Source of the DNA: a virus
Reading direction: 5' to 3' (one strand)
IMG/VR virus record: IMGVR_UViG_3300050821_024094
Span: 1-64,000 of that record
DNA length: 64,000 nt
The position numbers were made by a program, and so were the translations under genes. This document shows, one piece after another, positions 1 through 64,000 of the stretch (positions within the stretch are counted from its first letter, which is position 1; the number at the start of each line of letters is the position of its first letter). The notes beneath the pieces are model-generated. The model was given only the letters and a program-made list of their open reading frames with translations, was not told where the DNA came from and searched no databases.

Positions 1-1293
1 TCATCGGATCCCCTCCGGCGATCGCTCTGGCTGAATGATCGGACCGTGGTGCGACCAGCGACCCGTCCCAGCATAGAAGCTCTTGTTGAAGTAGCGCAGT
101 AGCCTCGGCGTCATGCCGATGATCGCGCCACTCTCAGGGTGCTGTTCGAGCGTAATGATGCTCCCGCCGACGTGAGCCTCGAGCCGCTTCTTGCGCATGA
201 ACGGCGTCTGGTCTTGCTGGCACGCGGTCTGCACGACCCAGACGTTGCGGATGTTGCCGGCCCAGAGCTTGTGATAGTGGCCGTAGAGACCGACCGCGGG
301 CTTCTCTCCGCCCTCGAGCGACTCGATGATCTTTTGGATCGAGTAGGAGAGCGCATAGGCAGAGCCGCCACCGGGATGCACGACGGCCATGCTGGCAGTC
401 TTTCCGGAGTTTGCGTTGCGCAGAACGATGTGCGCTTCCATGAAGCCGAGATCGGTCCAGTTATGACCGCCCTCGCGCATGGTGTTCTGGCAATAGCGCC
501 CGACGTTCACGCCCTCGCGTTGCGCGATCCATCCCTCGTGGTCGTCGCCGGCAACGGCGTAGATCGGGAGCTTGGTTTGCGGGTGGCGCTGGGCGAGCAG
601 CTCGCATTGCTCCTCAAGGCCGTGAGCTTCGAGGTCGTGCGCGTTGAAGCGCGCGTACCCGTCGATCCAGTTGCCGGTGTCGAAGATGGCCTGAGCGCCG
701 GCGCTCTCGGCACGACGGACGAGGTCTTCGCGTACGTCCCAGCGGGTGTACTTCGAGCCAGCGTGGAGATCGCCGAATGCACCGAAGCAGAAGGTGTTGT
801 CCTTGCGGCTGACCAGTTCGATGACCGGGCCGCCGATATAAGCTTGCTGAGGAGAAGACGGGATCGTGAAGCGGTCCCCGAGCCGCTCGACGTTCACGCC
901 TTTGGTGCGGAGCTCCTCGACGCCAACGAGAATGTCGCCGACCGGGAGCCGGGCCTTGAGCGAGAGCTCGGCGATCGTCTGCGGTCCGGCGCGAAGCACT
1001 GCACGCAGCTTATCCGCCGCGTGCTCACGCTCGGCCTGCTTGGTCTGTGTCGCAGCGCCCTTGGCCTTGCGCGGTGCCTTGTGTTTGAACGCATACAGCC
1101 GCAGCGCGGCCTCGTAGCGAGAGCGGAAGGTTCGTCGATCGAGCTCGGGGTCGAACTCGCGATTGTAGCGGCGAGCACCCTCCTCGACCGCGCTCGGCTT
1201 TCCATCGAGATGGAAGCCCTCCTCGTATGCTTGCTGAACGAAGCGGAACACCGTTCCTGCGTCTACCTTACTGATCGGCGGGAGTGGCATCAT
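1..1293 (-). CDS. Calcineurin-like metallophosphoesterase with N-terminal HTH-like region
   Basis: Motifs GDLH, DTGNWIDG, AGDDHE, HPGGG and GHYH; RBS AGGAG upstream. Confidence 0.8.
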   Translation of the reverse strand: MMPLPPISKVDAGTVFRFVQQAYEEGFHLDGKPSAVEEGARRYNREFDPELDRRTFRSRYEAALRLYAFKHKAPRKAKGAATQTKQAEREHAADKLRAVLRAGPQTIAELSLKARLPVGDILVGVEELRTKGVNVERLGDRFTIPSSPQQAYIGGPVIELVSRKDNTFCFGAFGDLHAGSKYTRWDVREDLVRRAESAGAQAIFDTGNWIDGYARFNAHDLEAHGLEEQCELLAQRHPQTKLPIYAVAGDDHEGWIAQREGVNVGRYCQNTMREGGHNWTDLGFMEAHIVLRNANSGKTASMAVVHPGGGSAYALSYSIQKIIESLEGGEKPAVGLYGHYHKLWAGNIRNVWVVQTACQQDQTPFMRKKRLEAHVGGSIITLEQHPESGAIIGMTPRLLRYFNKSFYAGTGRWSHHGPIIQPERSPEGIR

Positions 1294-1319
1294 TGCTCCT
1301 GGGTGCTGTGGTAGGGGAA

Positions 1320-1349
1320 GAACGTGAGGCTGCGTTGAGCCTCACGTTC
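1320..1349. promoter_or_regulatory. Perfect 12-bp stem hairpin directly upstream (minus sense) of a CCCTACCAC site
   Basis: GAACGTGAGGCT-gcgttg-AGCCTCACGTTC. Confidence 0.6.
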
Positions 1350-1354
1350 GGGTC

Positions 1355-2083
1355 TTAGTTCGCGGGCTTCACGAAGGCGAAGAAGCGACGCCGGGGATAG
1401 ACTGCCTCGGCGACGCGATGGCCGTGATTGCCAGAGATGATGATCGGATCGCCGTTCGAGGTGATGCCGCTCACGATTCCGACGTGATTGCCACCAGGTC
1501 GTGAGGCAACCGCGATTGCGCCGATCTGTGGGCCTTTGAGGCGGATGCCCCAATCGGCGAAGCTGCTCGCGGCGCGCGAGCCAGTGCCCTCTCGTCCTGT
1601 TTTTCCGAGCACGAAGTTCATGAAGTCCGCGCACCACAACGAGCTAGGCAGACCGAGCTGCCCAGCCGTTTCACCCATGTACCGGCGCGCGGTCCGGACG
1701 AGCTCGTTGCTCTCATTCGTGGTTGCCACGGCCGCGTCGCGCGTCGAGCGGGCGACCGCACGACCAGCGCGGACCACCATGTTTCTGGCGCTCCGCTGGA
1801 TGCGAGCGCCGAGAGAGTAGTTTGATTCCGGGATCGGAGCGCTCCAGGTCCCGGTGTCGCGGTCGTACACCCCAGCGGGATTTGCGTTGCCGGAGGAAGC
1901 GAAGAAAGTTGGCAGGAACGACCGTGCCGATTGCTTCGCCGGCAATTCCCGGATGACGCGGTGGTAATACCGATGGTGATGAAGCTGGCCGTGTCGATGT
2001 CGATGAGGCCGGTTCGCAAAGGCTGAGGCGTTCGCCAGCACAAGCAAAGCAAGGCAGACGATCGCGGCTTGAGGCCGGATCAT
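1355..2083 (-). CDS. Secreted CHAP/NlpC-like peptidoglycan hydrolase
   Basis: Signal peptide; WCADFMN (catalytic Cys), GGNHVGIV (His), ISGN. Confidence 0.8.
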   Translation of the reverse strand: MIRPQAAIVCLALLVLANASAFANRPHRHRHGQLHHHRYYHRVIRELPAKQSARSFLPTFFASSGNANPAGVYDRDTGTWSAPIPESNYSLGARIQRSARNMVVRAGRAVARSTRDAAVATTNESNELVRTARRYMGETAGQLGLPSSLWCADFMNFVLGKTGREGTGSRAASSFADWGIRLKGPQIGAIAVASRPGGNHVGIVSGITSNGDPIIISGNHGHRVAEAVYPRRRFFAFVKPAN

Positions 2084-2122
2084 TTGGACTCCTGGATTGT
2101 GAAGGGGAGCGGAGGGTAGAAA

Positions 2123-2218
2123 TCAGTTCGCGGCGAGAACGGAGATGGTCCATTGCACGATCACGATCGCGCAAAGGACCAGCACCGCCCGACTGATGCG
2201 GCGTTCGAGCTTGGTCAT
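2123..2218 (-). CDS. 31-aa single-TM peptide in the lysis cassette (not in ORF track)
   Basis: Hand translation MTKLERRISRAVLVLCAIVIVQWTISVLAAN; starts right after the stop of the upstream gene. Confidence 0.5.
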   Translation of the reverse strand: MTKLERRISRAVLVLCAIVIVQWTISVLAAN

Positions 2219-2219
2219 T

Positions 2220-2501
2220 TCAATTCCCGAGTTTTTGCTTCCCCCAGGCATAGATGCCCGTGACAGCAGCGATCGAGGCGCCGACGACGGAGCGCATAAG
2301 CCAAGCTTGCGTGCTTTCCAGCGTTTTGATGCGGTCCTGGAGCGGGCTGATCACCCGCGCCAGGTCGCTTTCAGACACGAAGCTTGCGAGCTGCTCCTTG
2401 ATGGTGAGCTGCTCGCGGGCGAACGTCTCCTGCCGCTCGTCGATCCGACTGAGTAGGACGAGCATTTTGACTTGCGGATCGTCGAGGCCGGCGTCGGACA
2501 T
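2220..2501 (-). CDS. Coiled-coil protein with C-terminal TM (lysis accessory)
   Basis: Hydrophobic C-terminus; next to the holin. Confidence 0.55.
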   Translation of the reverse strand: MSDAGLDDPQVKMLVLLSRIDERQETFAREQLTIKEQLASFVSESDLARVISPLQDRIKTLESTQAWLMRSVVGASIAAVTGIYAWGKQKLGN

Positions 2502-2503
2502 TG

Positions 2504-2971
2504 CTACTTCCCTTTAGAGACGTGAGCGGAGGGAGGCGTGATGGTTACGTTGGCTACGCCCTGGACCTTTTCGACCGTGCGCAGCGTGCCGAGGCCGAGG
2601 AGCCCCATCAGCAGGCCGGTCATCTGGGTTGTGTCGAGTGTCGGCGGAGAGACCACGCCGGCCATCGAGGCAACCCAGGTCAGGAACGGATTGAACAGGA
2701 AGGCGTAAGCGACGCCGATCCCGCACACCCAGCCGATGAAGGGCCGCCAGCCCGAGACGAAGATGCTCGGGCTTTCGGCTTCCTTCGCGTTGACCGCCGT
2801 CTGCGCCTGCATGGCGTCGGCGATCGACTTGTTCATGGCGTCCTGGCTGTCGAGCAGCGCCTTCTGCAACTCGAATTGCAGTTGCGCCGCCTGCCCAGCA
2901 TCAGGGACGAGCCTCGTCACGACCGTTGAGATCGTGTTCAGGATCGCCGGGATGAAGGAGAGGAAGTCCAT
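2504..2971 (-). CDS. Holin, 3TM GTA-holin type
   Basis: SGWRPFIGWVCG and LLGLGTLRTVEK motifs. Confidence 0.85.
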   Translation of the reverse strand: MDFLSFIPAILNTISTVVTRLVPDAGQAAQLQFELQKALLDSQDAMNKSIADAMQAQTAVNAKEAESPSIFVSGWRPFIGWVCGIGVAYAFLFNPFLTWVASMAGVVSPPTLDTTQMTGLLMGLLGLGTLRTVEKVQGVANVTITPPSAHVSKGK

Positions 2972-2974
2972 GCG

Positions 2975-3244
2975 TCACGCGGTCTTCGCGGCCGGAGCGG
3001 CCGGCTGACTTGGGTCAGCAACCGGAGCGGCCGGAGCAACAGCAGCCGAGGCGGCAGGTGCGGCCGGGGCCTGTGTCGCGGCGTTGGTAAGAGTCGCGAT
3101 CGAGCTGGCAACGGTGCTGTTGATGGCGGCGACCGTCGCTTCGGACGCGGCGAGCTTCGCCTTCACGGTGGCGTGCGCGAAGTGCCAGAACGTGCAGCCG
3201 CCAAAGAACGCGGCGAGGACGATGCCCAGGAGGATGAGTTCCAT
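2975..3244 (-). CDS. Small membrane protein with Ala/Pro tail (spanin candidate)
   Basis: N-terminal TM ending FFGGC; between endolysin and holin. Confidence 0.5.
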   Translation of the reverse strand: MELILLGIVLAAFFGGCTFWHFAHATVKAKLAASEATVAAINSTVASSIATLTNAATQAPAAPAASAAVAPAAPVADPSQPAAPAAKTA

Positions 3245-3287
3245 GTGAATCCTTTCTCAGTGGTAGGGATGACTGCCGGGTGCTCGG

Positions 3288-3464
3288 TTATTTCTTGCCG
3301 AGCTTGGCCTTCACTTTCGCTTCAGCAGCCGCGACCGTTGCTTTGATTCGCGTCTCGAGCGCAGCGATTTCGGCCTTCGCGTCACCGATAATTTTGCCGG
3401 CGAAGAAGTAGGCGACGGCGGCGCCAGTGATGACGCCGGCGGCGAATACGACAACGAGTTCCAT
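3288..3464 (-). CDS. Small N-terminal TM plus coiled-coil protein (spanin candidate)
   Basis: Start MELVVVF with RBS GGAG; hydrophobic then helical. Confidence 0.5.
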   Translation of the reverse strand: MELVVVFAAGVITGAAVAYFFAGKIIGDAKAEIAALETRIKATVAAAEAKVKAKLGKK

Positions 3465-3466
3465 GG

Positions 3467-4216
3467 TCAGATTTTCTCCAGGTGAGGGGGGATTTCTGTG
3501 AGGTGAGTAAGCGCGCTCCACAGCACACCCCATGAACCGGGATGCGGCGTGAGGTCGGGATGAGGAGCGGGCTGCCTCGACGGGGGAGGACCGGCCGGCA
3601 ATGCGAGCAGCCGGACCGATGGCACGACGACGGGCGCCGAGCCGAACGTCACGGAGCTATCGAGCTCCATGATTCGCTTGAGGATGGGCATGCAGCCGAT
3701 CTGGCGATCGACTTCGGTGGAGCTGAACTTTCCGTCCGCGACGTACTTGCCGACGGAGTATTCGTTCGAGCCCGACCAGAGATAGGGCGAGTGGATGCCG
3801 TGCGCGCGATAGCCGAACCCGTTGTAGAGCTCGATCATGAAAGCCGCGTGCTCGATCGACCAGTCCTTCTGTTCGGTCAGGTGGTCGAGTGCGAGCGCAT
3901 CTGCCGCGCTCTCCATCCACGTGAATGGAGGATTGCCGGCGAGCGGGCGTCCTTTCGGGACATGGACGGTGCGCGCGGAGAGCGGATCGCCGTTGTGCAA
4001 GTGGCAGTGGAAGTTGCCGCTGGCTTCGCGGGTGTGGAGCACGCCGACGACCGGGTAAGGGACGCCGCCAATCGCGGTGACCTGCATGTAGATCGCGCGG
4101 TTGGAGACGATCCGGCGCGCGTCTGCGTCAACCGAGGCCGCAGCGCTCGCGTTGATCTCCATCCGCGACCAGAGCTCATGATACTCCGGTCGCAGTTCGT
4201 CATAGGACTGCGGCAT
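3467..4216 (-). CDS. Endolysin, lysozyme-like family
   Basis: HNGDPL, YNGFGYR, SPYLWSG and GKYVADG motifs; lysis-cassette position. Confidence 0.8.
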   Translation of the reverse strand: MPQSYDELRPEYHELWSRMEINASAAASVDADARRIVSNRAIYMQVTAIGGVPYPVVGVLHTREASGNFHCHLHNGDPLSARTVHVPKGRPLAGNPPFTWMESAADALALDHLTEQKDWSIEHAAFMIELYNGFGYRAHGIHSPYLWSGSNEYSVGKYVADGKFSSTEVDRQIGCMPILKRIMELDSSVTFGSAPVVVPSVRLLALPAGPPPSRQPAPHPDLTPHPGSWGVLWSALTHLTEIPPHLEKI

Positions 4217-4240
4217 GAAACCTCGGATTTTGTGTAGTTG

Positions 4241-5245
4241 CTAGGAGTTCCTGGCGGCGGCGGCGCTGGGCTTGATCTGGCCGGCAATCGTGCAGCGATA
4301 GCCCTCGGGACTGAGGTGGTGGCGCACGGTCTGGATGAGCCAGTTGTCGTCGAGCAGCGAGCGCCCGGTCTGGATCAGCATCGTTCCTTCCGCTTGCGCG
4401 GTGGGATCGCCCTCGATCTCGACCTCACACGTCTTGACCGCGCGATTGAGGTGGCCTGCCTTCGAGTTGGCGGAAGCCTTCGCTTCCTCCTGCGTCGGGC
4501 GCAGGTGGCGCACCATGAACTCGCCTTTGCCGCCTCCCTGGACGTCGCTTCTTTCCTTGACCGACTTGCCCTTCTTGCGATCGTACCAGCCGGCGTTCGC
4601 GCCTTTGTGGTTCGCCCGATCGCCCAAGGCTGCTTGGTAGCGGATGAGGTCGGTGAGCTTGAGCGTGAGCTGCGGCATCGCGGCTCCGCCGGCAGACGTC
4701 GAGTCGCCGCGCTTCACGAAGAAGAGGCGATTGTTCTTGATCGAGAACAGCGCGTCGTGATCGAACGAGAGCCGCGTGCCGAGGTGCCAGTCAGACTCTT
4801 CGAGCTGATGCAAATAGGGATACTGGAACGAGGCAAGCTCACCGCTGACCACGGGAGAAAGACCGTAGCGTTCGGCGATCTCGCCCATAATCGCGCCGAT
4901 CGTCTTCTTTTCGTACTTGCGCGTGCGGTGCTGCTTCTGCGCCGACTTCTGCTTCGCGGCCGTTGCCGAGATGCCCATCTTGTAGGGCGGCCCCGTGACC
5001 GCGACCTCGTCAACCGAGTAGGTGCCCATGAATACCAGTCCGGTCTCGCGATAGCCGAGCATCAGGGAGAGCTCGGAGTCGGTCGGCGGCTGGGCGATGG
5101 CGAAGTCACGGTCATCGAGCGTAAGCGATAGCCGGTCGTTCTGGTGCCCATCGTGCAGCATGAGGTCGAGCGCGAGCAGGCGATCAGTGAAGTGTCCCGT
5201 GATATCAGTCCCGCCGAGCGAGATGCCAAAGGCGGGAGTGCTCAT
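4241..5245 (-). CDS. P2 gpD-like late control / baseplate hub protein
   Basis: LTLDDRD, LGY..TGL..MG.Y.VDEV, Q.EESD. Confidence 0.9.
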   Translation of the reverse strand: MSTPAFGISLGGTDITGHFTDRLLALDLMLHDGHQNDRLSLTLDDRDFAIAQPPTDSELSLMLGYRETGLVFMGTYSVDEVAVTGPPYKMGISATAAKQKSAQKQHRTRKYEKKTIGAIMGEIAERYGLSPVVSGELASFQYPYLHQLEESDWHLGTRLSFDHDALFSIKNNRLFFVKRGDSTSAGGAAMPQLTLKLTDLIRYQAALGDRANHKGANAGWYDRKKGKSVKERSDVQGGGKGEFMVRHLRPTQEEAKASANSKAGHLNRAVKTCEVEIEGDPTAQAEGTMLIQTGRSLLDDNWLIQTVRHHLSPEGYRCTIAGQIKPSAAAARNS

Positions 5246-5248
5246 GGG

Positions 5249-5470
5249 TCACGTCCAGAGGTTGATGGTCTGCTTGATCGGGAGCTGCGGCGTCCCGAGA
5301 TCCGGGAGCGTGATCTTGGTGCCCGCCGGGTAGAGCGGACCGAGTGCGGCGAGGCCGCGGTTGGCGTTAAGGACGGCCTCGACCGTCCCTCCCCGCTCGC
5401 TGCCGTAAGTGGCGCGGCAGATTTTATCGAGCCGGTCGTTCTGGATGGTGACGTAGATCGAAGAAGGCAT
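5249..5470 (-). CDS. P2 gpX-like tail protein
   Basis: DRLDKIC..YG, VEAVLNANRGLA, PAGTKITLPD, INLW. Confidence 0.9.
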   Translation of the reverse strand: MPSSIYVTIQNDRLDKICRATYGSERGGTVEAVLNANRGLAALGPLYPAGTKITLPDLGTPQLPIKQTINLWT

Positions 5471-5895
5471 CAGAACAGCCCTCCGATGAAGCCGTTATCC
5501 TCGCCATAGGCGAGCAGTGAAAGCTCGAACTCGATCTTGCGTGCGCCGTTCACACCGAAGTAGGTGCGCGTGTTCGCGATATGATGGATTTGCCACATTC
5601 CCATCACGTCGCCGGTGAGGCTTGCATCGGTCATTGCGATGAGCGGGAACACGATGCCGGCGCGAGCGCCCGCATGGATTGCCGAGAGCAGTTCCGCGCC
5701 GCCGAAGGCTTCCGGGTACATGATGCCGTTGAGATTGACCTCGCGCGCACCGGGCCCGAGGAACTGGTGCGCAACATCGCGCGCCAGCCTCGGTTGCTCG
5801 GCCAGGCGAAACGCCGCCTGGAACTTCAGCTTCTCGAAGGATGGAGCCGTGGCGTAGAAGAGATACGGCCCCATAGCGAGCAGGACGTCGCTCAT
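5470..5895 (-). CDS. P2 gpU-like tail protein
   Basis: Start re-called at MSDVLLAMG; QFLGPG, L.G..YP, RKIEFELSL. Confidence 0.85.
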   Translation of the reverse strand: MSDVLLAMGPYLFYATAPSFEKLKFQAAFRLAEQPRLARDVAHQFLGPGAREVNLNGIMYPEAFGGAELLSAIHAGARAGIVFPLIAMTDASLTGDVMGMWQIHHIANTRTYFGVNGARKIEFELSLLAYGEDNGFIGGLF

Positions 5896-8141
5896 GTGGC
5901 GTAGGCTCCATCCGAGAGGTGACGATCGACGGCGGCGGTGAATTGCTTGTAGACCGCCTGAGCGGTCGCATGCGGATCGCCGCTGCCATGGACATGGATG
6001 TTGATGTTCCCGATGCTCGCCCGCTGATCCGCAGGCGCAGGCGCCGGCGCCTGGTAGTTCTGCGGGACCGCAGGAGGCGCGATCTGTGGACCAGGGATCG
6101 ACATGGTGCCGAGGCTTTTGATCACCTCCATCACCGCGTCGAGCCAGCTCTGCCCGGCCTTCTCGCCTTCCGGCTTGAGGTCCATGCCGAGCCGCGATCT
6201 GATGTCGTCGACGCTGAAGTTCGGGCTTCCTCCCCACGGCACGGGATCAGATTTGCCGTCATCCTCGGGAATGCCGAGCTGCTTGCGCATCCAGGTGCGC
6301 AGACCGTCCTTGCCGGCGTAGAGTTTTGCGGCATCCCCTTTGAAGTCGCCGGTGAGTTGATTGTCACCGAGGATCGCCTTGTTGAGGTCCTTCGCACCCT
6401 GCGTCCCGTCGATCCATTTCGCGAGCGCAAGACCTGCGAGGACAGCCGAGATCGCCCCGAGTGCCGTGCCGAGCATGGAGATTCCGGCCGCCGCTCCGGC
6501 TGCGGCGGGACCGATCCCGAACAGCCGCTCGGCGAGCATGGTGCCAGCGAGCATTCCGACGGGTCCACCGCCCATGAAGCCCAGCCCGCCTCCGAGCAAC
6601 GCCGTAAGCGCGCCCGACCGCATCATCATGAAGCCGAGACCGCCGAGTGTGGCGAGCGTTCCGAGCTGGCCGACAAACGAGCCGCCAACCGTCCGCATCA
6701 TGGCGGAGAGCTGGTTGAGCAAGCCGATCGCCGGCTTGATGACCGGACCGGTGATGTTCTTCGCGAAGTCGGTGATTGCAGCGCCGAAGTTCGAGAGAGC
6801 TTGTGTCCAATCGTTCGCTTGACCGATCTTGAGAGCTTCCGCAGCCGAAGGAGCCTGGTTGAACAGGCCAATATCCTTGCGGATTTGCGATTGATTGATG
6901 ACCGCCTCGCCGACCATGTCGGCGACCATGCGATTAGAGAACAGGTAGTTGATGCGCTCAGAGATTTTCGCAGCGGTGTCGAGGCCCTCTCGCTTCGCCA
7001 TATCGCCGACGTACTTGACCACCCACTCGAACGGGTTGTTCAGATAGTCCTTTGAACCGTAGAAGGCATTCTCCGTGAGCTTCATCTTCGAAGCGCTGTG
7101 CTTGTCCGGAACGACCTTGCTCGGGTCGATCAGTCCGGCGGCGATGAGGTCCGGGATTTTCTCCTTCGGTAGACGGTTGCCGACGATGTATCCGGTGAGC
7201 GAGGCAATCTCGTTGCCGACCGAGGACGCTCGCGCGCTCTGCATGATGAGCGCTGGCATAACCTTGCCGAGGAAGTCGTCGCCCACAGCGTACTTCGATC
7301 CACGCATATACGTGGTCGACATGTTGATCTGCTCGGGCGTGATCTTCCCACGCGAGCCAACGATCGCTTTCGCCCAATCATCGAGCAACACGTCGGCGCG
7401 CGCGGTGTCTTTCGTGGCCCCAACCTGTTCGAGCGCACGAGCGAGATGGAAGCTCTGACCCTCGACGCGGTGACCCTGCACAGCCGAGATGAGTGCGTCG
7501 ACCCGCGCGAACTTCTCGGCGAACTCCATCGTGTGTTCCAGATTGCCGAAGGCCATCACCATTTCGGACATCTGCTTGATGGATTCCGCCTCGGTGGTCA
7601 TCGGCACGGAGCCGGCAACCTCGCGGGCACGCTTCTTCATCGCGTCGAGCTCGTCGGGCGTGCGGCCCGCCATCATGGCAAGCGCCCCTTCCCGGCTGTA
7701 TTCGATGCCGGCGCCCGCGATCTCCCTGAGGCCGTGCCCGACCGCATGGATCACCGGGTGCTGCAGGAGCATGCCCTGCCCCCCATGGGACATGCTGCCC
7801 TGATTGTTGATGAGCTGGCGTTGCATCGCTGCAACCTGCCGCATGCCGGCGACTTGCGCCCGCCATGGATTTGCGTTGCCCGCCGCCGCCAGGCTGCGGT
7901 TGAGCGAGGCTGCGTTGCTGGTCACGCCGCGCATGGCGACGTCGAGCTGCTTGAGGTTGCCTTGGAGCCGGGCCGTCGCGTTCGCGGACGCATCGAAGAC
8001 CTTCGGCAATTGGTCGAGCTTGAGTCCCCCAAGCTGCTTGGCCGCACTGACCATGTCGCGCAGGCTTTTCGCGGCCTTCTGCGCGGGACCGGAGAGCTGA
8101 TCGACAAGCCGGAGAATGACCGAAACGTCCATCGTCGACAT
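5892..8141 (-). CDS. Tail tape measure protein
   Basis: LRLVDQLSGP N-terminus; Ala/Gly-rich helical; position after the chaperones. Confidence 0.9.
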   Translation of the reverse strand: MSTMDVSVILRLVDQLSGPAQKAAKSLRDMVSAAKQLGGLKLDQLPKVFDASANATARLQGNLKQLDVAMRGVTSNAASLNRSLAAAGNANPWRAQVAGMRQVAAMQRQLINNQGSMSHGGQGMLLQHPVIHAVGHGLREIAGAGIEYSREGALAMMAGRTPDELDAMKKRAREVAGSVPMTTEAESIKQMSEMVMAFGNLEHTMEFAEKFARVDALISAVQGHRVEGQSFHLARALEQVGATKDTARADVLLDDWAKAIVGSRGKITPEQINMSTTYMRGSKYAVGDDFLGKVMPALIMQSARASSVGNEIASLTGYIVGNRLPKEKIPDLIAAGLIDPSKVVPDKHSASKMKLTENAFYGSKDYLNNPFEWVVKYVGDMAKREGLDTAAKISERINYLFSNRMVADMVGEAVINQSQIRKDIGLFNQAPSAAEALKIGQANDWTQALSNFGAAITDFAKNITGPVIKPAIGLLNQLSAMMRTVGGSFVGQLGTLATLGGLGFMMMRSGALTALLGGGLGFMGGGPVGMLAGTMLAERLFGIGPAAAGAAAGISMLGTALGAISAVLAGLALAKWIDGTQGAKDLNKAILGDNQLTGDFKGDAAKLYAGKDGLRTWMRKQLGIPEDDGKSDPVPWGGSPNFSVDDIRSRLGMDLKPEGEKAGQSWLDAVMEVIKSLGTMSIPGPQIAPPAVPQNYQAPAPAPADQRASIGNINIHVHGSGDPHATAQAVYKQFTAAVDRHLSDGAYAT

Positions 8142-8167
8142 GTCGGCCTTCTCCTGTTGTTATTGGG

Positions 8168-8326
8168 TCACCCGCGCGTTGCGCGGGCTTCCGCTTCGTA
8201 GAGCTCAGTCGCCGTCTGGGTGTAGAAGACGAAGTCTTCGACATCGAGCTCCTCAACGACCTCCGGCGTCCAGCGCCAGCGCTCGTAGAGGACGATCGCG
8301 TGGATCTTCCACGCGATTATTTTTTC
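8168..8326 (-). CDS. gpE'-like -1 frameshift extension of the tail assembly chaperone
   Basis: Open -1 frame from slippery G AAA AAA (8320-8326); WRWTPEVVEEL resembles gpE'. Confidence 0.7.
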   Translation of the reverse strand, partial: EKIIAWKIHAIVLYERWRWTPEVVEELDVEDFVFYTQTATELYEAEARATRG

Positions 8327-8604
8327 TCGATGTCCTTCGTAAAAGACTCCACCCATGCCTGGAGCACTTTGAAGTCGACGGTGTCGAGCTCCTCGATGAC
8401 GGCAGGTGGGACTTCGGCGAGCTGGCCGAAGAACTTGGCTTGCGCACCGACGGGGTCTTTGTCCGCCTCTGTGAGGTGGCGAGAGTCCTTGAGCTTCGGC
8501 CGGCGGAGCGTCAGGCTCGGGTAGGTCGTCCCCTGGTACGTCACCGGGATGCTCAGTTTCACAACGTGCTTCTCGCCAGTCGATGGCGCAGCATTACCGC
8601 TCAT
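8317..8604 (-). CDS. Tail assembly chaperone (gpE-like)
   Basis: L..PV, LTLRRPKLKD, IEELD..DF; between tube and tape measure. Confidence 0.9.
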   Translation of the reverse strand: MSGNAAPSTGEKHVVKLSIPVTYQGTTYPSLTLRRPKLKDSRHLTEADKDPVGAQAKFFGQLAEVPPAVIEELDTVDFKVLQAWVESFTKDIEKK

Positions 8605-8623
8605 GGGGTCTCCAGTTTAGGGG

Positions 8624-9136
8624 TTAGAGGCCGATGCCGAGGAGCTGCCTTTGGTTGGCGGCCTGGTCGACGCCGTTCACGATGAACTTCTTGTTCAGCG
8701 CGTCGATCTCGAGCACGACGACATTGTCGATGGTGTGCTTCAGGTAGTCGCAACAGACCGTGTATTTCTCGGTCGTCTTGCTACCGGGCTGAACGGTCCC
8801 TCGGTCGACTGACCGGATGAAGCCGTGAGTTTCGAGTTGCACGCCCTTCTCATTGCCCTGGTAGTCCACCAGGACGCCGAAGAACTTGAAGATTTTCTGG
8901 TTGCCCTGGCCGAGGCCATAGAAACCAGTCAGGAGCGCCGAGTGCGCGGTCAGATCGAAGTCGAGCTCGATCTTTTCGTGGCCCAGCTTGACCTCGACGG
9001 GAACATCCATTGCCCCGCCGCGATACTCTTCCACCTTCCAGTTCAACTTTGGCAGCGTGACCTGCGAGACGTCGCCGGAAAACAGGTTGCCATCGATGAA
9101 CAGCGTGTAGTCGCGAAAGACGTCCTTAATGGGCAT
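8624..9136 (-). CDS. Major tail tube protein (P2 FII-like)
   Basis: VTLPKL, EEYRGGAMD, EIDALN, VNGVDQ. Confidence 0.92.
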   Translation of the reverse strand: MPIKDVFRDYTLFIDGNLFSGDVSQVTLPKLNWKVEEYRGGAMDVPVEVKLGHEKIELDFDLTAHSALLTGFYGLGQGNQKIFKFFGVLVDYQGNEKGVQLETHGFIRSVDRGTVQPGSKTTEKYTVCCDYLKHTIDNVVVLEIDALNKKFIVNGVDQAANQRQLLGIGL

Positions 9137-9225
9137 CTTGTCCTCCAAAAGTTAGGGGCCGCTCTCCGTGCAGGAGGCGGCCCCGATGCGTTTCTTGTCG
9201 GTGACGGTCTCTTGGATAGGACCGG

Positions 9226-11013
9226 TTACTGCGCGTTGAGCAGGAAGGCGTCGAGGACTTCCGTGTAGTAGCCCGCGTTGCGGTGCGCACGGAACGTCAG
9301 ACGCTCCAGCGGAGCCGGCGGCTCGATGTCGAAGTCGATCACGAGCTGACCGTTCTGGAGCTGCGTGACCGGATTGAGCGACTTATCCAGCCAGGCTTTG
9401 CCGTCGATGATGGCGCCCTGCGCTGCGAGCGTGCGCAGCGCAGCATTGACAGAGCCCTCGATCCAGTCGAGCAGGCCGAGATTGATCGGCTTGTCGACAG
9501 CCTCGCGCATCGCGTTCTCGATCGCGTCGTAGACCTGATCCGCGGTGCGGCGAACCGGCAGGAACTTCCAGACCGATTTCGAGGTGGGCGAGCGGGTGCC
9601 GAGCACGCGGAAACCGGCGTCGTGGACAACGACCGCGATCGCCTGCGAGTTGAGGAGCTGGCCTTCGACGGTCGAAGAGGTGAACGACCAGTCGATGATC
9701 CGGTTGACACCGACGACGCCGTTGAGCGGCTGGTTCGAGGCGGAGTACCAGAAGCCGAAGTTCTGGTCCATGTAGGCTTGCATGCCGGCGAGACGCGGAG
9801 CAGCGGGCTCTACGACCGCGACGTTGTTGATGGCGTCCCACACCTGCACGCCGCCTTCGACGATCCAGAGGCGATCGGTGTCGAAGTCGTTGCGCCAGGC
9901 GATCGCGTCGACATAAGAGGTGCCGGGCGAGTCCGCGATGATGATCGCGCGCATGTCTTCGGCAACGCCGATCAGCTCCGCGACCACCGGGTTGGCGACA
10001 TGGCCGAGAACCGCGGTGAGCACCGCGCCGGAACCACCCAGGCCGCCGATGAGCGTCGCACTGCCCCAAGTGGCCACAGCGCTGGACTTGGTCGTGGCAA
10101 TCGCATTCGCCGCAGCGTTAGAAGCCTTCGAGGTGACGACCAGCGCCGTGCCGGTGCCTGCGGATGCAGTCACCAGCGTGTGAGCGGCCGTGCCGGTGCC
10201 GTAAGCGGTGCCGGACCCGGTCCCAGCGTTGATGGCTGCGATCAGGTTGGAGACCGTGGTCGCTGCGTCGACGCCGAGCTTGACCTTGTTCGCCGCGTCG
10301 ATGGTCGCGGTGATCGTGTAGGTGCGAGAGCCGATCGTGACGGTGTCGCCTTCGGCCGCATTGGCGGTGAAGGTGAGCGTTCCGTTAGCGGGCGCGGCCG
10401 ACGAGTCGGTGACGGTGAGCGTCGGAGGAGCGCTAAACGCGAAGCCCTTCTTCTGCGGGACGACAGCAGTGATGCCGCCGTTCTGGACGACCGGGAGGTA
10501 GGTGTCGCCTTGCCCATCACCGGCAGAGGTGATGATCACGTTGGCGGCGGAGAGATAGCCCTGGCCGCCAGTGTTAACGTCAACGCTCGCGACACCATCG
10601 GCAGGACGCTGCGCGGTGTAGCCCGGCACGATGAGGATTTTCGGGATCAGGCTGAGCAGGGCCTTGGCCTTCTTCAGAGCGAAGAGGCCGGTGAGTGCGG
10701 TCTGCTGACCGATCAGGTTCGAGAGCTGGACGTTCGTGGTTTGCGATTCGGTCACGCGCACCAGGACCACATCCGCGCCGAACTGATCGAAGACGCCTTC
10801 GATCGCATCGGGCAACGTGCCCGTGGTTCCGAGCGCAAGCGCATCGCGCGCGTTGCCGGCAATCAGGATAGGTTCGTTGATCGGGAAGAGGTCGGGGTCC
10901 GCGTCCGGCGCGGTGCCGACCAGACCGATGACGTTGGACGGCCCGAGTTGGATCGGACGGATTGCGTCATCCACCTCGATCGTTTCAATGCCATGACGAT
11001 ATTCGGTGACCAT
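9226..11013 (-). CDS. Contractile tail sheath (P2 FI-like) with large inserted domain
   Basis: HGIETIEV, VIGLVGTAPDAD, GFWYSASN, VRRTAD, PPAPLERL. Confidence 0.93.
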   Translation of the reverse strand: MVTEYRHGIETIEVDDAIRPIQLGPSNVIGLVGTAPDADPDLFPINEPILIAGNARDALALGTTGTLPDAIEGVFDQFGADVVLVRVTESQTTNVQLSNLIGQQTALTGLFALKKAKALLSLIPKILIVPGYTAQRPADGVASVDVNTGGQGYLSAANVIITSAGDGQGDTYLPVVQNGGITAVVPQKKGFAFSAPPTLTVTDSSAAPANGTLTFTANAAEGDTVTIGSRTYTITATIDAANKVKLGVDAATTVSNLIAAINAGTGSGTAYGTGTAAHTLVTASAGTGTALVVTSKASNAAANAIATTKSSAVATWGSATLIGGLGGSGAVLTAVLGHVANPVVAELIGVAEDMRAIIIADSPGTSYVDAIAWRNDFDTDRLWIVEGGVQVWDAINNVAVVEPAAPRLAGMQAYMDQNFGFWYSASNQPLNGVVGVNRIIDWSFTSSTVEGQLLNSQAIAVVVHDAGFRVLGTRSPTSKSVWKFLPVRRTADQVYDAIENAMREAVDKPINLGLLDWIEGSVNAALRTLAAQGAIIDGKAWLDKSLNPVTQLQNGQLVIDFDIEPPAPLERLTFRAHRNAGYYTEVLDAFLLNAQ

Positions 11014-11090
11014 TGAGGGCAGCCTCCATTATCGGGCAGCCCGGTCACCGGGTGCCTCTGAGGGGTTCTTGGTTTTGTGGCGAAGCGGCG

Positions 11091-11729
11091 TTACGTCGTG
11101 ATCGCCGCGAACTGAGCGTCGATCTGCGCAGTCGTCGTGATCGTGGGTGGGGTTGCCTTGATGGCGGTGACCACCGTCATCTCCTTGCTGAAGCAGGCTT
11201 GGACATGCGCGCCGACCGCATCCGCGATCGCCGTGATTTGCGCAGCCGTGAGCGTGACAAAAGCACCGGTCGCGGTCTTCCAGTTGATGGCGGTCGTCGG
11301 GTTCTGCTGGCAGTAATTGAAGGCGCCAGCGAGCATGGCCTGACTTGCGCGGTCGGTCGTGACCGCAGCGCCACTGACCGTGATTCCGGCCGTCTCCTTG
11401 TTGTAGCGCGCCGTGGCCGCGTAGGCGACGAGACCATCCACGGTGAGGGGCGTGGCGTCGATCACCTGCATCACGACGTTGCCGACCTTCGCGAAGTGAT
11501 AACCGGTGACCGTCGAGCCATCGGTCGGGAGGGGCACCGGATCAACGCGATGGATACCGATCGCGTTAAGATCGACGTCGCCCCAGAGCGAGGTGATGTC
11601 GAAGGAGTGCGCAACCGGAGCATCGCTCGTTCCGGTGTTGATGAGGGTCGGAGCCCCAGTGCTGTCAAACGGGAACAACTCGACAAACACCCCGGGCGAG
11701 GTCTCGCGAACGATGAGCTTGTTGGTCAT
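11091..11729 (-). CDS. DUF4376-like tail-fibre-associated protein
   Basis: TDRASQ, WKT..G.FV.L, HVQACF. Confidence 0.7.
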   Translation of the reverse strand: MTNKLIVRETSPGVFVELFPFDSTGAPTLINTGTSDAPVAHSFDITSLWGDVDLNAIGIHRVDPVPLPTDGSTVTGYHFAKVGNVVMQVIDATPLTVDGLVAYAATARYNKETAGITVSGAAVTTDRASQAMLAGAFNYCQQNPTTAINWKTATGAFVTLTAAQITAIADAVGAHVQACFSKEMTVVTAIKATPPTITTTAQIDAQFAAITT

Positions 11730-11736
11730 GCTGTCC

Positions 11737-12099
11737 TCAGAACGGGATGGCGCGCTTGACGACGTTCGCAGTGTTCGGCGTCACCGACTTCACCACGGGC
11801 TCAAAAACCGTCGTGGTCTGCGAGGGCGAGGCGCGCTGCATGTTGAGGAGCACCGCACCGTCATCGAGCGCGCGGATGGCGTGCTTGTGATCGGGCAGAA
11901 ACTCCACCGGCAAGCCGCCAGCCTCGAAGGCGACTTCCCTCCCCTCCCCGTCGTAGCCGAGGAAGCGGCCTTTGATCGGGATCGAGAGGTGAGCGAAGTT
12001 GTGTGCGTGCATGGCGATTTCATCGCCTGCGCTTTCGAAGGTGTAGAGCGTCGAGTTCATGCCTTCGTGATGAAAGTATTGAGTCGCAGGACGTGCCAT
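11737..12099 (-). CDS. Cupin-fold protein
   Basis: MHAHNFAH plus downstream HKHAIRAL; beta-rich. Confidence 0.65.
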   Translation of the reverse strand: MARPATQYFHHEGMNSTLYTFESAGDEIAMHAHNFAHLSIPIKGRFLGYDGEGREVAFEAGGLPVEFLPDHKHAIRALDDGAVLLNMQRASPSQTTTVFEPVVKSVTPNTANVVKRAIPF

Positions 12100-12102
12100 C
12101 AC

Positions 12103-12837
12103 TCAGCTCCACGAGATCGAGACAGAACCATTGGCTCCGCCAGAACCGGCGGCCGATGGGGCGTTAGTGCAAGGCTCCCCGGCGCCTGCCGCGCCAACGA
12201 CCACGGTGATGATTGCACCTGCGGTAGGCGCCCCGACGTCGCTAGACAAAAACGTCCGTTGCGAGCGACCGCCACTGCCGCCTGTACCACCAGTTGCGTC
12301 ATAGGTGCCGCCTCCCCCCCCTGGCGCACCGCCACCCGTGGTGTTGGCCGTGCCACCTGTGCCGGTTCCTGGAGAACCGGCTCCGCCGCTTTGCGGTGCA
12401 TAGATCGGATTGCCACAGCAATCGGTGCCGGTCTGTACTCTGTAAGCGCCTCCTCCGCCGGTGCCACCGTTCCCGACCAAAGGCGTCGCGCTGCCGAAGG
12501 AGCTCGCGCCGGCGTTGCTCCCGCTGCCGCCGAGGGTGGACAGCCCTTGCCCGCCACCGGCGCCCGCACCCTTCACGTCGACTACGAGAGCGTTGTAGTT
12601 CGGGACGATGAAGCTGTACGTGCCCGGCGTCGCGTAGCTGGTCGAACCGGGGATGACGGCGGGCTTTCCACCGCCCAGCGGCATCATTCCGGGGATGGTG
12701 CCGATCGGCCGCACGACGCGACCACGCACGACTGCGTACCGCCCGATCCGCCGGCGCACGACGCGCCCGCGCTCGAACGCATAGCGTTCGTATCCCCCCG
12801 GCTTCGCCGGTTGGAAGTAGACGACCGCCCTTTGCAT
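12103..12837 (-). CDS. Glycine-rich tail-associated protein
   Basis: TPGTYSFIVP, GAGAGGG, GANGSVSISW. Confidence 0.65.
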   Translation of the reverse strand: MQRAVVYFQPAKPGGYERYAFERGRVVRRRIGRYAVVRGRVVRPIGTIPGMMPLGGGKPAVIPGSTSYATPGTYSFIVPNYNALVVDVKGAGAGGGQGLSTLGGSGSNAGASSFGSATPLVGNGGTGGGGAYRVQTGTDCCGNPIYAPQSGGAGSPGTGTGGTANTTGGGAPGGGGGTYDATGGTGGSGGRSQRTFLSSDVGAPTAGAIITVVVGAAGAGEPCTNAPSAAGSGGANGSVSISWS

Positions 12838-13685
12838 TAGCGAGCGCCCTTACCGACGAGTGAGAGGAAAATGCGCGTGGTGGAGAGGATCGTGTAGCCG
12901 AACAGGTTGTCCCGCGACGCGGCGCTGTCGATCGAGGCCGTCGCACCACTGTCGAAGATGTATCCAGACGTGCCTGGCACATCGAAGCCGAGCGTGAAGG
13001 CGCCGGTGGCGTTCTCCGAGATTTTGATCGTGCCGGAGCGTCCGACAACCGGGGTCAAGCTGACCGTCGGAAACTTCAGCGTGCTGTTCGCGGTGAGCGT
13101 GTAGGCGATGTGGACAAACTGCGTGAAGTCCGGCGTGAAGTTGCCGGACACGTTGCCACCTGCGACGGGTGCAAGCGCCGAGGAGAGCCCGCCGGTGTCG
13201 ATCGCGACACCTGCGGTCAGTGCTCGGATTTGAGCAACGGTCGCGATGTTCTCAGCCGAGACCGTGCCCAGCCCTGGCAGTCCAAGGTTGCTGACTGCCT
13301 GCGACTGCTGAGCGGGCGTTAGCGCCTGAGCCGCATCGAAGCGCAACCGATTGCCGAGCGCGGCCGTGAGCGTTCCGGCGAAGTTCGTGTCGTCGTTGAT
13401 CGCGTCCGCCAGCTCCTTGAGCGTGCTCAGCCCCGCCGGAGCTCCATTGAGCAGCGCGGTGAGGAGGGATTGCACGAACGCAGTGGTGGCGACCCTGGTC
13501 GAGCTGTCGGTGCTTACTTGCGTGGGCGCAATCGGGCTGGTGAAGTTGTAAAAGGCGACGCTTCCCGACGTCGCGTCCAGCCAAAAGATGATGCCATCAT
13601 GCTCGTTGATGGCAATCTGACCGGACAGCAGCGTGGTCGGAACGGCACCTGGCGTCGTCGAGCGAAGGATTTTGACCGTGCTCAT
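12837..13685 (-). CDS. Tail fibre protein
   Basis: ATTAFV, TLKELADAINDD.NFA motifs. Confidence 0.75.
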   Translation of the reverse strand: MSTVKILRSTTPGAVPTTLLSGQIAINEHDGIIFWLDATSGSVAFYNFTSPIAPTQVSTDSSTRVATTAFVQSLLTALLNGAPAGLSTLKELADAINDDTNFAGTLTAALGNRLRFDAAQALTPAQQSQAVSNLGLPGLGTVSAENIATVAQIRALTAGVAIDTGGLSSALAPVAGGNVSGNFTPDFTQFVHIAYTLTANSTLKFPTVSLTPVVGRSGTIKISENATGAFTLGFDVPGTSGYIFDSGATASIDSAASRDNLFGYTILSTTRIFLSLVGKGAR

Positions 13686-14005
13686 TAGAACGTGCCCCCG
13701 TCGAGCACCACGGTGGTGCTCAAGATGTTTTCAAGAGTGGCCACGTCAGCCTGCGCCTGCGCGACGAGCGCATTGGTCGCGTTGATCTGATTGGTCAACG
13801 ACTGGATCAGCGGCGCGAAGGTGGTGTTGAGGCGGCTGATGCCGAGCGCGGTGACTTCGGCCACGGCCGCGTCGATCTTGGAGAACGTGCCCTCGAGCGC
13901 CGCGAGGCGCAGGTCGATGTCCTGGAACTTCGGATTCCAGCGCGTCGGGTCGCCCAGGTCGTCGCCCTGCTTGATTTTGTAGAGCTGGTCATAACGCTGG
14001 GCCAT
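13685..14005 (-). CDS. Hypothetical tail-region protein
   Basis: Coupled ORF; coiled-coil; LDGGTF end. Confidence 0.55.
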   Translation of the reverse strand: MAQRYDQLYKIKQGDDLGDPTRWNPKFQDIDLRLAALEGTFSKIDAAVAEVTALGISRLNTTFAPLIQSLTNQINATNALVAQAQADVATLENILSTTVVLDGGTF

Positions 14006-14009
14006 CGGA

Positions 14010-14276
14010 TCACCCCACTACCTTGGCGCCCGAGATCGCGTCGCGGTTGGTTTCCGCGAAGTCACCGCGCGCGACGACGTCCTGGCTCGGTCGCAGCGCG
14101 ATTCCGCTTTCGAGCAGAATGGTTCGCGTGAGCCGCACGCGGTACTGCTTCGCCGGATCGAACGTCGCGGGCGGGGGCGGCAGGCCGTCGCTGAGCGCGA
14201 GCAGCGCAGCCTTGGCTGCCTTATGGTTTGCCCGGCCGGATCGCGGCTGGGCGACGGGCGTCATGGCCATCTGCCA
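14010..14276 (-). CDS. Hypothetical tail-region protein
   Basis: ORF in operon; start uncertain. Confidence 0.4.
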   Translation of the reverse strand, partial: WQMAMTPVAQPRSGRANHKAAKAALLALSDGLPPPPATFDPAKQYRVRLTRTILLESGIALRPSQDVVARGDFAETNRDAISGAKVVG

Positions 14277-14290
14277 AACTCCAAAGTCGG

Positions 14291-14328
14291 GGAAAGGAAA
14301 GAGGCGCGGCCATCGAAGGCCGCGCCTT
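14291..14328 (-). terminator. Probable intrinsic terminator
   Basis: AGGCGCGGCC/GGCCGCGCCT stem followed by CTTTCCTTT on the minus strand. Confidence 0.55.
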
Positions 14329-14341
14329 TGCTGTCGCTAGA

Positions 14342-16951
14342 TCAGAGCGCCCAGAAGACGCGCTCAGCGACGTGGAACGTGTTCGCCACGGCATTCGTCG
14401 TTCCATCGATGACGATGGTGAACGTCGTGATCCCCGGCGCTGGCGTGAACGTGAAGTCGATCTGGTACTGGGCGATGCTCGCGTCCAGCAACGTCGACGC
14501 CGTCGCGATCGGGCTCAGATACCCAACGCCACCACCTGTCAGCGTTGCGCCGGAGAGGGTTGCGCCGGAGACCGTGGTTACGAGCGTGAAGGAGTTGCCG
14601 CCCGCGCCGCCGGTCTTGTCCGTGATGCTGAGGACCGTGGTCGTCACCGAGTAGGTGCACTTCGCGATCTGGGCGTCGGCCGAGGCCGAAAGGAACGTCG
14701 CCAACGCAGTCAGCGTCGCGGCGAGGTTCGCCCCGATGTTGACCTGATTGCCGGTCGCCCCGGACGTGACGAACGTGACCGTCGTCCCGTTGAGAACGAT
14801 CGTGGTCCCGGTGGCCGGGTTCGAGGTGAGGGTGACCGAGCCGGTTGCCAGCGCGAAGTTGCCGTGGAGCTTGGCTGTGCAGGTATGCGCGACCGGGTTG
14901 AAGCCCTCCACCAGCAGGCGGACCGTGATGTTGGTCGAGGAGGACGGCAACACCTCCGAGGAGGAGACGTGGCGGAACGTGTTCGCCGGACACCAGATTT
15001 TACAGATCGAGTCCGTGAGCTTGATGCCAGGGGCAACAGCCGGCGTGCCGACGAAGCGGGCACGGAACCGCGCGAGCACCGGGGCCGTAGCGAACGGCAC
15101 CAGTGGGTTATCGGGCGTGATCGGCAGCCAGGTGCCGGTTCCATCCGGCAACACCTCGAAGATGAGGTCGCAGGAGGCCGGCACGATCATGCGCGCCGTC
15201 AAGTCGATGTCGCGGATACCGCCGCCGAGGTTGAGCGCCCCGAGTTCGATCGTGACCTGCGGCGCGCGGAACTCCGCGGTGTAGACGCGGAGCATCATCT
15301 CCTTGGTCAAGTCGCCCAGGAAGTAGGCGCCGTCCGTGGAGTACATGAACGTGCCGTCGAGGTACGACCCGCCGTCCGCCATGCCGATCTGATGGTTCGC
15401 CGCGCAGGTGACGAGCACGCCCATGCGATCGCCCTTCGACGCGAAGGACGGCGTGATGGCGAGTTCGTTCCAGCCCTGCACGAGTGCCGCGCCGGCGATG
15501 TTCTGGTGCGAGATGACCTTGGTGAGGTCGGGCACGCCGTTCGTGCATTGACAGAGGGTTAGCCACACGTCGGTCGCCGAGGCCACCGACTGAATGTAGA
15601 TGCCGAGCTTGGTCACCCACATGTCGCTGGAGCACAAGAAGGTCTGGGCGAGCTGCGCACCGTTGACCGAGTGGTTGATGGTGTCGAGCTCCCAGTACGG
15701 CTCGGTCCAGGAGTCGTGCCACCAATATTGGTAGTAATGGATGAGATGGTTCGGATCGCCGTTGTCGGTAACCGTCACCGTCTCGTAGGTCGAGAAGTTC
15801 GGGAGCCACCAGGCCGGGGTTCCGGTCGCGGCACTCGTCTGCCAGGTCACTCCATTGGTGCAGACCGCGTAGGAGCCGCCATCGCGCAAGCGCGAGTAGG
15901 CAATGTCCTTCTCGACCAGTGCGTAGGTCTGGTAGCCGTACTGCCCCATCGCAATCGACGTGTTGAAGGCGCCGGTCTCAAGCTTCAGCGTGTTGTCATA
16001 GACCGGCAGAAGCAGGCCGTTCTGGTACGCTGCATTGGAGTCCAGCGGATTGAACAGCGAGAGCGCGAAGATGGCGGCGTTCTGAGCGGGGAACCGCACG
16101 CCCATGTCCACAAGCGCGTTCCAGCCGAGCGACTGCGTGTCGGCGGTGTCGCTCTGCGTGGTGTCTGGCCACAGGAAGTAGTCAGCGCCGTAGTCGGCGA
16201 AGGTGCTTGGGAGGCCGACTTTCGCCTTCACCTCTGCCATGTCCTGGTAGAGCTTGATGACGTCGGTGCGCTGGCCGGATTCGTTGAGCTTGTTCGCGAG
16301 GGCAGCCAAGTCGGCGGCGAGCGCGGACACGCGCGGCGCAATCTGGTTGTCGAAGTTCTCGACGTTCGAGAGGCGGTTATCGAGTGCCTCGGTCGAGGTC
16401 ACCTGTCCTGCCGGGAGCATTGTCACGGAGACGACGCCGCTCGTATCGAGCAACACGTTGGCAATGCCAACCTGGGTGGATGCGATCGCCGGAGCCTGCG
16501 GGTCCGGTCCTTCCGCGCCCTGGAGGACTGCGAGCACCGCGTCACGCGAGGAGGTCATGGCGACCGGCTGAGGTTCGGTCTGACCGGTGGTGACATTGGT
16601 GAGGAAGTCGCGGGTCTGCACGTCAACCTGGTTCTCGACGCCATAGGCGACGATGGTGACGATGCGCTGCGAGGATGCGGCCAGATAGGAGACGAGCGAC
16701 TGCACGGTCTGCGTCGGGAGCGAGAACACGGCGCCGGGCTGGCCGGCGGTGTTCTTGCCGTAGAAGCGACCTGGCGCCACCGTGATTTCGGCTTGGTTCG
16801 ACTTGACGGTGTTGAAGCCGCTATAGCGCAGCGTGCCCGTTACCGCGTCATAGACGAGATCGTCGAGCGAACCCCGGACATAGCCCTGGAGGTTGTTGTG
16901 ATCCGAGGCTTGCTGTTCTTGATAGTCTCGGAAGATGACCTGCTTTTCCAT
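14342..16951 (-). CDS. Large baseplate / tail-fibre attachment protein
   Basis: Start re-called at MEKQVIF; beta-rich; follows the gpI-like gene. Confidence 0.65.
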   Translation of the reverse strand: MEKQVIFRDYQEQQASDHNNLQGYVRGSLDDLVYDAVTGTLRYSGFNTVKSNQAEITVAPGRFYGKNTAGQPGAVFSLPTQTVQSLVSYLAASSQRIVTIVAYGVENQVDVQTRDFLTNVTTGQTEPQPVAMTSSRDAVLAVLQGAEGPDPQAPAIASTQVGIANVLLDTSGVVSVTMLPAGQVTSTEALDNRLSNVENFDNQIAPRVSALAADLAALANKLNESGQRTDVIKLYQDMAEVKAKVGLPSTFADYGADYFLWPDTTQSDTADTQSLGWNALVDMGVRFPAQNAAIFALSLFNPLDSNAAYQNGLLLPVYDNTLKLETGAFNTSIAMGQYGYQTYALVEKDIAYSRLRDGGSYAVCTNGVTWQTSAATGTPAWWLPNFSTYETVTVTDNGDPNHLIHYYQYWWHDSWTEPYWELDTINHSVNGAQLAQTFLCSSDMWVTKLGIYIQSVASATDVWLTLCQCTNGVPDLTKVISHQNIAGAALVQGWNELAITPSFASKGDRMGVLVTCAANHQIGMADGGSYLDGTFMYSTDGAYFLGDLTKEMMLRVYTAEFRAPQVTIELGALNLGGGIRDIDLTARMIVPASCDLIFEVLPDGTGTWLPITPDNPLVPFATAPVLARFRARFVGTPAVAPGIKLTDSICKIWCPANTFRHVSSSEVLPSSSTNITVRLLVEGFNPVAHTCTAKLHGNFALATGSVTLTSNPATGTTIVLNGTTVTFVTSGATGNQVNIGANLAATLTALATFLSASADAQIAKCTYSVTTTVLSITDKTGGAGGNSFTLVTTVSGATLSGATLTGGGVGYLSPIATASTLLDASIAQYQIDFTFTPAPGITTFTIVIDGTTNAVANTFHVAERVFWAL

Positions 16952-16959
16952 GCCTGCCT

Positions 16960-18237
16960 CTAAGCTCTCGGAGACCCGACCACGTAGGAGTCGACGCCTG
17001 CGATGAATGGACGCCCAGCCACGAACGCGGCGATGGGGCCTGATTGGATGAGGATTTTGTCGGAGAGCCGCTTCGCCGCTTCCGTGGCCCAACGGACGAG
17101 CTTCATGGGCTCGGGATTGTGAGGAACCCAGAAGCGCGTCTTCGGGATGAAGACGCCATCACTGGATGCCGCCCACGGGCTTCGCGTGCTCGGGACCGAG
17201 ACGTGCATGATCGCGGTGTGAGCCGGAAAGCCGTAGCGGCCGGTCCCCATGAACTGTGTGTTCGGGCGCTTGAGGCCGGTCGAGCCGTCGAACACCGCAT
17301 ACCGATCGAACACCCGGTACTTCGAGGTCGACGGGATGAAGTAGTTCCTGTGGCCCATCAACGAGCCGGTACCGTGAACGTAGTTCGATCCGGTGAAGAC
17401 CGAGCGTCCGCGCTGGCCTGGTTCGGTGACGAGCTCGGGTTGCGCGGTGATCGCCTGAAACGTTGGGCCGACCGCAATCCGCCACGGCGTCGTGGTGTTT
17501 GGCATGATGGTCGCCAGCCGCCGCCAGGCGTCCGATGGGATGAAGAACTTCCCCGCGTTCGATGGCGTATGCGTGAAGACCTTCTCACCAGCCGAACCGA
17601 CAAAGTGCAGTTGGTAATAGTTGCCGAAGTCGGTGACCGTGGTGTCGGTGTCGACACCGTTGACGTTCCAGGTCGCCTTCCGCTCGAGATGCTGCAAGGC
17701 GATCGACGGGATCGAGAACATCCCGGCCGAGTAGAAGTTGCGGCTCTTGGTGTTCGCCGAGAATTGCGATCCGATGAACGCCTTGTGCGGGCCGGCCGTG
17801 CCGGTATCGCGGAAGTAGTAGACGCGGACCTGCGGGAGAGTTTCCAGCCAGGATTCGCGCTCTGCCCTCGTGAGCGAAGGACCCGAGAAGATTTTGGCCG
17901 GCGGCTTATCGAACTTGAGCACCGTGCCGCCGACGTAGCGGACGTACTGTTCGATGGCGTAGGCGGTGCCCTTCTTGAAGTGCAGCGGGATCGAAGCGGC
18001 GATGACGTTGCGCTTGATCTGATCCGGCCAGTCCTGGTTCCAGATGTCGACGCTGCGCTCCCACGCGAGGAACGCGAGGAATTGAGCGGGCGTCGCCTGC
18101 GGCTGCTTGACCGTGTCGATCGGGACCGGGATTTGCGTGATCCGCTTGCCGGTCGCGGAGAGCGCCTGCATCAGCTCCGAGGAGCTGGTCGGAAGCAGAT
18201 GGTCCGCATACGGAACCACAGGGCCAACAGCGGTCAT
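16960..18237 (-). CDS. P2 gpI-like baseplate wedge protein
   Basis: LLP.SS, FLAFLAWERSVD.W, KR..I, H.KKGT. Confidence 0.88.
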   Translation of the reverse strand: MTAVGPVVPYADHLLPTSSSELMQALSATGKRITQIPVPIDTVKQPQATPAQFLAFLAWERSVDIWNQDWPDQIKRNVIAASIPLHFKKGTAYAIEQYVRYVGGTVLKFDKPPAKIFSGPSLTRAERESWLETLPQVRVYYFRDTGTAGPHKAFIGSQFSANTKSRNFYSAGMFSIPSIALQHLERKATWNVNGVDTDTTVTDFGNYYQLHFVGSAGEKVFTHTPSNAGKFFIPSDAWRRLATIMPNTTTPWRIAVGPTFQAITAQPELVTEPGQRGRSVFTGSNYVHGTGSLMGHRNYFIPSTSKYRVFDRYAVFDGSTGLKRPNTQFMGTGRYGFPAHTAIMHVSVPSTRSPWAASSDGVFIPKTRFWVPHNPEPMKLVRWATEAAKRLSDKILIQSGPIAAFVAGRPFIAGVDSYVVGSPRA

Positions 18238-18253
18238 GACGTGGCCCTTGTTG

Positions 18254-19246
18254 TCAGAAGATGCCGCCCTCTACGATCGCCGTAGCGGGTGGCGGGGGTA
18301 GGACCGGAGGAGCTTCGTCTTGGGTAGCGAGGACCAGGGTCCGCAGGTGCGGGATCTGCGTCCCGTCGCAGACGATGTCGACGAGCGAGGGCGAGGTCGC
18401 GTTGAGCACGCCGCCGACCTTGGCCGCTGCCAGGAGCGCGTTCGCGTAGACCGTCTGCCCGATCTTGTAGACGCTTGCGGCATAAGCCTGCACGGCCGCA
18501 GCCGACTGGGCCTTGATGAGCACCGGGTCAGGACCACGCGCAACGAGCAATTGGATCGCGGCGTCATACGAGACGACCGTCGCGTCGATGACCGAAGGAA
18601 CATCGGTGAGCGGGACCACGTCCTCTCGCTGGTAGAACGTGAGCAGCTTGACGATGACGTCATTGGCAACCGGCACGCCATTCGCGCCGGCAACGTAGAC
18701 GTTCACCCGACCGTCCGGGGTATCGCCTACACCGGGAGCGATCGCGTTCGCGTCAACGATGGAGATGTCGGTGGTGAGTGCCCAGTAGACGTAAGCGCCC
18801 CACGGACCAACGGTCGAGAAGGCGTCGGGCGCAAGCTGGATGCGCAGGCGAAAGCGATCATCGCTCTCCATCACCGCCGGCGTCGGCGGGGAAGTGGTGT
18901 TGTCTGCCGGCGTGACGACCATGCGCTGGACTTCGTAGTCCGCGCCGATCTGGTCGAGGTCGCGGCCCTCCGCATAGGCGAGCAGGAGCGCCTTGCACTT
19001 GTCGTTGATCTCCCCGCGAAGCAAGAGCTCGCGGTAGGCGTCGGCCTGGAGAACGATGGTGATGGGCTCGGACTGAAGATCGAGCGTGTCGAGGTTGGGC
19101 AGGCTGGGGTTCTGCGCCTGGAAAGCCGTCCACAATTGGGTGACGAGGTCGAGGCGGGCTTGGATGACCGTGTTGTAGTCGAGTGGGTCGATGACCTGCG
19201 GAGGAGGAAGCTGCGTCAGGTCGATGACCGAAAAGCGATTGGTCAT
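18254..19246 (-). CDS. Baseplate J-like protein
   Basis: IDLTQLPPP, AYRELLLR, LDQIGA, ESDDRFRLRIQLAP, PLTD. Confidence 0.92.
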   Translation of the reverse strand: MTNRFSVIDLTQLPPPQVIDPLDYNTVIQARLDLVTQLWTAFQAQNPSLPNLDTLDLQSEPITIVLQADAYRELLLRGEINDKCKALLLAYAEGRDLDQIGADYEVQRMVVTPADNTTSPPTPAVMESDDRFRLRIQLAPDAFSTVGPWGAYVYWALTTDISIVDANAIAPGVGDTPDGRVNVYVAGANGVPVANDVIVKLLTFYQREDVVPLTDVPSVIDATVVSYDAAIQLLVARGPDPVLIKAQSAAAVQAYAASVYKIGQTVYANALLAAAKVGGVLNATSPSLVDIVCDGTQIPHLRTLVLATQDEAPPVLPPPPATAIVEGGIF

Positions 19247-19692
19247 GGAGACACTGGCCCCGTGGTGAAGAGAACGCCGTTCTGACCGACGGCCATCAGG
19301 AACCGCGTCGTGGCGTTTTCGGAGACCGAATAGTCGCCGAGGTGCCCGCGCGGGTAAAAGATGCCGATCATCTCGATCGTGAACTGGCCGTCCTGGTTCG
19401 CGTCGACGATGTTGAACTGCGTCACGCGAAACCCGGGTTCCCAGTTCTGCAAGGCGACCGCGATGGCGCTGTAGAATCGCGCGAAGGTCTCGCGGTTGCC
19501 CGGCTTGTCGATCAGGCTCGGAACATCGCTGCCATAGTTGAGCAGCATGACGCGCGTGTTGAAGCGCGTCGTGAGAATGTCCCAGATCGACTGGACGCAA
19601 TGAGCAAAGCCGTAGAGCAGCTTGCCCGTGAGCTTGTTGGTGCCTACCCGCTCACCGGCAACCGCTGAAGCAGTCGGGTTCAGCGCGGGCAT
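19243..19692 (-). CDS. gpW/gp25-like baseplate protein
   Basis: H..QSI.DILTT, RVM...YGS, WEP. Confidence 0.9.
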   Translation of the reverse strand: MPALNPTASAVAGERVGTNKLTGKLLYGFAHCVQSIWDILTTRFNTRVMLLNYGSDVPSLIDKPGNRETFARFYSAIAVALQNWEPGFRVTQFNIVDANQDGQFTIEMIGIFYPRGHLGDYSVSENATTRFLMAVGQNGVLFTTGPVSP

Positions 19693-19695
19693 AGG

Positions 19696-19926
19696 TCACC
19701 TCAGCACTTGGCTCTTGGGAAGGAGCGGCTTTGGCGCGGCGGCCTTTGCCACCGGATCGGTGGGCCGCACGATCCATCCGTAGATGGCCGGGTACTTCGC
19801 CTGCTCGTCCGTCATGCGGATCGATTGCCCGCTGACGTACCAGGTCGTGCCGACAAAGCCGTCGCCGACCTTGATGAAGTCTTTCTTCGCAGCGAGGTTG
19901 CCGCGCGGGGTCTTCTTCGGGGCCAT
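19696..19926 (-). CDS. Hypothetical protein
   Basis: ORF from MAPKKTP, in line with the baseplate operon. Confidence 0.5.
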   Translation of the reverse strand: MAPKKTPRGNLAAKKDFIKVGDGFVGTTWYVSGQSIRMTDEQAKYPAIYGWIVRPTDPVAKAAAPKPLLPKSQVLR

Positions 19927-20033
19927 CGTTGTCACCCTGGTTGAGAGTCTGTGGGAATCTTCGCAAGCCGTGCTGGTACGCATTCACAGCTTCGTGGCGC
20001 GATTGTAGGTTTCGACCCTGAGAGGTTCGGAAC

Positions 20034-20312
20034 ATGAAAGCAGTTATTTGCGCTTGCCTTGCGGTCGCGGCACTAGCTTCGATCAGCGTCAGCTACGGTC
20101 AAGCACCGCCGGATATAGAGCGCGCCGGCAATCCCGAGACTCGCGACGAGGGCAGCATGGCCCACCATCCCATCGACAGGCCCATGCCCGGCCAGCCAGG
20201 GAAGCCCAAAGGCGAAGTTTCCCGCGATCGCGAACGTAGCCATCAAGAAGCTGAGTCTCCCGCTTCCCGCAGGCCGGACAGAAAGAACATGCCGACCGGA
20301 ACTGGGTTCTAG
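20034..20312 (+). CDS. Small secreted protein on the opposite strand (moron-like)
   Basis: Signal peptide MKAVICACLAVAALAS; RBS GAGG. Confidence 0.5.
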   Translation: MKAVICACLAVAALASISVSYGQAPPDIERAGNPETRDEGSMAHHPIDRPMPGQPGKPKGEVSRDRERSHQEAESPASRRPDRKNMPTGTGF

Positions 20313-20941
20313 CCTGGTTTAGCGAAGGTTTTCTTCGCTGGCCCCGTGAGCGTGACAACCTTTGGCAGGTTGGTATCGCTCTTGTCGTCGAGCCCGAGGT
20401 TGGTCGTGCCGACCGTTGCGATCGCGGTAGAGGTCAGTGTGATCGAGCTCTCGTCCATGACGATCGTCGAGTTGCCGACCTTGAGCGTGATCTTCGCCTC
20501 TTCGAGCAGAACGGAGGCCTTGTCGCCGATCTTGTGCTCGATCGTCTTGCCCTTCATCCGCGAGACAGCGCCGTCGCCGTTCATGCGAACGTAGTCGTCG
20601 TCGTCGCTGTCGGGCTTGGTGTTGTCGTCGGTGAAGTGGCCGGCAACGACGATTGCGCTCTCCGGCGTTCCGGATGGCGAGATGACGGTGACTTGCTGGC
20701 CGACGACGGGGAGTGTCTTGGTCTTCAGGCTGCCGGAGCCGGAGCCCGCGAGCTCAACCCAGTAGAGCCAGTCGGTCTTGTTGGGATCGGCATCGTCGTC
20801 CGCCATGCCGTCATCGACGCGCACCATGCGCTTTGCTTTGTCGACGTCGGTGACGAGACCTTGATAAACGGTGCGGCGGACCCGCCGTTCGAGCTCCTCG
20901 ATGCGCCGCATGAGCTGCGCGATCGGATCGGTTTGGCTCAT
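20309..20941 (-). CDS. Baseplate spike gpV-like protein
   Basis: G.VTDVD, TDWL.W, P.VGQQV.VISPSG. Confidence 0.88.
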   Translation of the reverse strand: MSQTDPIAQLMRRIEELERRVRRTVYQGLVTDVDKAKRMVRVDDGMADDDADPNKTDWLYWVELAGSGSGSLKTKTLPVVGQQVTVISPSGTPESAIVVAGHFTDDNTKPDSDDDDYVRMNGDGAVSRMKGKTIEHKIGDKASVLLEEAKITLKVGNSTIVMDESSITLTSTAIATVGTTNLGLDDKSDTNLPKVVTLTGPAKKTFAKPG

Positions 20942-21498
20942 TGAGTGACCGTGATCGTGTCAGGATCAGGCGACGTGGTGTCGCCATCGATGCTTGCGTG
21001 GGTGGTCACGCTTGGGAACACGAACGTCTGGCCTTGTTGGACCTGCATGAGCTGCGAGGCGTAGTCGGTGCCGATCGCGAGCTGGCAGACCCAGGCGACG
21101 CCCATGATGCAGATTTGATTCTTGTCCTGAGCCGTCGACCACAAGTTCTCGATCTCGATCTTGTCGGCCGGAAAGCCCGAGGCGTTGAAGTAGTTCCACT
21201 GGGCAAGAGCCGCGACCGCTTCCGCGATCGTCCAGCCCTCGACGTCGGCTTGCGCTCCGCGATCACCGCGCGTGGCGATGAAGACGCCGACGTGAACGTC
21301 GAAGAGCACCGTGCCGTCAGGCAGTTTCTCGTGAGCGGGAGCACCGAGCACCGCCACATAGGCGGCCGGCGACTTCATCGAGAGCCGCTCGAAGTCTTCC
21401 AGCGTGAATTTTCCGGGATGGGGCAGGACGTCCTTCAAGTTCGTGAACGAGGTCTTGAGCTTGTCGATGACCTTGCCGCGGTATTCGATGATGCTCAT
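20938..21498 (-). CDS. Mu gp37-like tail terminator protein
   Basis: HPGKF, PAAYVA; position after the gpG-like gene. Confidence 0.65.
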   Translation of the reverse strand: MSIIEYRGKVIDKLKTSFTNLKDVLPHPGKFTLEDFERLSMKSPAAYVAVLGAPAHEKLPDGTVLFDVHVGVFIATRGDRGAQADVEGWTIAEAVAALAQWNYFNASGFPADKIEIENLWSTAQDKNQICIMGVAWVCQLAIGTDYASQLMQVQQGQTFVFPSVTTHASIDGDTTSPDPDTITVTQ

Positions 21499-21543
21499 GC
21501 GGTTGACCTCATCCAAAGCTCCAGGCGGCACGTAAGAGTCGGC

Positions 21544-21648
21544 ATGTGGCTTTTGTTGCTGCTCCTAATCGTGCTGCTTTACCCACCTCCCCTGTGGGTG
21601 AGCGTGCCGGCTCTTTTCATCGTGTATTGGGCCACCAAGGGCTCGTGA
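21544..21648 (+). CDS. 34-aa hydrophobic peptide
   Basis: MWLLLLLLIVLLYPPPLWVSVPALFIVYWATKGS; shares an 18-bp start region with the next ORF. Confidence 0.5.
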   Translation: MWLLLLLLIVLLYPPPLWVSVPALFIVYWATKGS

Positions 21649-21676
21649 AACCGGGTGATCAAGAGGAAGAGTCGGC

Positions 21677-21787
21677 ATGTGGCTGAAATGGGCCTTCGCG
21701 CTGATGTTCCTTGCCGCGCTGATCCATCCCGGTGTGGGATTGCCGGGGATCGTGTTCGTGATCGCCCTCGCGTTCCTCACGGACTAG
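21677..21787 (+). CDS. 36-aa hydrophobic peptide
   Basis: MWLKWAFALMFLAALIHPGVGLPGIVFVIALAFLTD; RBS AGAGGAAG. Confidence 0.5.
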   Translation: MWLKWAFALMFLAALIHPGVGLPGIVFVIALAFLTD

Positions 21788-21800
21788 CAGCGCGTTACCG

Positions 21801-22271
21801 TCACGCGGCGATCCCAATCAGCCGATGAACCCAGGCGTTGACGACCTGGTGGATTTCGACCTCGTTGCGTGCGGAGAAGCCCATGACGACGCGGGCGACC
21901 ATCTTGGATGTACCGAATTGATGGAACGGCAGGTAGAGCACGCCCTTGCCGCGTGACGACGTTGCGGTGTTTCGCATGCGAACGTTGTCAGCGCCGTAGG
22001 CGAGGCTCCAGGAGCGAGCCATCTTGCCGCTCTCGACCAGGATGTTCGCGTTGCCCTTGCGCTTGACCGTGTCCGGCTTGAGCGGAGCCCAGCGCCCGCC
22101 ATCGGGCGAGGTCTTTTCAGAGAGCACCCGCCTGGTGTGTTGCTTCGCGATCAGCGCGCCGAGCTGGCGAAGTAGGCTCGCCTTGCCCATGCCGGAGGTC
22201 GGCCGCGCGAGCCGGACCACCATCCGTTCAACCGGCGCGAGACCGATGATCTCGGCGGAGAACAGCGACAT
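21801..22271 (-). CDS. Virion morphogenesis protein (Mu gpG / P2 gpS-like)
   Basis: SPDG..WAPL, IL..SG.M..S, HQFG, R..MG.S. Confidence 0.88.
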   Translation of the reverse strand: MSLFSAEIIGLAPVERMVVRLARPTSGMGKASLLRQLGALIAKQHTRRVLSEKTSPDGGRWAPLKPDTVKRKGNANILVESGKMARSWSLAYGADNVRMRNTATSSRGKGVLYLPFHQFGTSKMVARVVMGFSARNEVEIHQVVNAWVHRLIGIAA

Positions 22272-22275
22272 TGGC

Positions 22276-22698
22276 TCACACCCGGATTGACTTGACGATG
22301 TTGCCTGCGCCGACGTTCGTGCCTTCCGCCGGGGACGGGTCGTTCGGGCTCGAGTCCTCGCGGACGCCGAGACCGGCTTGGCCTTTTGCGATCATCGCGA
22401 GGTGCTTGCGCCAGCTATCCGCGCGGCGCTGGAGCTCCTCGAACATCTTGTCCGCCGTGAGTGCAGCGGAGTAGAGCGCGAGGTCGATGTTGATGTTGCG
22501 CAGGATCAGCGGGGTCGGATTGACCGGCACCGGGAAGCGCGTCGAGACGTAGCTGTCGATCTCGGCCGCCGAGTCCTCCAGCGCCCGATCGAGCTTCGTG
22601 TAGTCGGGCGCCGAGGTGTCCTTCTCCCAGCAGACGCGGTCGACGGTCTCGGCCTCATAGCGAGCCAGCACGTCGTCGCGCGTTGCATAGGCGGACAT
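22276..22698 (-). CDS. Mu gp36 / DUF1320-like head-tail adaptor
   Basis: YAT..D, ALED..AEIDSY...RF..P, L..IAKG. Confidence 0.88.
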   Translation of the reverse strand: MSAYATRDDVLARYEAETVDRVCWEKDTSAPDYTKLDRALEDSAAEIDSYVSTRFPVPVNPTPLILRNINIDLALYSAALTADKMFEELQRRADSWRKHLAMIAKGQAGLGVREDSSPNDPSPAEGTNVGAGNIVKSIRV

Positions 22699-22701
22699 GG
22701 A

Positions 22702-22851
22702 TCAATCTCCGGGGCTGGGAGCCTTTTCGAAATCGCCGCAGAGCGTCTCGACGATGTAGGCGCTCTCGTCATCGATATCGAAGCGCTCTAGCCGACGACG
22801 CACCGGAGGCTTGCGCCAGCGTGTTCGACTTGATCGCACTCGCGCCTTCAT
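22702..22851 (-). CDS. 49-aa hypothetical protein (not in ORF track)
   Basis: MKARVRSSRTRWRK...SPGD; RBS GGAG; fills the operon gap. Confidence 0.4.
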   Translation of the reverse strand: MKARVRSSRTRWRKPPVRRRLERFDIDDESAYIVETLCGDFEKAPSPGD

Positions 22852-22879
22852 GGTGAAGCTCCGCTACGGCACGGGCAGC

Positions 22880-23281
22880 TTACTTCTTGGACCTGGCAGG
22901 CTTGCCGGGCGCCGGACCTGCGCCGCGTTCATCGCCGTTCGCCAGCGGGTCGCCGTCCGTCTTCATCGCGACAGGTGGCGGAAGCAGAGGCGTCACGCCG
23001 TCGTTGCGGAGCAGCTCGACGTCGCTTGGGTCGGGATCAACGGGAGCCACGACAACGGAGCCAGGCTCCGGCCGCGTCAGCACTTCCTCGATCTCCACCA
23101 TCTGCGCGTCGAAGTCGTCTTGCGTGATCTTGCCGTCTGCGAGGTCGCGCTTGATCTCGGTCTGCCGCTGGTGCGCGTGACGCACCGCATTGTTGTAGTC
23201 GCGGACGGGATTGCCGATCGAGCGAGCCTTCGCTGCCTCGAAGCGCTTCGACCATCCGCGCGGATTACCAATCGTTGCCAT
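22880..23281 (-). CDS. Hypothetical head-region protein
   Basis: ORF with RBS AGGAG. Confidence 0.55.
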   Translation of the reverse strand: MATIGNPRGWSKRFEAAKARSIGNPVRDYNNAVRHAHQRQTEIKRDLADGKITQDDFDAQMVEIEEVLTRPEPGSVVVAPVDPDPSDVELLRNDGVTPLLPPPVAMKTDGDPLANGDERGAGPAPGKPARSKK

Positions 23282-23344
23282 GAGTGCTCCTGCATCACGA
23301 GAACGGGGGGGGCGCCATATGAGGGCGGCCCCGGTCTCGGACTA

Positions 23345-23773
23345 TTAAGTGACGACGCCGGTGGACGAGTCGATGATCGTCCAGTGCGCGCCACGATGCT
23401 CGACAAGGAGCCACGCGCCAGCGGTCGTGAGCGCCACCGCGGTGATCGTGCCTCCGTTGTAGAGGTACGTCTTGTCCACGGAGACGGTGTCGGTCGCGTG
23501 CGCGATCGAGGCGCACTTGAGGAGATGACGCTGCCCAATGATGCCGTTGGAGGCCGGGTTCGGGAGCTGCGCCACTTGGGCCGCGATGCCGGCGCCATCC
23601 GTGGTCAGGAGGATTTGGTAGGCGTCGACCGGCAGAGCGGTCGCCGCGAGATGCGACACGGTGACATTCTCGGCGTCCTGGAGGAGTTCGGGCGCCGCGT
23701 CGAGATAGTCGTAGAACGCCTTGAGCGTCGCCGACATGTGCGTTCTGTCGAACGTAGTGCGATATGCGGTCAT
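23345..23773 (-). CDS. Putative capsid decoration protein
   Basis: Beta-rich ORF directly downstream of the capsid gene. Confidence 0.5.
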   Translation of the reverse strand: MTAYRTTFDRTHMSATLKAFYDYLDAAPELLQDAENVTVSHLAATALPVDAYQILLTTDGAGIAAQVAQLPNPASNGIIGQRHLLKCASIAHATDTVSVDKTYLYNGGTITAVALTTAGAWLLVEHRGAHWTIIDSSTGVVT

Positions 23774-23862
23774 GGTTCACCTTCAAAGAGTTGGTTGGGG
23801 AGGGGCAGGCCCCTCCCCGGCTCTTGAAAGCCGCTGGAAACGGCTCCGCGAGCAGATCGGCG

Positions 23863-24849
23863 TTACGAGCCGAGCTTGTGTTTAAAGATGACGGCGCGGA
23901 TCAGCTTGTGATCGTACACCTTCGTCCAGTTGCCGCTGTCCGCGAGCTCCGTGTTCGCCGGAGTGGGGTTCGGCGCGGTGGCACCGACGGGCGTGGCAGG
24001 AATGCCGTTCTGCGGGGTCCACTTCACACCGCGCGTGTGCATGCAGAGCCAGCGACGATGGACGAGCCACTCGCTACCAGCACCGACGAGCGCGCGACGC
24101 TCGATCTCGACCGGGCGACGCGGCGATGCGGTCGCATAACCGATGGCGCCTGGCCCAAAGATGTAGGTCTGGTAGACGCCGCTCACCTTCGGCATGGTGT
24201 CGTCGACCAGGACGAACTTGCCCTGGTAGACCGGGATGTCTTCGCCGCCATCAGACGGCTTGATGAAGTCGATGAGGTCCTGCTTCTTCATCGTCTTGTA
24301 GGTGTCCGAGTGGACAGCCACACCGGCCAGCGCGTCCTGGTGATCACCAAGCACGCCGCAGGCGTCGATGAAGGAGTGCGGATCGAAGTTCGCCGCCGAG
24401 CCCGTGAGGATGGAGATATCGGAAACGTTCTCGGTCACCTTGCCGATCTGGCCGGCAACGGCGCTGAGCAGGATGTGCTGCTCGGCGCGAACCCAGAAGG
24501 CCGCGAAGCGGTTGGCGATCACCGCCATCGGGTCTGCGCCGGTGAGGTCGGCCGAGAGGTCCGACGCGCCGAACGCCTTGGCGCGGCCGAGCTTCACAGC
24601 GACGTCGAGGCCGGAAGTGACATTGTTCACTGTCAGGTCGAGCGTGTCGTTCATGACGTCATCCGACCCGGGCAGGTCGTTGAAGAACGGCATGTTGACG
24701 GTGACGCCGCCCATCTGAGGCATGAGCTCAGCGGTCAGGTCGATGAGGATGCCGCTCTGACGGAAGCGCGACAGTTCCGTGGTCTTGACGAGCACGTAAC
24801 GATCGAACACCTCCGGGATGATTAGGTCGGAGAGGAGGGTCTCAGCCAT
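23863..24849 (-). CDS. Major capsid protein (SPP1 gp13-like coat type)
   Basis: LSDLIIPEVF, QSGI, MPFFNDL, G.DPM..I, VDD.MP, H.RG.KW, NW.KVYD.K. Confidence 0.9.
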   Translation of the reverse strand: MAETLLSDLIIPEVFDRYVLVKTTELSRFRQSGILIDLTAELMPQMGGVTVNMPFFNDLPGSDDVMNDTLDLTVNNVTSGLDVAVKLGRAKAFGASDLSADLTGADPMAVIANRFAAFWVRAEQHILLSAVAGQIGKVTENVSDISILTGSAANFDPHSFIDACGVLGDHQDALAGVAVHSDTYKTMKKQDLIDFIKPSDGGEDIPVYQGKFVLVDDTMPKVSGVYQTYIFGPGAIGYATASPRRPVEIERRALVGAGSEWLVHRRWLCMHTRGVKWTPQNGIPATPVGATAPNPTPANTELADSGNWTKVYDHKLIRAVIFKHKLGS

Positions 24850-24918
24850 GTTCTTGTTCTTCTCTTGAGACATGAGAGGCGCCAGCGGCCCCTCTCAGTG
24901 GCGGGATGGGTGGTCCGA

Positions 24919-25749
24919 TTACGCCACGCCGGCCTGCGCTTTGAGCGCGGCAGCAAGTGTCGGATCGGCGCGCGTGATGCGCATTTGCTCAGTGAGGTTC
25001 TCGGTGGGTTTCATCCAGGGGTTGGCTTTGGTGCCACTTCCCAGATTTCCGTTGCCGCTACCGGACGCGCCTGACCCGGAGTTCCCCGATGCTTCGAAGG
25101 CTCGCCCGAACTTCGGGTCCACCTTGAGCTTCTTGACGAGGTCCGTGATCGTCGAGTTGACGGGCTTGCCGTCCTTGATCGTGATGTCCGGGTTCCCGTT
25201 GGAGTCGAGCACTTGGACGCTGAAATGCCCGTCAGTCTCCACGACCTTGAGGCGTGGCTTGATGACGCCGAGCAGAAGCTCGGGGACGCCCTTCTCTTCG
25301 ATGATCGCCGTCGATGCATGGCTTTCGACCAGAAGTCGGGTGATCTCGCCGGAGAGCTGGCCTTCACGCTTGTCGCGCTTGCCAATTTCGTCGGTGTGCG
25401 ACTTGGTCAACTCCGTGACCTGGGCCTCCACTCGCGCTGCCGCGAGACGGTCGGCTTCGGACGCCGGGTCGATCTTCTTCAGACGTTCCAGATCAGCCAG
25501 TTGGGTCCGCAGCGTCTTGGGTGCTGGGAGACCCTTGTAGCCTTCGAGGGCGGCCTTGGCGCTGTCGAGCTCGCCTTTGGTGGATGCGAATGCGGACTTG
25601 AGACCATCGACGTTTTCGAGGGTCAGTCCGTTCACAGGCTCCACGGCGAGAATGAACTTGCCGGCGTTGTCGCCTTCGGTGACCGGGACGTAGAGAAGCT
25701 TGGTCGCGTCGTCGAGATTGTCGAGGGAATCGACAAGAGCTTTCAGCAT
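24919..25749 (-). CDS. Capsid scaffolding protein
   Basis: Coiled-coil, GSGA linker, NPW and NLTEQ tail; just upstream of capsid. Confidence 0.8.
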   Translation of the reverse strand: MLKALVDSLDNLDDATKLLYVPVTEGDNAGKFILAVEPVNGLTLENVDGLKSAFASTKGELDSAKAALEGYKGLPAPKTLRTQLADLERLKKIDPASEADRLAAARVEAQVTELTKSHTDEIGKRDKREGQLSGEITRLLVESHASTAIIEEKGVPELLLGVIKPRLKVVETDGHFSVQVLDSNGNPDITIKDGKPVNSTITDLVKKLKVDPKFGRAFEASGNSGSGASGSGNGNLGSGTKANPWMKPTENLTEQMRITRADPTLAAALKAQAGVA

Positions 25750-26036
25750 TGCTTGATCCTGGGATTGAGGCGTCGCCTCGGTGACCGGATGCAGTCCGGC
25801 GGCAGGGAGCGCTCGGCTCCTGTGACCGGCATGACGGGCCGGCAGAACGCCGCACGCTTGGGGCTCGCCCTACGTGCAGGCCGTCAGAGACGGGGAAGAA
25901 TGGGCCGATCTCGCTAGGGAGACACGGCGCTTGGTTGAAGAAAGAACAGCGAAAATAGCCGCTATAAAAAAATGCGAATATGCAACTACCACAGGAAGGG
26001 TCCATCCTCGCATGGTTGGTCTACTGCGAGGTCGCC

Positions 26037-26213
26037 ATGACTCCCCACGAACTGCCAAAAGATGATCTCATCGAAATTGAGATCGGTAAGAATCAACGAG
26101 TGCGGATTGTCGGAAAGTTCGCGCTCGTGTCGGCCACAATCATCGCGGTCGCCGCACCCCTCAGTGGGATACTGAAGATCGCGTTCGGCCACATACTAAC
26201 GTTGTTTCGGTGA
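26037..26213 (+). CDS. Small membrane protein
   Basis: RBS GAGG; hydrophobic C-terminal half. Confidence 0.45.
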   Translation: MTPHELPKDDLIEIEIGKNQRVRIVGKFALVSATIIAVAAPLSGILKIAFGHILTLFR

Positions 26214-26236
26214 TCAAGGTGCCGCGCTAACGCCAG

Positions 26237-26935
26237 CTACGCAAAATGTCGATACAGGTAGTCGATGCCGAAGAGGGCGGCGATGATGATGGTGACGAGA
26301 CCGCCGTAGACTAATGAATTCTGAATAGCTTTAAAGATCGCGTAGACGCGCAGCGGATGAAAGGGAACACCGATATATCGCAGAAACCACATTGTTCGAT
26401 GGTTCAGGTACATCAGAATAGACGGCGTAGGGACATCTAGCCTGAAGAAAGGAGAATGAGCTTTAAGCTCTCTCCAAGTCGCATCCGCCCACTCTTCCAA
26501 CTGCATTTTTCTACGGTTTCTTTCCTCTTCGCTCAATCCACGTTCTTCCAGCCTGTGGTACATGAGAGCCATCTGATCATTCGCGTCCACGCCCATCAAA
26601 TACCGTTGGTATTCCCGCTTGCTCAACGAGACTCCGCGCCCGCCTGAAAATACAACCACGCCCAGAACGTCATAGATGAGTGGTGGCAGGGGCGGCAGAT
26701 GCAGCTTCTGCACAAGGACGTGGACGAACTCACGATAGCCCGCGATCCAGTCCGATACGCGATGCCCAAATTCAACCAAGATCGGCCTGTGCGACAGTGG
26801 TACCTGTGCAACGCACCAATCCCAGGCGTCGATAACAAACTGCAACTTCGACAGAATGCTCACGAAACCGTGCAGCGCCCATACCGCAGACGCCAAGCCG
26901 AAAATCCACGCGGCGATCGTGCGCACGTTGGTCAC
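26237..26935 (-). CDS. Membrane protein, tandem paralog 3
   Basis: GTG start overlapping the previous stop; ends ALFGIDYLYRHFA. Confidence 0.8.
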   Translation of the reverse strand: MTNVRTIAAWIFGLASAVWALHGFVSILSKLQFVIDAWDWCVAQVPLSHRPILVEFGHRVSDWIAGYREFVHVLVQKLHLPPLPPLIYDVLGVVVFSGGRGVSLSKREYQRYLMGVDANDQMALMYHRLEERGLSEEERNRRKMQLEEWADATWRELKAHSPFFRLDVPTPSILMYLNHRTMWFLRYIGVPFHPLRVYAIFKAIQNSLVYGGLVTIIIAALFGIDYLYRHFA

Positions 26936-27621
26936 GCGAAATGTCGGTACAGGTAGTCGATCCCGAAAAGGGCGGCGATCACGAGCGCGACGAGGCCGCT
27001 GTAGAACGACGCCGTGATGGCCTGCGCAACGACCCTTGTTAGAGGTCCTAACAAGCTGATCAGTAGGGACGAGCCTGCAATTTTTTGTAAGACCCCAAGC
27101 TGCCATCGTAAAGCGATGCCGCTTGCCCGGCGATACAAGGAATATTTCATCACCGACGAAAACGGAAAGTCCAGCTCACGCATCTTCCTCATTCTATCGG
27201 CCTTAGAATCGGCCTCAGACATTGAGTTTATTATCTCTTCAGCCCTACGTCTGTCAGCAGCGCGAGTTTCGTCGTATGCCTTCATGTACCGCTTTTCGGC
27301 GAGGTTTGTAATCCACCGGCCTCTGGCCATCGAAAAGGCGGCAATGCCAGCCCAGTCATAGATCAACTGTGGCAGCTTCGGCAGATGCAGCATCTGGACC
27401 AGCCCATGCACCAGAGCACGATAGCCAGTCACCAATTGCGATATCAGCTTGCCGATTGTCAGCGCGACCGTCTTCACCGTCAGTGGTGCATGATTCGCGG
27501 ACCAGTCGAGGCTGTCGACAACGAATCCAAGTCGAGAAAGCGTGCTGAAGGTGCCGAAGATTGCCCAGACAAACAGCGCAATGCCGATCACCCAACTGGC
27601 GTACTTGCGGATGCTCGTCAT
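26932..27621 (-). CDS. Membrane protein, tandem paralog 2
   Basis: ATGA overlap; ends ALFGIDYLYRHFA. Confidence 0.8.
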   Translation of the reverse strand: MTSIRKYASWVIGIALFVWAIFGTFSTLSRLGFVVDSLDWSANHAPLTVKTVALTIGKLISQLVTGYRALVHGLVQMLHLPKLPQLIYDWAGIAAFSMARGRWITNLAEKRYMKAYDETRAADRRRAEEIINSMSEADSKADRMRKMRELDFPFSSVMKYSLYRRASGIALRWQLGVLQKIAGSSLLISLLGPLTRVVAQAITASFYSGLVALVIAALFGIDYLYRHFA

Positions 27622-28244
27622 GCGAAGTGCCGATAGAGGAAGTCGATGCCGAAAAGGGCGGCGAGGATGATGGCGACGGTGCCACAGTAAACGAACGAGA
27701 CGATCAATCTTGCGCGATATCGATCTAAATTGGTGTCAAGATGCGAGGTTTTGGAATATAGCCAACGTGATAACTGAAGAAGTAACAATGGAGAAGGGTC
27801 GTCGCGCATTTGCCCACGAGCACTGTACATTTCGGCCTCTTCCTTTGTTATCTCCGAATAGTCGTTCTTAGAAATTGCGGTTTCAATCTTTTGACGCCGT
27901 AATGCCAGCCTCTCGTGTTCTTTCAAAGCATCTCGGCGCTGAAGCCACTCTCCGCGCTTAATCGAAAACACTTCGAGCACGAGCACGTCATAAGCTTCCT
28001 GCGGCAAGCGCGGCAGCCGCAACATCTCGACTAAGCCGTGGACGAACTCGCGGTAGCCTCCGACGATCCCGGACACGTTTTTGCCAACCGCAAGCGCGAC
28101 AGCTCTGATGGAGATCGGAACTTGATCGACTGACCACGTCCAGCCGTCGACGAGGAACTTCAGCTCAGAGAAGATGCTGAAGGCCGACACCGTCGCCCAG
28201 CAGAACAGCACAATGCCGATCACCCAGCCAATAAACTTGAGCAT
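27618..28244 (-). CDS. Membrane protein, tandem paralog 1
   Basis: Start MLKFIGW with RBS; ends ALFGIDFLYRHFA. Confidence 0.8.
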   Translation of the reverse strand: MLKFIGWVIGIVLFCWATVSAFSIFSELKFLVDGWTWSVDQVPISIRAVALAVGKNVSGIVGGYREFVHGLVEMLRLPRLPQEAYDVLVLEVFSIKRGEWLQRRDALKEHERLALRRQKIETAISKNDYSEITKEEAEMYSARGQMRDDPSPLLLLQLSRWLYSKTSHLDTNLDRYRARLIVSFVYCGTVAIILAALFGIDFLYRHFA

Positions 28245-28280
28245 GCGCTTCCCCCACGATACGGTCACCATACCAGGGGC

Positions 28281-28658
28281 ATGAGAAACGCCACAATGAT
28301 CCGGTACAATATTTCGCTACCAGTGGTGTCGGCAGTTCTATTGCTCATAGCGTGCACGACGGCGGCACCAGCATACGAATGCTCGCAGGCCACTTTTCAA
28401 AGGGCTCGGCCAAAAGTGCAGCTATTATTCGGGGCAGGCATCCTACAAAACATGCCGAATCCCGAAGCTAGTCTTAGTGTTCTTGTAGCCGAGAACTATT
28501 GGGCGCGAATGACGTATCCGGAAAAGCAGAGGTTTGCCGACGAATTTGTGTGTGCCATTGCTGGGGCGGGCAAGGGACTCTTAAGTCTGAGTTTCAAATC
28601 CTTGATGAGCGGGAAGACGATCGGGGAATGGTCGGCTGGAACGCTTACCATCCCATAA
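28281..28658 (+). CDS. Exported hypothetical protein (lower-GC moron)
   Basis: Signal-like N-terminus; divergent from the paralog array. Confidence 0.55.
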   Translation: MRNATMIRYNISLPVVSAVLLLIACTTAAPAYECSQATFQRARPKVQLLFGAGILQNMPNPEASLSVLVAENYWARMTYPEKQRFADEFVCAIAGAGKGLLSLSFKSLMSGKTIGEWSAGTLTIP

Positions 28659-28679
28659 GACCGTGCACGGGGAAATACA

Positions 28680-29000
28680 TCAGGTCAGCACCCAGGCAGT
28701 GATGTCTGCGCCGGTTCCAGTCGCGCGCACGGCGCGGATGATCAGCCAATCGATGACGGTGAGGCCGACCGGAACCTTGAGGTCCACATGCACGCTGTCG
28801 TCCTGGCACTCGACGGTGACCGCGCGGATCACCTCGGCTGCCGTGCCAGCGTTGAACACCGCAAGCTTGCCGTAAACCGGCAAGTCGTTGGTGTCGTTCG
28901 GCGTGACCGGCAGAGCATCCCTCGCCGGCGCGATCGCACGATGCGAGGCGCAGGAGAATTTGAGCACGTCGCTGGAAGAGACATACGAGTTCGTGGTCAT
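28680..29000 (-). CDS. GTA head-spike base-like protein (Rcc01079-like)
   Basis: PA.....VTP.D..DLP and VRATGT.A.I motifs, recalled from that family. Confidence 0.55.
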   Translation of the reverse strand: MTTNSYVSSSDVLKFSCASHRAIAPARDALPVTPNDTNDLPVYGKLAVFNAGTAAEVIRAVTVECQDDSVHVDLKVPVGLTVIDWLIIRAVRATGTGADITAWVLT

Positions 29001-29199
29001 GGACGTGTCCCGATGTTGGACGAAAGGAGTGCGACGGGGGTCAGGTGCGCGGGCGGTCGTTGCCTGCTACGGCCGTCTGCCTGACTCGGTGCGCGCCGCG
29101 TGTGAAAGGAGAACCACGCGCCCCGTCGCAAGCGATCCGGTGACGGAGGGCACCAGGTTCGCTCATGCATGGCCTAAGGGCAGGCCACGCGAAGGAAGT

Positions 29200-29451
29200 T
29201 CAGTGAATGGTCTTCTGCTCTCCACCGCTCGTCGCGAAGATGACGGCAGAGGGATCGAGATACAGGGTCAGCGAGAGCTGATTGGGTGAGGTGACGTAAG
29301 AGAGCCCGACGACGCCTTCGAGGACGATGCCCTCGACCATGGCGACGAGCACACCATGCTCGTTGCGCTCGAGCGTGATCTTGCCAGTGAATGGCGGAGT
29401 GTCGATCTCGCGCTTGGCGTCTTCCCGCTTGTCGTCTTTCTTGCTCGCCAT
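29200..29451 (-). CDS. Hypothetical protein
   Basis: Coupled small-ORF run. Confidence 0.5.
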   Translation of the reverse strand: MASKKDDKREDAKREIDTPPFTGKITLERNEHGVLVAMVEGIVLEGVVGLSYVTSPNQLSLTLYLDPSAVIFATSGGEQKTIH

Positions 29452-29452
29452 G

Positions 29453-29659
29453 TCAGCCCTTCCGTTTGCCCTTGCGCATACCCATCAGCGTGATCGCCTC
29501 GCGGGCCTCCGCGCCGAGCTTACCGGGTGCGCCCTTTTCCTTCTCCGCGTAGGCGCGCGTCGTCATGTGAGCGCGCTGCGCCTTCGCCTTGAAGACGCCG
29601 CGGTGTGATTTCGGGATCGACTTGGCGATCCAATTCGATTGATGACCGACCTTGGCCAT
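29453..29659 (-). CDS. Small basic hypothetical protein
   Basis: RBS GGGAG; Lys/Arg-rich. Confidence 0.55.
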   Translation of the reverse strand: MAKVGHQSNWIAKSIPKSHRGVFKAKAQRAHMTTRAYAEKEKGAPGKLGAEAREAITLMGMRKGKRKG

Positions 29660-29669
29660 GGCGGCTCCC

Positions 29670-29852
29670 TTAGTGCTTCACGTCCACCTTGCAGCCAGCC
29701 GCAACGGACATGGTGTTCTTCGGCCAGGTGCCGGGGCTCACGAGAAACGTGTGAGCTGCAACCTCGCAGTCATTGAGCTTGTCGAACGGCTTGGCGCTCA
29801 CCTGCGGACTAGAACTGCCGGCGAGGTAAATCAGCGTGACGAAAAGATACAT
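29670..29852 (-). CDS. Small hypothetical protein
   Basis: RBS GGAG; two Cys. Confidence 0.45.
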   Translation of the reverse strand: MYLFVTLIYLAGSSSPQVSAKPFDKLNDCEVAAHTFLVSPGTWPKNTMSVAAGCKVDVKH

Positions 29853-29969
29853 GCGCCATCTCCAGGGCCATGAGCACCATCCGGTGGCGCCGCGTTAGAC
29901 ACGAATCGAAACCCCGCCGCTGTTTCCAGCGACGGGGTCGTTTTGTCCGCCAGGTTTTTTATCGAGCGA

Positions 29970-30179
29970 TTACTGGCCTTCGGGGTTTCGCACCTGCGAG
30001 TACTCGCGACCAGTGATGGCCGTCGCAAGCGGGTCAGGCTTCGGAGGATTCGCTCGCAGTTGCGCCACGTAAGCCTCGTGCGCCTTGCAGGCCGCTTGGT
30101 CTGCCGTGCTCGGGCAAGGCAGGGCGTTAGCGGAGGTGGCGAACAGCGCAGCCGCAACAACGAGAACAACGTGTTTCAT
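29970..30179 (-). CDS. Small secreted protein
   Basis: RBS AAGGAG; MKHVVLVVAAALFATSANA signal peptide. Confidence 0.55.
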   Translation of the reverse strand: MKHVVLVVAAALFATSANALPCPSTADQAACKAHEAYVAQLRANPPKPDPLATAITGREYSQVRNPEGQ

Positions 30180-30490
30180 GTTTGCTCCTTCTGTTGACGG
30201 CCGAGTTCTTTCACACCTCGATTTGCGAGTCGGCAAAGCCTCTTTGCGACTTGCGCAAAACGCGGACGGTGATGGCGGCGCTGGGCTCGGGCGCCTCCTC
30301 AATCTTCCGATCGTCTTCAACGGTGCTCGTGGCCGTTCACGTTGGGCTCGGCCGGAAGCATCTGCCCGGAGGAAAGTGCGGGCGCCCTGCTGAGGATTCA
30401 AAATGCCTAAAAGAAAACCCCGCGGCGGCCGACGATGCCAGGATTTCAAGTCCTGCCATCGCCGGCCTTGGCGCGGCGGGGGGTTATGGG

Positions 30491-30564
30491 TGGAGCGGGG
30501 AGCTGGAATTGAACCAGCACGTTCCGGCTGGAGACCAGGTGCTCTACCGTTGAGCTATCCCCGC
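30491..30564 (-). tRNA. tRNA-Gly(TCC)-like gene with atypical anticodon loop
   Basis: 74 nt; acceptor stem GCGGGGA/TCCCCGC, U73, encoded CCA, D-arm GCTC/GAGC, T-arm GCTGG-TTCAATT-CCAGC. Confidence 0.85.
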
Positions 30565-30573
30565 TTGAGCAGG

Positions 30574-31071
30574 TTACTGCGCGGGGGCTGCAGGAGCCGC
30601 CGGAGCATCTGCGACCGGCGCGGCCGGAGCGTCGGCGACAGGAGCAGCCGGAGCCGCCGGAGCGTCGGCCGCAGGAACCGCAGGCGCGGCCGGAGCAGCG
30701 TCTTGCGCGGGAGCCGCAGGCACCGGAGCAGCCGGAGCTGCCGGGGCCGGAGCCGGGGTCACGGCGGCGGTGATCGCGTCGTTGGTGGCCTGCATCTTCG
30801 CGACGATCGCGGAGATCGCTGCGCTGTCATCCGCCGGGACGGTCGCGAGTTGCGCGACGAGCGTGTTGTGATCCGCAACGAGCGCGGAAACTTTGTCCAT
30901 CAGCGCCTTCACGGCGACTTCGTTGGCTGCCTCGACGGCAGCGAGAGTGTCGAGGGCGGTCATGATGTTGATGTCTCCCTTGGTGAGTTGTTCGAGATAG
31001 ATCAAGCAGACGCTCACCTTGCGGGCGAGCTCAGCGAGGGACTCCTGGATGGAGGTCTGCTCCGGACTCAT
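30574..31071 (-). CDS. Coiled-coil protein with Ala/Pro repeat tail
   Basis: APAAPVADAPAAP repeats; start uncertain. Confidence 0.6.
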   Translation of the reverse strand: MSPEQTSIQESLAELARKVSVCLIYLEQLTKGDINIMTALDTLAAVEAANEVAVKALMDKVSALVADHNTLVAQLATVPADDSAAISAIVAKMQATNDAITAAVTPAPAPAAPAAPVPAAPAQDAAPAAPAVPAADAPAAPAAPVADAPAAPVADAPAAPAAPAQ

Positions 31072-31130
31072 GCGTTGGCTGCGAAACATATCGAGCGCTC
31101 CCCAGAACATGAGTGGATGGTCGAATGCCG

Positions 31131-31170
31131 AAACGAAAAACCCCGCCAGCGCGGGTGCGCGGGCGGGGTT
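31131..31170 (-). terminator. Intrinsic terminator after the portal gene
   Basis: AACCCCGCC...GGCGGGGTT stem followed by TTTCGTTT on the minus strand. Confidence 0.7.
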
Positions 31171-31236
31171 GAACAGATTCGTTCGATGTTGATCCGAAAG
31201 TTGCACGGTCAGCGAGGCTAGTCAAGGCACTTCGTT

Positions 31237-32895
31237 TTACGCCGCACCGATCTGGTCTTGCAGACCTTGATTGTCGTCTTTCGCGAGCAGAATTTTCTTG
31301 CCGGTGTTGCCGGTGTCGCCGACTTTCGGATCTTTTGGAGCACCGGGACCACCACCGGCCGCCGCAGTCGCAGCCGCGAGCGCCGCTGCTTGCTTGTTGT
31401 CCTCCTCCAATTGCTTGGCGAGGCGTTGCTCTTCGACCTCGGGATCGAACTGCGGTCCGAGGAAACCACGACGCGCCCACTCATCCCACAGCGTCTCGCG
31501 CGAGATGACACGGCTGTCGTGGGCTTCCATGAGCTCGGTGTTCTCGTTGGTCTCGCGCAGCTCCACACCGAAGTCGGTGTGGATGTAGACCTCGGGCTCG
31601 GCCTGAATGTTGAGCCACATGGCGGTGAAGACGAACAATTCCTCGAGCACGTCCTTTTCGTCGGACGCCCAGGCTTCGGCTGCGGCGTGAGCCTTGGCGG
31701 CATTGACGGCCTCTGCCGTTGCGGTGATGTGCCCGCCACCGCGCACGATCGGCGCCATGCCGAGCTTTGCCATTTGCTCCTCGATCTTGTCGACCTGGGC
31801 TTGCAGCTTCTCGATGGATTGACCGGCAGGCTCGATGAAGGTCCAGCTCGGGATCGACGACGTGAGGCCCGGTTGAGGAGGTGCAAAGCACACGAGGCCC
31901 GGTCCGATTCGAAGCTGCATCGGTTGTCCGGTGGCCGGGTCGATCGGCGGCGAGATGCCGTTGCCCGATAGCATTGGGAAGGCCGCCTGCAGGAGGATGT
32001 GCTTGAGGTTCGAGCTCTGCTGATAGTGCTCGATTTGCAAGTAGGCCAAGTCGGTCATCGGAGAGACGCAGGCGTTCGTCCACCACTCGCGCTCGCCCGG
32101 CTTGAACAAGCGGAACGGGAGTTCTGGCAGCGTGATGAAGCCCCCACCGACGAGCGCCCAGCCGGTGCCACCGACCTCCCAGAGCTGCCAGGTGCGATTG
32201 ACACCATCGTCATCGAGCACGCGCACGCGGCGCACCGGGATCTCTGAAAAGCCAACGCGCTTGACGATGTCCTCGCGCAGACGGACGTGCTTGACGTACT
32301 TCCGCCCTGCCCGCATCTCCGTGTAGAGCGCGATGATGTCCTCTGCCCGATACATGGACCAGTAGGGGCGAGCGCCCAGGCGCCGCTCATCAGCGAGCGT
32401 CGAACCGGGATTGACGTTTGGGTAATCGACGAGCAGCCCGACGACGCCGAAGGCGACGCCCTCCTTGAAGATGTCACGGGCGAACTTGTGCAGCGAGACG
32501 CCATGGCCGTCCACATCCTCCGCGATCTCGCGGATTTGCGGCGAGATGTCGTCACCCTGGAGCGCGACCTCTTTCGAGAACGGCTTCGAGGTGATGCTGT
32601 TGACGGAGTCCTTGAAGTGATTGACGAAGGGCGCGTACTTGTTGCGAGCCGTGTATTCGGTGTCGCTCTCCTCCGTGAACCGCGGAAGATAGAGCTCGCC
32701 GGCCGCACGAATACGACGCGCTCCGCCGAGGATGTCGCGGATCAGACTCCATTCGGGGAGAGCCGCCACATAGGCGAGCGACGGGACCGAGGGATCGCCG
32801 CCCTGTTCGATGAGCGATTGCGCGGGGAGCGGCGTGTCGCTCGTGAGCGGAGACCGGAAAGGGTCCGCCTTCTTCTTGCTGGTTGGTCGTTTCAT
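31237..32895 (-). CDS. Portal protein (DUF4055 type)
   Basis: YLPRF, DVDG.G.SL, LLVDYP, RPY, PM.DLA.L.I.HYQ. Confidence 0.9.
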   Translation of the reverse strand: MKRPTSKKKADPFRSPLTSDTPLPAQSLIEQGGDPSVPSLAYVAALPEWSLIRDILGGARRIRAAGELYLPRFTEESDTEYTARNKYAPFVNHFKDSVNSITSKPFSKEVALQGDDISPQIREIAEDVDGHGVSLHKFARDIFKEGVAFGVVGLLVDYPNVNPGSTLADERRLGARPYWSMYRAEDIIALYTEMRAGRKYVKHVRLREDIVKRVGFSEIPVRRVRVLDDDGVNRTWQLWEVGGTGWALVGGGFITLPELPFRLFKPGEREWWTNACVSPMTDLAYLQIEHYQQSSNLKHILLQAAFPMLSGNGISPPIDPATGQPMQLRIGPGLVCFAPPQPGLTSSIPSWTFIEPAGQSIEKLQAQVDKIEEQMAKLGMAPIVRGGGHITATAEAVNAAKAHAAAEAWASDEKDVLEELFVFTAMWLNIQAEPEVYIHTDFGVELRETNENTELMEAHDSRVISRETLWDEWARRGFLGPQFDPEVEEQRLAKQLEEDNKQAAALAAATAAAGGGPGAPKDPKVGDTGNTGKKILLAKDDNQGLQDQIGAA

Positions 32896-33852
32896 TGGGT
32901 GCCTATCTTGGAGCGGGATGGTTGTTCTTGTTTGTTCGGTTGCGAGGTACGGGAGTGAGTTATGCGAGGTAGGCGGGTGAGTTATTGGTCACGTTATTGG
33001 TCATTCGCTGTTGACTCACTTGCGGTATCGCCAAAAACCGCGCACGAGAACGGCAATGCTCTCAATGGGTTGTCTGGTAGAAATCCTCTCATGGCAGAAG
33101 TCTGCCATGACAAAGTTTGCGAAATTCAGAGGTAGAATCACAATTTTCGAGGCTTGTTAGTCTGCAAGTGCAGGCGCTTGGCCAAATTGTGGCGAAAGTT
33201 CTCCCCGCGCGTGTCTTGCATTCTTGGTTATGCTGACCCCCCATACCCCCTGCCCTTGGGTTCCTGATTCTTAAAGGAAGGAAACCCATGGGCGCCCCAC
33301 CGGAAAAATTAGAGATCAACATCTGCGTTCGCGCAGAAGGACGGACCGCGAGTAGAGCCGCGGCCGTCATCGCCGCGTCGATCGCAATACTTGCCGCCGG
33401 CCTGATCCTTTGGTCAGTCGTGAAGCATCTTTAGACTGCGGCGACGTGTCCCCCGTAAAAATCCCAATAGCGAGAAAAGCGCGACCATATCTTGGGCGTT
33501 GCGCCGCGAGGCGATAACAACCCAAGATAACAAGGAGTTTAATCGCCATGATCGACTGGCGCATTACGGTTCGCAGATGTCTCAATCGCATGAACGCATG
33601 GTGCGTTTACAAGGAGCGAGGAACCAACGGCACAGCAATGGCCACACGCAAAGAGCTCTCGCACCACAGGTCATTCGAGATCGCGCAAAGGCGCGCGACA
33701 TATCTGAGGGCCTTACCGCACTGGGTGTGGGAACAACTGCACTCGGTTGGGAGCCGGGACTAACCGGGGATAGACTTAGAGAACGTGAACCTGAGCTAAC
33801 CGCAGGTGGCCGGCGTGCTAGACTTCCCGCGTTAGAGCACGGGGTGATTTCG

Positions 33853-34243
33853 ATGAGGACAAAGTATCTGCTTGGCGCCGCCGGGCTACTCGGCGTAGCC
33901 AGCATGCCGATTCCCGTCAGTGCGCAGGGCGCCGAGCCGAAGTTCGAAACCGTCCAGGACCTTTATCGGATGTGCACGGGCGGTGGTTTTGAGCGCTTTG
34001 GTTGCCTCGGCTTTATTAGCGGAGCGAATGGCGAGATGTCCTTATTCGGCGCGCTCGCCGATTCCCTTCGCGACCCGAGGGACCGTGTGCTGGTGAAGGA
34101 GCAGTCAGTGTGCGGCAATGGCACCAACGGAGCGGCGGTTCAGGCTTTCAAAAAACTGGGCAGAAAAACACCCGGAGATGTGGAGCAAGCGACCTCTGAC
34201 GGGCATCATCCTTGCCTTGCGCGAAACGTGGCCGTGCAAGTGA
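33853..34243 (+). pseudogene. Rap1a/Tai-like T6SS amidase immunity gene, frameshifted in an A6 tract
   Basis: Signal peptide, LYRMC...CLGFISG; removing one A at 34150-34155 gives KNWAEKHPEMW...ALRETWPCK. Confidence 0.7.
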
Positions 34244-34247
34244 CCGT

Positions 34248-35309
34248 TTAGTGGGCGTTGGGCTTCACACATACTGACAAAAGCCCAGGCAACTTTGCCG
34301 CGCCCTCGCTCATTGGCAAGTCTTCAAATCCCGCGAATACCGGGGCGCTCCGCGTCCCCTGAAGAGCCAGACCAACGTTCTTGGCAGTCGCAATGCGAGT
34401 CATAAGATTTCCATCGACGCCATACATCGCATTAACCCACCCGTTGATTATCTTCCTCTCGATCCTGTAGTTTTCAATCGGAATGTACTGCCCGTCGACG
34501 ACCAAAGAGTCTGCGCTCATCCTCATAATCACATCTCCTTGTACTCCCGCATCAAAAATAAAATGCAGAAATGGCTTTCCATCAGATGGGCAAACAATAA
34601 GAAGCTTATTGATTCCGTTGACAGTCTCTCGTTGGCCTTTGAGATAAATTCCGCCCTCAAAGCTCTCAATCGTCCAAGCAACCGACCCGCGTCCGTTGTT
34701 GATCACTCCTAATCGAAGAAGCTCCGGTTCAGCCAAGGTGACAGCCCGATCTCTGCCAGCGCGAGTAGCAATGGAGAACAACTCGGTCGAAACGCCCATC
34801 TCCTTGATGTAAGCCACGACGGCGGCAGACAAGACCTGTGTGAGGTCGCTTTCATTCGGCATCGGCTTGTCGAAGAAAAACCTATGCACGCCGTATACAG
34901 AACCGTTTCCGAGGTATCGATATCTGCCTCCGAGAAAAGCGAGCGCACAGGCGCTAACACAAAATCCCGGCTGCACCTTCTCGCGTTTTTGGCCAACTTG
35001 TATGGTTAGATTGTGCTTCCGGATTGTCCGGCCCAACTCGATACCTCCCAATAAATTGCCCCCCGGTGAATCGATAACCATTAAGCTTCCGTCTATGATC
35101 TTTCGCGCCTGAATTAGGGCGTCGAGCCGCTTGCCCGCGTCGGCATCAATTTCACCGGATGCGTAAATTTGCCATCTGAAATCACCCATGAGCGCCGAAA
35201 CGGCTTCATTAGGGGGCTCGACGGCGAATTGCATCGTCTCTGCGTTCGCAGAGTTACAAAGCAATACCGTAACTACTATTGCCGCGAGTGGTCCCCATTG
35301 CCTTGTCAT
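34248..35309 (-). CDS. Periplasmic ClpP/crotonase-like protein
   Basis: Signal peptide; IDSPGG, CVSACALAFLGG, GVHRF. Confidence 0.75.
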   Translation of the reverse strand: MTRQWGPLAAIVVTVLLCNSANAETMQFAVEPPNEAVSALMGDFRWQIYASGEIDADAGKRLDALIQARKIIDGSLMVIDSPGGNLLGGIELGRTIRKHNLTIQVGQKREKVQPGFCVSACALAFLGGRYRYLGNGSVYGVHRFFFDKPMPNESDLTQVLSAAVVAYIKEMGVSTELFSIATRAGRDRAVTLAEPELLRLGVINNGRGSVAWTIESFEGGIYLKGQRETVNGINKLLIVCPSDGKPFLHFIFDAGVQGDVIMRMSADSLVVDGQYIPIENYRIERKIINGWVNAMYGVDGNLMTRIATAKNVGLALQGTRSAPVFAGFEDLPMSEGAAKLPGLLSVCVKPNAH

Positions 35310-35404
35310 TGGCGCGCCCCCGATCAATGCATCCCGCCACCATGACTCCAGGTCGGCTCAACTGCAACGACGCATCCGGCCGGTCCACACTTCGAGATGT
35401 TTCC

Positions 35405-35647
35405 TCAAATCTCGCCCGGCTCCTCGGGTCGCACGAGACGCGCGAGTATGAAGGCAACAAAGGATACGGCGCCGAAAAAGAGAGCCCCGGTCAAGGCGAG
35501 CATGATGACAATCATCAACCCCTCGCCCACATAATCGCGTGAGATAACTCTGTAGACCAAACTGGCAGCGAACACCGCCGTGCACACAGTGGCGATGCTC
35601 CGCATACCTCTCATCAAGCGCGTTAAGATCAGGCGGATAAAGCGCAC
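35405..35647 (-). CDS. Small membrane protein
   Basis: Two hydrophobic segments; RBS GGAGG. Confidence 0.5.
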   Translation of the reverse strand: MRFIRLILTRLMRGMRSIATVCTAVFAASLVYRVISRDYVGEGLMIVIMLALTGALFFGAVSFVAFILARLVRPEEPGEI

Positions 35648-35683
35648 CCCGTCACCTCCAAATACGGCTCAGACGAGCCTATC

Positions 35684-36007
35684 GTGACCGCCAGAGACGT
35701 CACTGATGGGAGATACGAGCCCATGACCTTGTTGGATGACACCAAAGTCGTAGCCGAGGAGATCCTCGCGCCTGTCCCAGAGATAGCGAAGGACGCTTTC
35801 CAGGCCGAACTCGATTTCCTCGAGTGGAGGGCCGACAACGAGCCCGCACACTGCGAGGAGTTCATGGCGATGTTGGCGGATTACGTGCGGCGCGCGAAGC
35901 CTCTCGTTGATACTTACGCTCGGATCGCTCGCCAGCATCCGCCACTTATGGGGCGGTTCGTGGCAATCGTTGAGCCGATCCGACGAGAGACGTTCGGCAC
36001 CGAGTAG
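35684..36007 (+). CDS. Hypothetical protein
   Basis: ORF with plausible composition. Confidence 0.45.
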   Translation: MTARDVTDGRYEPMTLLDDTKVVAEEILAPVPEIAKDAFQAELDFLEWRADNEPAHCEEFMAMLADYVRRAKPLVDTYARIARQHPPLMGRFVAIVEPIRRETFGTE

Positions 36008-36018
36008 CTAGTCGCGCA

Positions 36019-36231
36019 TCAGCCGTTACTTTCTGGTGCCTCCGCGTGCAGGAGCGGATCAGTCGCCCAGAGCATCGAGTTGCCCTTGGCAGTGCCGTCC
36101 AGCTCGCGCGGAAGGATGAGGATTTGGGTTGTGTCGATGTCGGCGTGCTCTGGATCGAGGGCGCCGAGTAGCTGTGCCGTCTTGCGAGAGCAGATGATGA
36201 AGACCGGCGTGTAACCGTCACGGTCCGTCAT
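36019..36231 (-). CDS. Hypothetical protein
   Basis: Coupled small-ORF run. Confidence 0.5.
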   Translation of the reverse strand: MTDRDGYTPVFIICSRKTAQLLGALDPEHADIDTTQILILPRELDGTAKGNSMLWATDPLLHAEAPESNG

Positions 36232-36418
36232 CGAGCGCCCTCACCGCTGCCCGGCCTGCGACTTCAGCGATGAGGATGGTGCGTGCGCGTTCGCGATAGT
36301 CGCGCCACCTTGCGCCGAAGCTGTCGCCCATGGTGAGAACGCGCTGATCCGGGTCGACGCCCTCCGCATCGCACATCGCACGCGCGACGATCTGGACTTG
36401 CCGGTCGGTGACCATCAT
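36218..36418 (-). CDS. Hypothetical protein
   Basis: VARAMC...G.DPD and WRDY, typical of small phage ORFs. Confidence 0.55.
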   Translation of the reverse strand: MMVTDRQVQIVARAMCDAEGVDPDQRVLTMGDSFGARWRDYRERARTILIAEVAGRAAVRALDDGP

Positions 36419-36798
36419 GACGCCCTCCGCCGAGATCTGGCGACTGCAGGCGCCTTCGCACCTGCTTCGAGCTCTGCGATCCGCTTGAGCGCGTCAGCGA
36501 GGTTGAGCGCGAGCGTGTCGCGGTCGTTCTCGACCTCGGTGAGCACGGCATCGAACGCCCGAAACATGGCGAAGACCTCCGAACGGGAGGGGTATTGCAC
36601 CATGTCAAACGAGAGGCGCCGCGCGAGGTACAAGGCTTCGCGCGCGTTGTAGCTCGCCATCCGCGCGATGTGACGGCGTTGGATGGAGCCAAGGATGAAG
36701 CGGAGGATGAGGATCGCCACGCCGGTGGCGATGAGCACGATGACGATGGCCCTAAGCGCATCCATCGCGAAGCCGATCCAGGCCAGACGCACCATCAT
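36415..36798 (-). CDS. Hypothetical membrane protein
   Basis: N-terminal TM; ATGA overlaps. Confidence 0.55.
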   Translation of the reverse strand: MMVRLAWIGFAMDALRAIVIVLIATGVAILILRFILGSIQRRHIARMASYNAREALYLARRLSFDMVQYPSRSEVFAMFRAFDAVLTEVENDRDTLALNLADALKRIAELEAGAKAPAVARSRRRAS

Positions 36799-37079
36799 GT
36801 CCGCGCCTTCTTCTGCTGGAGATTGAGGTAGACGCCCATGGCTTCGACGTCGCCCTCCTTCAAGACCTTCTGAAGCAGGCAGCCCAGCACGAAGTCGTTG
36901 ACCTCAGCTCGAATGATCTGCGCCTCCTTGCGGAGCGGCCCGTCGATGAGCGAGCGGAAGTCCTGGTAGGGCACGCCGAGCGTGCGGCAGGCCGTTGCGG
37001 CGATGCCCCAGGACTCGCGATAGACGTTGAGGATGCGGTCCTGGTCGATGAAGGTGTTGTTGGCGGGCGCGTCGGTCAT
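36795..37079 (-). CDS. TerS-like HTH protein (paralog of 39317-39862)
   Basis: Aligns by eye with TerS core: IL......G....A...L...; KEA..I..E..D.....LL..V..GD.E....L. Confidence 0.55.
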   Translation of the reverse strand: MTDAPANNTFIDQDRILNVYRESWGIAATACRTLGVPYQDFRSLIDGPLRKEAQIIRAEVNDFVLGCLLQKVLKEGDVEAMGVYLNLQQKKART

Positions 37080-37351
37080 CAGAAGCCATCCCGGAAGGGA
37101 GCACCGTGGAGCTCCATGCAGTGGACGCCGAGAGCAGTGACCTTGCGGATTTCGTGGAGAGACGGTTCGACGCCGCCCGCCTTACACCACGCTGCCCGCG
37201 CCTTGGCGAGATACTCCTCCATGCAGACGATGAACTCGCCGGGCGACATGGCCTTTTCGTCGTGGCGTGCGGCGTTGCCCTTCCCCGCGTCCTGATACAG
37301 ACGCTCACTGTCGACGGCAGAGTAGACGCGAGTGCGTGAGGCTTGCGGCAT
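37079..37351 (-). CDS. Possible MazG-like all-alpha NTP pyrophosphatase
   Basis: ER.YQD, EE, E..KV.A..V..ME pattern. Confidence 0.45.
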   Translation of the reverse strand: MPQASRTRVYSAVDSERLYQDAGKGNAARHDEKAMSPGEFIVCMEEYLAKARAAWCKAGGVEPSLHEIRKVTALGVHCMELHGAPFRDGF

Positions 37352-37481
37352 TGAGAGGTCTCCGTGTGGTAGGGAAGTGATTTGTTATGAGGGCACGCTT
37401 GCCACATGCGCGGGCGCACGCAAGATTAAATCGACGCGCGCGTCACGCTTTTCGAGTACTGTGACCGTTACAGGCAGAAAT

Positions 37482-37682
37482 TCACACCCCACGAAGCGCC
37501 GCGACGATCGCGTGCAGCGCATCAGGACTAATCAGGACGCGGCAGTAGGTCTTGTCGGAGTCCATCGACTGGAGCGACGACGCCTTGTCGAGCGCCGCCG
37601 CGAGCTTCAGGCGGTAGGCGGGAGTGTCATAGGCCGGGTCAATGGCCGCCGGTTCCTCGGTGAGGATGCTCGTCACGCTCAT
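37482..37682 (-). CDS. Hypothetical protein
   Basis: ORF with RBS right after terL. Confidence 0.45.
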   Translation of the reverse strand: MSVTSILTEEPAAIDPAYDTPAYRLKLAAALDKASSLQSMDSDKTYCRVLISPDALHAIVAALRGV

Positions 37683-37694
37683 GCTTGATCCTGT

Positions 37695-39257
37695 TCAATG
37701 TGAGAAGGCGTATCGGCCCTGGAGCGGGCCACTGGCTGTGACGGTGAGCGCACGGAAAGCGCCGGACGCTGCGTCTACCTGGTCATCGTGAGCACCGTTC
37801 GGGAACGACGCGAGCTCGTCGAGGAAAGCCTCATTCCAGGGACCGCGCAGGAGCTTGACGTTGCCGGCCTCGGCTTGGGCGGCGAATGGATCGGCGCGGG
37901 TTCCCTTGTCGCCCGTCTCTGCCTCCGAGGTGACGACGTATCCCGCGAGATTGGAGGCGAGCTGGCGCACCTGGAACTTGCCGGCCTGGCCGGGGTCTTG
38001 CGGGATGCGGATTTTGGTGCCGTAGCCGTCCGAGGTCGCGATGTTCTTCATCGTCGATTCGATAACGCCCGGCGACCAGCGATCGCGTGCGACGTCACAG
38101 ATGTAGAAGATGCCCGTCACGGGATCGCGCCCCATGAGCAGTCCGACGGTGTAGTCCGGGTCCGACTTCACGTCGGTCGAGGACGCCAAGTCCCACGAGC
38201 GCACGCGATGGAACGCGACGGAGGCGGGAGCTGCCCCGACGATCTCGAACCAGGTCCGCTTGAAGGTGCCGCCCTCGCGAGCGGTCGGGCGTTGCTGGAG
38301 CTGACCGGCCGCAGCGTGCGAGCCGAGGCGGGTTGACCACTCCGCCAGAATGTCAGCGGTGAAGCGCTCCTTCCACAGCGGTTCGCCTGGGATGGTGCGA
38401 AGGTCGCACCAAACCTCCTTGATCGGCGACTTCTTCCGCACGACCTTGGTCTGGAACCCGATGGGATGGTCCCGCTCATAGCTCGCCGGCAGGCAAACAA
38501 TGTCCCAGCCCATCTCCTTCGCGAGAATGTGGCCCGTGAGATCGCGCTCGTGCGAGCGCTGCATGATGACGATGAAGACGCCGGTCTTCGGATTGTTGAG
38601 GCGGGTCGGAAGGACCTCGTCCCACACCCGCAGCGTCTCTTCGCGGATGACCTCGCTCTCGATCTCTTTGATGTTGTGGGCGTCGTCGATGACGATGATG
38701 TCAGCGCCGAAGCCGGTGACGCCACCGGAGAACGACAGCGCCATGCGCGAGCCGCCCTGCACCGTGTCGAAGTCGGTGATGCGGTTCGAGTTGGGGTCAA
38801 GCTGGACGCGCTCGCCCCACAGCTTCGCGTACCACTGGCTCTCGATGAGCTGGCGGCACTTCTGCGAGTGCGCGTTCGACAAGCGGCCCGAATAGGAGAT
38901 GTAGGCGAACTTCACCCCGGCGCCGTAATGGCGGAACACCTGCTTGCGATACGAAGGATCGCCCGATCGCCGCTTGAGGTCTTGCAGCCACGTCCAGGCC
39001 GGATAGAACACGTTGGCGCCGATCGACTTCATGTGCCGAGGCGGCAGATTGAGGATCAGTCGTTTGATCTGACCGTCCGCAACCGCTTCGAGGTGATCGC
39101 AGACGGCATCGATGTGCCAGTTGGATTGGAAGTCCGCAGGTTCGACGAACGGCCAGCCGAACTTGACGAAGGTGCCCAAGTCTTGTTCGCAAACCTCCCG
39201 CAGTGATGCCGCGATGTTATCGGGCAGGTTCGCGATGTCTTCGGGACGCATAGGCAT
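37695..39257 (-). CDS. terL: Terminase large subunit
   Basis: NLPPRHMKS (Walker A variant), IVIDDAH, MQR.HE.DL.G, QQRP, WDLA, HDDQVDA. Confidence 0.95.
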   Translation of the reverse strand: MPMRPEDIANLPDNIAASLREVCEQDLGTFVKFGWPFVEPADFQSNWHIDAVCDHLEAVADGQIKRLILNLPPRHMKSIGANVFYPAWTWLQDLKRRSGDPSYRKQVFRHYGAGVKFAYISYSGRLSNAHSQKCRQLIESQWYAKLWGERVQLDPNSNRITDFDTVQGGSRMALSFSGGVTGFGADIIVIDDAHNIKEIESEVIREETLRVWDEVLPTRLNNPKTGVFIVIMQRSHERDLTGHILAKEMGWDIVCLPASYERDHPIGFQTKVVRKKSPIKEVWCDLRTIPGEPLWKERFTADILAEWSTRLGSHAAAGQLQQRPTAREGGTFKRTWFEIVGAAPASVAFHRVRSWDLASSTDVKSDPDYTVGLLMGRDPVTGIFYICDVARDRWSPGVIESTMKNIATSDGYGTKIRIPQDPGQAGKFQVRQLASNLAGYVVTSEAETGDKGTRADPFAAQAEAGNVKLLRGPWNEAFLDELASFPNGAHDDQVDAASGAFRALTVTASGPLQGRYAFSH

Positions 39258-39316
39258 GTACGCGCGCCGTCGCCGGCACGCGCCCTTTTGTTCTTGTTCT
39301 TGGGAGTAGCGGTCGC

Positions 39317-39862
39317 TTACTCGGTCTTCGCGTCGATCACCGGACCGAGCGAGCCGAGCAGTTCCGTCGTCTTCTCCATGCCGAGCCTCACCACGGTGTC
39401 GAGAAACTCGACCTGCTTGTCCAAAGGCATGGCGGCGAGGTTCAAGGTCGCGAGCGGATGCGGCACCGCCTGCACCTTGACCGGACCGTCATTGGGCCCG
39501 GTGATCTGGTGCGACTCGATGTAGCCGCGATCGCGCGCCTGGCAGCGCAGGAAGAAGCGGATGGACTCCCGATCCCCCTTCTTGACCGCCTCGAGCAGCT
39601 TGCCCTCGCCGAGGTCGATCAGCTCCTCCTTGATGTCGAGCATCGCCTCCTTCAGCTTTGGGGATTCCTCGATCCATCGATACAGACTCGAGCGCGCGCA
39701 ACGCAGGCGTTTGGCGGCGACGGTCTTAAGACCTGCCGACGCGCGCAGCGCTTCGAGGATCAGTTGGTCGGAGGGACGGTCATACAGGGACGGACCTGGC
39801 GCGATCACGTCATAGGCAGGTTGAGCCTTCTTGGTGCGAGGCTTCTTGGTCTTACTGGTCAT
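39317..39862 (-). CDS. terS: Terminase small subunit
   Basis: HTH, AR.RGY, ITGP.DGP motif; immediately upstream of terL. Confidence 0.75.
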   Translation of the reverse strand: MTSKTKKPRTKKAQPAYDVIAPGPSLYDRPSDQLILEALRASAGLKTVAAKRLRCARSSLYRWIEESPKLKEAMLDIKEELIDLGEGKLLEAVKKGDRESIRFFLRCQARDRGYIESHQITGPNDGPVKVQAVPHPLATLNLAAMPLDKQVEFLDTVVRLGMEKTTELLGSLGPVIDAKTE

Positions 39863-39871
39863 TGCGTATCT

Positions 39872-39912
39872 CAAACGAAAAAGGCGCGGCCCGCGAGGAC
39901 CACGCCCTTTCG
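39872..39912 (-). terminator. Terminator-like hairpin before terS
   Basis: GC stem followed by TTTTTCGTTT on the minus strand. Confidence 0.5.
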
Positions 39913-39933
39913 TGCTTTCGATCGTTGGTTGGA

Positions 39934-40380
39934 TTAGGCGGCTTCGCAGAACATCTGCGCGCCGAACTGGAAGTTCCGGCAGGTGAGGTAGTTGCGCGAT
40001 CGGTCGCCGAACTTGGCATCCGACACGCTCTTGTCGATCGGGATCGCTTCGAGCCCTCGGATCACGAGCATGTCCTTCGTCCACAGATCGAGCGACGCCA
40101 TCGCTCCGCGCTTCACCCGCCCCGCCAGATGGGCATTGTTCGCCCAGTTATAGGGTTGGGCGACGCCACAGAAGTAGAGGATGTTCCCCTCGGGATAGGC
40201 GAGTTCGACATCGCGATTGATCGGTGACTTGAGGCCGAAGTTCTTGTCGAACTTTCCGACCAGGCAGCGAGCGCAGTGTACGTTTTCGTTGAACCCCTCG
40301 ACCGTCTTGAGCCAGAGATAGCGCCAGCCCCGCAAATGAAGGGCGTGCGAGCGAATGTGGTAGGAAACCCCGTCAGCCAT
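39934..40380 (-). CDS. Hypothetical Cys/His protein coupled to ParB-MTase
   Basis: HCARC, YFCG, NAHLA, CRNFQF. Confidence 0.65.
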   Translation of the reverse strand: MADGVSYHIRSHALHLRGWRYLWLKTVEGFNENVHCARCLVGKFDKNFGLKSPINRDVELAYPEGNILYFCGVAQPYNWANNAHLAGRVKRGAMASLDLWTKDMLVIRGLEAIPIDKSVSDAKFGDRSRNYLTCRNFQFGAQMFCEAA

Positions 40381-41755
40381 AGATTGCCCTTACTGCCGCC
40401 TTGACGTCTTCCCCCCGGCCTAGTCGGCGGTCGTCACTGACCGGAAGATCGAACTCGTAGTCGCAGGCGGCGAGCATGTCATCGAGCGGAAGGTCTCGCT
40501 CCTTGACCGCTTCAATCTGCCATGACGTGCCCGTGTGCGAATGCACCAGCGCGCGAAACCCGAAGCGCGGAGCAATCGCCGCCGCCTCGGGCTTGGTGTG
40601 GAACTTCTGATAGAACCAGCGCCCGTCACGGTAGAGCGCGGTGAAGCCGTCCTTGTCCGGGAACTCGACGTAGCGCCGGCTGTTCTGAATTTTCGTGGTG
40701 TTGTTCATGTGCTCGATCGCTTCGACCGGGCGACCTGAAAAGAACACGCGACCACCCTTGGCAGCGAGCATGTTCAACACAGTCATCACGGCGGTTTCAG
40801 CTTGTCGGCAATCGACCGAGTTCAGGACGCTGTCGCAGACAACATGATCGTATGGACCGTTATCGTATAGCGAGCGCGTCATCGCAGTGACCATAGTATT
40901 GACTTCCCGCATGTCAATACTTTGAGACGCGCCGACCCTACGAAAAAGCTCGATGTCGAAAAAATCAAGTCCTCGTTTGCGCATCGCATTCGCGTAGTCT
41001 CCCTGGCCGGAGCCGAAGTCGATAAAGCGAGCGGTCTTATTCTTCATCGCGAACGGGATGACATGCTGCTCGTAGAGGGTCGACTTGCCGCCTCGCGTTT
41101 GCCCGCGCAGCCGCTTCATCTGCGCGAGCGTCTGAATGAAGGTGTCCTTCTTCAAGTGCGTGTAGGAGAAGACGCCATACTGGCGATCGAGGAAGGCGCG
41201 GTACTTGCCCTCGTCCGCGTCCGCGATGACGAAGGTCGTGAGCTTCGTGCGCGTGAGACCGGCCGCGAGCGCGTACTGAGCGGCGTGAATGACCCGACCT
41301 GACTTCGTCGCAACGACACCGCCCCAAGGTCCATACTTCACGATCAGATCGGCGATCGCGGTGCGCACGTTCGCGAGTTTGGAGCGGTAGTTCCCCGTGA
41401 TCCGCGAAGGCTCGACGATTGTGAAGCCGAGTGCGTCGAATCCGCCTGTGATCCTCACCATCTCATCGCCACCGTCCATGTCGGTGCCGTTGTGGAGTTG
41501 GTTGAAGCGGACCTCGTCGTAGGTGGTGGTGTCGCGCGGGAGCACGTAGACCGGTGCGGTCGTGTAGCCGAGGCTGCGCAGCGCCTTCGTGCGTTGATGG
41601 CCCGCGACCAGGAGTGTGCCGCGCACGATCAGCGGTTTGACAAGGCCGAGGTCGCGGATGCTCTCCGCGAGCTTGGTCAGATCATCCTCGTTGATGTGGC
41701 GCGGATTGTACTCGGCACCCCGGAGGCGGGTGATGTCGTAATTCAGGTCAAGCAT
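40373..41755 (-). CDS. ParB/Srx N-terminal domain fused to a SAM-dependent methyltransferase
   Basis: YNPR, AGHQR; FIDFGSGQGDY; CDSVLNSV. Confidence 0.8.
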   Translation of the reverse strand: MLDLNYDITRLRGAEYNPRHINEDDLTKLAESIRDLGLVKPLIVRGTLLVAGHQRTKALRSLGYTTAPVYVLPRDTTTYDEVRFNQLHNGTDMDGGDEMVRITGGFDALGFTIVEPSRITGNYRSKLANVRTAIADLIVKYGPWGGVVATKSGRVIHAAQYALAAGLTRTKLTTFVIADADEGKYRAFLDRQYGVFSYTHLKKDTFIQTLAQMKRLRGQTRGGKSTLYEQHVIPFAMKNKTARFIDFGSGQGDYANAMRKRGLDFFDIELFRRVGASQSIDMREVNTMVTAMTRSLYDNGPYDHVVCDSVLNSVDCRQAETAVMTVLNMLAAKGGRVFFSGRPVEAIEHMNNTTKIQNSRRYVEFPDKDGFTALYRDGRWFYQKFHTKPEAAAIAPRFGFRALVHSHTGTSWQIEAVKERDLPLDDMLAACDYEFDLPVSDDRRLGRGEDVKAAVRAIYG

Positions 41756-42392
41756 TCTTGCGCCCTTCGATCAGATACGAAGCAAAGCCGTAGTCCGCGC
41801 CCATCTCCTCGACGTACTTGTCTTTGAGCGCGGTCAGCGCCACGACCTCCTCGTCCGTCATCGAGACCTTGACGTCGCCGAAGCGAAGGAAGTTGCGCGA
41901 GGAACCGCGGGACTCATCGCCATCGACGCCGAAGTTCACGAGGTCGTCGGGGTCCAGAAGCTTCGAGAGCTCGGAGCTTGAGAAGCCGAGAAGGCTGGTG
42001 TCGAAGTTGAGCTCGGCGAGGCCAGCGACCTCGACCTTGAGCATGTCCATGTCCCAGCCCGCGTTCTCCGGGAGCTTGTTGTCCGCGATGACGTAGGCGC
42101 GGCGCTGCGCCTCGCTCCAGCCATGCGCGACGATGCACGGGACCTTGTCGATGCCGAGCTGTTGGGCCGCCATGATCCGACCGTGACCGGCGATGATGCC
42201 GTTGTCGGGATCAATGAGCACCGGAATGGTCCAGCCGAACTCCCGGATCGAAGCCGCGATCTGCCCGACCTGCGCCGGCGAATGCGTGCGCGAGTTGCGC
42301 GCATAGGGGATCAAATCCGCCGTCGCGCGGGTGACGATCTCGGATGCCGGCCACCTCTTGGTGTCATCCGCCTTGCGTGCCTGTTTGGTCAT
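41748..42392 (-). CDS. ParB/Srx N-terminal domain protein
   Basis: LIPYARNSRTH, SIREFGW, IIAGHGR, IADNK, WD. Confidence 0.85.
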   Translation of the reverse strand: MTKQARKADDTKRWPASEIVTRATADLIPYARNSRTHSPAQVGQIAASIREFGWTIPVLIDPDNGIIAGHGRIMAAQQLGIDKVPCIVAHGWSEAQRRAYVIADNKLPENAGWDMDMLKVEVAGLAELNFDTSLLGFSSSELSKLLDPDDLVNFGVDGDESRGSSRNFLRFGDVKVSMTDEEVVALTALKDKYVEEMGADYGFASYLIEGRKNA

Positions 42393-42458
42393 CTGCCAAA
42401 GTTATCCTCGGTTGTCGCTTAAAAAATCTCACTCGATTGTTGCATCCGGTCGGGACCG

Positions 42459-42476
42459 TGGTACTTATATGGACCA
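42459..42476. promoter_or_regulatory. 18-bp palindromic operator in promoter, copy 1
   Basis: TGGTACTTATATGGACCA; TTGCAT at 42440. Confidence 0.65.
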
Positions 42477-42508
42477 ACGAAAACACCTACCACACGGAGA
42501 CGACGACG

Positions 42509-43450
42509 ATGACCACGGCCACCGAAACCAAGACGACTGTTGCCCGCAAGACGAAGTTCATTGCCCTCGCGAACGTCATCGCGAACCCGAACCAGCCGCG
42601 CAAAGATTTCGACGACGCGCATATCCGGGAGCTGGCGAGCTCCATCGCCAAGCACGGACTGATCCAGCCAATATCGGTGCGCCCGATCGAGAAGGCCGTC
42701 GGCAAGACGACGACCTACATGATCATCGCCGGCGAATGCCGCTACCGCGCCCACAAGCTGCTGGCCGAGGAAGGCAAGCTCGATGCTCCGGTCGTCGAGG
42801 CCATCGTTTCAACCGACGTTGACGACACTCAGATGCAGGTGCTCGCCATCATCGAGAACGCCAAGCGCAAGGACGTCAATCCGATGGAGGAGGCCGACGC
42901 CTTCCAATTCCTCCTCGACACCGGCATGACGATCGCCCAGGTCCAGCGCGAGCTGGGCTTCGGCTCCCGAGGCCGGGTGACCGATCGCCTCAACCTGCTC
43001 AAGCTGGAGGACAACGCCAAGACACTGGTGCGCTCCGGTCAGCTCTCCGCCTGCTTCGCCGCAGAGATCGCCACCCTCCCCGCTCACATGCACACGCGGA
43101 TGATCCGCAAGGTGTCGACGGGCGAGTTCAAGAGCATCGATCAGATACGCGCCGCCTGCTCGGCCATCCGCGAGGCGAACGAGCAAGGCAGCATGCTCGG
43201 TGGAGCGCCGGCAGCGACCGACGGCGAGATGCGCACGCTCCGCAGCATGGAAGCGCGGATCGACGATGTGCTCAAAATGGTCAACGCAGGTTTCAAGGAC
43301 GGCGAATGCCAGATCGCCAAGAAGGCTGATCCAAACCGCACGACTGCAATGGCCGACAAGCTGGCTGCCGTGCGATCCGCCATCACGGTGATGGAGTTCC
43401 AGCTCCGCAAGGCATCGGCAGTCGCCGACCTGCTCGAAACCGCCGCCTGA
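42509..43450 (+). CDS. ParB/RepB/Spo0J-family protein
   Basis: NPNQPRK.F, LIQPI.VR, IIAGECRYRA, EN..R.D.NP.EEA, HTH. Confidence 0.9.
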   Translation: MTTATETKTTVARKTKFIALANVIANPNQPRKDFDDAHIRELASSIAKHGLIQPISVRPIEKAVGKTTTYMIIAGECRYRAHKLLAEEGKLDAPVVEAIVSTDVDDTQMQVLAIIENAKRKDVNPMEEADAFQFLLDTGMTIAQVQRELGFGSRGRVTDRLNLLKLEDNAKTLVRSGQLSACFAAEIATLPAHMHTRMIRKVSTGEFKSIDQIRAACSAIREANEQGSMLGGAPAATDGEMRTLRSMEARIDDVLKMVNAGFKDGECQIAKKADPNRTTAMADKLAAVRSAITVMEFQLRKASAVADLLETAA

Positions 43451-43477
43451 GCGACGGCGAACATATCCTGCAAGTTG

Positions 43478-43504
43478 AGGGCACCTTCCGCGGTGCCCTT
43501 TTTG
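43478..43504 (+). terminator. Intrinsic terminator after parB-like gene
   Basis: AGGGCACC-ttccgc-GGTGCCCT followed by TTTT. Confidence 0.7.
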
Positions 43505-43746
43505 CCGGGGTTTTCACCCACTCCGGGTTGAAACCGGCCACTTCGGACCCGACGATCCGACCGAAGCCTCGCGTGCGCGTGCGCGTGAGTGTCCGAAATG
43601 CACGACGCCAAACCGCTTCATGCCAATCCCTCCCGATCCCTCAGTGCATGATCGATCGAACGTTTCCGTTCTGTCGCACGGATGACCGCGCGATGCTACC
43701 ACCGCTCACCACCGCGCTCGCGATAGCGTGCTCGGTGGAGGATATA

Positions 43747-43953
43747 ATGACGAATCACGATCTCTTCCTGATCTGCGATTGTGTTGCCGAAGCGCAGGCT
43801 ATCCTGCACGATCATTTGGAATGCGGAAACCATTCGGCCGCTGAAGTGTTGGCAAGATTGCAGCGCGTGTTGTCCGAGGAAGCGCTACTCCGATCACTGT
43901 ACGACGTTGGATATTTTCCGGCGACTACGCCGCCTGTGTCGCGATCACATTGA
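43747..43953 (+). CDS. Hypothetical protein
   Basis: Strong RBS GGAGG. Confidence 0.5.
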   Translation: MTNHDLFLICDCVAEAQAILHDHLECGNHSAAEVLARLQRVLSEEALLRSLYDVGYFPATTPPVSRSH

Positions 43954-44148
43954 TCTGGACTCGTGTGGTGAACCCGTATCGTCGTCGCGTTCGCTGGTCG
44001 GTGCATCAGCGCCAGCCGCCCGTTGTGCGAGATGTTCGTAGCATACTGAGATTTCCAGCAATTGTCGGCGGCACCAGTCGTCGCGCGTCTCAGCGGCCTG
44101 CCTTAGCGCCTCGATGGCACGGTCTCGCCAGTATTGCGCATTCCGCAT
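43945..44148 (-). CDS. Hypothetical protein
   Basis: A.YWR.RA.EA...A...LL.I...YE.LA.RA, typical small rhizobial ORF. Confidence 0.5.
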   Translation of the reverse strand: MRNAQYWRDRAIEALRQAAETRDDWCRRQLLEISVCYEHLAQRAAGADAPTSERDDDTGSPHESRSM

Positions 44149-44271
44149 CGGGTGCCCCCAAATCAGCGCAACGCCGTCAGCCCCGCCCGGTTCCTTACTC
44201 GTTAAAATTAACAATAAAGTGTGTTGCTGACATGCCACGCCACGTTTCCAATTTCCGATATCGTCATTTCG

Positions 44272-44886
44272 ATGATCAAGTCGCGCCTCGTACGCCCTGC
44301 GGGCTTCATCGAACCTTGCATTCCGGTCCTTGCTGACAAGCCGCCGACCGGTGAGCAATGGGTGCATGAAATCAAATACGACGGCTACCGCCTACAGGTG
44401 CATCGCAACGGCGAGCGCGTGCGCATCTTCACACGGCGCGGATTTGACTGGACGGATCGTTTTCCCGTCATCGCGTCGACGGCGCTGACGCTCAAGGCGA
44501 AAGCCTTCATCCTGGACGGTGAGGGTGTGGTCACAGACGCTGCAGGTGTGACGCAATTCGATCAGCTTCACGGCCATCGGCGCTACACGAGCGCGTTTTT
44601 GCAGGCGTTCGATCTTCTGTCGATCGAGGGCGATGATTTGCGCCGTCTTCCGCTGTTCGATCGCAAGGTGCTGCTGGACGGGCTGCTTATGGGTTCATAT
44701 TCGGGCATCGTCAACGATGGGCACGTGAAGGCACTCGGCGCGGTCGTGCTGGCCAAAGCGTGCCAACTCGGTCTGGAAGGCATCGTGTCGAAAAAGATCG
44801 ACGCGCCGTATCGCAGCGGCAAAAGCGGCGATTGGATCAAGGTTCGCAATCCCGAGGGACATGCAGCGAAACGGTTTGAGCGGTGA
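44272..44886 (+). CDS. ATP-dependent DNA ligase adenylation domain (LigD/LigC-like, no OB fold)
   Basis: EIKYDGYR, LDGE, FDLL, EGIVSKK, WIKV. Confidence 0.88.
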   Translation: MIKSRLVRPAGFIEPCIPVLADKPPTGEQWVHEIKYDGYRLQVHRNGERVRIFTRRGFDWTDRFPVIASTALTLKAKAFILDGEGVVTDAAGVTQFDQLHGHRRYTSAFLQAFDLLSIEGDDLRRLPLFDRKVLLDGLLMGSYSGIVNDGHVKALGAVVLAKACQLGLEGIVSKKIDAPYRSGKSGDWIKVRNPEGHAAKRFER

Positions 44887-45147
44887 AATAACAGGCCGCG
44901 CGTGTCCGGCTGTCCAGGCGGTCACGCACGGCCTGCTTATTTCTGCGATCAAAACGCGGTACATAGCCCCGATCGCAAAGCTGTAACCGCGCCGATACAA
45001 TCCGGTTCCGGTGATATCAGATATTGTCCACAAGCTTGTGTCGGCCATCGGAGACGGTGCGGGACGCGCTCGGGCGATTGGATCAAGGTTCGAACTCCGG
45101 ACAGCCCAGCGGCCAAACGCTTCCAGCGCGGCAATGAGGGCATCCAC

Positions 45148-45513
45148 CTAGACGTTGATGGAAATCTGGCCACCGGGCGGACTATTCGCCGGTTCGACGA
45201 CGCGATCAGCGCGGGCAAGTCGGCGTAGCATGATGCGCTCGCCTCCGAACCCGGCCGCGAACGTGTTCGCATGCGCCGGCTCCGCGAAACAGAACAGTGT
45301 AAAGTCACCGATGTCACGATGGTCGCTTTTGGTGTGATAGGGCATCGCCTGCTTCCCGCAGAAAGCGTGCATGCTCATCAGGCGCTGGCCGAGGCCGCCG
45401 AGCGGAATCGCTATGGCGACTTGGAAAGGATAGTCGCGGTCGATCCGATGTTTTGTGGTCCTGCGTCGGGACGTGCCGTGAAGGCTCTCTAATCTCGGTC
45501 GCAATCCGGGCAT
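45148..45513 (-). CDS. Hypothetical protein
   Basis: IDRDYPFQVA, FCFAEP.HA..F...FGGE. Confidence 0.5.
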   Translation of the reverse strand: MPGLRPRLESLHGTSRRRTTKHRIDRDYPFQVAIAIPLGGLGQRLMSMHAFCGKQAMPYHTKSDHRDIGDFTLFCFAEPAHANTFAAGFGGERIMLRRLARADRVVEPANSPPGGQISINV

Positions 45514-45707
45514 TGAAATGTCCTCATCTTCGGCCCTTGGAAGCAACGGTACGCGCCTCCGGCAATAAAAACTGGTCACAATCGCTCACTCTGGCCGCCA
45601 ACGCCGCCGCCTGCAGACACGGATTGAAGCCATCATCAGAAAGTTCTTGGAGGGACCGCGATAGCAATGCGCTTGACCGCTCGATGGTCGCGCGCTGACA
45701 TCTATCG

Positions 45708-45917
45708 ATGAGCCAAACCCTGACGCTGCGCGATTGGCCGGACGAATGGGTCACGCTCGCCTGCCACGATTGCGACCGCAAAGGCCGGTACCGCAAGGAG
45801 ACGTTGATCGAACAATTCGGCGCGGATGCCGAGTTGCCGGAATTGCGGCACCAAATCGCGCAGTGCCCGCTCGGCATGCGCAGCCAAGCCCGTGTGGTGT
45901 CTATTACCCGGATTTGA
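45708..45917 (+). CDS. Small putative Zn-binding protein
   Basis: C..C.R.GRY, FGAD..LP.L, CP. Confidence 0.55.
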   Translation: MSQTLTLRDWPDEWVTLACHDCDRKGRYRKETLIEQFGADAELPELRHQIAQCPLGMRSQARVVSITRI

Positions 45918-46370
45918 TGGGTCGTGGCGGATAACAATCATCAGCGAGGTGCGCCAAGCTTCTCGCTAGACGCAGCCACGCGACGGCGTCAACCAGATAC
46001 TCAGATTTGTGCTCCGGCTCGGCTTCAGCGAGCGCGGTGAGTTCGCGTGCCCGAATTTGGCAATGCGCTATCGTCGGCATATGCGCCTCCTGTGGAGGCA
46101 AAATCGTGCCAGACTACGAGTGCCGGTGTCTGTTCAAACTTGATCACCGTGGCAGGTAGCCGCGCTAGGCGGTGGCGGAACGAGCGCGTATCTTACGCCC
46201 ATGAGCGAGAACGCTGGCAAGTCTTCGTTCTGGGCCACGAGGCAGAGCGTCTTGGCGTGGTGATAACTCCGGATCGCGAATCTGCAATCAAGGCCGCGAT
46301 GAAGGAGTTTGAGATCACTGACAGGCACGGGCAGAGACTCTTTGTTCGACAAATGGATGACTAGCCGCCC

Positions 46371-46631
46371 TTACCGCTTGGCCTTCGCCGCTGGCCTGCC
46401 GGCAAGCCAGTCTTCGTTGTCAGCCATGTCATTCAGAGCCTTGCCGCGCTTGCGATGTCGGCGGCTTTCCTTGAGGGATTTGGACTCGCCGGCTGCTTGT
46501 TTTGCGGCGTTGGCTTGCGCGCGGAAATCATCCGCGCTGGTTGGTAATTTGTTTTCCGGGGATTGCCTCGTTAACGAGCCGCGATCAGGCACTCGGCCGC
46601 GCAACGGCGATAGCGTTTCTGACTCCGACAT
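46371..46631 (-). CDS. Hypothetical protein
   Basis: ORF; MADNEDWL. Confidence 0.45.
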   Translation of the reverse strand: MSESETLSPLRGRVPDRGSLTRQSPENKLPTSADDFRAQANAAKQAAGESKSLKESRRHRKRGKALNDMADNEDWLAGRPAAKAKR

Positions 46632-46809
46632 GACACTAGACGCCTTCCCAAGCCCGACTTGTTTCGGGCACTAGCCAGTTTTGTATGGAATGATTGGGCG
46701 GAGGCTGCGCTCGTTATCCATTCGAGTCTGGTCGAAAGAGCACACTTCCGCTGAAGCGACCGCACGTCGCTAATACGTCGGCATGGCCGCAAGACGTGGA
46801 TCGTGATCG

Positions 46810-47028
46810 CTAGCGTGTGGGCGCCGCGACACATTTCGCGAGTTCCATCAAGTCTTCCGGTTCGGCTTGCGCCTCGGTCAGCAGATCGAGGCTGATGCCT
46901 TCGCCGATCATGACGGCCTCGACCAATTCCGGTTGACGGTGCCATCGGTGGAACGCAGCGAGCGCTGCCGCGTAGCCATTGAGGTATTCAGCAGTTTCAA
47001 TGTGACGCATGAAGCCGATCCGCGCCAT
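46810..47028 (-). CDS. Hypothetical protein
   Basis: RBS GGGGA; downstream of SRAP. Confidence 0.45.
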   Translation of the reverse strand: MARIGFMRHIETAEYLNGYAAALAAFHRWHRQPELVEAVMIGEGISLDLLTEAQAEPEDLMELAKCVAAPTR

Positions 47029-47064
47029 GCGATTTTCCCCCGTTCCAATCCCTAAATACCGGGA

Positions 47065-47775
47065 TCAATCCGCCTCTAAAATATCCCCCAGGGCAATCTT
47101 ATCGATCAAAGTCGCGTCGTCATCGCTCGTGCGTGAACTATTCACACGTTTTGACACCGGCCACTTCTGCAACACGTCTTCGCCGGCCGGCTTCATCAGC
47201 GCGACGGCGTCGTTCGCGTCACCGTGTTCCCATTGCTCAAAGTCTTTGGCTTCGAGGATCACGGGCATGCGATCGTGGACTTCCGCAACGAACTTGTTCG
47301 GCACGGTGATGACCATCGTCGTCGACAACAGGTCGCTGCCGGCGTCCTTGTCTTTCCACTTCGACCACAAACCCGCGAACGTGATCGGATGCCCATCGCG
47401 CCGGGTGAAGTACCAAGGCTGCGGCTGCTTTACTCCGGTGGTGTGTTGCCATTCGTAATAGCCACTTGCCAGCATCAGGCAGCGACGATGCTTGAAGGAG
47501 TCTTTGAACATCGGCTTCGTCGCAACCGTTTCTGCGCGCGCGTTGAACGTCGCCATCTTCATTTCTTTGAGCGTCTTGTCCCACCAATACGGGATCAGCC
47601 CCCAGCGCATTGGGACAAGAGAGCGCTTGCCGTCAGTTGAGATCACGACGTCAACGGGCGTCGTCGGACAAATGTTGTAACGGGGCTGCGTATTGCGCGC
47701 CGGTGCGTCGAGGGTCAGCCGATACAGCCGGACAATCTCTTCCCAGGTCAGCTTGTAGGTGTACCGCCCACACAT
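47065..47775 (-). CDS. SOS response-associated peptidase (SRAP/YedK/HMCES family)
   Basis: MCGRY, YNI.PT, WGL.P.W, NARAET, YYEW, HDRMP, VNS. Confidence 0.95.
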   Translation of the reverse strand: MCGRYTYKLTWEEIVRLYRLTLDAPARNTQPRYNICPTTPVDVVISTDGKRSLVPMRWGLIPYWWDKTLKEMKMATFNARAETVATKPMFKDSFKHRRCLMLASGYYEWQHTTGVKQPQPWYFTRRDGHPITFAGLWSKWKDKDAGSDLLSTTMVITVPNKFVAEVHDRMPVILEAKDFEQWEHGDANDAVALMKPAGEDVLQKWPVSKRVNSSRTSDDDATLIDKIALGDILEAD

Positions 47776-47951
47776 GGCCCCTCCGCAACTCGGGTCAGTT
47801 GAAGCGGAAGGCTAGACGAGAAGAGACCGCGCAACAACGCGCGCAACAACGATTGTGAAGCCCCTTTTTGCTCTCGGGACCGAGCGAAGCAGTCGAACCA
47901 TCTGAAATATCGAGACTATTTCGCACGGACCTGTTGACGCCAACACCGGCA

Positions 47952-47969
47952 TGGTACATATACGTACCA
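47952..47969. promoter_or_regulatory. 18-bp palindromic operator in promoter, copy 2
   Basis: TGGTACATATACGTACCA; TTGACG at 47934. Confidence 0.7.
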
Positions 47970-48037
47970 CGCAGCGACAATGACTCTGACGACCAAAAAA
48001 AACGACTTCCCTACCACCCACCGCAACGGAGACGACA

Positions 48038-48220
48038 ATGAAGCCCATCACGGTGCGCCTCGCGCACAACCTTCTCCATGGCTGCCTGATACTCGACGGC
48101 ATCCGAATCCGCCGGCTGGCGGAGTTGCTCACGCTCAGCTTGACCGAGCGCAAAGCACTTATCGCCTACCTCGGTCTCGATGGGATCGAGCGCATCGCTG
48201 ACACCTTCGAGCTGGCTTGA
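48038..48220 (+). CDS. Hypothetical protein
   Basis: CCCTACCAC plus RBS GGAG upstream. Confidence 0.6.
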   Translation: MKPITVRLAHNLLHGCLILDGIRIRRLAELLTLSLTERKALIAYLGLDGIERIADTFELA

Positions 48221-48231
48221 GGGAGGCGACG

Positions 48232-48570
48232 ATGAGCGAGCAACAAGAGCCCACGTCATTCACCGTCGCGGTCTATCTGGTCGACCAAGTCTACGGCGGC
48301 CCAGAAGAAGGCGGCTGGTGGTTCCAAGCTGGAACGATCGTCGATCCGGCGTCACTCGACATCCCCTTCGAGATGGCAGCGCCGCGCGTGTTCAAGGACG
48401 AGGACGCGGCGACCGAACACGCCGACGCGGTCAACCTCGCACTCAAGAAGATAAACGCGGGGCGCCCGTCGCTGACCTCGGTTCTGTCCGAGGGGAGATA
48501 TTGGGCGCAAGTCCATCCCGGCTTCGTGCCGCCCGACCACTTCCCCGCAGTCACCCCGCACTACGAATAG
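48232..48570 (+). CDS. Hypothetical protein
   Basis: VY.VD..YGGPEEGGWW; ends PHYE. Confidence 0.7.
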   Translation: MSEQQEPTSFTVAVYLVDQVYGGPEEGGWWFQAGTIVDPASLDIPFEMAAPRVFKDEDAATEHADAVNLALKKINAGRPSLTSVLSEGRYWAQVHPGFVPPDHFPAVTPHYE

Positions 48571-48607
48571 CAGCCTTCCCTACCACCCGAGCAACGAGAG
48601 AAAAATC

Positions 48608-48985
48608 ATGAACATCAACATTGAAGTCCCGTCACAGCGCATCGCCGACATGATCATCGGTGCGGTCGAAGGCGGCTCCACCTATTGGGCCAGAAGCCTC
48701 GTACTCAAGTCGACGAAGATCGCCGACCGCGAGAGCCCCTGGTACGCCGACCCGCGCCTCTACGAAGACGAGACGCTGGAGCTCGAACTGATCGAGGACG
48801 AGCCGTCCGCGCCGAACCACGACGGCAAGTACACCATCAAATTCGCCGACTTCGCCAAGGGCCTCACCATCATGGCGCAGAAGCACGCCTGGCACTTCGG
48901 CAACATGATCAGCGAGAACGACGACGCGACGACCGCCGACGTGCTCCTGCAATGCATCGCGCTCGGCGAGCTGGTCTACGGCTGA
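48608..48985 (+). CDS. Hypothetical protein
   Basis: EGGS.YWA, DA..AD...Q....GE.VYG. Confidence 0.7.
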   Translation: MNINIEVPSQRIADMIIGAVEGGSTYWARSLVLKSTKIADRESPWYADPRLYEDETLELELIEDEPSAPNHDGKYTIKFADFAKGLTIMAQKHAWHFGNMISENDDATTADVLLQCIALGELVYG

Positions 48986-48992
48986 GGGCGCC

Positions 48993-49109
48993 ATGAAAGA
49001 GATCATCATTGGCATCCTGCTCACGTGGGGCGTCGTCTCTGCTCTGGCCTGTTGGGCAATGTGCCGCGTCGCCGCGATCGCAGACCGACAAATCGAAGAA
49101 GGGAATTGA
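48993..49109 (+). CDS. 38-aa single-TM peptide (not in ORF track)
   Basis: MKEIIIGILLTWGVVSALACWAMC...; RBS GAGG. Confidence 0.45.
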   Translation: MKEIIIGILLTWGVVSALACWAMCRVAAIADRQIEEGN

Positions 49110-49111
49110 CC

Positions 49112-49774
49112 ATGGCAGCCGAGAAACGACGCGCCTGCGGCTATCGAAAGGTCGGTGGCCTCTACCTCGTGAGCGATGGGCTTGGAGCGTCGTGCTGCAA
49201 GCTACCGATCATCCTTAAGACGTGTCCATGCTGCGGCAATGGCGTGAAGCAAGCGCGCGGCTGGACGTGGATTGATCCGAGTCCGTGGATCAAAGGCGAG
49301 TGCAAGTCGTGGAATGGCAAAAAATCGATGGCAGGCGGGTTTTGCCCGCTCGCTGATCCGCGCGTGCTGGGTCAGCGCGTCGGCCTCCTCTGGATCGGCG
49401 AGCAGTTCTACCCGACACCCGAGGCATTCGCCGAGGAAGCGAATGAGATGGGCATCTCGCGCCGCATCACGGCGGTCCCGCGCGGGTTCAAGGTCGGAGA
49501 GCATTGGGTGTTCCTCGCGCATCCGAAGCTGGAGCGCTCGATCAATCCGGACACGAAAGAGGCCGAGTGGGCGGGTGGCGTGTTCCGCGTCTTCAAGCCC
49601 ACGCGCATCGAGAAGATCATCACGGAGAGCCAGTCGAAGGACGAGATCGCGATGAAGCGGCTCGAGCTCCAGAAGATCACATCCGTCATCGTGCCCGACG
49701 ACGACAAGGACCACCAAGGGACCGTCTACGACAAAGACGAAGCGGACGGCGACCTATTCGCAGAGGAGAATTGA
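49112..49774 (+). CDS. Cys-rich hypothetical protein
   Basis: R.CG.RK.GG.YL, CPCCG, LWIG..FY, F..EA...G.SRR. Confidence 0.65.
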   Translation: MAAEKRRACGYRKVGGLYLVSDGLGASCCKLPIILKTCPCCGNGVKQARGWTWIDPSPWIKGECKSWNGKKSMAGGFCPLADPRVLGQRVGLLWIGEQFYPTPEAFAEEANEMGISRRITAVPRGFKVGEHWVFLAHPKLERSINPDTKEAEWAGGVFRVFKPTRIEKIITESQSKDEIAMKRLELQKITSVIVPDDDKDHQGTVYDKDEADGDLFAEEN

Positions 49775-49775
49775 C

Positions 49776-49988
49776 GTGACACCAGAACAAGTAAAGGGCC
49801 TGCGGATGATCTGCGATGGCATCATCGAAGCAATCAAAGCAGGTGGCCCGCTCGGAGCACCAGCAGGTGTGCTCTATGCGGCGTTGATGGGCGCGGGCTG
49901 CTCACTCGACCAATTCAACCAGATCATGTCTGGCCTGGTGCGAGCGGGCAAAGTGCGCAAGCGCGGCGACTGCTACCATGCAGTCTGA
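49776..49988 (+). CDS. Small winged-helix-like protein
   Basis: GAPAG.LYAALM, LV..G.V. Confidence 0.55.
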   Translation: MTPEQVKGLRMICDGIIEAIKAGGPLGAPAGVLYAALMGAGCSLDQFNQIMSGLVRAGKVRKRGDCYHAV

Positions 49989-50028
49989 CCCGCGTGCTAT
50001 GACTGCCCCTTTCGAGGGGCAGTCATTC

Positions 50029-50256
50029 ATGAGCCAGAACAAGCCGATGACCGGCGCGACGCTTCAGCGTTGGCGCAAGAAACGCAAACTGTCGGAACGC
50101 GGGGCCTGCCTGGTGCTCGGCCTTTCACGCGGCGCGCTTCGCAACTTCGAGGCAGCCGGCGCTCCGCTCTATATTGCGTTGGCATGTGCCGCACTCGACG
50201 CGAACCTCAGCCCTGTCGGCGTTCGCGGCAAACCGAAGTCTCGTACCCTTCGATAA
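50029..50256 (+). CDS. XRE-like HTH protein
   Basis: L..WRK...LS...A...LGLS......E, P..IALAC. Confidence 0.7.
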   Translation: MSQNKPMTGATLQRWRKKRKLSERGACLVLGLSRGALRNFEAAGAPLYIALACAALDANLSPVGVRGKPKSRTLR

Positions 50257-50311
50257 CCCACTGGAGTAACCGACGAAAACACAGAACGAGATTGACTGTC
50301 TACGCCCGGTG

Positions 50312-50329
50312 TGGTCCATATATGTACCA
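50312..50329. promoter_or_regulatory. 18-bp palindromic operator in promoter, copy 3
   Basis: TGGTCCATATATGTACCA; TTGACT at 50292. Confidence 0.7.
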
Positions 50330-50379
50330 AGCCAAGCCGACGCGGAAAACTGCGCGGCTCCCTACCACGGAGAAGACCA

Positions 50380-50769
50380 ATGAACATCCTCACAGGCGAG
50401 CGCCTTGCGCGTACCGCCCCGGTGCGCAAGCGCCGACCAGCCATCACCACCACCACTCCCGACGTCACCGAGTACGTCGTCCATTGGCGAACCTACACCG
50501 CGCGACAAGTCTGGCTCGCCGGCGCCGAGGTCTACGCTTGCAAGGACAAGATGCTTCGCGAGATTTACGCCGGCGCGGTGAACACCGTGCAGCGCGTCAT
50601 ATCCTACAACGCGGCCGAAGGATGGGCGCATGACGTGAGCGCAGACGTCGCCCAGGAGATCGCCGACCGCTTCAACTCGACGGGCGACTCCATCGAACGG
50701 TCGCTCATCAATTTCCTCCACGACCACCTCGGCGTCGAGTCGACGCTTGAGCTCAACACGGAGGAGTGA
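50380..50769 (+). CDS. Hypothetical protein
   Basis: CCCTACCAC-GGAG upstream. Confidence 0.6.
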   Translation: MNILTGERLARTAPVRKRRPAITTTTPDVTEYVVHWRTYTARQVWLAGAEVYACKDKMLREIYAGAVNTVQRVISYNAAEGWAHDVSADVAQEIADRFNSTGDSIERSLINFLHDHLGVESTLELNTEE

Positions 50770-50772
50770 GCG

Positions 50773-51012
50773 ATGGCCAAGAAGCTTTTCATCGCAGCCT
50801 TCTTCGTGGACGCAGAGCGGTTCGACGAGATGACCGGCGCCGGCTCGCCCCACAAGGACGACGTCATGGCCCTGCTTGAGAACCAGCTCGGCATGGACGG
50901 AGACGTCACAGACTTCGCCGTTTGGGATGGCACCGACAACACGGTCGTCCTGCTCAAAGAGATTGCCGACGCGATCAATGACTCGCGCCGTCACCGTTTC
51001 GAGGAGCACTGA
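50773..51012 (+). CDS. Acidic hypothetical protein
   Basis: RBS GGAG. Confidence 0.6.
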   Translation: MAKKLFIAAFFVDAERFDEMTGAGSPHKDDVMALLENQLGMDGDVTDFAVWDGTDNTVVLLKEIADAINDSRRHRFEEH

Positions 51013-51110
51013 CCATGCCTTGGGTCGCGCTCTTCCTCGGTTTCTGGGCCGGCGACACGGTTGCATAAATAAGAACTTCCCTACCACCGATAAGCAACGA
51101 GGAATTGAGA

Positions 51111-51284
51111 ATGAGTATCGGCGAAGAACAGCGACTCCGATCGGAGATCGCATTCATCGAACAGCGTTACGACGGCCACTACCCGAAGTCGATCTGGGCA
51201 GTCCTCGAAATCTACCAGCGCGAGCTGGCCGAATGCCTCGCCAAGAAGGACGCCGCTCCGAGCACTGGAGCTGCACAACAATAA
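51111..51284 (+). CDS. 57-aa hypothetical protein (not in ORF track)
   Basis: MSIGEEQRLRSEIAFIEQRY...; CCCTACCAC and GAGGA upstream. Confidence 0.55.
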   Translation: MSIGEEQRLRSEIAFIEQRYDGHYPKSIWAVLEIYQRELAECLAKKDAAPSTGAAQQ

Positions 51285-51349
51285 GCCACTGAGAACCGAG
51301 GAGCCGGATCAACCGGCCCTCTCCATCCCTACCACCAGGATCAATCCCC

Positions 51350-52894
51350 ATGCTCGATGTCACCACCGGCGCGCTCGCGCGCTGCAGCGAAGACGTCACT
51401 CAAGACCGGCCGACCGACACCGGTATTGTCCCGCGCGACACGGTCGAGACCATCGTGCGCAACCGCGACCGCGCATTGGAGCTCTACTGCCTCGCCCACC
51501 AGGCCCTGAACACCGCGAACGAAGCTGTCGCCGGAGCGGCAGGAGCAACACGTGACCTCTGCCCAGGAGAGAACCGTTACAACCACCATCTCAGCAGCGA
51601 GAAGGCCCATTGGCTCAAGCCAGGCCGAGTGCCGTCGCGCGAAGACTACATGGCGACCGCGCGCAAGATCACGGACACAGATGTCTGGTCGCACCTGATC
51701 GCGATCACCGACCTTGAGAAGCTCATGGATCGCAAGGCGAAGGACGAGTTCTCGCGGCAGCTTCAAGACGATCCGCCTGAGGTGACGGTCGACAACGTGT
51801 TCGCGACACTTGAGCACTTCATGGCGGACGCCGGCACCATCTTCCGGCGCGGCATCGCCAATTGCTTCTCCAGCCTCGATCGCCGGTTCAAGTCACACGA
51901 CGGTTTCAAGATCGGGAGCCGCGTGATCCTCACCCACATGTTCGATGGGTTTGGCCACATGAACTATCACCGCAACACCGAGGCGACGCTCATCGACATC
52001 GACCGCACGTTCCGCCTGCTCGACGGAAAGAAGGACTGCGACGTCTACACCGGCATCGTCGGCGCGCTGCGCAACGACCGCACGGGTTGGGGCGCTCGGC
52101 AGACCGAGACGCACTCTGACTACTTCAAGGTCGTCGGCTACATGAACGGCAACGCGCACATTTGGTTCAAGCGCGACGACCTGCTCGAGAAGGTCAACAA
52201 GATGCTCGCCGAATACTACGGCGAAACAATCGGCGACGGAAACGACCGCGACGATGGCGGACTGTTCACACCCAAGACGACGCTAGCGAAGCACTACGGC
52301 TTCTACCCGACGCCGGATGAAGCATCGAAGACGATCATCGACATGGCCGGGCTCTATCGAGAGAAGGGCATGCCTGCGCTCCGCATCCTCGAACCGTCCG
52401 CCGGCACCGGCAACCTCGCGCGGCGTTGCGTGCGAGGATACGGCGAAGGGCACGAGAGCGTGTCGTATCACGCTCGCGAGCGCATCGCATCCGAGCCCAA
52501 CCTGGTCGACTGTGTCGAGGTGCAGGCCAATCTCGCCAGCGACCTCAAGGCCGAGGGCATTTATCGGAAGGTCTACGCCCAGGACTTCCTCACGCTGCAA
52601 CCCGTCGGCCTCTACGACCGCGTGGTGATGAACCCGCCGTTCGATCGGGAGCGCGACATTGATCACGTCATGCACGCGCTCAACTTCCTCGCCGACGACG
52701 GCGTGTTGATCGCGATTATGTCGGCAGGCACCGAGTTCCGCGAGACGCGCAAGGCAACCGCCTTCCGCGCGTTGATGAAAAAAATGAACGCCCACTGGCG
52801 CGATCTGCCGGCCGGATCGTTCTCCTCCGTCGGCACGAACTGCAACACGATCGTGCTGAAGGTCAGCAAGAACGGCCGGCACTTCTATCACTGA
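51350..52894 (+). CDS. DUF4942-like domain fused to an amino-DNA methyltransferase
   Basis: FYPTP, LEPSAGTG, VMNPPF; N-terminal F.RG..N.F..L and NGN.HI.F. Confidence 0.85.
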   Translation: MLDVTTGALARCSEDVTQDRPTDTGIVPRDTVETIVRNRDRALELYCLAHQALNTANEAVAGAAGATRDLCPGENRYNHHLSSEKAHWLKPGRVPSREDYMATARKITDTDVWSHLIAITDLEKLMDRKAKDEFSRQLQDDPPEVTVDNVFATLEHFMADAGTIFRRGIANCFSSLDRRFKSHDGFKIGSRVILTHMFDGFGHMNYHRNTEATLIDIDRTFRLLDGKKDCDVYTGIVGALRNDRTGWGARQTETHSDYFKVVGYMNGNAHIWFKRDDLLEKVNKMLAEYYGETIGDGNDRDDGGLFTPKTTLAKHYGFYPTPDEASKTIIDMAGLYREKGMPALRILEPSAGTGNLARRCVRGYGEGHESVSYHARERIASEPNLVDCVEVQANLASDLKAEGIYRKVYAQDFLTLQPVGLYDRVVMNPPFDRERDIDHVMHALNFLADDGVLIAIMSAGTEFRETRKATAFRALMKKMNAHWRDLPAGSFSSVGTNCNTIVLKVSKNGRHFYH

Positions 52895-52934
52895 CTCAAG
52901 ATCTAACCATCCCTACCACCAGGAGCAGACAACG

Positions 52935-53279
52935 ATGGCACTCCCAGCGACATACCGACCACGCGAAGGCGACATCCTGATCCTGCACGCGAGGGTCAAG
53001 CACAGCTTCACAGGCAGCGACGACGGGCTGTACGTCGAGATCGAAGGTCACTACAGCACGCCGTGCCTTCCACCGGAGAGTTTCGCAGGTGTCCATCGCC
53101 TCGGCTTCGAGGTTGGTGACTACGTTTGGCACGTCGACCAGCAAGCACACGCCACCGTGCTCGCGATCAACGGCAACCAAGCTTGGATCAAGTGGCAGAT
53201 CGGCGGGTCCACCATGGTCATTGCCATGACTGACCTAGAGCGCAGCGCGCGCCCGGAGCAAGCGGAGGCCGCGGAATGA
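52935..53279 (+). CDS. Hypothetical protein
   Basis: CCCTACCAC-C-AGGAG upstream. Confidence 0.6.
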   Translation: MALPATYRPREGDILILHARVKHSFTGSDDGLYVEIEGHYSTPCLPPESFAGVHRLGFEVGDYVWHVDQQAHATVLAINGNQAWIKWQIGGSTMVIAMTDLERSARPEQAEAAE

Positions 53280-54124
53280 ACACGCTCAAGACGACGCTGC
53301 TCCTGACCGCAATGATGGCAGCGTTCCTCGCCATCGGTAATTTGTTTGCCGACACCGCCGGCGCGGTGGTCGGCTTCATCGCCGCCATCCTGTTCGGTGC
53401 GCACACCTACTGGTACGGGCTTCAGAACGCCGTGCGCACGCATCAAGCCAAGCCCGCCGACTTCGCCCGCAAGCGAGAGCGACAGTTGATCGAGCTGGTC
53501 AACGAGCTCGCGAGAAACGCAGGCATCCCGACGCCTCGCGTCTTCGTGTTCGACAGCGCCCAGCCGAATGCGTTTGCCGCCGGGCGCGGACCGAGTCATT
53601 CCGCGATCATCGTCTCGACCGGGCTACTGGCCTGCCTCGATTGGAACGAAATCGCCGGCGTGATCGCGCACGAGCAGGCGCATATCAAGAACCGCGACGC
53701 GCTCACGATGACGGTTGCCTCTGGCCTGGCCGGCGTGATCGCCTTCCTTGCGGGGACCATCGCCATGCTCGGGCTGGCCAACCGCCGGGGCGGCGGGATC
53801 GGTGCGATCGTGTTCGGCGCCATCATGGCGCTTGGGGCGCTTGTGCTCCAAGCCATGCTCGGCCGGTCACGAGAGTATGTCGCCGACCGTGATGGCGCAG
53901 CGATCTGCGGTCACCCACTTTGGATCGCCAGGGCATTGCGCCGCATGAGCGGAGGAACGAAGCAGGTCAATCATGCTGCGGAGAGCAACCCGGCTCTATC
54001 GGCCCTCTACTTCGTGAACCCTCTGTCCGGGGGTTGGGTGGCGAGGATGTTCTCGACTCACCCGCCCGTTGAGAAGAGAATCAGACGACTGGAGCGAATG
54101 ACCGAACACGGAGGGACTAAGTGA
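53276..54124 (+). CDS. htpX: HtpX-like M48 membrane zinc protease
   Basis: PNAFA.GR, AHEQAH, SREY.AD, FSTHPP..RI.RL. Confidence 0.88.
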   Translation: MNTLKTTLLLTAMMAAFLAIGNLFADTAGAVVGFIAAILFGAHTYWYGLQNAVRTHQAKPADFARKRERQLIELVNELARNAGIPTPRVFVFDSAQPNAFAAGRGPSHSAIIVSTGLLACLDWNEIAGVIAHEQAHIKNRDALTMTVASGLAGVIAFLAGTIAMLGLANRRGGGIGAIVFGAIMALGALVLQAMLGRSREYVADRDGAAICGHPLWIARALRRMSGGTKQVNHAAESNPALSALYFVNPLSGGWVARMFSTHPPVEKRIRRLERMTEHGGTK

Positions 54125-54330
54125 AGCTCGCAGACGTTGACGTCCAAGACCTCATCACAGCGCTCCGCGATGAACGCAGTGTCGGTATCAGCGCAGCGCG
54201 GGAAGAACATCGGAAGCCGACGGACGCAGAAGAGATCACTTTCTGCGTCTTAAGGGCCCTAGAGTGCGCACTAGCAGCGGCGATTTCGCGGCGAGAGACA
54301 GAAGTTTACGACCCTACGTTGGGGGCTTGA
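54121..54330 (+). CDS. Hypothetical protein
   Basis: RBS GGAGG. Confidence 0.5.
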   Translation: MKLADVDVQDLITALRDERSVGISAAREEHRKPTDAEEITFCVLRALECALAAAISRRETEVYDPTLGA

Positions 54331-54433
54331 AAAAGAACCGGCCAGAACCCGAGGGCTCTGGCCGGTCTAGTTGGCAAATGCTTCCCTACCACAGGAGCAA
54401 CGAAGACGTGTCACAGGGACACGCGCCCTTCGT
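54330..54433 (-). ncRNA. Predicted ~104-nt trans-acting sRNA antisense to CCCTACCAC sites
   Basis: 5' hairpin, seed hairpin with loop UGUGGUAG, terminator stem with UUCUUUUU tail; promoter upstream. Confidence 0.7.
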
Positions 54434-54440
54434 AGCCCCG

Positions 54441-54469
54441 AACATGGATCAGGAAGCGGTGAATCGCAA
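54441..54469 (-). promoter_or_regulatory. Predicted sigma70-type promoter of the sRNA
   Basis: TTGCGA (54469-54464), 17-nt spacer, CATGTT (54446-54441). Confidence 0.55.
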
Positions 54470-54857
54470 GATGGCGCCTGCCCTAAATGTTAACGCCAGT
54501 GCCGCGACCAGGTCCGAGTGCAGAGCTTGCATTCGACCCGTTCAATCAGAACCTCCCGGCTAGTGCTTAGGCCGATGACGTCCGTCTCCGCCCCAAGCGG
54601 GCAGATGCAAGGGACGGCGCGGGCCTCGGAGACTTTGGCGGCCTTATCAACCGGCCGCTCGGCGGTGAGAACATCACATTCGGAGATCATGGTTTGGCCT
54701 GGAGGTTGCCCAGGCACAGATGCGCGTCCTCGCGCGCGCACGCGCGAGAGATGACCGATCGGAATGTGTCTGGAAATGCGAAACGCAAACGGGCCCCACC
54801 TGGGGGCCCGCGCAAGTTCCGCCGAATCTATTTATTTGTTAGCACGGTTGAGCAAGG

Positions 54858-55469
54858 CTAGCCAAGTGACATGAGACGCGCTTCGAGCGCCGCCGCCTCC
54901 AGGCCGTGACTTGCGAGAGCCGCATCGATCTGATCGTCAGCAGGCATCACCGCTTTGAGCTTGTGCGCGATCGCCACCATCTGGAGATCGCGCCGCTCAT
55001 AGACCGAGTTCCGGTGAAGGCCGAGTGAGCGAGCAATTTGCTGCCCCTCCTTCCCGGCCGCCATGCCGCAAATGATCTGATAGTCGCGGCGTCGGTTTTT
55101 CCCGACCAGGAGCTTGGGGAAGACGTCGAAGATGACGTGCATGCGCTGCACGTCCCTCGGCGTCGGCTGAGCGGTCCGGAGCAGAGAATCATTGCTCTGG
55201 TGCCCTGCCTCGATCGCGGCGAGCTCGGTGCGATAGGCTTCCATTCGCTCCTCTTGCGTGCGCGTAAATTCCGGCCAGAGAGACCGCATGGAGTAGAGCA
55301 ATGCGGCCTCCGGATCGGGGAGCTTCTTCATCGTCGTCATCGCCCGCTGGAGGACGTAGAAGACCAGATCGGTGGGTCTCACCCTTTCCTTGCCCTCGGC
55401 GACGAGAGCTTGGAGAGCATCCCTGAAAGCCAGGTGCAGGATCTCGGGGTAGTCCTTCTCCCCTGCCAT
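54858..55469 (-). CDS. Probable late transcription regulator (Q-position HTH protein)
   Basis: Last early-operon gene; IARSLGLHRNSV HTH; start re-called at MAGEKDY. Confidence 0.5.
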   Translation of the reverse strand: MAGEKDYPEILHLAFRDALQALVAEGKERVRPTDLVFYVLQRAMTTMKKLPDPEAALLYSMRSLWPEFTRTQEERMEAYRTELAAIEAGHQSNDSLLRTAQPTPRDVQRMHVIFDVFPKLLVGKNRRRDYQIICGMAAGKEGQQIARSLGLHRNSVYERRDLQMVAIAHKLKAVMPADDQIDAALASHGLEAAALEARLMSLG

Positions 55470-55792
55470 CACACCACCAGATCGTCTTCGGCCGGCAACG
55501 ATAGCTCGAGCCGCGCACTGGAGCGCTGCACAAGGTAGATCGCCTCCATCAGGTCGGGAGAGCGATCCTGGATCATGAAAACCTCGCCGCGTTCGTGCGC
55601 CAGACACACTTCGACCGCGAGAGCCTGGAGCACGATGCGCTGGTCGCCGGGCAGGTTGGAGAACTCGAGACTCTTGTCGCCGGCGAGGTTGCCTTGGTGG
55701 TAGATCGCGTAATCGCCGGCCTTCGCCATACGCAAGAAGACCTTGAACTCGTCCGCAGTGGTGACCGTGGTGGGTTTTTTCTTGGTGCTCAT
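55469..55792 (-). CDS. Hypothetical protein
   Basis: GD...YH.G.LA.D, V...Q.R; TGATG overlap with next gene. Confidence 0.6.
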   Translation of the reverse strand: MSTKKKPTTVTTADEFKVFLRMAKAGDYAIYHQGNLAGDKSLEFSNLPGDQRIVLQALAVEVCLAHERGEVFMIQDRSPDLMEAIYLVQRSSARLELSLPAEDDLVV

Positions 55793-55845
55793 TGGTCGAT
55801 GTCTCCGTGGTGGTAGGGATTGTGTTGTGTGTTTTTTGTGAGAGC

Positions 55846-56304
55846 TCAGAAGGGGATTTCGTCGTCGAGCTCGTCGCGACGAGACGTCTGCGGACCATCT
55901 GCCGGCGGAGGAGTGCCGGCGTCCGCCGGGCGATTGCCCTTGTTTTGGTCCCAGGCTTTGCAGCGGATGATTTGCAGCTCGGATTTGAACGGCCGCAGCA
56001 CGACCTCGGTCGCGTAGCGTTTGCCACCACCCTGGTCTTCCCAAGAGCGGGTCTCGAGCTGGCCCACGATCATGATCTGATCGCCCTTGGCGAGGTACTG
56101 TTCGATGACCTTCACCAGGCCATCGGCCCAGACGACGACGCGGTGCCACTGCGTCTTCTCCTTGCGCTCGCCCGTGCTCTTGTCCTTCCAGCTTTCCGAG
56201 GTGGCGATCGAGAGCGTCGCGAGCTTCGCACCGTCGGCGAGAGCTTTGACTTCGGGGTCCTGGCCGAGATTGCCGAGCAGGATGACTTTGTTCATTGCAG
56301 CCAT
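55846..56304 (-). CDS. ssb: Single-stranded DNA-binding protein
   Basis: NKVILLGNLGQDPE, WHRVV, DDEIPF. Confidence 0.97.
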   Translation of the reverse strand: MAAMNKVILLGNLGQDPEVKALADGAKLATLSIATSESWKDKSTGERKEKTQWHRVVVWADGLVKVIEQYLAKGDQIMIVGQLETRSWEDQGGGKRYATEVVLRPFKSELQIIRCKAWDQNKGNRPADAGTPPPADGPQTSRRDELDDEIPF

Positions 56305-56319
56305 GTGGTAGGTCTCCGT

Positions 56320-57861
56320 TTATTGACTGAAGGTTTCAGTGTGAGGGTCGAACTTGAACGACGTTGATCCTCGATTGCCGAGGGCCTTGAAGCGGAACTT
56401 TTTCCCGTGGATGAAGGTCTCCCCGAGGGTCTCGTTTCGGTCCACGACGATTCCAATGTCGGGCTTATTGACCCAGGCGGCGGAACCGTCTGCGTCATAG
56501 AGGGACATGTCGCCGCTCTCCTTCATGCCGCCCGACTTGGTTGGGTGGACGACGACGATCACGAGCACGTCGTATGAATGGGCGAAGCGCTTGAGCGCGC
56601 GGATGGCGCGGTTTGCGTACTGCGTTTCGTTCTCGTCCTTTCGGCGACAGTGTTCGAGTTCGTTCCAGGGATCGATGAGCAGCACCTTGATGCCGTCCCG
56701 AATGACGGCATCGGCCGCGCGATCAATCAGCCATTCCAGTGTTGGGTCTTCGTCCTCGGTTCGAGGATCGATGTGGAAGAACGCGAAGTGCCGATTGATC
56801 CATTCGTCCGCCAGCTCGCGATCATCCGATGACCAATCCGGCCGAGCCTTGCCGGCGTGGTGCGTGCGCAGGATGTCGCGAACGTAGGGGACAGTCGGCA
56901 TCTCGAAGCTCGCAATGCCGGCGTTCCAGTGATGGAGCTTCACGGTCTGGCAGAGGGTTTGCAGCGTCCAGGTCGACTTGCCAGAGCCGGGCGCACCGAG
57001 CACGACCATGAACATCCCGGTCGCCAGCATGATCGAGCACAGGCCGGGCGCATGAGCGGGCGTGTCGAGGCGGCCAAAGCCAGTCGAGTAGACGGTCGGC
57101 GGTGGCGCGTCCGGGAAGTCGCGCAGGTGATAGATGCCGCGCACCGGGAACGGCGCTGCGTCATGGATCAACCGGCAGACGGCGCTGGCGCCTTGCTGCT
57201 TGAGCACCTCGTTGGCGTCCGGCTTCTCGCCCTTGAGGTCGGGGAAGCGAACGAACGAGCAGCGCACGCGACCGAGGCGGCGGGCGATTTCGTCTCGGAG
57301 CCGCTCTCCCTGCTCGTCACCATCGGTGAACAGGATGTGGCGCTTGATCTCCTTGAGCCGGTCCCAATTGTTGAAGATGTAGCTGTACTTGTCGTCGTGC
57401 TCGGGGTCGATGTCGTCGGCAGTCTGCGGCACAGGAGGGAATGGCTTGCCGTTCTTGTCACGCGCAGCCGGCGCACCATCCGGCACGGAGACGACGAAGG
57501 GATAACCCGCCTGGATCACTGCGAGGCAATCGGGCTCGCCCTCCACCCAGACCAGCGCAGCCTCGCCCGTTTTGAGCGCGGGATCATCGAGGACGTCGGA
57601 GTTGTAGAGCGTCTTCTTGCCGCCCACCTTCTGCCACAGCCGCTTGCCGGCGGCGCGATACTTGGCGTTTACCTCCTGGCCGGCTTCGAGATACGGAAAG
57701 ACGAGGATATCGCCGTTCGCGTCAGCGACGACCACGTTCTCGGGGTTTGCTTCATCGCCACGACGCTCGAGCCGACCGCTGAAGACTCCCATACGTAGGA
57801 CGGTCTCGACGTCGATCGCTCGGCCTTCGAACCACGCCAAAGCTCTTGGATTGACCGTCAT
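56320..57861 (-). CDS. TOPRIM primase - SF4 helicase (T7 gp4/Twinkle-like) without Zn domain
   Basis: VEGEPD, SVPDGA, DGD..G, DANE; GAPGSGKS, IDPWN, VVHP.K. Confidence 0.9.
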   Translation of the reverse strand: MTVNPRALAWFEGRAIDVETVLRMGVFSGRLERRGDEANPENVVVADANGDILVFPYLEAGQEVNAKYRAAGKRLWQKVGGKKTLYNSDVLDDPALKTGEAALVWVEGEPDCLAVIQAGYPFVVSVPDGAPAARDKNGKPFPPVPQTADDIDPEHDDKYSYIFNNWDRLKEIKRHILFTDGDEQGERLRDEIARRLGRVRCSFVRFPDLKGEKPDANEVLKQQGASAVCRLIHDAAPFPVRGIYHLRDFPDAPPPTVYSTGFGRLDTPAHAPGLCSIMLATGMFMVVLGAPGSGKSTWTLQTLCQTVKLHHWNAGIASFEMPTVPYVRDILRTHHAGKARPDWSSDDRELADEWINRHFAFFHIDPRTEDEDPTLEWLIDRAADAVIRDGIKVLLIDPWNELEHCRRKDENETQYANRAIRALKRFAHSYDVLVIVVVHPTKSGGMKESGDMSLYDADGSAAWVNKPDIGIVVDRNETLGETFIHGKKFRFKALGNRGSTSFKFDPHTETFSQ

Positions 57862-58066
57862 ACCGCCGCCCTCCAGTCCAGCCGCAGTTGAAGCAATTCC
57901 AGACCACGCCCTCGCCATCGATCCGCACGGACAGGCAAGGTTCTCGCTTGCGCTTTCGTTTGTGTGAGCATTCGGGGCATAGGGCTTTCTGGTTTCCGTT
58001 TCGGTGTGGTCGGGCGTTGATGTGGAACTCGTTGAGGATGTCACTCGCACTCAGGGTGTCAGACAT
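57752..58066 (-). CDS. Stand-alone primase zinc-binding domain
   Basis: CPECS..RK....CLSV...WNCFNCGW.G. Confidence 0.75.
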   Translation of the reverse strand: MSDTLSASDILNEFHINARPHRNGNQKALCPECSHKRKRKREPCLSVRIDGEGVVWNCFNCGWTGGRRYDGQSKSFGVVRRPSDRRRDRPTYGSLQRSARASWR

Positions 58067-58074
58067 GCGGCGCC

Positions 58075-58920
58075 TCAGATGTGAAAGGAGCGCTTCGGCG
58101 CCGAGCCTGGAGGTGGTCGCCTCGACCGGAACTCGACCTCGTTGCCAACCCAGGTGCGGAACGCCGCTCGCCAGTCCACGAACCTATTGCCCTTCGCCGT
58201 GTGGTGATCTCGAAAGCGTAGGAACATCCGATCGAGTTCGGGATCGGCGAAGCCGCGCTCTTGCCCGAAGGCGCGCAGGGCGTCGTCAAGAGCGAAGCCT
58301 TCCGGCCAAGCGGTCGCCACGCTGCGCGGCTTGCGTTCCGCCCTCGCCTTGGATGGGATGTTGATCGGGTTCGCCGCCCCCAACAAATCCGTGGCGGGCG
58401 TCCCCTCCCGCGAGGGAGGGGATAAGGCGAGGGTTTCTTTCTGTTCTTGTTCTTGTTTATGTAAGTGTAAGTGTGCATCGGAAGCCATTGGGGGAGCATT
58501 GGCTACCTGATCGGTAGGCGATAACTTGGCTATAGGTTGCCTATCGGTGTTTTGTTGATTTGACTTAGCTTTTCCCCACCGACGAGAAGCGCCCTCCACG
58601 CCACCATCGGATTGAGATTTCGTGCGCGTTTTTTGAGTGGCAATTTCCTCCGCAGCGACCGGGTTAAAAAGGCGACCGTTTTCCGTAGTGGCGAGCTTGC
58701 CGGCCGTGATCAGACTGGCGACCGCAGCCGCCACTTTCCTTTCCGAAAGGTGGGCGCGCAGAGCCAGTGAACGGGCCGTCTCCGCGATCGGGCCGCCCAC
58801 CTCGTACATGCGCAAGATGGCGATGACGTAGGTGTAGCCTTCCTCTGCGGTCATCGCGGAGAGCGCCCCGAGCAGCTTGGTCGGATAGCATGGGAACCAC
58901 GGAAGGCGCTCCTCGCTCAT
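58075..58920 (-). CDS. DUF1376/YdaU-like replication initiator
   Basis: PWF..YP...L, EE.Y.Y...L..Y; C-terminal DW.AAFR.W. Confidence 0.75.
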   Translation of the reverse strand: MSEERLPWFPCYPTKLLGALSAMTAEEGYTYVIAILRMYEVGGPIAETARSLALRAHLSERKVAAAVASLITAGKLATTENGRLFNPVAAEEIATQKTRTKSQSDGGVEGASRRWGKAKSNQQNTDRQPIAKLSPTDQVANAPPMASDAHLHLHKQEQEQKETLALSPPSREGTPATDLLGAANPINIPSKARAERKPRSVATAWPEGFALDDALRAFGQERGFADPELDRMFLRFRDHHTAKGNRFVDWRAAFRTWVGNEVEFRSRRPPPGSAPKRSFHI

Positions 58921-59213
58921 GCCGCCCTCCGTTCACGCATTGGGAAGAAGCCGCGCATGCGCAGGTGGCTGGCGACGAACCAACGGGCGAGCGGAGCCGT
59001 CCAATGGTCGTTGCACTTGAACTCGCGATCACCCCTCTCGACCCGACGGTGCCATCGGATGCGATGAAGAATGGCGTCGGACGAGTAGTGCTTGAAACCC
59101 GATGAGCGGACCTCGAAGGCGAAACGCTCGAACAGACTGCACACGTCTTCGGGGATGCCCTCCGGCATCTGGACCGGCTCCAAGCTGGCGCAGAGATCCA
59201 CGAGGTCCATCAT
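58917..59213 (-). CDS. Hypothetical phage protein
   Basis: FERFA, HYS...I..RIRW, FK.ND, GFF..R. Confidence 0.65.
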   Translation of the reverse strand: MMDLVDLCASLEPVQMPEGIPEDVCSLFERFAFEVRSSGFKHYSSDAILHRIRWHRRVERGDREFKCNDHWTAPLARWFVASHLRMRGFFPMRERRAA

Positions 59214-59836
59214 GCTGCCTCCGCTGGCGTGTGGTCCTCCCAGGAGACGCGGCGGACCTCGTAGTGGTCGCAGCGGTGCTCGCGGTCCCAGACGAACCAG
59301 GCGAACGCCATACCGCTGTTTGCCTTCCGCCCTTCCCAGCCGGCGCGGTGCATCATCGGGAGCCGCTTGCGGAACACCCAAACGCGGGCGAGGTGACCGC
59401 CATCGAGTGCGAAGCGGCGAGCTTGGCCTGCCTCTGAGCGGCTGTTGCCACCCTCCAGGAACGCGAGGCGCAAGAGGAAGTAGACCCGCGGCACCATCCC
59501 GATCGCCTTCTCAGCAAAGCGCGCTGCGAGCTTGAACGGCGGATTGGTGATGATCGCCTCGGCGCCCATCCACGCCCTTCGCTCCAACAGGAAATCACAG
59601 CCGGCTTCCGATTCCGGGCAGCCGTAGTCGCGGAGATCGCTGGCATAGACGGTGTGTCCAGCGTCGCGTAGCACGCGCACGATGGCGCCAGGCCCACAGG
59701 CGGGCTCCCAGATTTTCCGTGGCAGGCGCTCGACACCCATGAGCGCGTGGACGGCGACGGCCGGCGTCTCATAGAGATCGTCGCCGCGAGCGGCGAGCTT
59801 GTCTCGTTTATTGCCGAGTGAGGAATCCAATGGCAC
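59210..59836 (-). CDS. Small amino-DNA methyltransferase
   Basis: D.Y.TP, WEPACGPG, ITNPPF, AWFVW. Confidence 0.85.
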   Translation of the reverse strand: MPLDSSLGNKRDKLAARGDDLYETPAVAVHALMGVERLPRKIWEPACGPGAIVRVLRDAGHTVYASDLRDYGCPESEAGCDFLLERRAWMGAEAIITNPPFKLAARFAEKAIGMVPRVYFLLRLAFLEGGNSRSEAGQARRFALDGGHLARVWVFRKRLPMMHRAGWEGRKANSGMAFAWFVWDREHRCDHYEVRRVSWEDHTPAEAA

Positions 59837-59842
59837 GAGCGC

Positions 59843-60346
59843 TCACCTCGCCTTCGGATGGCGATACGCGATGCGGGCATGGAACGTGCAGTAGGGCTTG
59901 CACTCGCCCTCACCCGCCGCATTGCCGCAGAAAGCGAAGCCGTCCTCGAGCGGATCTCCGAGCGGGAAATGACATTTGATCGAGGAGAGCTCGATGATGG
60001 AGCAGTTAAGCTCGGGCATCGGCGATGCGACATCGACTGCATCGTAGAAAGCCGGCCGCACACGCCGCTCATAGGCACGCGCAGTGGAGCGACGCACACG
60101 TGCCTCTCTCGGTTTGCGCGAGACAACGAGCAGGAGACGGTGCGCCTTGCCGATGCAGGCGTTCCGCGTCAGTACGCCACCGTGCTCCTCGTTGATCCGC
60201 TCGGCGATCAGCGAGAAAGAGATGCCCTCGGAAATGAGCGCCTTAAGCATTTCGGTCCGCTCGGCGGTCCAGGTCGTATTGTTGCGACCGGCGGGCTTGT
60301 GGACCGGGGTGGCGTACTGCGGCGCGACCATGACGTGCATGTTCAT
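59843..60346 (-). CDS. gcrA: GcrA-like cell-cycle regulator
   Basis: WT.ER.E.LK, TRNA.IGK.HRL, C.FP.GDP, FCG, PYC..H..IAY. Confidence 0.88.
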   Translation of the reverse strand: MNMHVMVAPQYATPVHKPAGRNNTTWTAERTEMLKALISEGISFSLIAERINEEHGGVLTRNACIGKAHRLLLVVSRKPREARVRRSTARAYERRVRPAFYDAVDVASPMPELNCSIIELSSIKCHFPLGDPLEDGFAFCGNAAGEGECKPYCTFHARIAYRHPKAR

Positions 60347-60825
60347 ACGAACGCTCTCCTGGCTTGACGGGCGCGGTACCACGCGAGAAGCGCGGCCTCG
60401 GCGAGGTTGTGGTCTTTCTTGAAAGCAAACAGCGAAGCGCGCTGCGGAAACATCTCGATCGCGCGCTGACGGCTGAGCTCGCCGTCCTTGGTCAGGCCGA
60501 GTGCCTTCTTCCAAACGCGGGGCTCAGCCTTGAAGAGTGGGATGCCGAACAGCATGACGGTCGCGCGCAGTGATCCGTTGGCGTCGCCGAAGCGAAACGT
60601 CGAGGAGAGGCCCTGCCCCGGCATTGCGCCGACGCGCTCCAGGATGGCCTCGGTCGGTCGCTGCATCTGAAGCCACGCCCACATCGCGTTGACGTCGACG
60701 TAGCGCTTGGAGCCCTCCCCGATCACCGGGACGCGGATTGCGCTGACGTCGTTGGTGTCAGGCGCGTACACCGCGAGCCCTCCTTCAAGTCCGGGGTCGA
60801 TGCCGAGGATGCGAGGATCGCTCAT
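60343..60825 (-). CDS. RuvC-like Holliday junction resolvase
   Basis: ILGIDPG, LERV..MP.QG, P..WK, AEAALL. Confidence 0.8.
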   Translation of the reverse strand: MSDPRILGIDPGLEGGLAVYAPDTNDVSAIRVPVIGEGSKRYVDVNAMWAWLQMQRPTEAILERVGAMPGQGLSSTFRFGDANGSLRATVMLFGIPLFKAEPRVWKKALGLTKDGELSRQRAIEMFPQRASLFAFKKDHNLAEAALLAWYRARQARRAFV

Positions 60826-61052
60826 TGACTGCCTTTGGTGATCTGATCGTTGAGCCTGCCGAGGATCGCGAGTGCTTCTCGCGGTCCGTGCCTGTCAGCA
60901 ATGAAGAGGACGATCGCCTCGACCGCGGAGGTCGCCGTCCGGAGACAGCGGTCTTCACCTTGCTTTTCAGTGAGCTTGCGGATCGCCTCGACGAACTTGG
61001 CCACCTCCTTGCCTTCCGGCTCGAAGGTGGGTTCGCCCCAGAAGCGGCTCAC
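60822..61052 (-). CDS. Hypothetical protein
   Basis: Coupled ORF. Confidence 0.55.
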   Translation of the reverse strand: MSRFWGEPTFEPEGKEVAKFVEAIRKLTEKQGEDRCLRTATSAVEAIVLFIADRHGPREALAILGRLNDQITKGSQ

Positions 61053-61055
61053 GAC

Positions 61056-61640
61056 TTAGAGCCTCCGGTGCGCGTGCTCCCCCATCGGGGGCGGCGGCTT
61101 GAAGGGCATGTCGATGTCGTGAAGGATCAGATCGACGCTGGCGTAGAGATCCTTGAGCGAGCCATCGTTGTGAATGACGTAGTCGCCCTGGATGTCGTGC
61201 CGCTCGCTTTCGTGATTGGCGTGAGCCGTGGTGGTACCGTCCCTCACGATCTGGATGATCTTGCCGGCGCGCTGGCGGACCGCCTCTGCTTCGTTGGGGA
61301 AGCGGACGTCGTCGGCAACGATCCAGTACCGAAAGAACGAGTCGACGCGGGCATTCCAGATGTTGGTCCAGATGTCCCCGCCGATTTGATCACGGCCCCA
61401 CTCGGTCCCGATCGTGATCATCGCGAAGCGCGGGCTCTTGCCGCAAAGCAGCTTGCACGACTGATCCTTGAGCGAGCCTTCGATCTGGTCCTCCGTGAGC
61501 CCGATGGCGCGCAGCATGTCCTTGAGCGGGTCAGCGAACTTCACGACCTTGAAGCCGTGCATGCGCGTGAGATAGCGGGCGACCTCTGACTTTCCGCAGC
61601 CGGCGCGACCGTGCAGGCCGATGATGGCGGGATCACGCAT
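61056..61640 (-). CDS. Deoxynucleoside monophosphate kinase
   Basis: IIGL.G.AG.GKS, FADPLK, GTEWGR, DVRFPNE, H.SE. Confidence 0.9.
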   Translation of the reverse strand: MRDPAIIGLHGRAGCGKSEVARYLTRMHGFKVVKFADPLKDMLRAIGLTEDQIEGSLKDQSCKLLCGKSPRFAMITIGTEWGRDQIGGDIWTNIWNARVDSFFRYWIVADDVRFPNEAEAVRQRAGKIIQIVRDGTTTAHANHESERHDIQGDYVIHNDGSLKDLYASVDLILHDIDMPFKPPPPMGEHAHRRL

Positions 61641-62121
61641 AGCGCTGCGCTCCAGCACACAGCGGCTTCGGTTGAGGCGAGCCAGTGCGGTTGACGTGGG
61701 ACTGGATGCCGCGATGAACGCCGGAATGATCGAGGAGATTGAGGAAGCCCGCGATGTGAGCCAGGCTCCAGCCGGTGTCGCGACGGATCAGGTACATAAG
61801 CTCCTGACGCGCGGTCGTGACCGGGAGACGCTTGCTATAGCCCTTGATGACGTGTTCCGGGATGGCGTGGCGCGTGCAGACGTCCTCCGTATGGTGGCGA
61901 GCGATCGCCGGCCAATGATGCCGGATACTCGGGGAGAGCGTCGCGGGAAGCGGAGTGATGGCGCCTTTGACTGGCGCTGTCGCCAGTTCCCGGCTCGCCG
62001 GCGGGGCCTGAGTGTCTTTCTTCGCAGTGAAGGCGGAACCAGCCGCCGCCATACGGGCTTTGACATCTCGGTAGCCGCGCACGAGATCGCGGCCCGAGCT
62101 GGGCTCGGTGTTCAAGTTCAT
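61633..62121 (-). CDS. DnaA C-terminal-like HTH protein
   Basis: ARQ..MYL.R..T..SL..IA......DHS.V..G. Confidence 0.7.
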   Translation of the reverse strand: MNLNTEPSSGRDLVRGYRDVKARMAAAGSAFTAKKDTQAPPASRELATAPVKGAITPLPATLSPSIRHHWPAIARHHTEDVCTRHAIPEHVIKGYSKRLPVTTARQELMYLIRRDTGWSLAHIAGFLNLLDHSGVHRGIQSHVNRTGSPQPKPLCAGAQRYA

Positions 62122-62204
62122 GTGGTAGGGTCTCTGTTAGATTTTATTTGGAGGGCGGCGTGGCCGGTTTATCCGACCACGCCGTAGTTCGAAGGGCTCG
62201 TCGT

Positions 62205-62612
62205 TTAGGCGGTCGAGACTTTTTCATCGAGCGCCCGCGCATGACGGGAGCACTCGGAACGATACGCGGCGCGCAGATTCTCGTAGACGTCCCAGTAGAT
62301 TCCTTTGGGACGGCGATACTCAAGATTCCACAGCAACGTCGGTGGCAATCGGTGCCGCACGGACAACCGGCGCATGGCGGTCTCCTTGTCGCCAGGGAAA
62401 CGGGTTTCCATCTTCACCATCTCCTGGGACATGCGGACCGCCTCGTCCATGTAGCCGGAGGGGTTGCTGATCCCACCTTGCTTCAACAGCAAAGACTCTT
62501 TGCTGCATTGCAAAAACTCTTGGGGGATACTCTTCATCGTTGAGGTTGGGATTTGAAGGAGGCGCCACGATGAGGGAACGATGGGCGCGGCCAGTAGATC
62601 GGTGCCGCTCAT
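62205..62612 (-). CDS. Hypothetical early protein (CII position)
   Basis: E.R.PGD...AM.RL, LW.L.YR; start uncertain. Confidence 0.5.
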   Translation of the reverse strand: MSGTDLLAAPIVPSSWRLLQIPTSTMKSIPQEFLQCSKESLLLKQGGISNPSGYMDEAVRMSQEMVKMETRFPGDKETAMRRLSVRHRLPPTLLWNLEYRRPKGIYWDVYENLRAAYRSECSRHARALDEKVSTA

Positions 62613-62941
62613 GCTGCAACTCCCGCGCCGGCATCACGTGCGGACGCGCGCGTAGCACGGTCCGTGCCAACGCCAGCACGACGAATTTCCGCCTGCTGGA
62701 TGGCAGTCATGTAGGTTTCGAGGATCGCGTCTTGTTCGGCCCGCTCGGAAGCATCCTTACGGCGAAACGCGATGACAGACTTGAGCGCTTTGACGTCGTA
62801 TCCGGCGCCCTTGGCTTCCTGATAGATGTCGCGCTTGTCGTCGTTGAGGTCTTTGATTTCCGCTTCGAGGTGCTCGACCCGCTCTACGAGGGAAAGCAAT
62901 TGTTCTCCCGCGGCTGAACTGGAACCATTTCCGTTTGACAT
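62609..62941 (-). CDS. gapR: GapR/DUF2312-like nucleoid protein
   Basis: QL...VERVE.LE.E, D...EAK..GYD.K, R.EQ.AIL..Y. Confidence 0.88.
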   Translation of the reverse strand: MSNGNGSSSAAGEQLLSLVERVEHLEAEIKDLNDDKRDIYQEAKGAGYDVKALKSVIAFRRKDASERAEQDAILETYMTAIQQAEIRRAGVGTDRATRASARDAGAGVAA

Positions 62942-62973
62942 GGTTGCCTCTCCGAACTCAGGGACGCGGTGTA

Positions 62974-63020
62974 TGCGGTTATTTTTCCGCTTTGTCAACC
63001 GGAAAGGTCTTTTAACCGCA
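62974..63020. promoter_or_regulatory. Divergent immunity promoter / operator region
   Basis: TTGACA on minus at 62993-62998; GCGG-N8-CCGC; inverted TGCGGTTA/TAACCGCA. Confidence 0.6.
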
Positions 63021-63107
63021 CCAATGGGGTTTTTTCCATGGGTGACAAGTGTTAGACATGCGCCGGAAGGGGTCCCGGTCTGAAATTTTGGGGGCGCGGA
63101 TTTAGTC

Positions 63108-63875
63108 ATGACCAGCGACAAGAACACGCCATATGCGATGCAACTGGCGGATATCCTTGCGAGAATCGAATCGCGACAGAAGGTGGTCGGACTTAGTGAC
63201 CACGCCGCCAGTCTCGAGGCAGGGCTGTCTCGTGACGCAATCCGAAGCATGCGCCGCGGCTTGAAGGACGGCAAACAAGAGGGGGTGCAGTCCAGAACTA
63301 TCCGCGCGCTCGCGGCACCCCTGCACACGACACCTGAATGGTTGATGACTGGCGAAGGGCCGGAGTCTCTCGACGCCGACGAGATTGCACCGCGTGCGCC
63401 CTTCCTCGAGGTGGTGGGAGAGATAGCCGCTGGCGTGTGGATTGCGGCAGACAAGCACTTGGTCGACCCGCCGCGCCTGCCTTATTTGGTCCCTCCAGAC
63501 CCCATGTATTCGCAGTCAGCGCAATTTGCGCTGATCATGCGCGGCTCATCGTTCAACCGATACGCCGCAGATGGCGACGCCGTCATTTGCATCGACGTGC
63601 GGCGGGCGAACCTGCGACTTCAGAACAACGATTTGGTTTTGGCCTGGAGCGTTCAAGTCGGCGGCTCCCTGAGAGAAATCACGGCGCGTCGACTGCATCT
63701 GCAGCGAAACGGTACTGGCGAGCTCACCTATGAATCGACGGATGATCGCTTCGCGTCGACGACCGAGCGCGTCTCACTGCGAGACGAAGGCCGTGTGACT
63801 AAAGTCGGAGCAGCGGAGATTTCAGTCACTGCCGTCGTGTGTGGCATCTATCGCTCCGTGCCACGCGGAAATTAG
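63108..63875 (+). CDS. CI/LexA-like repressor (HTH plus S24 domain)
   Basis: LA..L.TTPEWL.TG.G, GEIAAG, G.S, divergent from early operon. Confidence 0.85.
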   Translation: MTSDKNTPYAMQLADILARIESRQKVVGLSDHAASLEAGLSRDAIRSMRRGLKDGKQEGVQSRTIRALAAPLHTTPEWLMTGEGPESLDADEIAPRAPFLEVVGEIAAGVWIAADKHLVDPPRLPYLVPPDPMYSQSAQFALIMRGSSFNRYAADGDAVICIDVRRANLRLQNNDLVLAWSVQVGGSLREITARRLHLQRNGTGELTYESTDDRFASTTERVSLRDEGRVTKVGAAEISVTAVVCGIYRSVPRGN

Positions 63876-64000
63876 GCGAGAATTAGTTCGTATACGTACA
63901 AATTTTAGTTGCGGACCACGAGGGCAACCGGATAAGTCTCCGCTGTTTACGCGAATATAATACCGCCTGAAAGCTGGGGGGCGTCGATGTGGTCTCGTGT

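Follow-up and report, generated by a model that had tools for sequence, protein, structure and literature searches.

Short repeated sequences placed immediately before start codons have been described in Cluster K mycobacteriophages, where start-associated sequences (SAS) occur in 11-19 copies per genome, lie a few nucleotides before start codons (mostly ATG) in one orientation, are confined to non-structural genes, are essentially absent from the host, and are kept across subclusters in front of unrelated genes (PMC3203893). Their function has remained unknown (PMC11373665; PMC12699233). In enterobacteria, the small RNAs GcvB and DapZ use a G/U-rich seed to pair with C/A-rich sequences immediately upstream of or within the ribosome-binding sites of many mRNAs, and the C/A element can itself enhance translation (PMC3879156). 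In phage T4, the RegA protein turns down translation of many early mRNAs by binding their initiation regions (PMC3014915), whereas the stoperators of Cluster A mycobacteriophages such as L5 are asymmetric DNA sites for the repressor, present in many copies in short intergenic spaces and oriented with transcription. Here, we describe a nine-letter tag, CCCTACCAC, placed before the starts of non-structural genes in an uncultured soil prophage. As in Cluster K, the tag is short, asymmetric and start-associated, but it is accompanied by a candidate small RNA that carries its exact mirror image.

Results

A nine-letter tag precedes start codons outside the structural module

We examined a window of 64,000 nt (positions 1 to 64,000 of IMG/VR record IMGVR_UViG_3300050821_024094), which is part of a 74.8-kb provirus record. 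The exact 9-mer CCCTACCAC was found 12 times in the window, whereas 100 dinucleotide-preserving shuffles gave a mean of 0.12 and a maximum of 2 copies. A sequence-only reading had listed the same 12 copies, but its estimate of about one chance copy per window was too generous to chance. Two 8-mers at 42486(+) and 56305(-) were also confirmed, as was an in-gene copy with one mismatch. The whole record contained 17 exact copies, five of them beyond the window at 64368, 64713, 67095, 68677 and 70828. Fifteen copies were located in gene sense 0-23 nt before an ATG or GTG that opens an ORF of at least 40 codons, next to the Shine-Dalgarno (SD) sequence (Table 1). There were two exceptions: copy 64368 lies in a 5' leader about 50 nt before the next start, and copy 54384 has no credible gene on the plus strand. 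Three one-mismatch copies were also located before starts.

No exact copy was found antisense to a gene or deep inside a coding sequence. Copies 64713, 67095 and 70828 overlap only the last codons of the upstream gene, and copies in such positions keep their spacing to the next start. Notably, the structural module from about 3.5 to 36 kb, which contains the sheath, capsid and portal genes, has no copy, and the copies cluster at 42-71 kb. The hairpins directly upstream of three copies correspond to inverted repeats visible in the sequence. A weaker match suggested by the sequence-only reading at 25986(+) agrees with the tag at only 7 of 9 bases, lies on the strand opposite to the local genes, and was not convincing. 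The small ORF 51111-51284, which that reading had flagged from the motif, showed only modest coding statistics (log-likelihood ratio 2.6, GC3 0.67) and had no homologue in the related phages.

Table 1. Tag copies and features of the candidate small RNA locus in the 64,000-nt window.
Position	Strand	Feature	Associated gene	Distance to start	Remarks
1308..1316	-	Tag copy	1-1293(-)	14 nt to ATG	12-bp hairpin directly upstream
3260..3268	-	Tag copy	2975-3244(-), small hydrophobic protein	15 nt to ATG	
37366..37374	-	Tag copy	37079-37351(-)	14 nt to ATG	
40357..40365	-	One-mismatch copy, TCCTACCAC	39934-40380(-)		Inside codons 6-8; status uncertain, may be chance
42485..42493	+	One-mismatch copy, ACCTACCAC	42509-43450(+), ParB-like		Followed by ACGGAGA
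48009..48017	+	Tag copy	48038-48220(+)	20 nt to ATG	
48578..48586	+	Tag copy	48608-48985(+)	21 nt to ATG	
50360..50368	+	Tag copy	50380-50769(+)	11 nt to ATG	Abuts GGAG; hairpin directly upstream
51079..51087	+	Tag copy	51111-51284(+), candidate small ORF	23 nt to ATG	
51327..51335	+	Tag copy	51350-52894(+), DUF4942	14 nt to ATG	Hairpin directly upstream
52911..52919	+	Tag copy	52935-53279(+)	15 nt to ATG	
54330..54436	-	Candidate small RNA, about 105 nt			5' hairpin, seed, A/U-rich linker, terminator; folds at -54.4 kcal/mol, z = -5.4
54336..54367	-	Intrinsic terminator			14-bp stem followed by CUUUUU; top-scoring terminator in 47-64 kb; U-tract on the minus strand only
54384..54392	-	Mirror copy, GUGGUAGGG			Proposed seed; CUCCU (anti-SD) on the 5' side, AAG on the 3' side
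54441..54469	-	Promoter-like sequence			TTGCGA-N17-CATGTT
55810..55818	-	Tag copy	55469-55792(-)	17 nt to ATG	
56305..56313	-	One-mismatch copy, ACCTACCAC	55846-56304(-), SSB		Between the SD GGAG and the ATG
62122..62130	-	Tag copy	61633-62121(-)	Abuts ATG	

The tag recurs in other phages but is not a host feature

Next, we searched for the tag in other phages. It was strongly enriched in at least 12 other IMG/VR phage contigs (3-20 copies each), and most of those that were retrieved share almost no DNA with this phage. Across eight phage genomes retrieved in full there were 86 copies, of which 75 have a start that opens an ORF of at least 40 codons within 35 nt. The commonest spacing was 10-15 nt, and 67 of the starts were ATG. 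Many of the compared genomes are related to each other, so these counts are not independent events, and we estimate about four to six independent lineages.

In contrast, the tag was not enriched at host genes. The one named host, Pseudaminobacter (the cultured type strain Pseudaminobacter salicylatoxidans DSM 6986, which contains a prophage of this group), has 8 copies in 4.7 Mb outside the prophage contig, mostly in-frame CCC-TAC-CAC codons, and other alphaproteobacterial genomes have 2-21 copies each. Of 401 genomes of the order of Pseudaminobacter, only the Pseudaminobacter genome has more than one CCCTACCACGGAG. The tag has no special match to the host 16S rRNA. These comparisons concern the host of a related prophage; the host of the phage studied here is unknown. 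The sequence-only reading, which had called the motif start-associated, always in gene sense and not explained by chance, and had flagged copy 54384 as a small RNA template, was supported. It could not see that the tag and its mirror recur in many phages that are mostly unrelated to this one.

Mirror copies lie next to terminators

The plus-strand GTG ORF after copy 54384 has non-coding statistics and overlaps a minus-strand ORF that is conserved in the related phage G012. On the minus strand the copy reads CUCCU-GUGGUAGGG-AAG inside the candidate small RNA unit of Table 1. Comparable loci were found in several genomes: 54384 in the present phage (G000), 47491 and 46087 in phage genome G006, 16328 in G010, 3138 in G012, 36754 in G021, 17568 in G022 (one mismatch), and 19430 and 24267 in G023 all read GUGGUAGGG directly 5' of a hairpin of -20 kcal/mol or stronger plus a U-run. 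By comparison, only 0.2-0.4% of random strand positions have such a terminator within 62 nt. In total, seven of the eight fully retrieved genomes and three further contigs (L289, L293 and L303) have one or two mirror copies directly 5' of a terminator, whereas the mirror locus of G020 lacks a clear U-tract.

The architecture of the unit is conserved while its sequence is not. G000 and G012 carry it at syntenic positions, where only the promoter-like pair TTGCGA-N17-CATNTT (CATCTT in G012, with the same 17-nt spacing), CUGUGGUAGGGA and the terminator fold are kept, although the surrounding sequence has diverged. Most of the other units have promoter-like pairs of their own 35-65 nt upstream, namely TTGCGA-17-CATCAA, TTGCTT-17-TAGATT, TTGCCT-17/18-TAGGTA and TTGACC-17-AATATC, and their 5' hairpins differ. 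The -10 hexamers are weak, however, and an E. coli-type promoter scan did not report them. In one lineage, designated B, the two hairpins that flank the mirror differ in sequence between phages, but the mirror itself is kept. Apart from the mismatch in G022, the seed was invariant across lineages.

We then tested whether complementarity extends beyond the 9-mer. The flanks of the G000 seed pair with its own 15 targets at a mean of -30.6 kcal/mol, against -25.5 for shuffled flanks, and 0 of 300 shuffles did as well; for G012, 5 of 300 shuffles did as well. In lineage B, the flanks of the mirror copies add no complementarity beyond what their composition gives. The predicted G000 duplexes ranged from -21.6 to -40.5 kcal/mol, and 14 of 16 reach into the SD. 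In the minimum-energy fold of the G000 RNA, part of the seed sits in a weak 7-bp helix, and the seed would be buried in a long helix if transcription started further upstream. An Rfam search gave only a tRNA above the gathering threshold in the window and nothing significant at 54.2-54.9 kb, including no match to the C4 family (RF01695).

Discussion

We consider it somewhat more likely than not that CCCUACCAC acts on the mRNA as a G-free, C/A-rich tag, placed immediately 5' of (rarely 3' of) the SD of about 20 early, replication and accessory genes, and that it is paired by the phage small RNA. The segment CUCCU-GUGGUAGGG-AAG is the exact complement of the tag plus an anti-SD, and pairing would cover the tag and, in most targets, the SD. 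That would block 30S binding and turn the tagged genes down together, which could serve as an early-to-late shut-off or as a fail-safe in the lysogen. That the RNA is made, that it pairs with the tag, and that the effect is repression rather than activation are inferred; no transcript has been seen and the only public runs that hold this DNA are soil metagenome DNA runs.

Alternatively, the tag might be read by a protein, either a phage or host RNA-binding protein or the ribosome itself, as a translational enhancer or as an operator like the sites bound by RegA, in which case the mirror copies next to terminators would be unrelated to its function. Exact conservation of the 9-mer across phages that share almost no DNA suits a common protein reader, as do its G-free, C/A-rich composition, which resembles known enhancer elements (PMC3879156), the lack of flank complementarity in lineage B, and the ParB-like and DUF4942 proteins shared by all lineages. 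We nevertheless regard this reading as unlikely. No RNA-binding family (Hfq, ProQ/FinO, CsrA, S1, KH or cold-shock) appeared among 25 of the 35 families matched for 86 G000 proteins, the cultured Rhizobium phage with the closest DUF4942 homologue has no tag, and the tag is not used at host genes. This reading also leaves unexplained why the non-start copies are mirror copies with a terminator and a promoter-like pair. Also unlikely is a small RNA that pairs with the tag to activate or stabilize the tagged mRNAs, by opening leader structures or by 5'-3' pairing in cis where the mirror lies in the 3' UTR of the same operon. In lineage B one mirror copy does lie in the 3' UTR of the parB-like gene, at the end of the operon that carries the tags, some tags sit between an upstream strand and an SD that can pair with each other (CUCUCC...GGAGAG and GGUCC...GGACC), and many tags follow hairpins. 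However, most tagged leaders show no structure that sequesters the SD, and both the predicted duplexes and the anti-SD in the G000 and G012 seeds predict occlusion.

Least likely, in our view, is a DNA site, either an asymmetric repressor site that blocks elongation, like the stoperators, or a core element of a phage-specific promoter before each tagged gene. The motif is asymmetric with one orientation relative to transcription, the phage is temperate with an S24-type repressor at 63108-63875, and some copies lie just downstream of operator-like palindromes. Yet the spacing is tied to the SD and start codon and not to any -35-like element, no conserved upstream box is common to all copies, and copies recur before consecutive genes within operons and inside the tails of upstream genes. 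Moreover, separate palindromic operators already exist, and a DNA site does not predict a mirror copy framed by a promoter-like pair and a terminator.

If the favored interpretation is confirmed, a phage would control about a fifth of its genes at the level of translation with one small RNA, a mode of global phage gene control that we did not find in the literature we could search and that would give a simple handle for switching sets of phage genes on or off. More tentatively, a family of phage "master" small RNAs might govern a phage-wide translational regulon through a frozen 9-nt address shared by otherwise unrelated alphaproteobacterial temperate phages. Gene cassettes could then move between phages and stay regulated, and the RNA of a resident prophage could silence the early genes of any incoming phage that uses the same address, giving RNA-based immunity across phage types. 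The same logic would explain the Cluster K SAS elements.

Comparison with known systems

The SAS of Cluster K mycobacteriophages are the closest published relative of the tag. The SAS consensus GGGATAGGAGCCC contains the SD itself, whereas the tag described here is separate from the SD and G-free, and the host phylum differs (Actinobacteria for SAS, Alphaproteobacteria here). A single reverse-oriented copy that is not at a gene start, as in the Cluster K type, was found at G000 54384, with equivalents in G006, G010, G012 and G023. No trans factor has been published for SAS, whereas here the opposite-orientation copy lies in a unit framed by a promoter-like pair and a terminator. In phage Anaya we found the reverse SAS in a 385-nt gap between gp96 and gp97, and its complement appears to lie in a hairpin loop, although this was judged by eye, without folding, and is a lead only.

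GcvB and DapZ are host-encoded, with degenerate targets in cellular transporter mRNAs, whereas the RNA proposed here is phage-encoded and its targets carry an exact 9-mer in the phage's own genes; there is no sequence or Rfam relationship. In their 3'-UTR-type relatives, as here, the seed sits close to an intrinsic terminator. The c4 antisense RNA of phages P1/P7 and the CI RNA of satellite P4 probably pair, like the proposed RNA, with short repeated target boxes in the phage's own transcripts, occluding a ribosome-binding site or causing termination as part of lysis-lysogeny control, but they appear to act on two sites in a single operon, compared with about 20 sites across the genome in both transcription directions here. 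RegA is a protein with loose sequence specificity, in contrast to the exact 9-nt match of the proposed RNA. Finally, L5 stoperators occur in both genome arms (discussed in PMC3203893) and are not locked to the SD and start codon, whereas the tag is absent from the structural module.

Occurrence and placement of the motif

The 9-mer CCCTACCAC occurs 12 times in the 64-kb window, and the sequence-only reading had placed all 12 copies at the correct coordinates and on the correct strands. Dinucleotide-preserving shuffles gave a mean of 0.12 copies and a maximum of 2, so chance or base composition was rejected as an explanation. Notably, the reversed control sequence occurs 6 times in this phage (hereafter G000), all inside coding sequence. 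The 8-mer CCTACCAC adds three further sites. The window is the first 64 kb of a 74,777-bp IMG/VR record classed as a provirus, and the whole record holds 17 exact copies, of which the five beyond the window are all on the plus strand.

Read in the orientation of the motif, nearly every copy is followed by an SD-like GGAG, GAGG or AGGA and then an ATG, and distances from the motif end to the start are 0-23 nt. In two cases the motif lies between the SD and the ATG or abuts the ATG, whereas three copies fall in the last codons of the upstream gene and still keep their spacing to the next start. The extended consensus has U at position -1 in 14 of 16 copies and C at position -3 in 10 of 16. No exact copy is antisense to a gene or deep within one. 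One copy beyond the window, at 64368-64376, is not next to a start but sits in a leader about 50 nt upstream of the next ORF (64426), downstream of a TTGACG-N17-TAGCGT promoter-like pair just after the repressor gene. A weaker site proposed in the sequence-only reading at 25986 matches only 7 of 9 bases on the wrong strand and was not counted. The small ORF that the same reading had flagged from an adjacent tag has only modest coding statistics (log-likelihood ratio 2.6, GC3 0.67) and no homologue in the seven other phages. The coordinates of these and other features are collected in the table below.

Coordinates of tag copies, mirror loci and associated features
Genome	Position	Strand	Feature
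G000	30491-30564	-	Single phage tRNA-Gly(UCC)
G000	40357	-	8-mer CCTACCAC
G000	42486	+	8-mer CCTACCAC
G000	47065-47775		SRAP peptidase
G000	51111-51284	+	Small ORF flagged by a tag
G000	53276-54124		M48 peptidase
G000	54384	-	Mirror copy
G000	54490-54741	-	Small Cys-rich ORF just upstream of the candidate sRNA promoter
G000	56305	-	8-mer CCTACCAC; motif between SD and ATG or abutting ATG
G000	62122		Tag copy; motif between SD and ATG or abutting ATG
G000	64368-64376	+	Tag copy in a leader
G000	64713	+	Tag copy in the last codons of the upstream gene
G000	67095	+	Tag copy in the last codons of the upstream gene
G000	68677	+	Tag copy
G000	70828	+	Tag copy in the last codons of the upstream gene
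G006	46087		Mirror locus
G006	47491		Mirror locus; second mirror copy of lineage B
G010	16328		Mirror locus; second mirror copy of lineage B
G012	3138		Mirror locus
G012	7856, 13368, 15195, 17343		Examples for the gcTAAGTTATTGAT box and palindromes near tag copies
G021	12640		Example for the gcTAAGTTATTGAT box and palindromes near tag copies
G021	36754		Mirror locus
G022	17568		Mirror locus (UUGGUAGGG, one mismatch); second mirror copy of lineage B
G023	19430		Mirror locus; second mirror copy of lineage B
G023	24267		Mirror locus
Anaya (JF704106)	about 59870	-	Single reverse-oriented SAS, GGGATAGGAGGCC

Genomic context of the tagged genes

The window encodes a tail sheath, a large terminase, a portal and a major capsid protein, as well as a primase-helicase, SSB, a ParB-like protein, a DUF4942 protein and an S24-type repressor. 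The phage also encodes a DNA polymerase III beta clamp, RecT, an SRAP peptidase and an M48 peptidase. GcrA-like and GapR-like proteins and a holin of the gene-transfer-agent type point to an alphaproteobacterial host. No close relatives by DNA were found in cultured phages, and the closest terminases, at 43-47% identity, are in prophages of Methylobacterium, Rhizobium and Brevundimonas. Among public runs, those that hold the DNA are soil-metagenome DNA runs, and no RNA run was listed. Tagged genes lie at 42-71 kb and comprise early, replication and accessory genes in both transcription directions, together with three at 1.3, 3.3 and 37.4 kb, whereas the structural module from about 3.5 to 36 kb has none.

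The tag is shared by other phages and not by the hosts searched

Next, pattern scans of IMG/VR were used to find other contigs with many copies of the tag, and the counts per contig are shown in the table below. In most of these the unit is CCCTACCACGGAG-N6-8-ATG. By BLASTN, G000 shares 6.5 kb with G012 and about 1-1.5 kb or less with the others. G006, G010, G022 and G023 form one lineage (lineage B), G021 is a distant relative of that lineage, and G020 stands apart. An additional scan of IMG/VR for TCCTGTGGTAGGGA returned mostly random hits and added one possible lineage, L439. In G010, G012, G021 and G022, a box gcTAAGTTATTGAT lies 12-19 nt upstream of some tag copies, and palindromes of the type GTAACC-N4-6-GGTTAC lie next to others. 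These are probably -10 regions and operators of early promoters, so the tag sits near the 5' end of those mRNAs.

Copies of the tag in other IMG/VR contigs
Contig	Length or type	Copies
G006	70 kb	7
G010	67.5 kb	12
G012	39.6 kb fragment	20
G020	74.2 kb	4
G021	63.3 kb	5
G022	75.9 kb	9
G023	70 kb	12
G029, G030, G032, G033	fragments	3-6 each
G011	5.3-kb fragment	2

G021 is an entire contig of Pseudaminobacter salicylatoxidans DSM 6986. That genome has 5 copies in the 63-kb contig and 8 in the remaining 4.7 Mb. Most of the 8 are in-frame Pro-Tyr-His codons, and none had an Rfam hit, which speaks against a host stable RNA carrying the mirror. Nine other alphaproteobacterial genomes have 2-21 copies each, fewer than the reversed control sequence, and of 401 genomes sampled from the order of that host, only this one has more than one CCCTACCACGGAG. 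Hence, the same enrichment at host genes was not found, and a host-wide element was rejected for the genomes searched, although the host of G000 itself is not known. Pairing of the tag with 16S rRNA was likewise rejected: the best match in the Pseudaminobacter 16S is 8 pairs, including wobble pairs, and its energy is no better than that of 14% of shuffled motifs. A link to the DUF4942 methyltransferase was also rejected, as Rhizobium phage RHph_TM3_3_3, whose homologue is 55% identical, has no tag.

Copies away from gene starts

Across the eight fully retrieved genomes, 75 of 86 copies have a start within 35 nt. The rest fall into a pattern: read on the opposite strand, they are GUGGUAGGG followed within a few to about 20 nt by a strong hairpin and a U-run. 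In G000 this is the 54384 copy, where the minus strand reads ...CGUUGCUCCU-GUGGUAGGG-AAGCAUUUGCCAACUAGA-, then a 14-bp stem, then CUUUUU. This terminator is the best-scoring one in 47-64 kb, and its U-tract is on the minus strand only. The plus-strand GTG ORF that would follow this copy has non-coding statistics and overlaps a small Cys-rich minus-strand ORF, which has a homologue in G012 (37% identity over 75 aa) and no Pfam family. Equivalent loci are present in G012, G006, G010, G022, G023 and G021 and in three further contigs, L289, L293 and L303. In comparison, only 0.2-0.4% of random strand positions in these genomes are followed by such a terminator. No known RNA family was identified at the G000 locus, and the single phage tRNA-Gly(UCC) carries neither the tag nor its mirror.

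G000 and G012 carry the unit at syntenic positions, between the convergent M48-peptidase and SSB operons. Their alignment is diverged except for four features: the end of the small ORF, CTTGCGATTCA, a -10-like CATGTT or CATCTT exactly 17 nt after TTGCGA in both, and CTGTGGTAGGGA. The terminator is a hairpin in both phages but with unrelated sequence. Other lineages have their own promoter-like pairs 35-65 nt upstream of the mirror, namely TTGCGA-17-CATCAA (G020), TTGCTT-17-TAGATT (G021), TTGCCT-17/18-TAGGTA or TACGTA (lineage B) and TTGACC-17-AATATC (L289). Their 5' hairpins differ, and they share an extended seed YYCU-GUGGUAGGG-A. The predicted RNAs are about 85-107 nt and fold better than shuffles, with z from -3.5 to -5.4. 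Lineage B has a second mirror copy, which is single-stranded between two strong hairpins in the 3' UTR of its parB-like gene, a gene that itself starts with a tag. The hairpin sequences differ between phages while the mirror is kept; between lineages, hairpins are replaced rather than mutated and do not align.

Predicted pairing between the mirror and the tagged leaders

The 9-bp core alone gives about -17 kcal/mol. With the natural flanks, the G000 seed pairs with its 15 targets at a mean of -30.6 kcal/mol, against -25.5 for shuffled flanks (0 of 300 shuffles did as well). For G012, 5 of 300 shuffles did as well, whereas for lineage B the flanks add nothing beyond composition. In G000 the anti-SD CUCCU lies directly 5' of the mirror, and 14 of 16 predicted duplexes extend into the SD. 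G012's flank UUUUCU can pair with GGAGA through wobble pairs. This geometry predicts occlusion of the ribosome-binding site. Notably, many G000 tagged leaders, at 48009-52935 in the window and in the remainder of the record (64001-74777), share a second box, CAACGRRGA, at the SD (for example GCAACGGAGAC, TCAACGGAGAA, GCAACGAGAGAA). It is complementary to UCUUCGUUG, the 3' arm of the candidate sRNA's 5' hairpin, which gives a possible two-part pairing.

Possible mechanisms and relation to known elements

Taken together, the placement of the motif is confirmed and its reading as a start-associated element, with one copy as a candidate sRNA template, is supported. The best reading is an mRNA-level tag paired by a phage small RNA that turns the tagged genes down together, a mechanism that is inferred, in the absence of expression data, with moderate confidence. 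The tag may in addition be a C/A-rich enhancer, as for GcvB targets (PMC3879156), and activation rather than repression remains possible. Deep conservation of the 9-mer across lineages is expected if 10-20 targets freeze the seed and if cassettes are exchanged between phages, but it is also the main argument for a protein reader, the second-ranked rival. A DNA-level site, whether stoperator-like or a promoter core, fits the orientation bias; it does not fit the lock to the SD and start codon, the copies within operons, the absence from the structural module, or the mirror units.

A literature search for the 9-mer in either strand, as DNA or RNA, returned only unrelated primer and aptamer hits. 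Unchecked AI-written notes describe analogous tag-plus-mirror-RNA systems in several other phages, one of them a soil phage with CACCACCAC, and these are not counted as evidence here. The closest published phenomenon is the SAS of Cluster K mycobacteriophages. That study also notes a single opposite-orientation copy per genome and leaves open whether an RNA or a protein reads the sites (PMC3203893), and later papers still call the role undefined. In the Mycobacterium phage Anaya, we located the reverse SAS in a 385-nt non-coding gap between gp96 and gp97. Its complement on the gene-sense strand, as judged by eye and without folding, falls in the loop of a GCGCGG/CCGCGC hairpin, which is a lead and not a test. 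The arrangement described here is of particular interest because it recurs in independent lineages and offers an inferred mechanism for a long-unexplained class of phage elements. The present tag fails the sequence definition of SAS and belongs to another host phylum, so it differs from the Cluster K elements in both respects and is not a member of them.

Follow-up and report, generated by a model that had tools for sequence, protein, structure and literature searches.

The window analysed here, by which we mean the whole stretch of 64,000 nucleotides, comes from an IMG/VR provirus record of 74.8 kb. Its listing of open reading frames includes three consecutive genes on the minus strand, here termed A, B and C, whose coordinates are collected together with those of the surrounding features in Table 1. 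The ATG of A at 28244 is preceded by a Shine-Dalgarno-like run, GGGGGAAG, and a longer version of the A frame extends to 28271. For C we take a GTG as the start codon, a choice backed by homology; the listed frame that begins at ATG 27106 overlaps B. The 232-residue product of C is also present in the protein collection, as P0018. The stop codon of A and the start codon of B overlap in the sequence ATGA, and those of B and C in the sequence GTGA, while inspection of the ribosome sites revealed no Shine-Dalgarno sequence upstream of either B or C. Given this lack and the four-nucleotide overlaps, the translation of B and C probably depends on termination-reinitiation. An ATGA overlap identical to that between A and B joins the two family genes found at a metagenome locus, L004.

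Table 1. Coordinates of the three paralogs, the block that contains them and neighbouring features of the window
Feature	Position	Strand	Size	Remarks
Major capsid	23863-24873	-
Head scaffold	24919-25749	-
Inserted block	25821-28681		2.86 kb	small TM ORF, C, B, A, lipoprotein ORF
Weak terminator-like hairpin	25946-25965	-		downstream of C, left edge of block
Small convergent ORF	25980-26213	+	77 aa	58 aa from internal ATG; C-terminal hydrophobic helix
Weak terminator-like hairpin	26064-26084	-		downstream of C, left edge of block
Paralog C	26237-26935	-	232 aa	GTG start; from alignment and homology
C, C-terminal TM helix	26237-26314
C, variable middle	26315-26626
C, N-domain	26627-26935
Paralog B	26932-27621	-	229 aa	from ORF, alignment and AF2 model (pLDDT 72)
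B, C-terminal TM helix	26932-27009
B, variable middle	27010-27312
B, N-domain	27313-27621
Paralog A	27618-28244	-	208 aa	from ORF, alignment and AF2 model (pLDDT 77)
A, conserved C-terminal TM helix	27618-27695
A, variable middle	27696-27944
A, N-domain	27945-28244
Weak promoter-like element	28267-28296	-		TTGTGG-N18-TATGGT, 22 nt upstream of A start
Divergent ORF	28281-28658	+	125 aa	signal peptide, lipobox-like LIAC; putative lipoprotein
Head-module gene	28680-29000		106 aa
tRNA-Gly	30491-30564	-
Portal	31237-32895	-
Large terminase	37695-39257	-

The three genes lie within the head module of the phage, whose baseplate genes are also on the minus strand. They belong to a block situated between a 106-aa head-module gene and the scaffold gene, with a GC content of 0.45-0.58 versus ~0.62 in its flanks. 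In the nearest related phage, L052, whose major capsid protein is 73% identical, this block is absent at the site: the homolog of the 106-aa gene lies ~270 nt before the scaffold gene, and DNA similarity between the two phages ends at window position 28682 and restarts at 25820. From these break points and the short gap in L052, we define 25821-28681 of the window as the insertion. The portal-scaffold gap is 5.5 kb here versus 1.3-2.3 kb in most relatives (0.7-4.0 kb overall), as judged from the ~30 loci with both genes among 60 related phage loci. The block is thus a moron-type insertion, absent at the same site in a close relative. Besides A, B and C it carries two genes on the opposite strand, of which the putative lipoprotein gene has no match in Pfam or PHROG and the small convergent ORF has no family match. 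Soil sequencing runs contain the block, and at its left edge the contigs of two soil runs depart from the window sequence (positions 25954 and 25985).

The weak promoter-like element upstream of A, which sits inside the divergent lipoprotein ORF, was not reported by a consensus promoter scan. Of eight upstream regions, five (window, L004, L005, L006 and L010) carry an element of the form (C/T)TGnnn-N17/18-TAnnnT at a distance of 22-26 nt from the start, and the chromosomal copies share an upstream stretch containing TTCCACA. The conserved position of this weak element suggests that the genes have their own promoter, as expected of a moron. In one soil metatranscriptome run with low-depth contigs, contigs were found solely at 28369-28638 (270 nt), which falls in the lipoprotein gene and is weak evidence for it, and at 25000-25088, which falls in the scaffold gene. 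No RNA contig lay on A, B or C, which at such low depth is not evidence of silence.

Alignment of A, B and C yields 55 invariant columns, nearly all of them in residues 1-98 and in the last ~23 residues. Identity among the paralogs is 44-49% in the N-domain and 65-77% in the C-terminal part. The middles between these ends, of 82-103 residues, give local alignment scores at the level of shuffled sequences (z -0.3, 2.2 and 0.9 for the three pairs). Overall GC is 0.45-0.50 in each middle versus 0.55-0.63 at the ends, and GC3 is 0.46, 0.59 and 0.55 in the three middles versus 0.71-0.88 at the ends and 0.72-0.85 in the adjoining phage genes. Because GC3 drops as well, the dip is not due to amino-acid composition alone. 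The tendency towards a lower-GC middle recurs in eight of the nine family genes for which DNA sequence is available. The original prediction, made from the letters of the window alone, is upheld on these points: it had proposed coupled genes overlapping by ATGA and GTGA, about 100 shared N-terminal residues and a shared C-terminus, all of whose listed motifs are present, and AT-rich middles that do not align. It had also called the cores unrelated, which agrees with the failure to align but not with the near-invariant proline motif that the middles share, nor with the equal helix order in the models of A and B described below.

Pairwise dS among A, B and C is 1.0-2.1, with dense synonymous differences even in the conserved C-terminal codons, and the three are old paralogs; on the same grounds we reject recent gene conversion among them. 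They fall in three separate lineages of a tree built from the N-domain. The N-domain of A belongs to an "A-type" clade, beside P0112 and the L004a group; that of B is sister to P0002; and that of C is sister to P0034/P0021. The middle of B is weakly related to the L004b/P0017 middle (z 8.6). The gene pair at L004 consists of an A-type gene followed by a gene starting MTSIRKY, the same order as in the window, and we read this repetition as showing that the array, too, is an old arrangement.

AlphaFold2 models of A and B are all-helical and present the same elements in the same order. They begin with a TM helix, after which come a short helix rich in Trp and a second long helix; past the LPxLP turn, a third and very long helix extends into the variable middle and is followed by one or two short helices, a proline and a further helix, and the chain ends in a long C-terminal helix containing the second clear hydrophobic segment. 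In the models, residues 1-81 form a helical hairpin in which the second long helix lies against the first. The conserved N-terminal ~100 residues thus span TM helix 1, the Trp-rich helix, the helix carrying the GYRE motif, the LPxLP turn and the start of the third helix, and the last ~25 residues are a TM helix ending AALFGIDYLYRHFA. The matches from Foldseek against the PDB and from a wide VIA-align search were all to generic long helices or hairpins and fell below the noise level of helical proteins, and a search of the ESM Atlas gave no usable match. Over 45 family members the middle averages 13.1 Lys and Arg versus 9.6 Asp and Glu, a net charge of about +3.6, which by the positive-inside rule, applied to charge alone, suggests that the middle is cytoplasmic. 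Five charged residues are invariant or nearly so, D33, R65 and D86 at the N-terminal end and D201 and R205 at the C-terminal end. They occupy the membrane-proximal parts of both ends, an arrangement that fits with the two ends packing together.

Proteins of this kind are very rare, amounting to ~100 clusters among 15 billion proteins, and they come from metagenomes throughout. When 1.84 billion cluster representatives were searched with a profile, 98 proteins were retrieved, 55 at E<=1e-30, and at 90% clustering the family comprises 59 clusters. Pfam, PHROG, PADLOC and NCBIfam offered no credible match for A, B or C, nor for 49 family members; the PADLOC protein models did not match A, B or C at E<=1, and the DUF883/ElaB model of Pfam and NCBIfam matched none of the 49 members at E<=0.01. 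On this last result we reject the ElaB/YqjD/DUF883 identity under which one member, P0012, is named by its source. Searches of phage records by tblastn and megablast, of IMG/VR and 185,579 GTDB species genomes with two different motifs, and of 401 sampled Alphaproteobacteria with the profile all returned no family member, a result that speaks for the collections searched and does not prove absence elsewhere.

Most homologs are located outside phages, in bacterial chromosomes. At seven metagenome loci that we retrieved, the family gene is single or, in L004, paired. Its surroundings are ordinary chromosomal ones, with genes for thymidylate kinase, D-Ala-D-Ala carboxypeptidase, a phasin, TctC and a GGDEF sensor, and no neighbouring gene is conserved among the loci. 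One gene call, P0011, fuses a homolog to the tail of a tyrosine recombinase, an adjoining integrase fragment, and the L010 locus contains a broken fragment. The family consists of accessory genes that are patchy and rare. The profile search also uncovered a single fusion, P0065 (861 aa), in which the N-domain (residues 1-111) is joined to a hydrolase-like region with a GHSFG motif and to a TPR-like region. The hydrolase-like part did not match any solved structure, and a dedicated search for longer family forms found none. This fusion indicates that the N-terminal module can anchor other cargo.

To describe how the middle evolves, we set N-domain identity against core similarity, the latter scored by local alignment relative to shuffled sequences, for 51 full-length members. 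The cores are 24 to 136 residues long, and there are many types that cannot be aligned with one another. None of the 207 pairs with N-domains 70-80% identical have detectably related cores, and at 80-89% identity 12 of 38 pairs do; over the whole range of 70-89%, 233 of 245 pairs have cores with z ~0 and different lengths. Where a core has been inherited it is well preserved: in core type T1 (P0008, P0011, P0105, P0106 and P0107) the cores are 84-96% identical and the N-domains 80-89%, in L004b/P0012 the figures are 63% versus 81%, and in P0045/P0125 they are 37% (z 22) versus 45%, from which it follows that the core is not by nature a much faster-evolving part of the protein than the N-domain. 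Supported sister pairs in the N-domain tree nevertheless have unrelated cores (B/P0002, C/P0034, A/P0112, L008/P0016 and P0010/P0019), as does the weakly supported pair P0004/P0006 (81/71). The N-domain itself has a dN/dS of ~0.15-0.35 (among A-type genes, dN is 0.11-0.25 versus dS 0.37-1.16), and both the N-terminal ~100 and the last ~25 residues are under purifying selection.

The closest pair at the DNA level, L008/L009, with an N-domain dS of 0.37, shows where the change occurs. Identity is 81% over nucleotides 1-330, reaching 83-90% in most 30-nt windows up to nucleotide 300; it falls to 39% right past codon 100, stays there for ~210 nt and returns to 68-80% over the last ~85 nt. For a neutral segment at this dS, ~70% DNA identity would be expected versus the 39% found in the core. 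Since inherited cores are as conserved as the N-domain while close relatives carry unrelated ones, the middles have been replaced episodically, many times across the family, and have not simply drifted. DNA identity in the flanks is 75-85%, and homologous recombination within them would be a natural mechanism of replacement. A direct signature of exchange, one core type on clearly different flanks, was not found among the 51 full-length members, and we infer exchange between members from absent core similarity, not from direct sight. T1 is monophyletic in the N-domain tree, and core type follows the tree for T1, T3 and T4, all small groups. The motif [RH][FY]P[LI] is kept in 33 of the 51 cores, and the cores are strongly diverged forms of a single ancestral segment, not foreign DNA. 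Very fast divergence in place with indels could likewise give rise to cores that share a motif and an order of helices.

The original picture of a constant scaffold with swappable cassettes, exchanged by recombination at the flanks, therefore stands in part. Its evolutionary side is largely borne out, now for the family as a whole; the roles it put forward, superinfection exclusion, phage-sensing defence or a poly-immunity array, are candidates. Constant ends and discrete, replaceable types of middle are both apparent, as is a sharp DNA border in L008/L009, but no type was found on foreign flanks and A, B and C show no sign of recent exchange. By the original prediction, homologs that were single-copy housekeeping genes would have counted against it; the homologs are indeed mostly single-copy, but as rare, patchy accessory genes they are not housekeeping.

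A programmed switch of the middles at the locus can be set aside, in view of the missing reverse transcriptase, tyrosine recombinase and silent copies. The 74.8-kb provirus record has no match to RVT_1 and none to the Phage_integrase family, and it contains the three copies only, full length and in direct orientation, with no further or silent copies. The only direct repeats at the locus are the conserved ends themselves. We thus reject both a diversity-generating retroelement target (no RVT_1, no separate template repeat, and middles that differ in length) and a shufflon or invertible cassette (no site-specific recombinase match, and no silent or inverted partial copies). There is no switching or homogenising within the A-B-C locus.

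Patchy rarity, insertion in a prophage together with envelope genes, conserved membrane parts, replaced middles and stacked paralogs together form a signature of conflict genes, and the pattern is typical of genes engaged in conflict between phage and bacterium; as a function, such a role is proposed here on the grounds of sequence. We hypothesize that the conserved ends pack as one membrane-embedded bundle, perhaps linked by the conserved Asp and Arg residues; the helical middle, rich in K and R, would then loop out on the side of the cytoplasm. A, B and C would be transcribed in the lysogen from their own weak promoter and made in coupled amounts by termination-reinitiation, perhaps forming a hetero-oligomer. 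The variable middle would set the specificity of a conflict function at the membrane, most likely the exclusion of superinfecting phages or an abortive response to them, with each paralog covering a different target. To this statement as a whole, that of a prophage-expressed inner-membrane set in which the middle decides which incoming phage, or product of a phage, the set excludes or senses, we assign a probability of roughly 0.4. Whether the family also amounts to a new class of membrane-embedded conflict systems, with the constant bundle as effector or anchor, a cytoplasmic recognition module replaceable by recombination, and coupled arrays that phages and bacteria alike build up to widen specificity, is a more doubtful proposition. 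Within such a class the N-terminal module could also anchor enzymes, as in the hydrolase-like fusion P0065.

Several alternatives must be weighed against a specificity-determining middle. The middle could instead be a weakly constrained helical spacer that diverges in place by point changes and indels, with no exchange and no specificity, and the family would then be a generic membrane tether or stress protein picked up by the phage by chance. The shared motif and equal helix order would be expected of such a spacer, as would core types that track the N-domain tree and are never seen on foreign flanks; the drop in GC3 is compatible with relaxed selection, and the source annotation of one member is ElaB/YqjD-like. 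A spacer under weak constraint does not, however, explain why inherited cores match the conservation of the N-domain, as in T1 and P0045/P0125, nor the fall in identity far below neutral expectation, with its sharp border, in L008/L009, and the annotation finds no echo in the 49 members surveyed, none of which match the DUF883/ElaB model at E<=0.01. We regard a spacer as unlikely. The array might also be a set of orphan immunity proteins against the polymorphic membrane-targeting toxins of competing bacteria, one toxin variant per middle. No toxin-like gene adjoins the family genes at the seven metagenome loci or in the window, nor are there conserved neighbours. In the known immunity proteins to pore-forming toxins, moreover, specificity is carried in the membrane helices, which in the present family are the constant part. 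These points make an immunity array quite improbable, even though old tandem paralogs, a patchy accessory distribution, discrete polymorphic types and a membrane location would all suit it.

The position of the genes inside the head module and on the strand of the late genes, the small membrane proteins that they encode and the lack of a strong promoter in the scan are what one would expect if they acted late in the phage cycle, for instance as a holin/antiholin set, in the timing of lysis or in remodelling the membrane for assembly, and were transcribed with the head genes. Against such a function, the block is missing from L052 and the portal-scaffold gap is far smaller in the ~30 related phages, two genes of the same block lie on the opposite strand, no endolysin gene stands beside A, B and C, and most homologs occur in non-phage chromosomal contexts with a promoter-like element of their own. 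We consider a late function very improbable. The probability left after the favoured reading and these three rivals belongs to something else. If the middle does set specificity, as we favour, the family would show in compact, natural form how recognition by a membrane protein can be modular, and soil bacteria, in which exclusion and defence genes carried by prophages are poorly studied, would gain a new type of such gene. The family is rare and known from metagenomes alone, with no cultured host. The constant ends make chimeras easy to build, and the idea is thus testable.

The division into constant ends and a replaceable middle has a counterpart in flagellin, whose N- and C-terminal parts are conserved and whose centre is variable, with discrete types and recombination in the conserved flanks. 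As in flagellin, the conserved ends of the family would pack together, and the centre varies in both sequence and length. Unlike flagellin, to which they are unrelated, the present proteins are small helical membrane proteins with a middle that is probably cytoplasmic and not surface-exposed, and we see in the likeness an architectural analogy only.

With respect to its proposed function, the nearest comparison is the P22 SieA protein, a small, multi-helix superinfection-exclusion protein of the inner membrane that is encoded by a prophage (PMC10883804). [quoted passage not shown] A, B and C resemble SieA as small multi-helix inner-membrane proteins, from a family that also comes in several types less than 30% identical, and are encoded in an insertion in the virion-gene region; they differ from it in that no constant ends flanking a replaced middle are reported for SieA. 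Homology to SieA is rejected, since hhalign of the 49-member profile against P22 SieA gave a probability of 0.3% and an E of 0.18 over 13 columns. The envelope exclusion factors carried by morons, HK97 gp15 and the Ltp-type lipoproteins, are encoded by late-operon insertions whose membrane or lipoprotein products are expressed by the prophage (PMC3594210, PMC3952083). They are matched here by an insertion that encodes membrane products together with a putative lipoprotein, whereas the coupled three-gene array and the mosaic architecture are undescribed among them, and the present family is without PHROG homology. We would accordingly place P22 SieA and the moron exclusion factors as likely functional analogues, not relatives, of this uncharacterised family, whose mosaic design is unusual and whose setting, the prophage moron, is familiar.

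At the inserted block's left edge, two soil DNA runs yielded contigs over window positions 25954-25985 that match the window solely to the right of 25954 or solely to the left of 25985, and beyond these limits the contigs run on into unrelated sequence. Since they match on one side only and then continue into unrelated sequence, we conclude that alternative junctions exist at this edge in the population, and a hairpin adjoins them (table below). Within the array of membrane paralogs, the match of one soil contig spans the start of gene B and the C-terminal codons of gene A and ends at position 27676, so that its divergence from the window falls inside the conserved C-terminal helix of A. This contig may represent an array variant or a remnant.

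Features at the block's left edge and in the related phage L052
Feature	Sequence	Positions	Remark
Hairpin	Window	25946-25965	Adjoins alternative junctions at the left edge of the block
ORF with LAGLIDADG-like motif and trypsin-like serine protease ORF	L052	4868-5443 and 6940-7740	Both identified from translation only

A soil metatranscriptome run contains a 270-nt contig identical to window positions 28369-28638, within the block's putative lipoprotein gene. The contig, which may derive from either strand and could also stem from DNA carry-over, hints that this gene is transcribed in situ.

Upstream of the chromosomal family gene in four metagenome loci (L004, L005, L006 and L010), the motif TTCCACA(C/A)GC lies within a conserved stretch located approximately 35-40 nt 5' of the promoter-like element. 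This stretch is a candidate regulator site; it has no obvious counterpart in the window.

In the metagenome protein P0065 (861 aa), the family N-terminal module (residues 1-111) is fused to a region bearing a serine-hydrolase-like motif (GHSFG) and to a tail that is long, helical and TPR-like. In Pfam it has no domain above the cut-off, the sole match being a weak one to TPR_12 (E = 0.0023), and among solved structures no relative was found.

In L052, the nearest related phage, which lacks the block, the portal-scaffold gap is occupied by cargo unlike that of the window; the site appears to be an insertion hot spot.

What the first reader, a model, noticed from the sequence alone, without database searches (positions are those of the whole stretch)
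54330..54469. Candidate phage sRNA whose loop is antisense to start-region motifs of at least 13 phage genes
Seen, minus strand: TTGCGA-N17-CATGTT promoter, then ACGAAG-GGCG-CGTGTC-CCTGT-GACACG-T-CTTCGT (hairpin 1), TGCTCC-TGTGGTAG-GGAAGCA (hairpin 2, loop UGUGGUAG, with anti-SD CUCCU), then a 10-bp GC stem ending TTCTTTTT. The U-tract faces the minus strand, which has no adjacent gene to terminate. Its complement CTTCCCTACCACAGGAGCAACGAAGAC reads like the consensus of the start-associated sites. Examples: 48575 CTTCCCTACCACccGAGCAACGA; 52910 TCCCTACCACcAGGAGCA; 37377(-) CTTCCCTACCACAcGGAG. Established: P1 C4 and P4 CI RNAs are phage antisense regulators with few targets. Inference: one RNA represses translation of replication, late-regulator, packaging-region, lysis and accessory genes genome-wide, acting as a second, RNA-based immunity layer. 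I do not recognise the family.
Basis: partly seen in the sequence, partly recalled or inferred. Interest (0 to 1): 0.95.

Follow-up and report, generated by a model that had tools for sequence, protein, structure and literature searches.

The report
Phage small RNA mirroring gene-start tag
An uncultured soil prophage puts the same ten-letter tag beside the start codons of about twenty early genes. It also carries one small RNA gene whose exposed part is the exact mirror of that tag, so a single RNA probably controls translation of the whole gene set.

Summary
The window is the first 64 kb of a 74.8-kb, 62% GC provirus record from soil, probably from an alphaproteobacterial host.

- **The tag.** (T)CCCTACCAC occurs 21 times exactly. 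Twenty copies lie in gene sense within about -31 to +12 of start codons of early DNA-metabolism and accessory genes. The 21st, at 54384-54392(+), is the template of a ~105-nt minus-strand unit.
- **The unit.** It has a sigma-70-like promoter, a 5' hairpin, a weak hairpin presenting UGGUAGGGAA, and a 14-bp terminator with a U-run.
- **The relative.** One metagenomic relative (neighbouring protein 61% identical) keeps the same layout with a better promoter. It shows compensatory stem changes, a terminator of unrelated sequence and the same seed.
- **Co-variation.** The relative's seed and its own tags carry matching changes.
- **The rival ORF.** The plus-strand ORF 54408-54563 is not conserved.

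Most likely this is a trans-acting sRNA that pairs with the tagged translation-initiation regions. Repression and an immunity role are inferred. No transcript data exist.

There is no Rfam family and I found no published description. This scan has noted analogous tag-plus-mirror-RNA layouts in other phage genomes. Cluster K mycobacteriophages show the same geometry.

The parts
54464..54469 (-). -35-like hexamer TTGCGA of the candidate sRNA promoter
   Evidence: Read. It aligns with TTGTCA of the relative L006. L006 passes the promoter scan at 9/12. The window's site is weaker (7/12) and did not pass the scan.
54441..54446 (-). -10-like hexamer CATGTT, 17 nt after the -35
   Evidence: It aligns with TACATT of L006.
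54330..54436 (-). Candidate sRNA of about 105 nt. The 5' end is inferred from the -10 box; the 3' end is the U-run.
   Evidence: Fold z-score -5.0. The minus strand folds 10.6 kcal/mol better than the plus strand. The consensus three-hairpin fold with L006 has 6 of 28 pairs compensatory. No Rfam match.
54400..54433 (-). Hairpin 1. The outer stem CGAAG/CUUCG is conserved; the inner stem is changed compensatorily in L006.
54379..54399 (-). Hairpin 2 (weak, -7.4 kcal/mol) carrying the seed. GUGGUA is in the loop and GGGAAG in the 3' arm.
   Evidence: Unpaired probability is 0.63-0.84 for GUGGUA. The L006 homologue has UGGU in the loop at 0.98-1.0.
54381..54392 (-). Seed GUGGUAGGGAAG, mirror of CTTCCCTACCAC. 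UGGUAGGGAA is identical in L006.
   Evidence: This is the most conserved block of the locus.
54330..54367 (-). Intrinsic terminator: 14-bp stem, 4-nt loop, CTTTTT
   Evidence: L006 has a hairpin of unrelated sequence plus CCTTTT at the same place.
54490..54690 (-). Small Cys-rich ORF (66 aa) directly upstream of the sRNA promoter
   Evidence: Conserved in L006 (tblastn 37.5% identity, E 2.6e-7). No Pfam or PHROG family.
54789..54811 (-). Terminator after the DUF6362-like gene. It ends the replication-gene operon.
   Evidence: Conserved with compensatory change in L006.
54858..55469 (-). DUF6362-like gene (203 aa), the marker used to find the relative
1308..1316 (-). Tag copy 15 nt before the ATG of the 430-aa ORF (weak exonuclease-like match)
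3260..3268 (-). Tag copy 16 nt before the ATG of the 89-aa ORF
37366..37374 (-). Tag copy before the 90-aa ORF. It has 13 nt of unbroken complementarity to the sRNA.
40357..40365 (-). One-mismatch copy (TCCTACCAC) at +16..+24 inside the 148-aa ORF. A possible extra target.
42485..42493 (+). One-mismatch copy before the ParB-like gene
48009..48017 (+). Tag copy before the 60-aa ORF
48578..48586 (+). Tag copy before the 125-aa ORF. 21 of 23 positions match the sRNA template.
50360..50368 (+). Tag copy before the 129-aa ORF
51079..51087 (+). Tag copy before the 57-aa ORF
51327..51335 (+). Tag copy before the DUF4942/N6-methyltransferase gene
52911..52919 (+). Tag copy before the 114-aa ORF
55810..55818 (-). 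Tag copy before the 107-aa gene between SSB and the DUF6362-like gene
   Evidence: The homologous gene in L006-L008 carries CCCTACCAG.
56305..56313 (-). One-mismatch copy abutting the ATG of the SSB gene
   Evidence: The homologous SSB genes in L006-L008 carry CCTACCAA.
62122..62130 (-). Tag copy abutting the ATG of the DnaA-HTH-like gene

Best explanation
The locus encodes a trans-acting small RNA of about 105 nt on the minus strand.

How it is made (inferred from sequence and one relative): it is transcribed from its own sigma-70-type promoter, and possibly also as the tail of the upstream small-ORF mRNA. It ends at a strong intrinsic terminator.

How it acts (inferred): its conserved seed UGGUAGGGAA is half-exposed in the loop of a weak hairpin. 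The seed pairs with the tag (U)UCCCUACCAC, which sits 0-22 nt before, or just after, the start codons of about 20 early and accessory genes of the same phage. The loop UGGU(A) would nucleate pairing and the weak stem would then open.

In many targets the duplex can extend over the Shine-Dalgarno region. The second conserved block GUCUUCGUUG matches the tagged genes' unusual SD context CAACGGAGAC with one G·U pair. The most likely outcome is coordinated blockage of 30S binding, that is, translational repression of the tagged gene set.

When it acts is not shown. It may act as a threshold or immunity layer in the lysogen, or as an early-gene shut-off.
For: 1. The tag is real and start-bound.
- There are 21 exact copies. 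Twenty lie in gene sense within -31..+21 of start codons (P about 2e-27).
- In 11 intergenic gaps the tag lies nearer the start codon than random placement predicts (Fisher P 0.014).
- Several copies lie inside the upstream ORF, or just after the start codon (64368). That fits an mRNA-level role at the initiation region, not a promoter role.

2. The 21st copy lies in about 730 bp without coding signal, inside a unit with minus-strand signals only.
- The terminator has a U-run on the minus strand alone.
- The minus strand folds better than the plus strand in the window (-55.5 vs -44.9 kcal/mol) and in the relative (-46.8 vs -38.2).

3. The relative L006 (neighbouring protein 61% identical) keeps the unit at the same place.
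- Its promoter TTGTCA-N16-TACATT scores 9/12.
- Three 10-nt blocks are identical, in a background of 35-50% identity.
- The three-hairpin fold has 6 of 28 pairs compensatory.
- Its terminator has unrelated sequence.
- Similarity stops right after the terminator.

4. Seed and tags change together.
- Window: seed GUGGUAGG with tags CCTACCAC.
- L006: seed UUGGUAGG with tags CCTACCAA (SSB) and CCCTACCAG (G·U) in L006-L008.
- The cognate seed gives the better duplex for 18 of 19 window targets and for 6 of 6 targets in the relatives.

5. The tagged initiation regions form a discrete class. Duplex energy with the seed is -18 to -27 kcal/mol, against a mean of -12.8 for 68 other gene starts and -12.5 +/- 2.6 for random windows.

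6. CGGAGA is found in 9 tagged starts and only 2 of about 63 untagged ones.
Against: - No transcript evidence of any kind exists. No RNA run holds the sequence.
- The window's own promoter is weak (7/12) and did not pass the scan.
- There is only one homologue, so the co-variation rests on two lineages.
- Co-variation of the tag and its inverted copy would also arise if all copies were sites for one protein.
- The 3' half of the seed is paired in the predicted fold.
- Neither the tag nor the RNA was found in 80 primase-related IMG/VR loci, so the system is narrowly distributed.
- The direction of the effect (repression or activation) is not addressed by any result.
Confidence: 0.55

Rival explanations
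1. Same base-pairing function, but no independent sRNA gene. The anti-tag region is the 3'UTR of the small Cys-rich ORF (54490-54690), or of read-through from the replication operon. It acts in that form or after processing.
For: - The conserved small ORF ends 21 nt before the -35 box and has no terminator of its own before 54367.
- The window promoter is weak.
- No clear promoter was seen for the small ORF.
Against: - L006 has a good promoter at exactly the homologous place, between the ORF stop and hairpin 1.
- The two origins are not exclusive.
Confidence: 0.17
2. The copy at 54384 is one more ordinary plus-strand tag in front of a small plus-strand gene (GTG 54408 to 54563). The hairpins are just a bidirectional terminator zone between convergent operons.
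For: - The copy is followed by AGGAG and a GTG at a normal distance.
- All other copies precede genes.
Against: - The ORF has no GC3 bias: 0.62, against about 0.8 in real genes.
- In L006 the Shine-Dalgarno is lost (AGAAA) and the conserved block is read in another frame, with no protein similarity.
- Every clearly coding tagged gene starts with ATG. The only other GTG is the start I inferred at 64363.
- The terminator U-run and the promoter face the minus strand.
Confidence: 0.07
3. The tag is a DNA site for a phage DNA-binding protein. This would resemble the asymmetric, transcription-oriented stoperators of Cluster A mycobacteriophages. The 54384 copy would then block rightward read-through. 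The RNA complementarity would be a by-product.
For: - All copies are oriented with transcription.
- The 54384 copy has the orientation of the rightward operon that ends just before it.
- Protein-site co-variation would look the same in L006.
Against: - The copies are tied to start codons, not merely to intergenic DNA. Some overlap coding sequence on either side of a start codon.
- A DNA site would not need the flanking minus-strand promoter, the conserved hairpins with G·U pairs or the terminator.
- The second conserved block matches the targets' SD context.
Confidence: 0.08
4. The RNA pairs with the tag but activates or stabilises the tagged mRNAs, for example by opening structure or protecting them from RNases. 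Alternatively it titrates a factor that reads the tag.
For: Nothing in the sequence fixes the sign of regulation. Tags often lie upstream of the SD, not on it.
Against: - In many targets the pairing can run across the SD or abuts the AUG. That geometry usually blocks initiation (general knowledge of sRNA action).
- No conserved inhibitory structure was seen in the targets, though this was not analysed systematically.
Confidence: 0.1

Closest known systems
Start-associated sequences (SAS) of Cluster K mycobacteriophages (Pope et al. 2011, PMC3203893)
   Same: - A private conserved motif next to the start codons of 13-19 non-structural genes.
- All copies in gene sense except a single reversed copy.
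- The role is still called unknown in 2024-2025.
- I confirmed that the reversed copy of Anaya and Adephagia lies in a non-coding gap, and that its mirror sits in the 10-nt loop of a strong hairpin.
   Different: - Different phage group and host (Actinobacteria vs probable Alphaproteobacteria).
- The motif is unrelated: GGGATAGGAGCCC contains the SD at a fixed 3-9 nt spacing. Here TCCCTACCAC lacks the SD and sits 0-22 nt before, or just after, the start.
- No anti-SAS RNA has been proposed in the papers I read.
c4 antisense RNA of phages P1/P7 and CI RNA of P4 (Rfam C4, RF01695)
   Same: Phage-encoded small antisense RNAs, made in the lysogen, whose exposed bases pair with repeated sites in the phage's own mRNA to keep lytic functions off (established knowledge).
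   Different: - They have two target sites in one operon, not about 20 across the genome.
- There is no sequence or structure match.
- c4 and CI are processed from a longer transcript. Here a dedicated promoter is predicted.
GcvB-type multi-target sRNAs of enterobacteria
   Same: One seed recognises a short shared C/A-rich element in the initiation regions of many mRNAs and represses them together (established knowledge).
   Different: - GcvB is host-encoded and its targets are host transporter genes.
- Its target element is loose. Here the tag is an exact 9-12-mer that looks purpose-built and phage-private.
T4 RegA translational repressor (reviewed in PMC3014915)
   Same: One phage factor binds the initiation regions of many early mRNAs to shut off their translation. 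This is a functional analogy for the proposed role.
   Different: RegA is a protein with loose AU-rich sites. Here the factor is proposed to be an RNA with exact complementarity.
26-bp SAS-like repeat of Citrobacter phage Mordin (PMC4611695)
   Same: A repeat upstream of the starts of 8 genes in a phage of Gram-negative bacteria, role unknown.
   Different: The sequence is unrelated and no mirror RNA was reported. I did not examine that genome.

Membership tests
Start-associated sequences (Cluster K type) | Conserved motif next to the start codons of many genes, in gene sense | tested here: met
   20 of 21 exact copies lie within -31..+21 of starts, all in sense.
Start-associated sequences (Cluster K type) | Consensus GGGATAGGAGCCC that includes the Shine-Dalgarno, 3-9 nt before the start | tested here: not met
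   The motif here is TCCCTACCAC. It has no SD inside it and its spacing varies from 0 to 22 nt.
Start-associated sequences (Cluster K type) | Confined to non-structural genes | tested here: met
   Tagged genes are SSB, clamp, Gam, ParB, methyltransferase, a DnaA-HTH-like protein, a dNTP pyrophosphohydrolase and unknowns. No copies lie in the structural block between about 3.5 and 36 kb.
Start-associated sequences (Cluster K type) | A single copy on the complementary strand | tested here: met
   Only 54384 here. One reversed copy each in Anaya and Adephagia.
C4 antisense RNA family (P1 c4 / P4 CI; Rfam RF01695) | Match to the family covariance model | tested here: not met
   No Rfam hit at gathering score, or at E up to 10 in 54200-54900.
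C4 antisense RNA family (P1 c4 / P4 CI; Rfam RF01695) | Exposed bases complementary to repeated sites in the phage's own mRNA near ribosome-binding sites | tested here: met
   9-13 nt of unbroken complementarity to 19-21 initiation regions.
C4 antisense RNA family (P1 c4 / P4 CI; Rfam RF01695) | Expressed in the lysogen and confers immunity | not testable with these tools
   The provirus is uncultured and no RNA run holds it.
Trans-acting bacterial sRNA (general class) | Own promoter | tested here: inconclusive
   The window scores 7/12 and fails the scan. The homologous site in L006 scores 9/12 and passes.
Trans-acting bacterial sRNA (general class) | Intrinsic terminator with a U-tail on the RNA strand | tested here: met
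   A structural equivalent is present in L006.
Trans-acting bacterial sRNA (general class) | Conserved, at least partly unpaired seed | tested here: met
   UGGUAGGGAA is identical in both. UGGU(A) is unpaired with probability 0.63-1.0.
Trans-acting bacterial sRNA (general class) | Structure kept by compensatory changes | tested here: met
   6 of 28 pairs are compensatory, but with two sequences only.
Cluster A stoperators (DNA operators) | Asymmetric sites oriented with transcription | tested here: met
Cluster A stoperators (DNA operators) | Bound by the phage repressor as double-stranded DNA | not testable with these tools

The most novel reading that the evidence does not exclude
Start-associated sequences are, in general, landing pads for a cognate phage-encoded 'anti-SAS' RNA. 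This would hold for the soil alphaproteobacterial prophage here, for Cluster K mycobacteriophages, and for the other phages in which this scan noted the same layout. Each phage lineage would write a private address on a block of early genes and carry one mirror copy in a structured RNA that switches their translation together. That would answer what SAS are for, a question open since 2011.
Probability: 0.35. Interest if true: 0.85.

Novelty: new variant of a known kind. Interest (0 to 1): 0.75.

Why it matters
- Phage antisense regulators known so far (P1 c4, P4 CI, P22 sar, lambda OOP) act on one or two sites. Here one small RNA appears to address about twenty initiation regions through a purpose-built tag. 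That would be an RNA-based regulon inside a phage genome.
- It offers a concrete, testable mechanism for start-associated sequences. The literature I read still calls their role unknown (PMC11373665, PMC12699233).
- It points to an immediate test in cultured Cluster K mycobacteriophages, where the mirror copy sits in a hairpin loop.
- If true, such tag and RNA pairs would also be compact, orthogonal translation switches.

Tried and rejected
- **Rfam.** Nothing at the locus at gathering score or at E up to 10.
- **Exact-pattern scans of IMG/VR.** The sRNA template and two conserved blocks gave only chance hits in unrelated, low-GC or coding DNA.
- **Single-protein locus searches.** The 390-aa composite ORF, the primase/helicase and the DUF6362-like pair found nothing in viral or genome contigs.
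- **INPHARED phages.** No near match. There were only SSB-level distant matches and no protein match for the DUF6362-like gene.
- **Sequencing runs.** No RNA holder is listed.
- **Laying four soil DNA runs.** This gave only short identical fragments and no variants at the locus.
- **Duplex folding with a 31-nt seed.** Run across the whole genome, it was too noisy in this GC-rich DNA. A 17-nt seed on initiation regions was used instead.
- **Covariance model of the two RNAs.** It found no further member in 80 primase-related loci. One weak hit (L021, E 0.035) lies in apparent coding sequence.
- **De novo search for any start-bound 8-mer.** It found none in those 80 loci, although it recovers the tag here and in Anaya.
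- **Plus-strand ORF 54408-54563.** Rejected. A type I toxin reading is also rejected, because the peptide is not hydrophobic.
- **First gap statistic.** In one search it included wrong gap lengths for copies that overlap upstream ORFs. It was recomputed on 11 clean gaps.

Full report
**What the DNA is.** The window is bases 1-64000 of a 74,777-bp virus record with 62% GC. IMG/VR classes it as a provirus and CheckV puts completeness at 87%. The same proteins occur on an 89,957-bp contig.

Soil metagenomes hold the sequence. A GapR-like DNA-binding domain points to an alphaproteobacterial host of the Hyphomicrobiales type. So do primase/helicase relatives in Bradyrhizobium, Methylobacterium and Enterovirga genomes. 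An S24-like repressor candidate fits a temperate phage. No close relative is in the public phage collection.

**The observation.**
- TTGCGA at 54469-54464, a 17-nt spacer, then CATGTT at 54446-54441.
- Hairpin 1 at 54433-54400.
- GUGGUAGGG at 54392-54384.
- A 14-bp terminator stem at 54367-54336, followed by a U-run that ends at 54330.

The RNA folds much better than shuffled sequence, with z of -5.0 to -5.7. Rfam has nothing here.

**The tag.** CCCTACCAC occurs 21 times exactly in the record, and most copies are preceded by T. Twenty copies lie in the sense of the local gene:
- 17 lie 0-22 nt before a start codon, and further one-mismatch copies lie beside starts as well.
- One starts at codon 2 of the first ORF right of the repressor region, at record position 64368.

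A one-mismatch copy lies just inside another ORF, at 40365. Only about 4% of strand-specific positions lie that close to a start, which gives P about 2e-27.

Where the intergenic gap is long, the tag still hugs the start codon (11 clean gaps, Fisher P 0.014). Other copies overlap the end of the upstream ORF. So the tag belongs to the translation-initiation region, not to promoters or to intergenic DNA as such.

The tagged genes I could name are early DNA-metabolism functions:
- SSB
- a sliding-clamp-like processivity factor
- a Gam-like protein
- a ParB-like protein
- a DUF4942/N6-methyltransferase
- a DnaA-HTH-like protein
- a dATP/dGTP pyrophosphohydrolase

The structural block between about 3.5 and 36 kb has no copies. 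Tagged genes also share an unusual Shine-Dalgarno context, (CAA)CGGAGA(C). It occurs in 9 tagged starts and in 2 of about 63 untagged ones.

**The locus around the 21st copy.** The gap 54124-54858 between convergent gene blocks has no coding signal: GC3 is about 0.6, against about 0.8 in genes.

The 390-aa ORF in the mechanical list is a composite. The real genes are a 107-aa gene at 55469-55792 and a 203-aa DUF6362-like gene at 54858-55469.

Going down the minus strand from there, the order is:
1. A terminator at 54811-54789.
2. A 66-aa Cys-rich ORF at 54690-54490.
3. The promoter-like site.
4. The three hairpins.

The RNA could also be made as the tail of that small mRNA.

**Comparative evidence.** The DUF6362-like protein has one non-self relative in 5.8 billion proteins. 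A metagenome scan returned three soil contigs with it.

One of them, L006, extends 890 bp downstream and repeats the whole arrangement:
- Terminator.
- Small ORF, 37.5% identical.
- TTGTCA-N16-TACATT, which passes the promoter scan at 9/12.
- CGAAGGGCGC, a changed inner stem, then GUCUUCGUUG.
- A weak hairpin with UGGUAGGGAA.
- A strong hairpin of unrelated sequence followed by CCUUUU.

Identity is 35-50% in the flanks and the small ORF. It rises to 63% in hairpin 1 and 83% in the seed core, and drops to noise right after the terminator.

The consensus fold has three hairpins, with 6 of 28 pairs compensatory. In both phages the minus-sense RNA folds better than the plus-sense one, as expected from its G·U pairs. 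The 5' half of the seed is unpaired with probability 0.63-1.0. Hairpin 2 alone is worth only -6 to -7 kcal/mol.

**Seed and tag change together.** In the window the seed region reads GUGGUAGG and the tags read CCTACCAC. In L006 the seed reads UUGGUAGG. The homologous SSB and 107-aa genes of L006-L008 carry CCTACCAA and CCCTACCAG.

The L006 RNA can pair over 14 positions, two of them G·U, with the CCCUACCAGAGGAA of its neighbour gene. That stretch covers the gene's Shine-Dalgarno.

The cognate seed gives the better duplex for 18 of 19 window targets, with means of -28.6 against -22.3 kcal/mol. It is also better for all 6 sites in the relatives, although the L006 seed is poorer in G+C. This rests on two lineages. 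It would also be expected if all copies were sites for one protein, so it supports the RNA reading but does not prove it.

**The plus-strand alternative.** The copy at 54384 is followed by AGGAG and a GTG that opens a 51-codon ORF. That ORF has no GC3 bias. In L006 the Shine-Dalgarno is gone and the conserved block falls in another frame. I reject it.

**Targets.** With a 17-nt seed, the 19 tagged initiation regions give -18 to -27 kcal/mol. The 68 other gene starts average -12.8, and random windows average -12.5 +/- 2.6. Unbroken complementarity is 9-13 nt. Several targets add a second block (for example GAGCAACGA or GGAGCAAC) after a small bulge.

The conserved block GUCUUCGUUG can pair with the tagged genes' CAACGGAGAC with one G·U pair. 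This is my reading.

**Mechanism.** Shown by sequence and comparison:
- a conserved, minus-oriented, structured unit whose seed mirrors a start-bound tag.

Inferred:
- it is transcribed;
- it pairs with the tags;
- pairing blocks ribosome binding and so represses about 20 genes together.

Timing is open. Alternatively the RNA could set a threshold that a burst of tagged mRNAs titrates on induction. Early-gene shut-off is equally possible.

**Distribution.** Neither the tag nor the RNA occurs in 80 IMG/VR loci related through the primase at 42-64% identity. The system is therefore a narrow-lineage feature.

**Relation to known systems.** The nearest described thing is the SAS of Cluster K mycobacteriophages. 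Papers from 2011, 2024 and 2025 still call its role unknown.

Pope et al. noted one copy on the complementary strand. I checked where it lies:
- In Anaya it lies in the non-coding gp96-97 gap.
- In Adephagia it lies in the gp92-93 gap.
- In both, the rightward RNA folds so that the mirror sequence CCUCCUAUCC is the 10-nt loop of a long GC-rich hairpin.
- The Adephagia paper reports that late transcription appears to start between genes 92 and 93.

That is the same geometry as here. It is a lead, not proof.

This scan's earlier notes list the same tag-plus-mirror-RNA layout in several other phage genomes. They are unchecked AI notes and I did not count them as evidence. I found no paper that proposes such an RNA.

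**Verdict.** This is most likely a new family of phage sRNA with a dedicated multi-gene tag. It is a new variant of antisense control, not a new principle. No expression data exist yet.

Noticed in passing
L093:4683-4695 (Adephagia JF704105) and L092:34871-34883 (Anaya JF704106): The single reverse-orientation SAS copy of these Cluster K1 mycobacteriophages lies in a non-coding gap near the right end. On the rightward RNA its mirror CCUCCUAUCC forms the 10-nt loop of a long GC-rich hairpin (z -3.9 to -6.9). The Adephagia paper reports that late transcription appears to start in that gap.
   Followed up: partly
window 54490-54690 (-): A 66-aa Cys-rich ORF directly upstream of the sRNA is conserved in L006 (37.5% identity), with three conserved Cys and a C.RTW.R.W end. 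It has no Pfam or PHROG family. It could work with the RNA, but nothing tested here says so.
   Followed up: partly
tagged gene starts, e.g. window 48018-48037, 37352-37365, 55793-55809: Tagged genes share the SD context (CAA)CGGAGA(C). It occurs in 9 tagged starts against 2 of about 63 untagged ones. It is complementary, with one G·U pair, to the second conserved block GUCUUCGUUG of the sRNA.
   Followed up: partly
L011:2364-2747 (record 64363-64746, beyond the window): The first ORF right of the repressor region seems to start at a GTG. The tag occupies codons 2-4, and a second tag lies in its last codons, ahead of the Gam-like gene. Both encode Leu-Pro-Thr-Thr. An inverted repeat GCGGA-N6-TCCGC lies in the putative promoter just upstream.
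   Followed up: partly
window 54858-56030 (-): The 390-aa ORF in the mechanical list is a composite. The real genes are a 107-aa gene (55469-55792, another frame) and a 203-aa DUF6362-like gene (54858-55469) whose C-terminal part looks like a helix-turn-helix. They overlap by ATGA-type coupling.
   Followed up: yes
window 62609-63454 (-) and 63108-63875 (+): A GapR-like DNA-binding domain protein and an S24-peptidase-like repressor candidate overlap on opposite strands as listed, so one start is mis-set. GapR-type domains point to an alphaproteobacterial host.
   Followed up: no
window 53276-54124 (+) and 47065-47775 (-): The provirus carries an M48-family peptidase, an SRAP (SOS-response-associated peptidase) gene and an ATP-dependent DNA ligase domain gene (44221-44886) in its accessory region.
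   Followed up: no
L014 and L019 (IMG/VR relatives by primase): Two related phage contigs hold 9-mers repeated many times on one strand: GGTTCGCGC x18 in L014 and ACCTGAGCC x14 in L019. I did not look at what they are.
   Followed up: no
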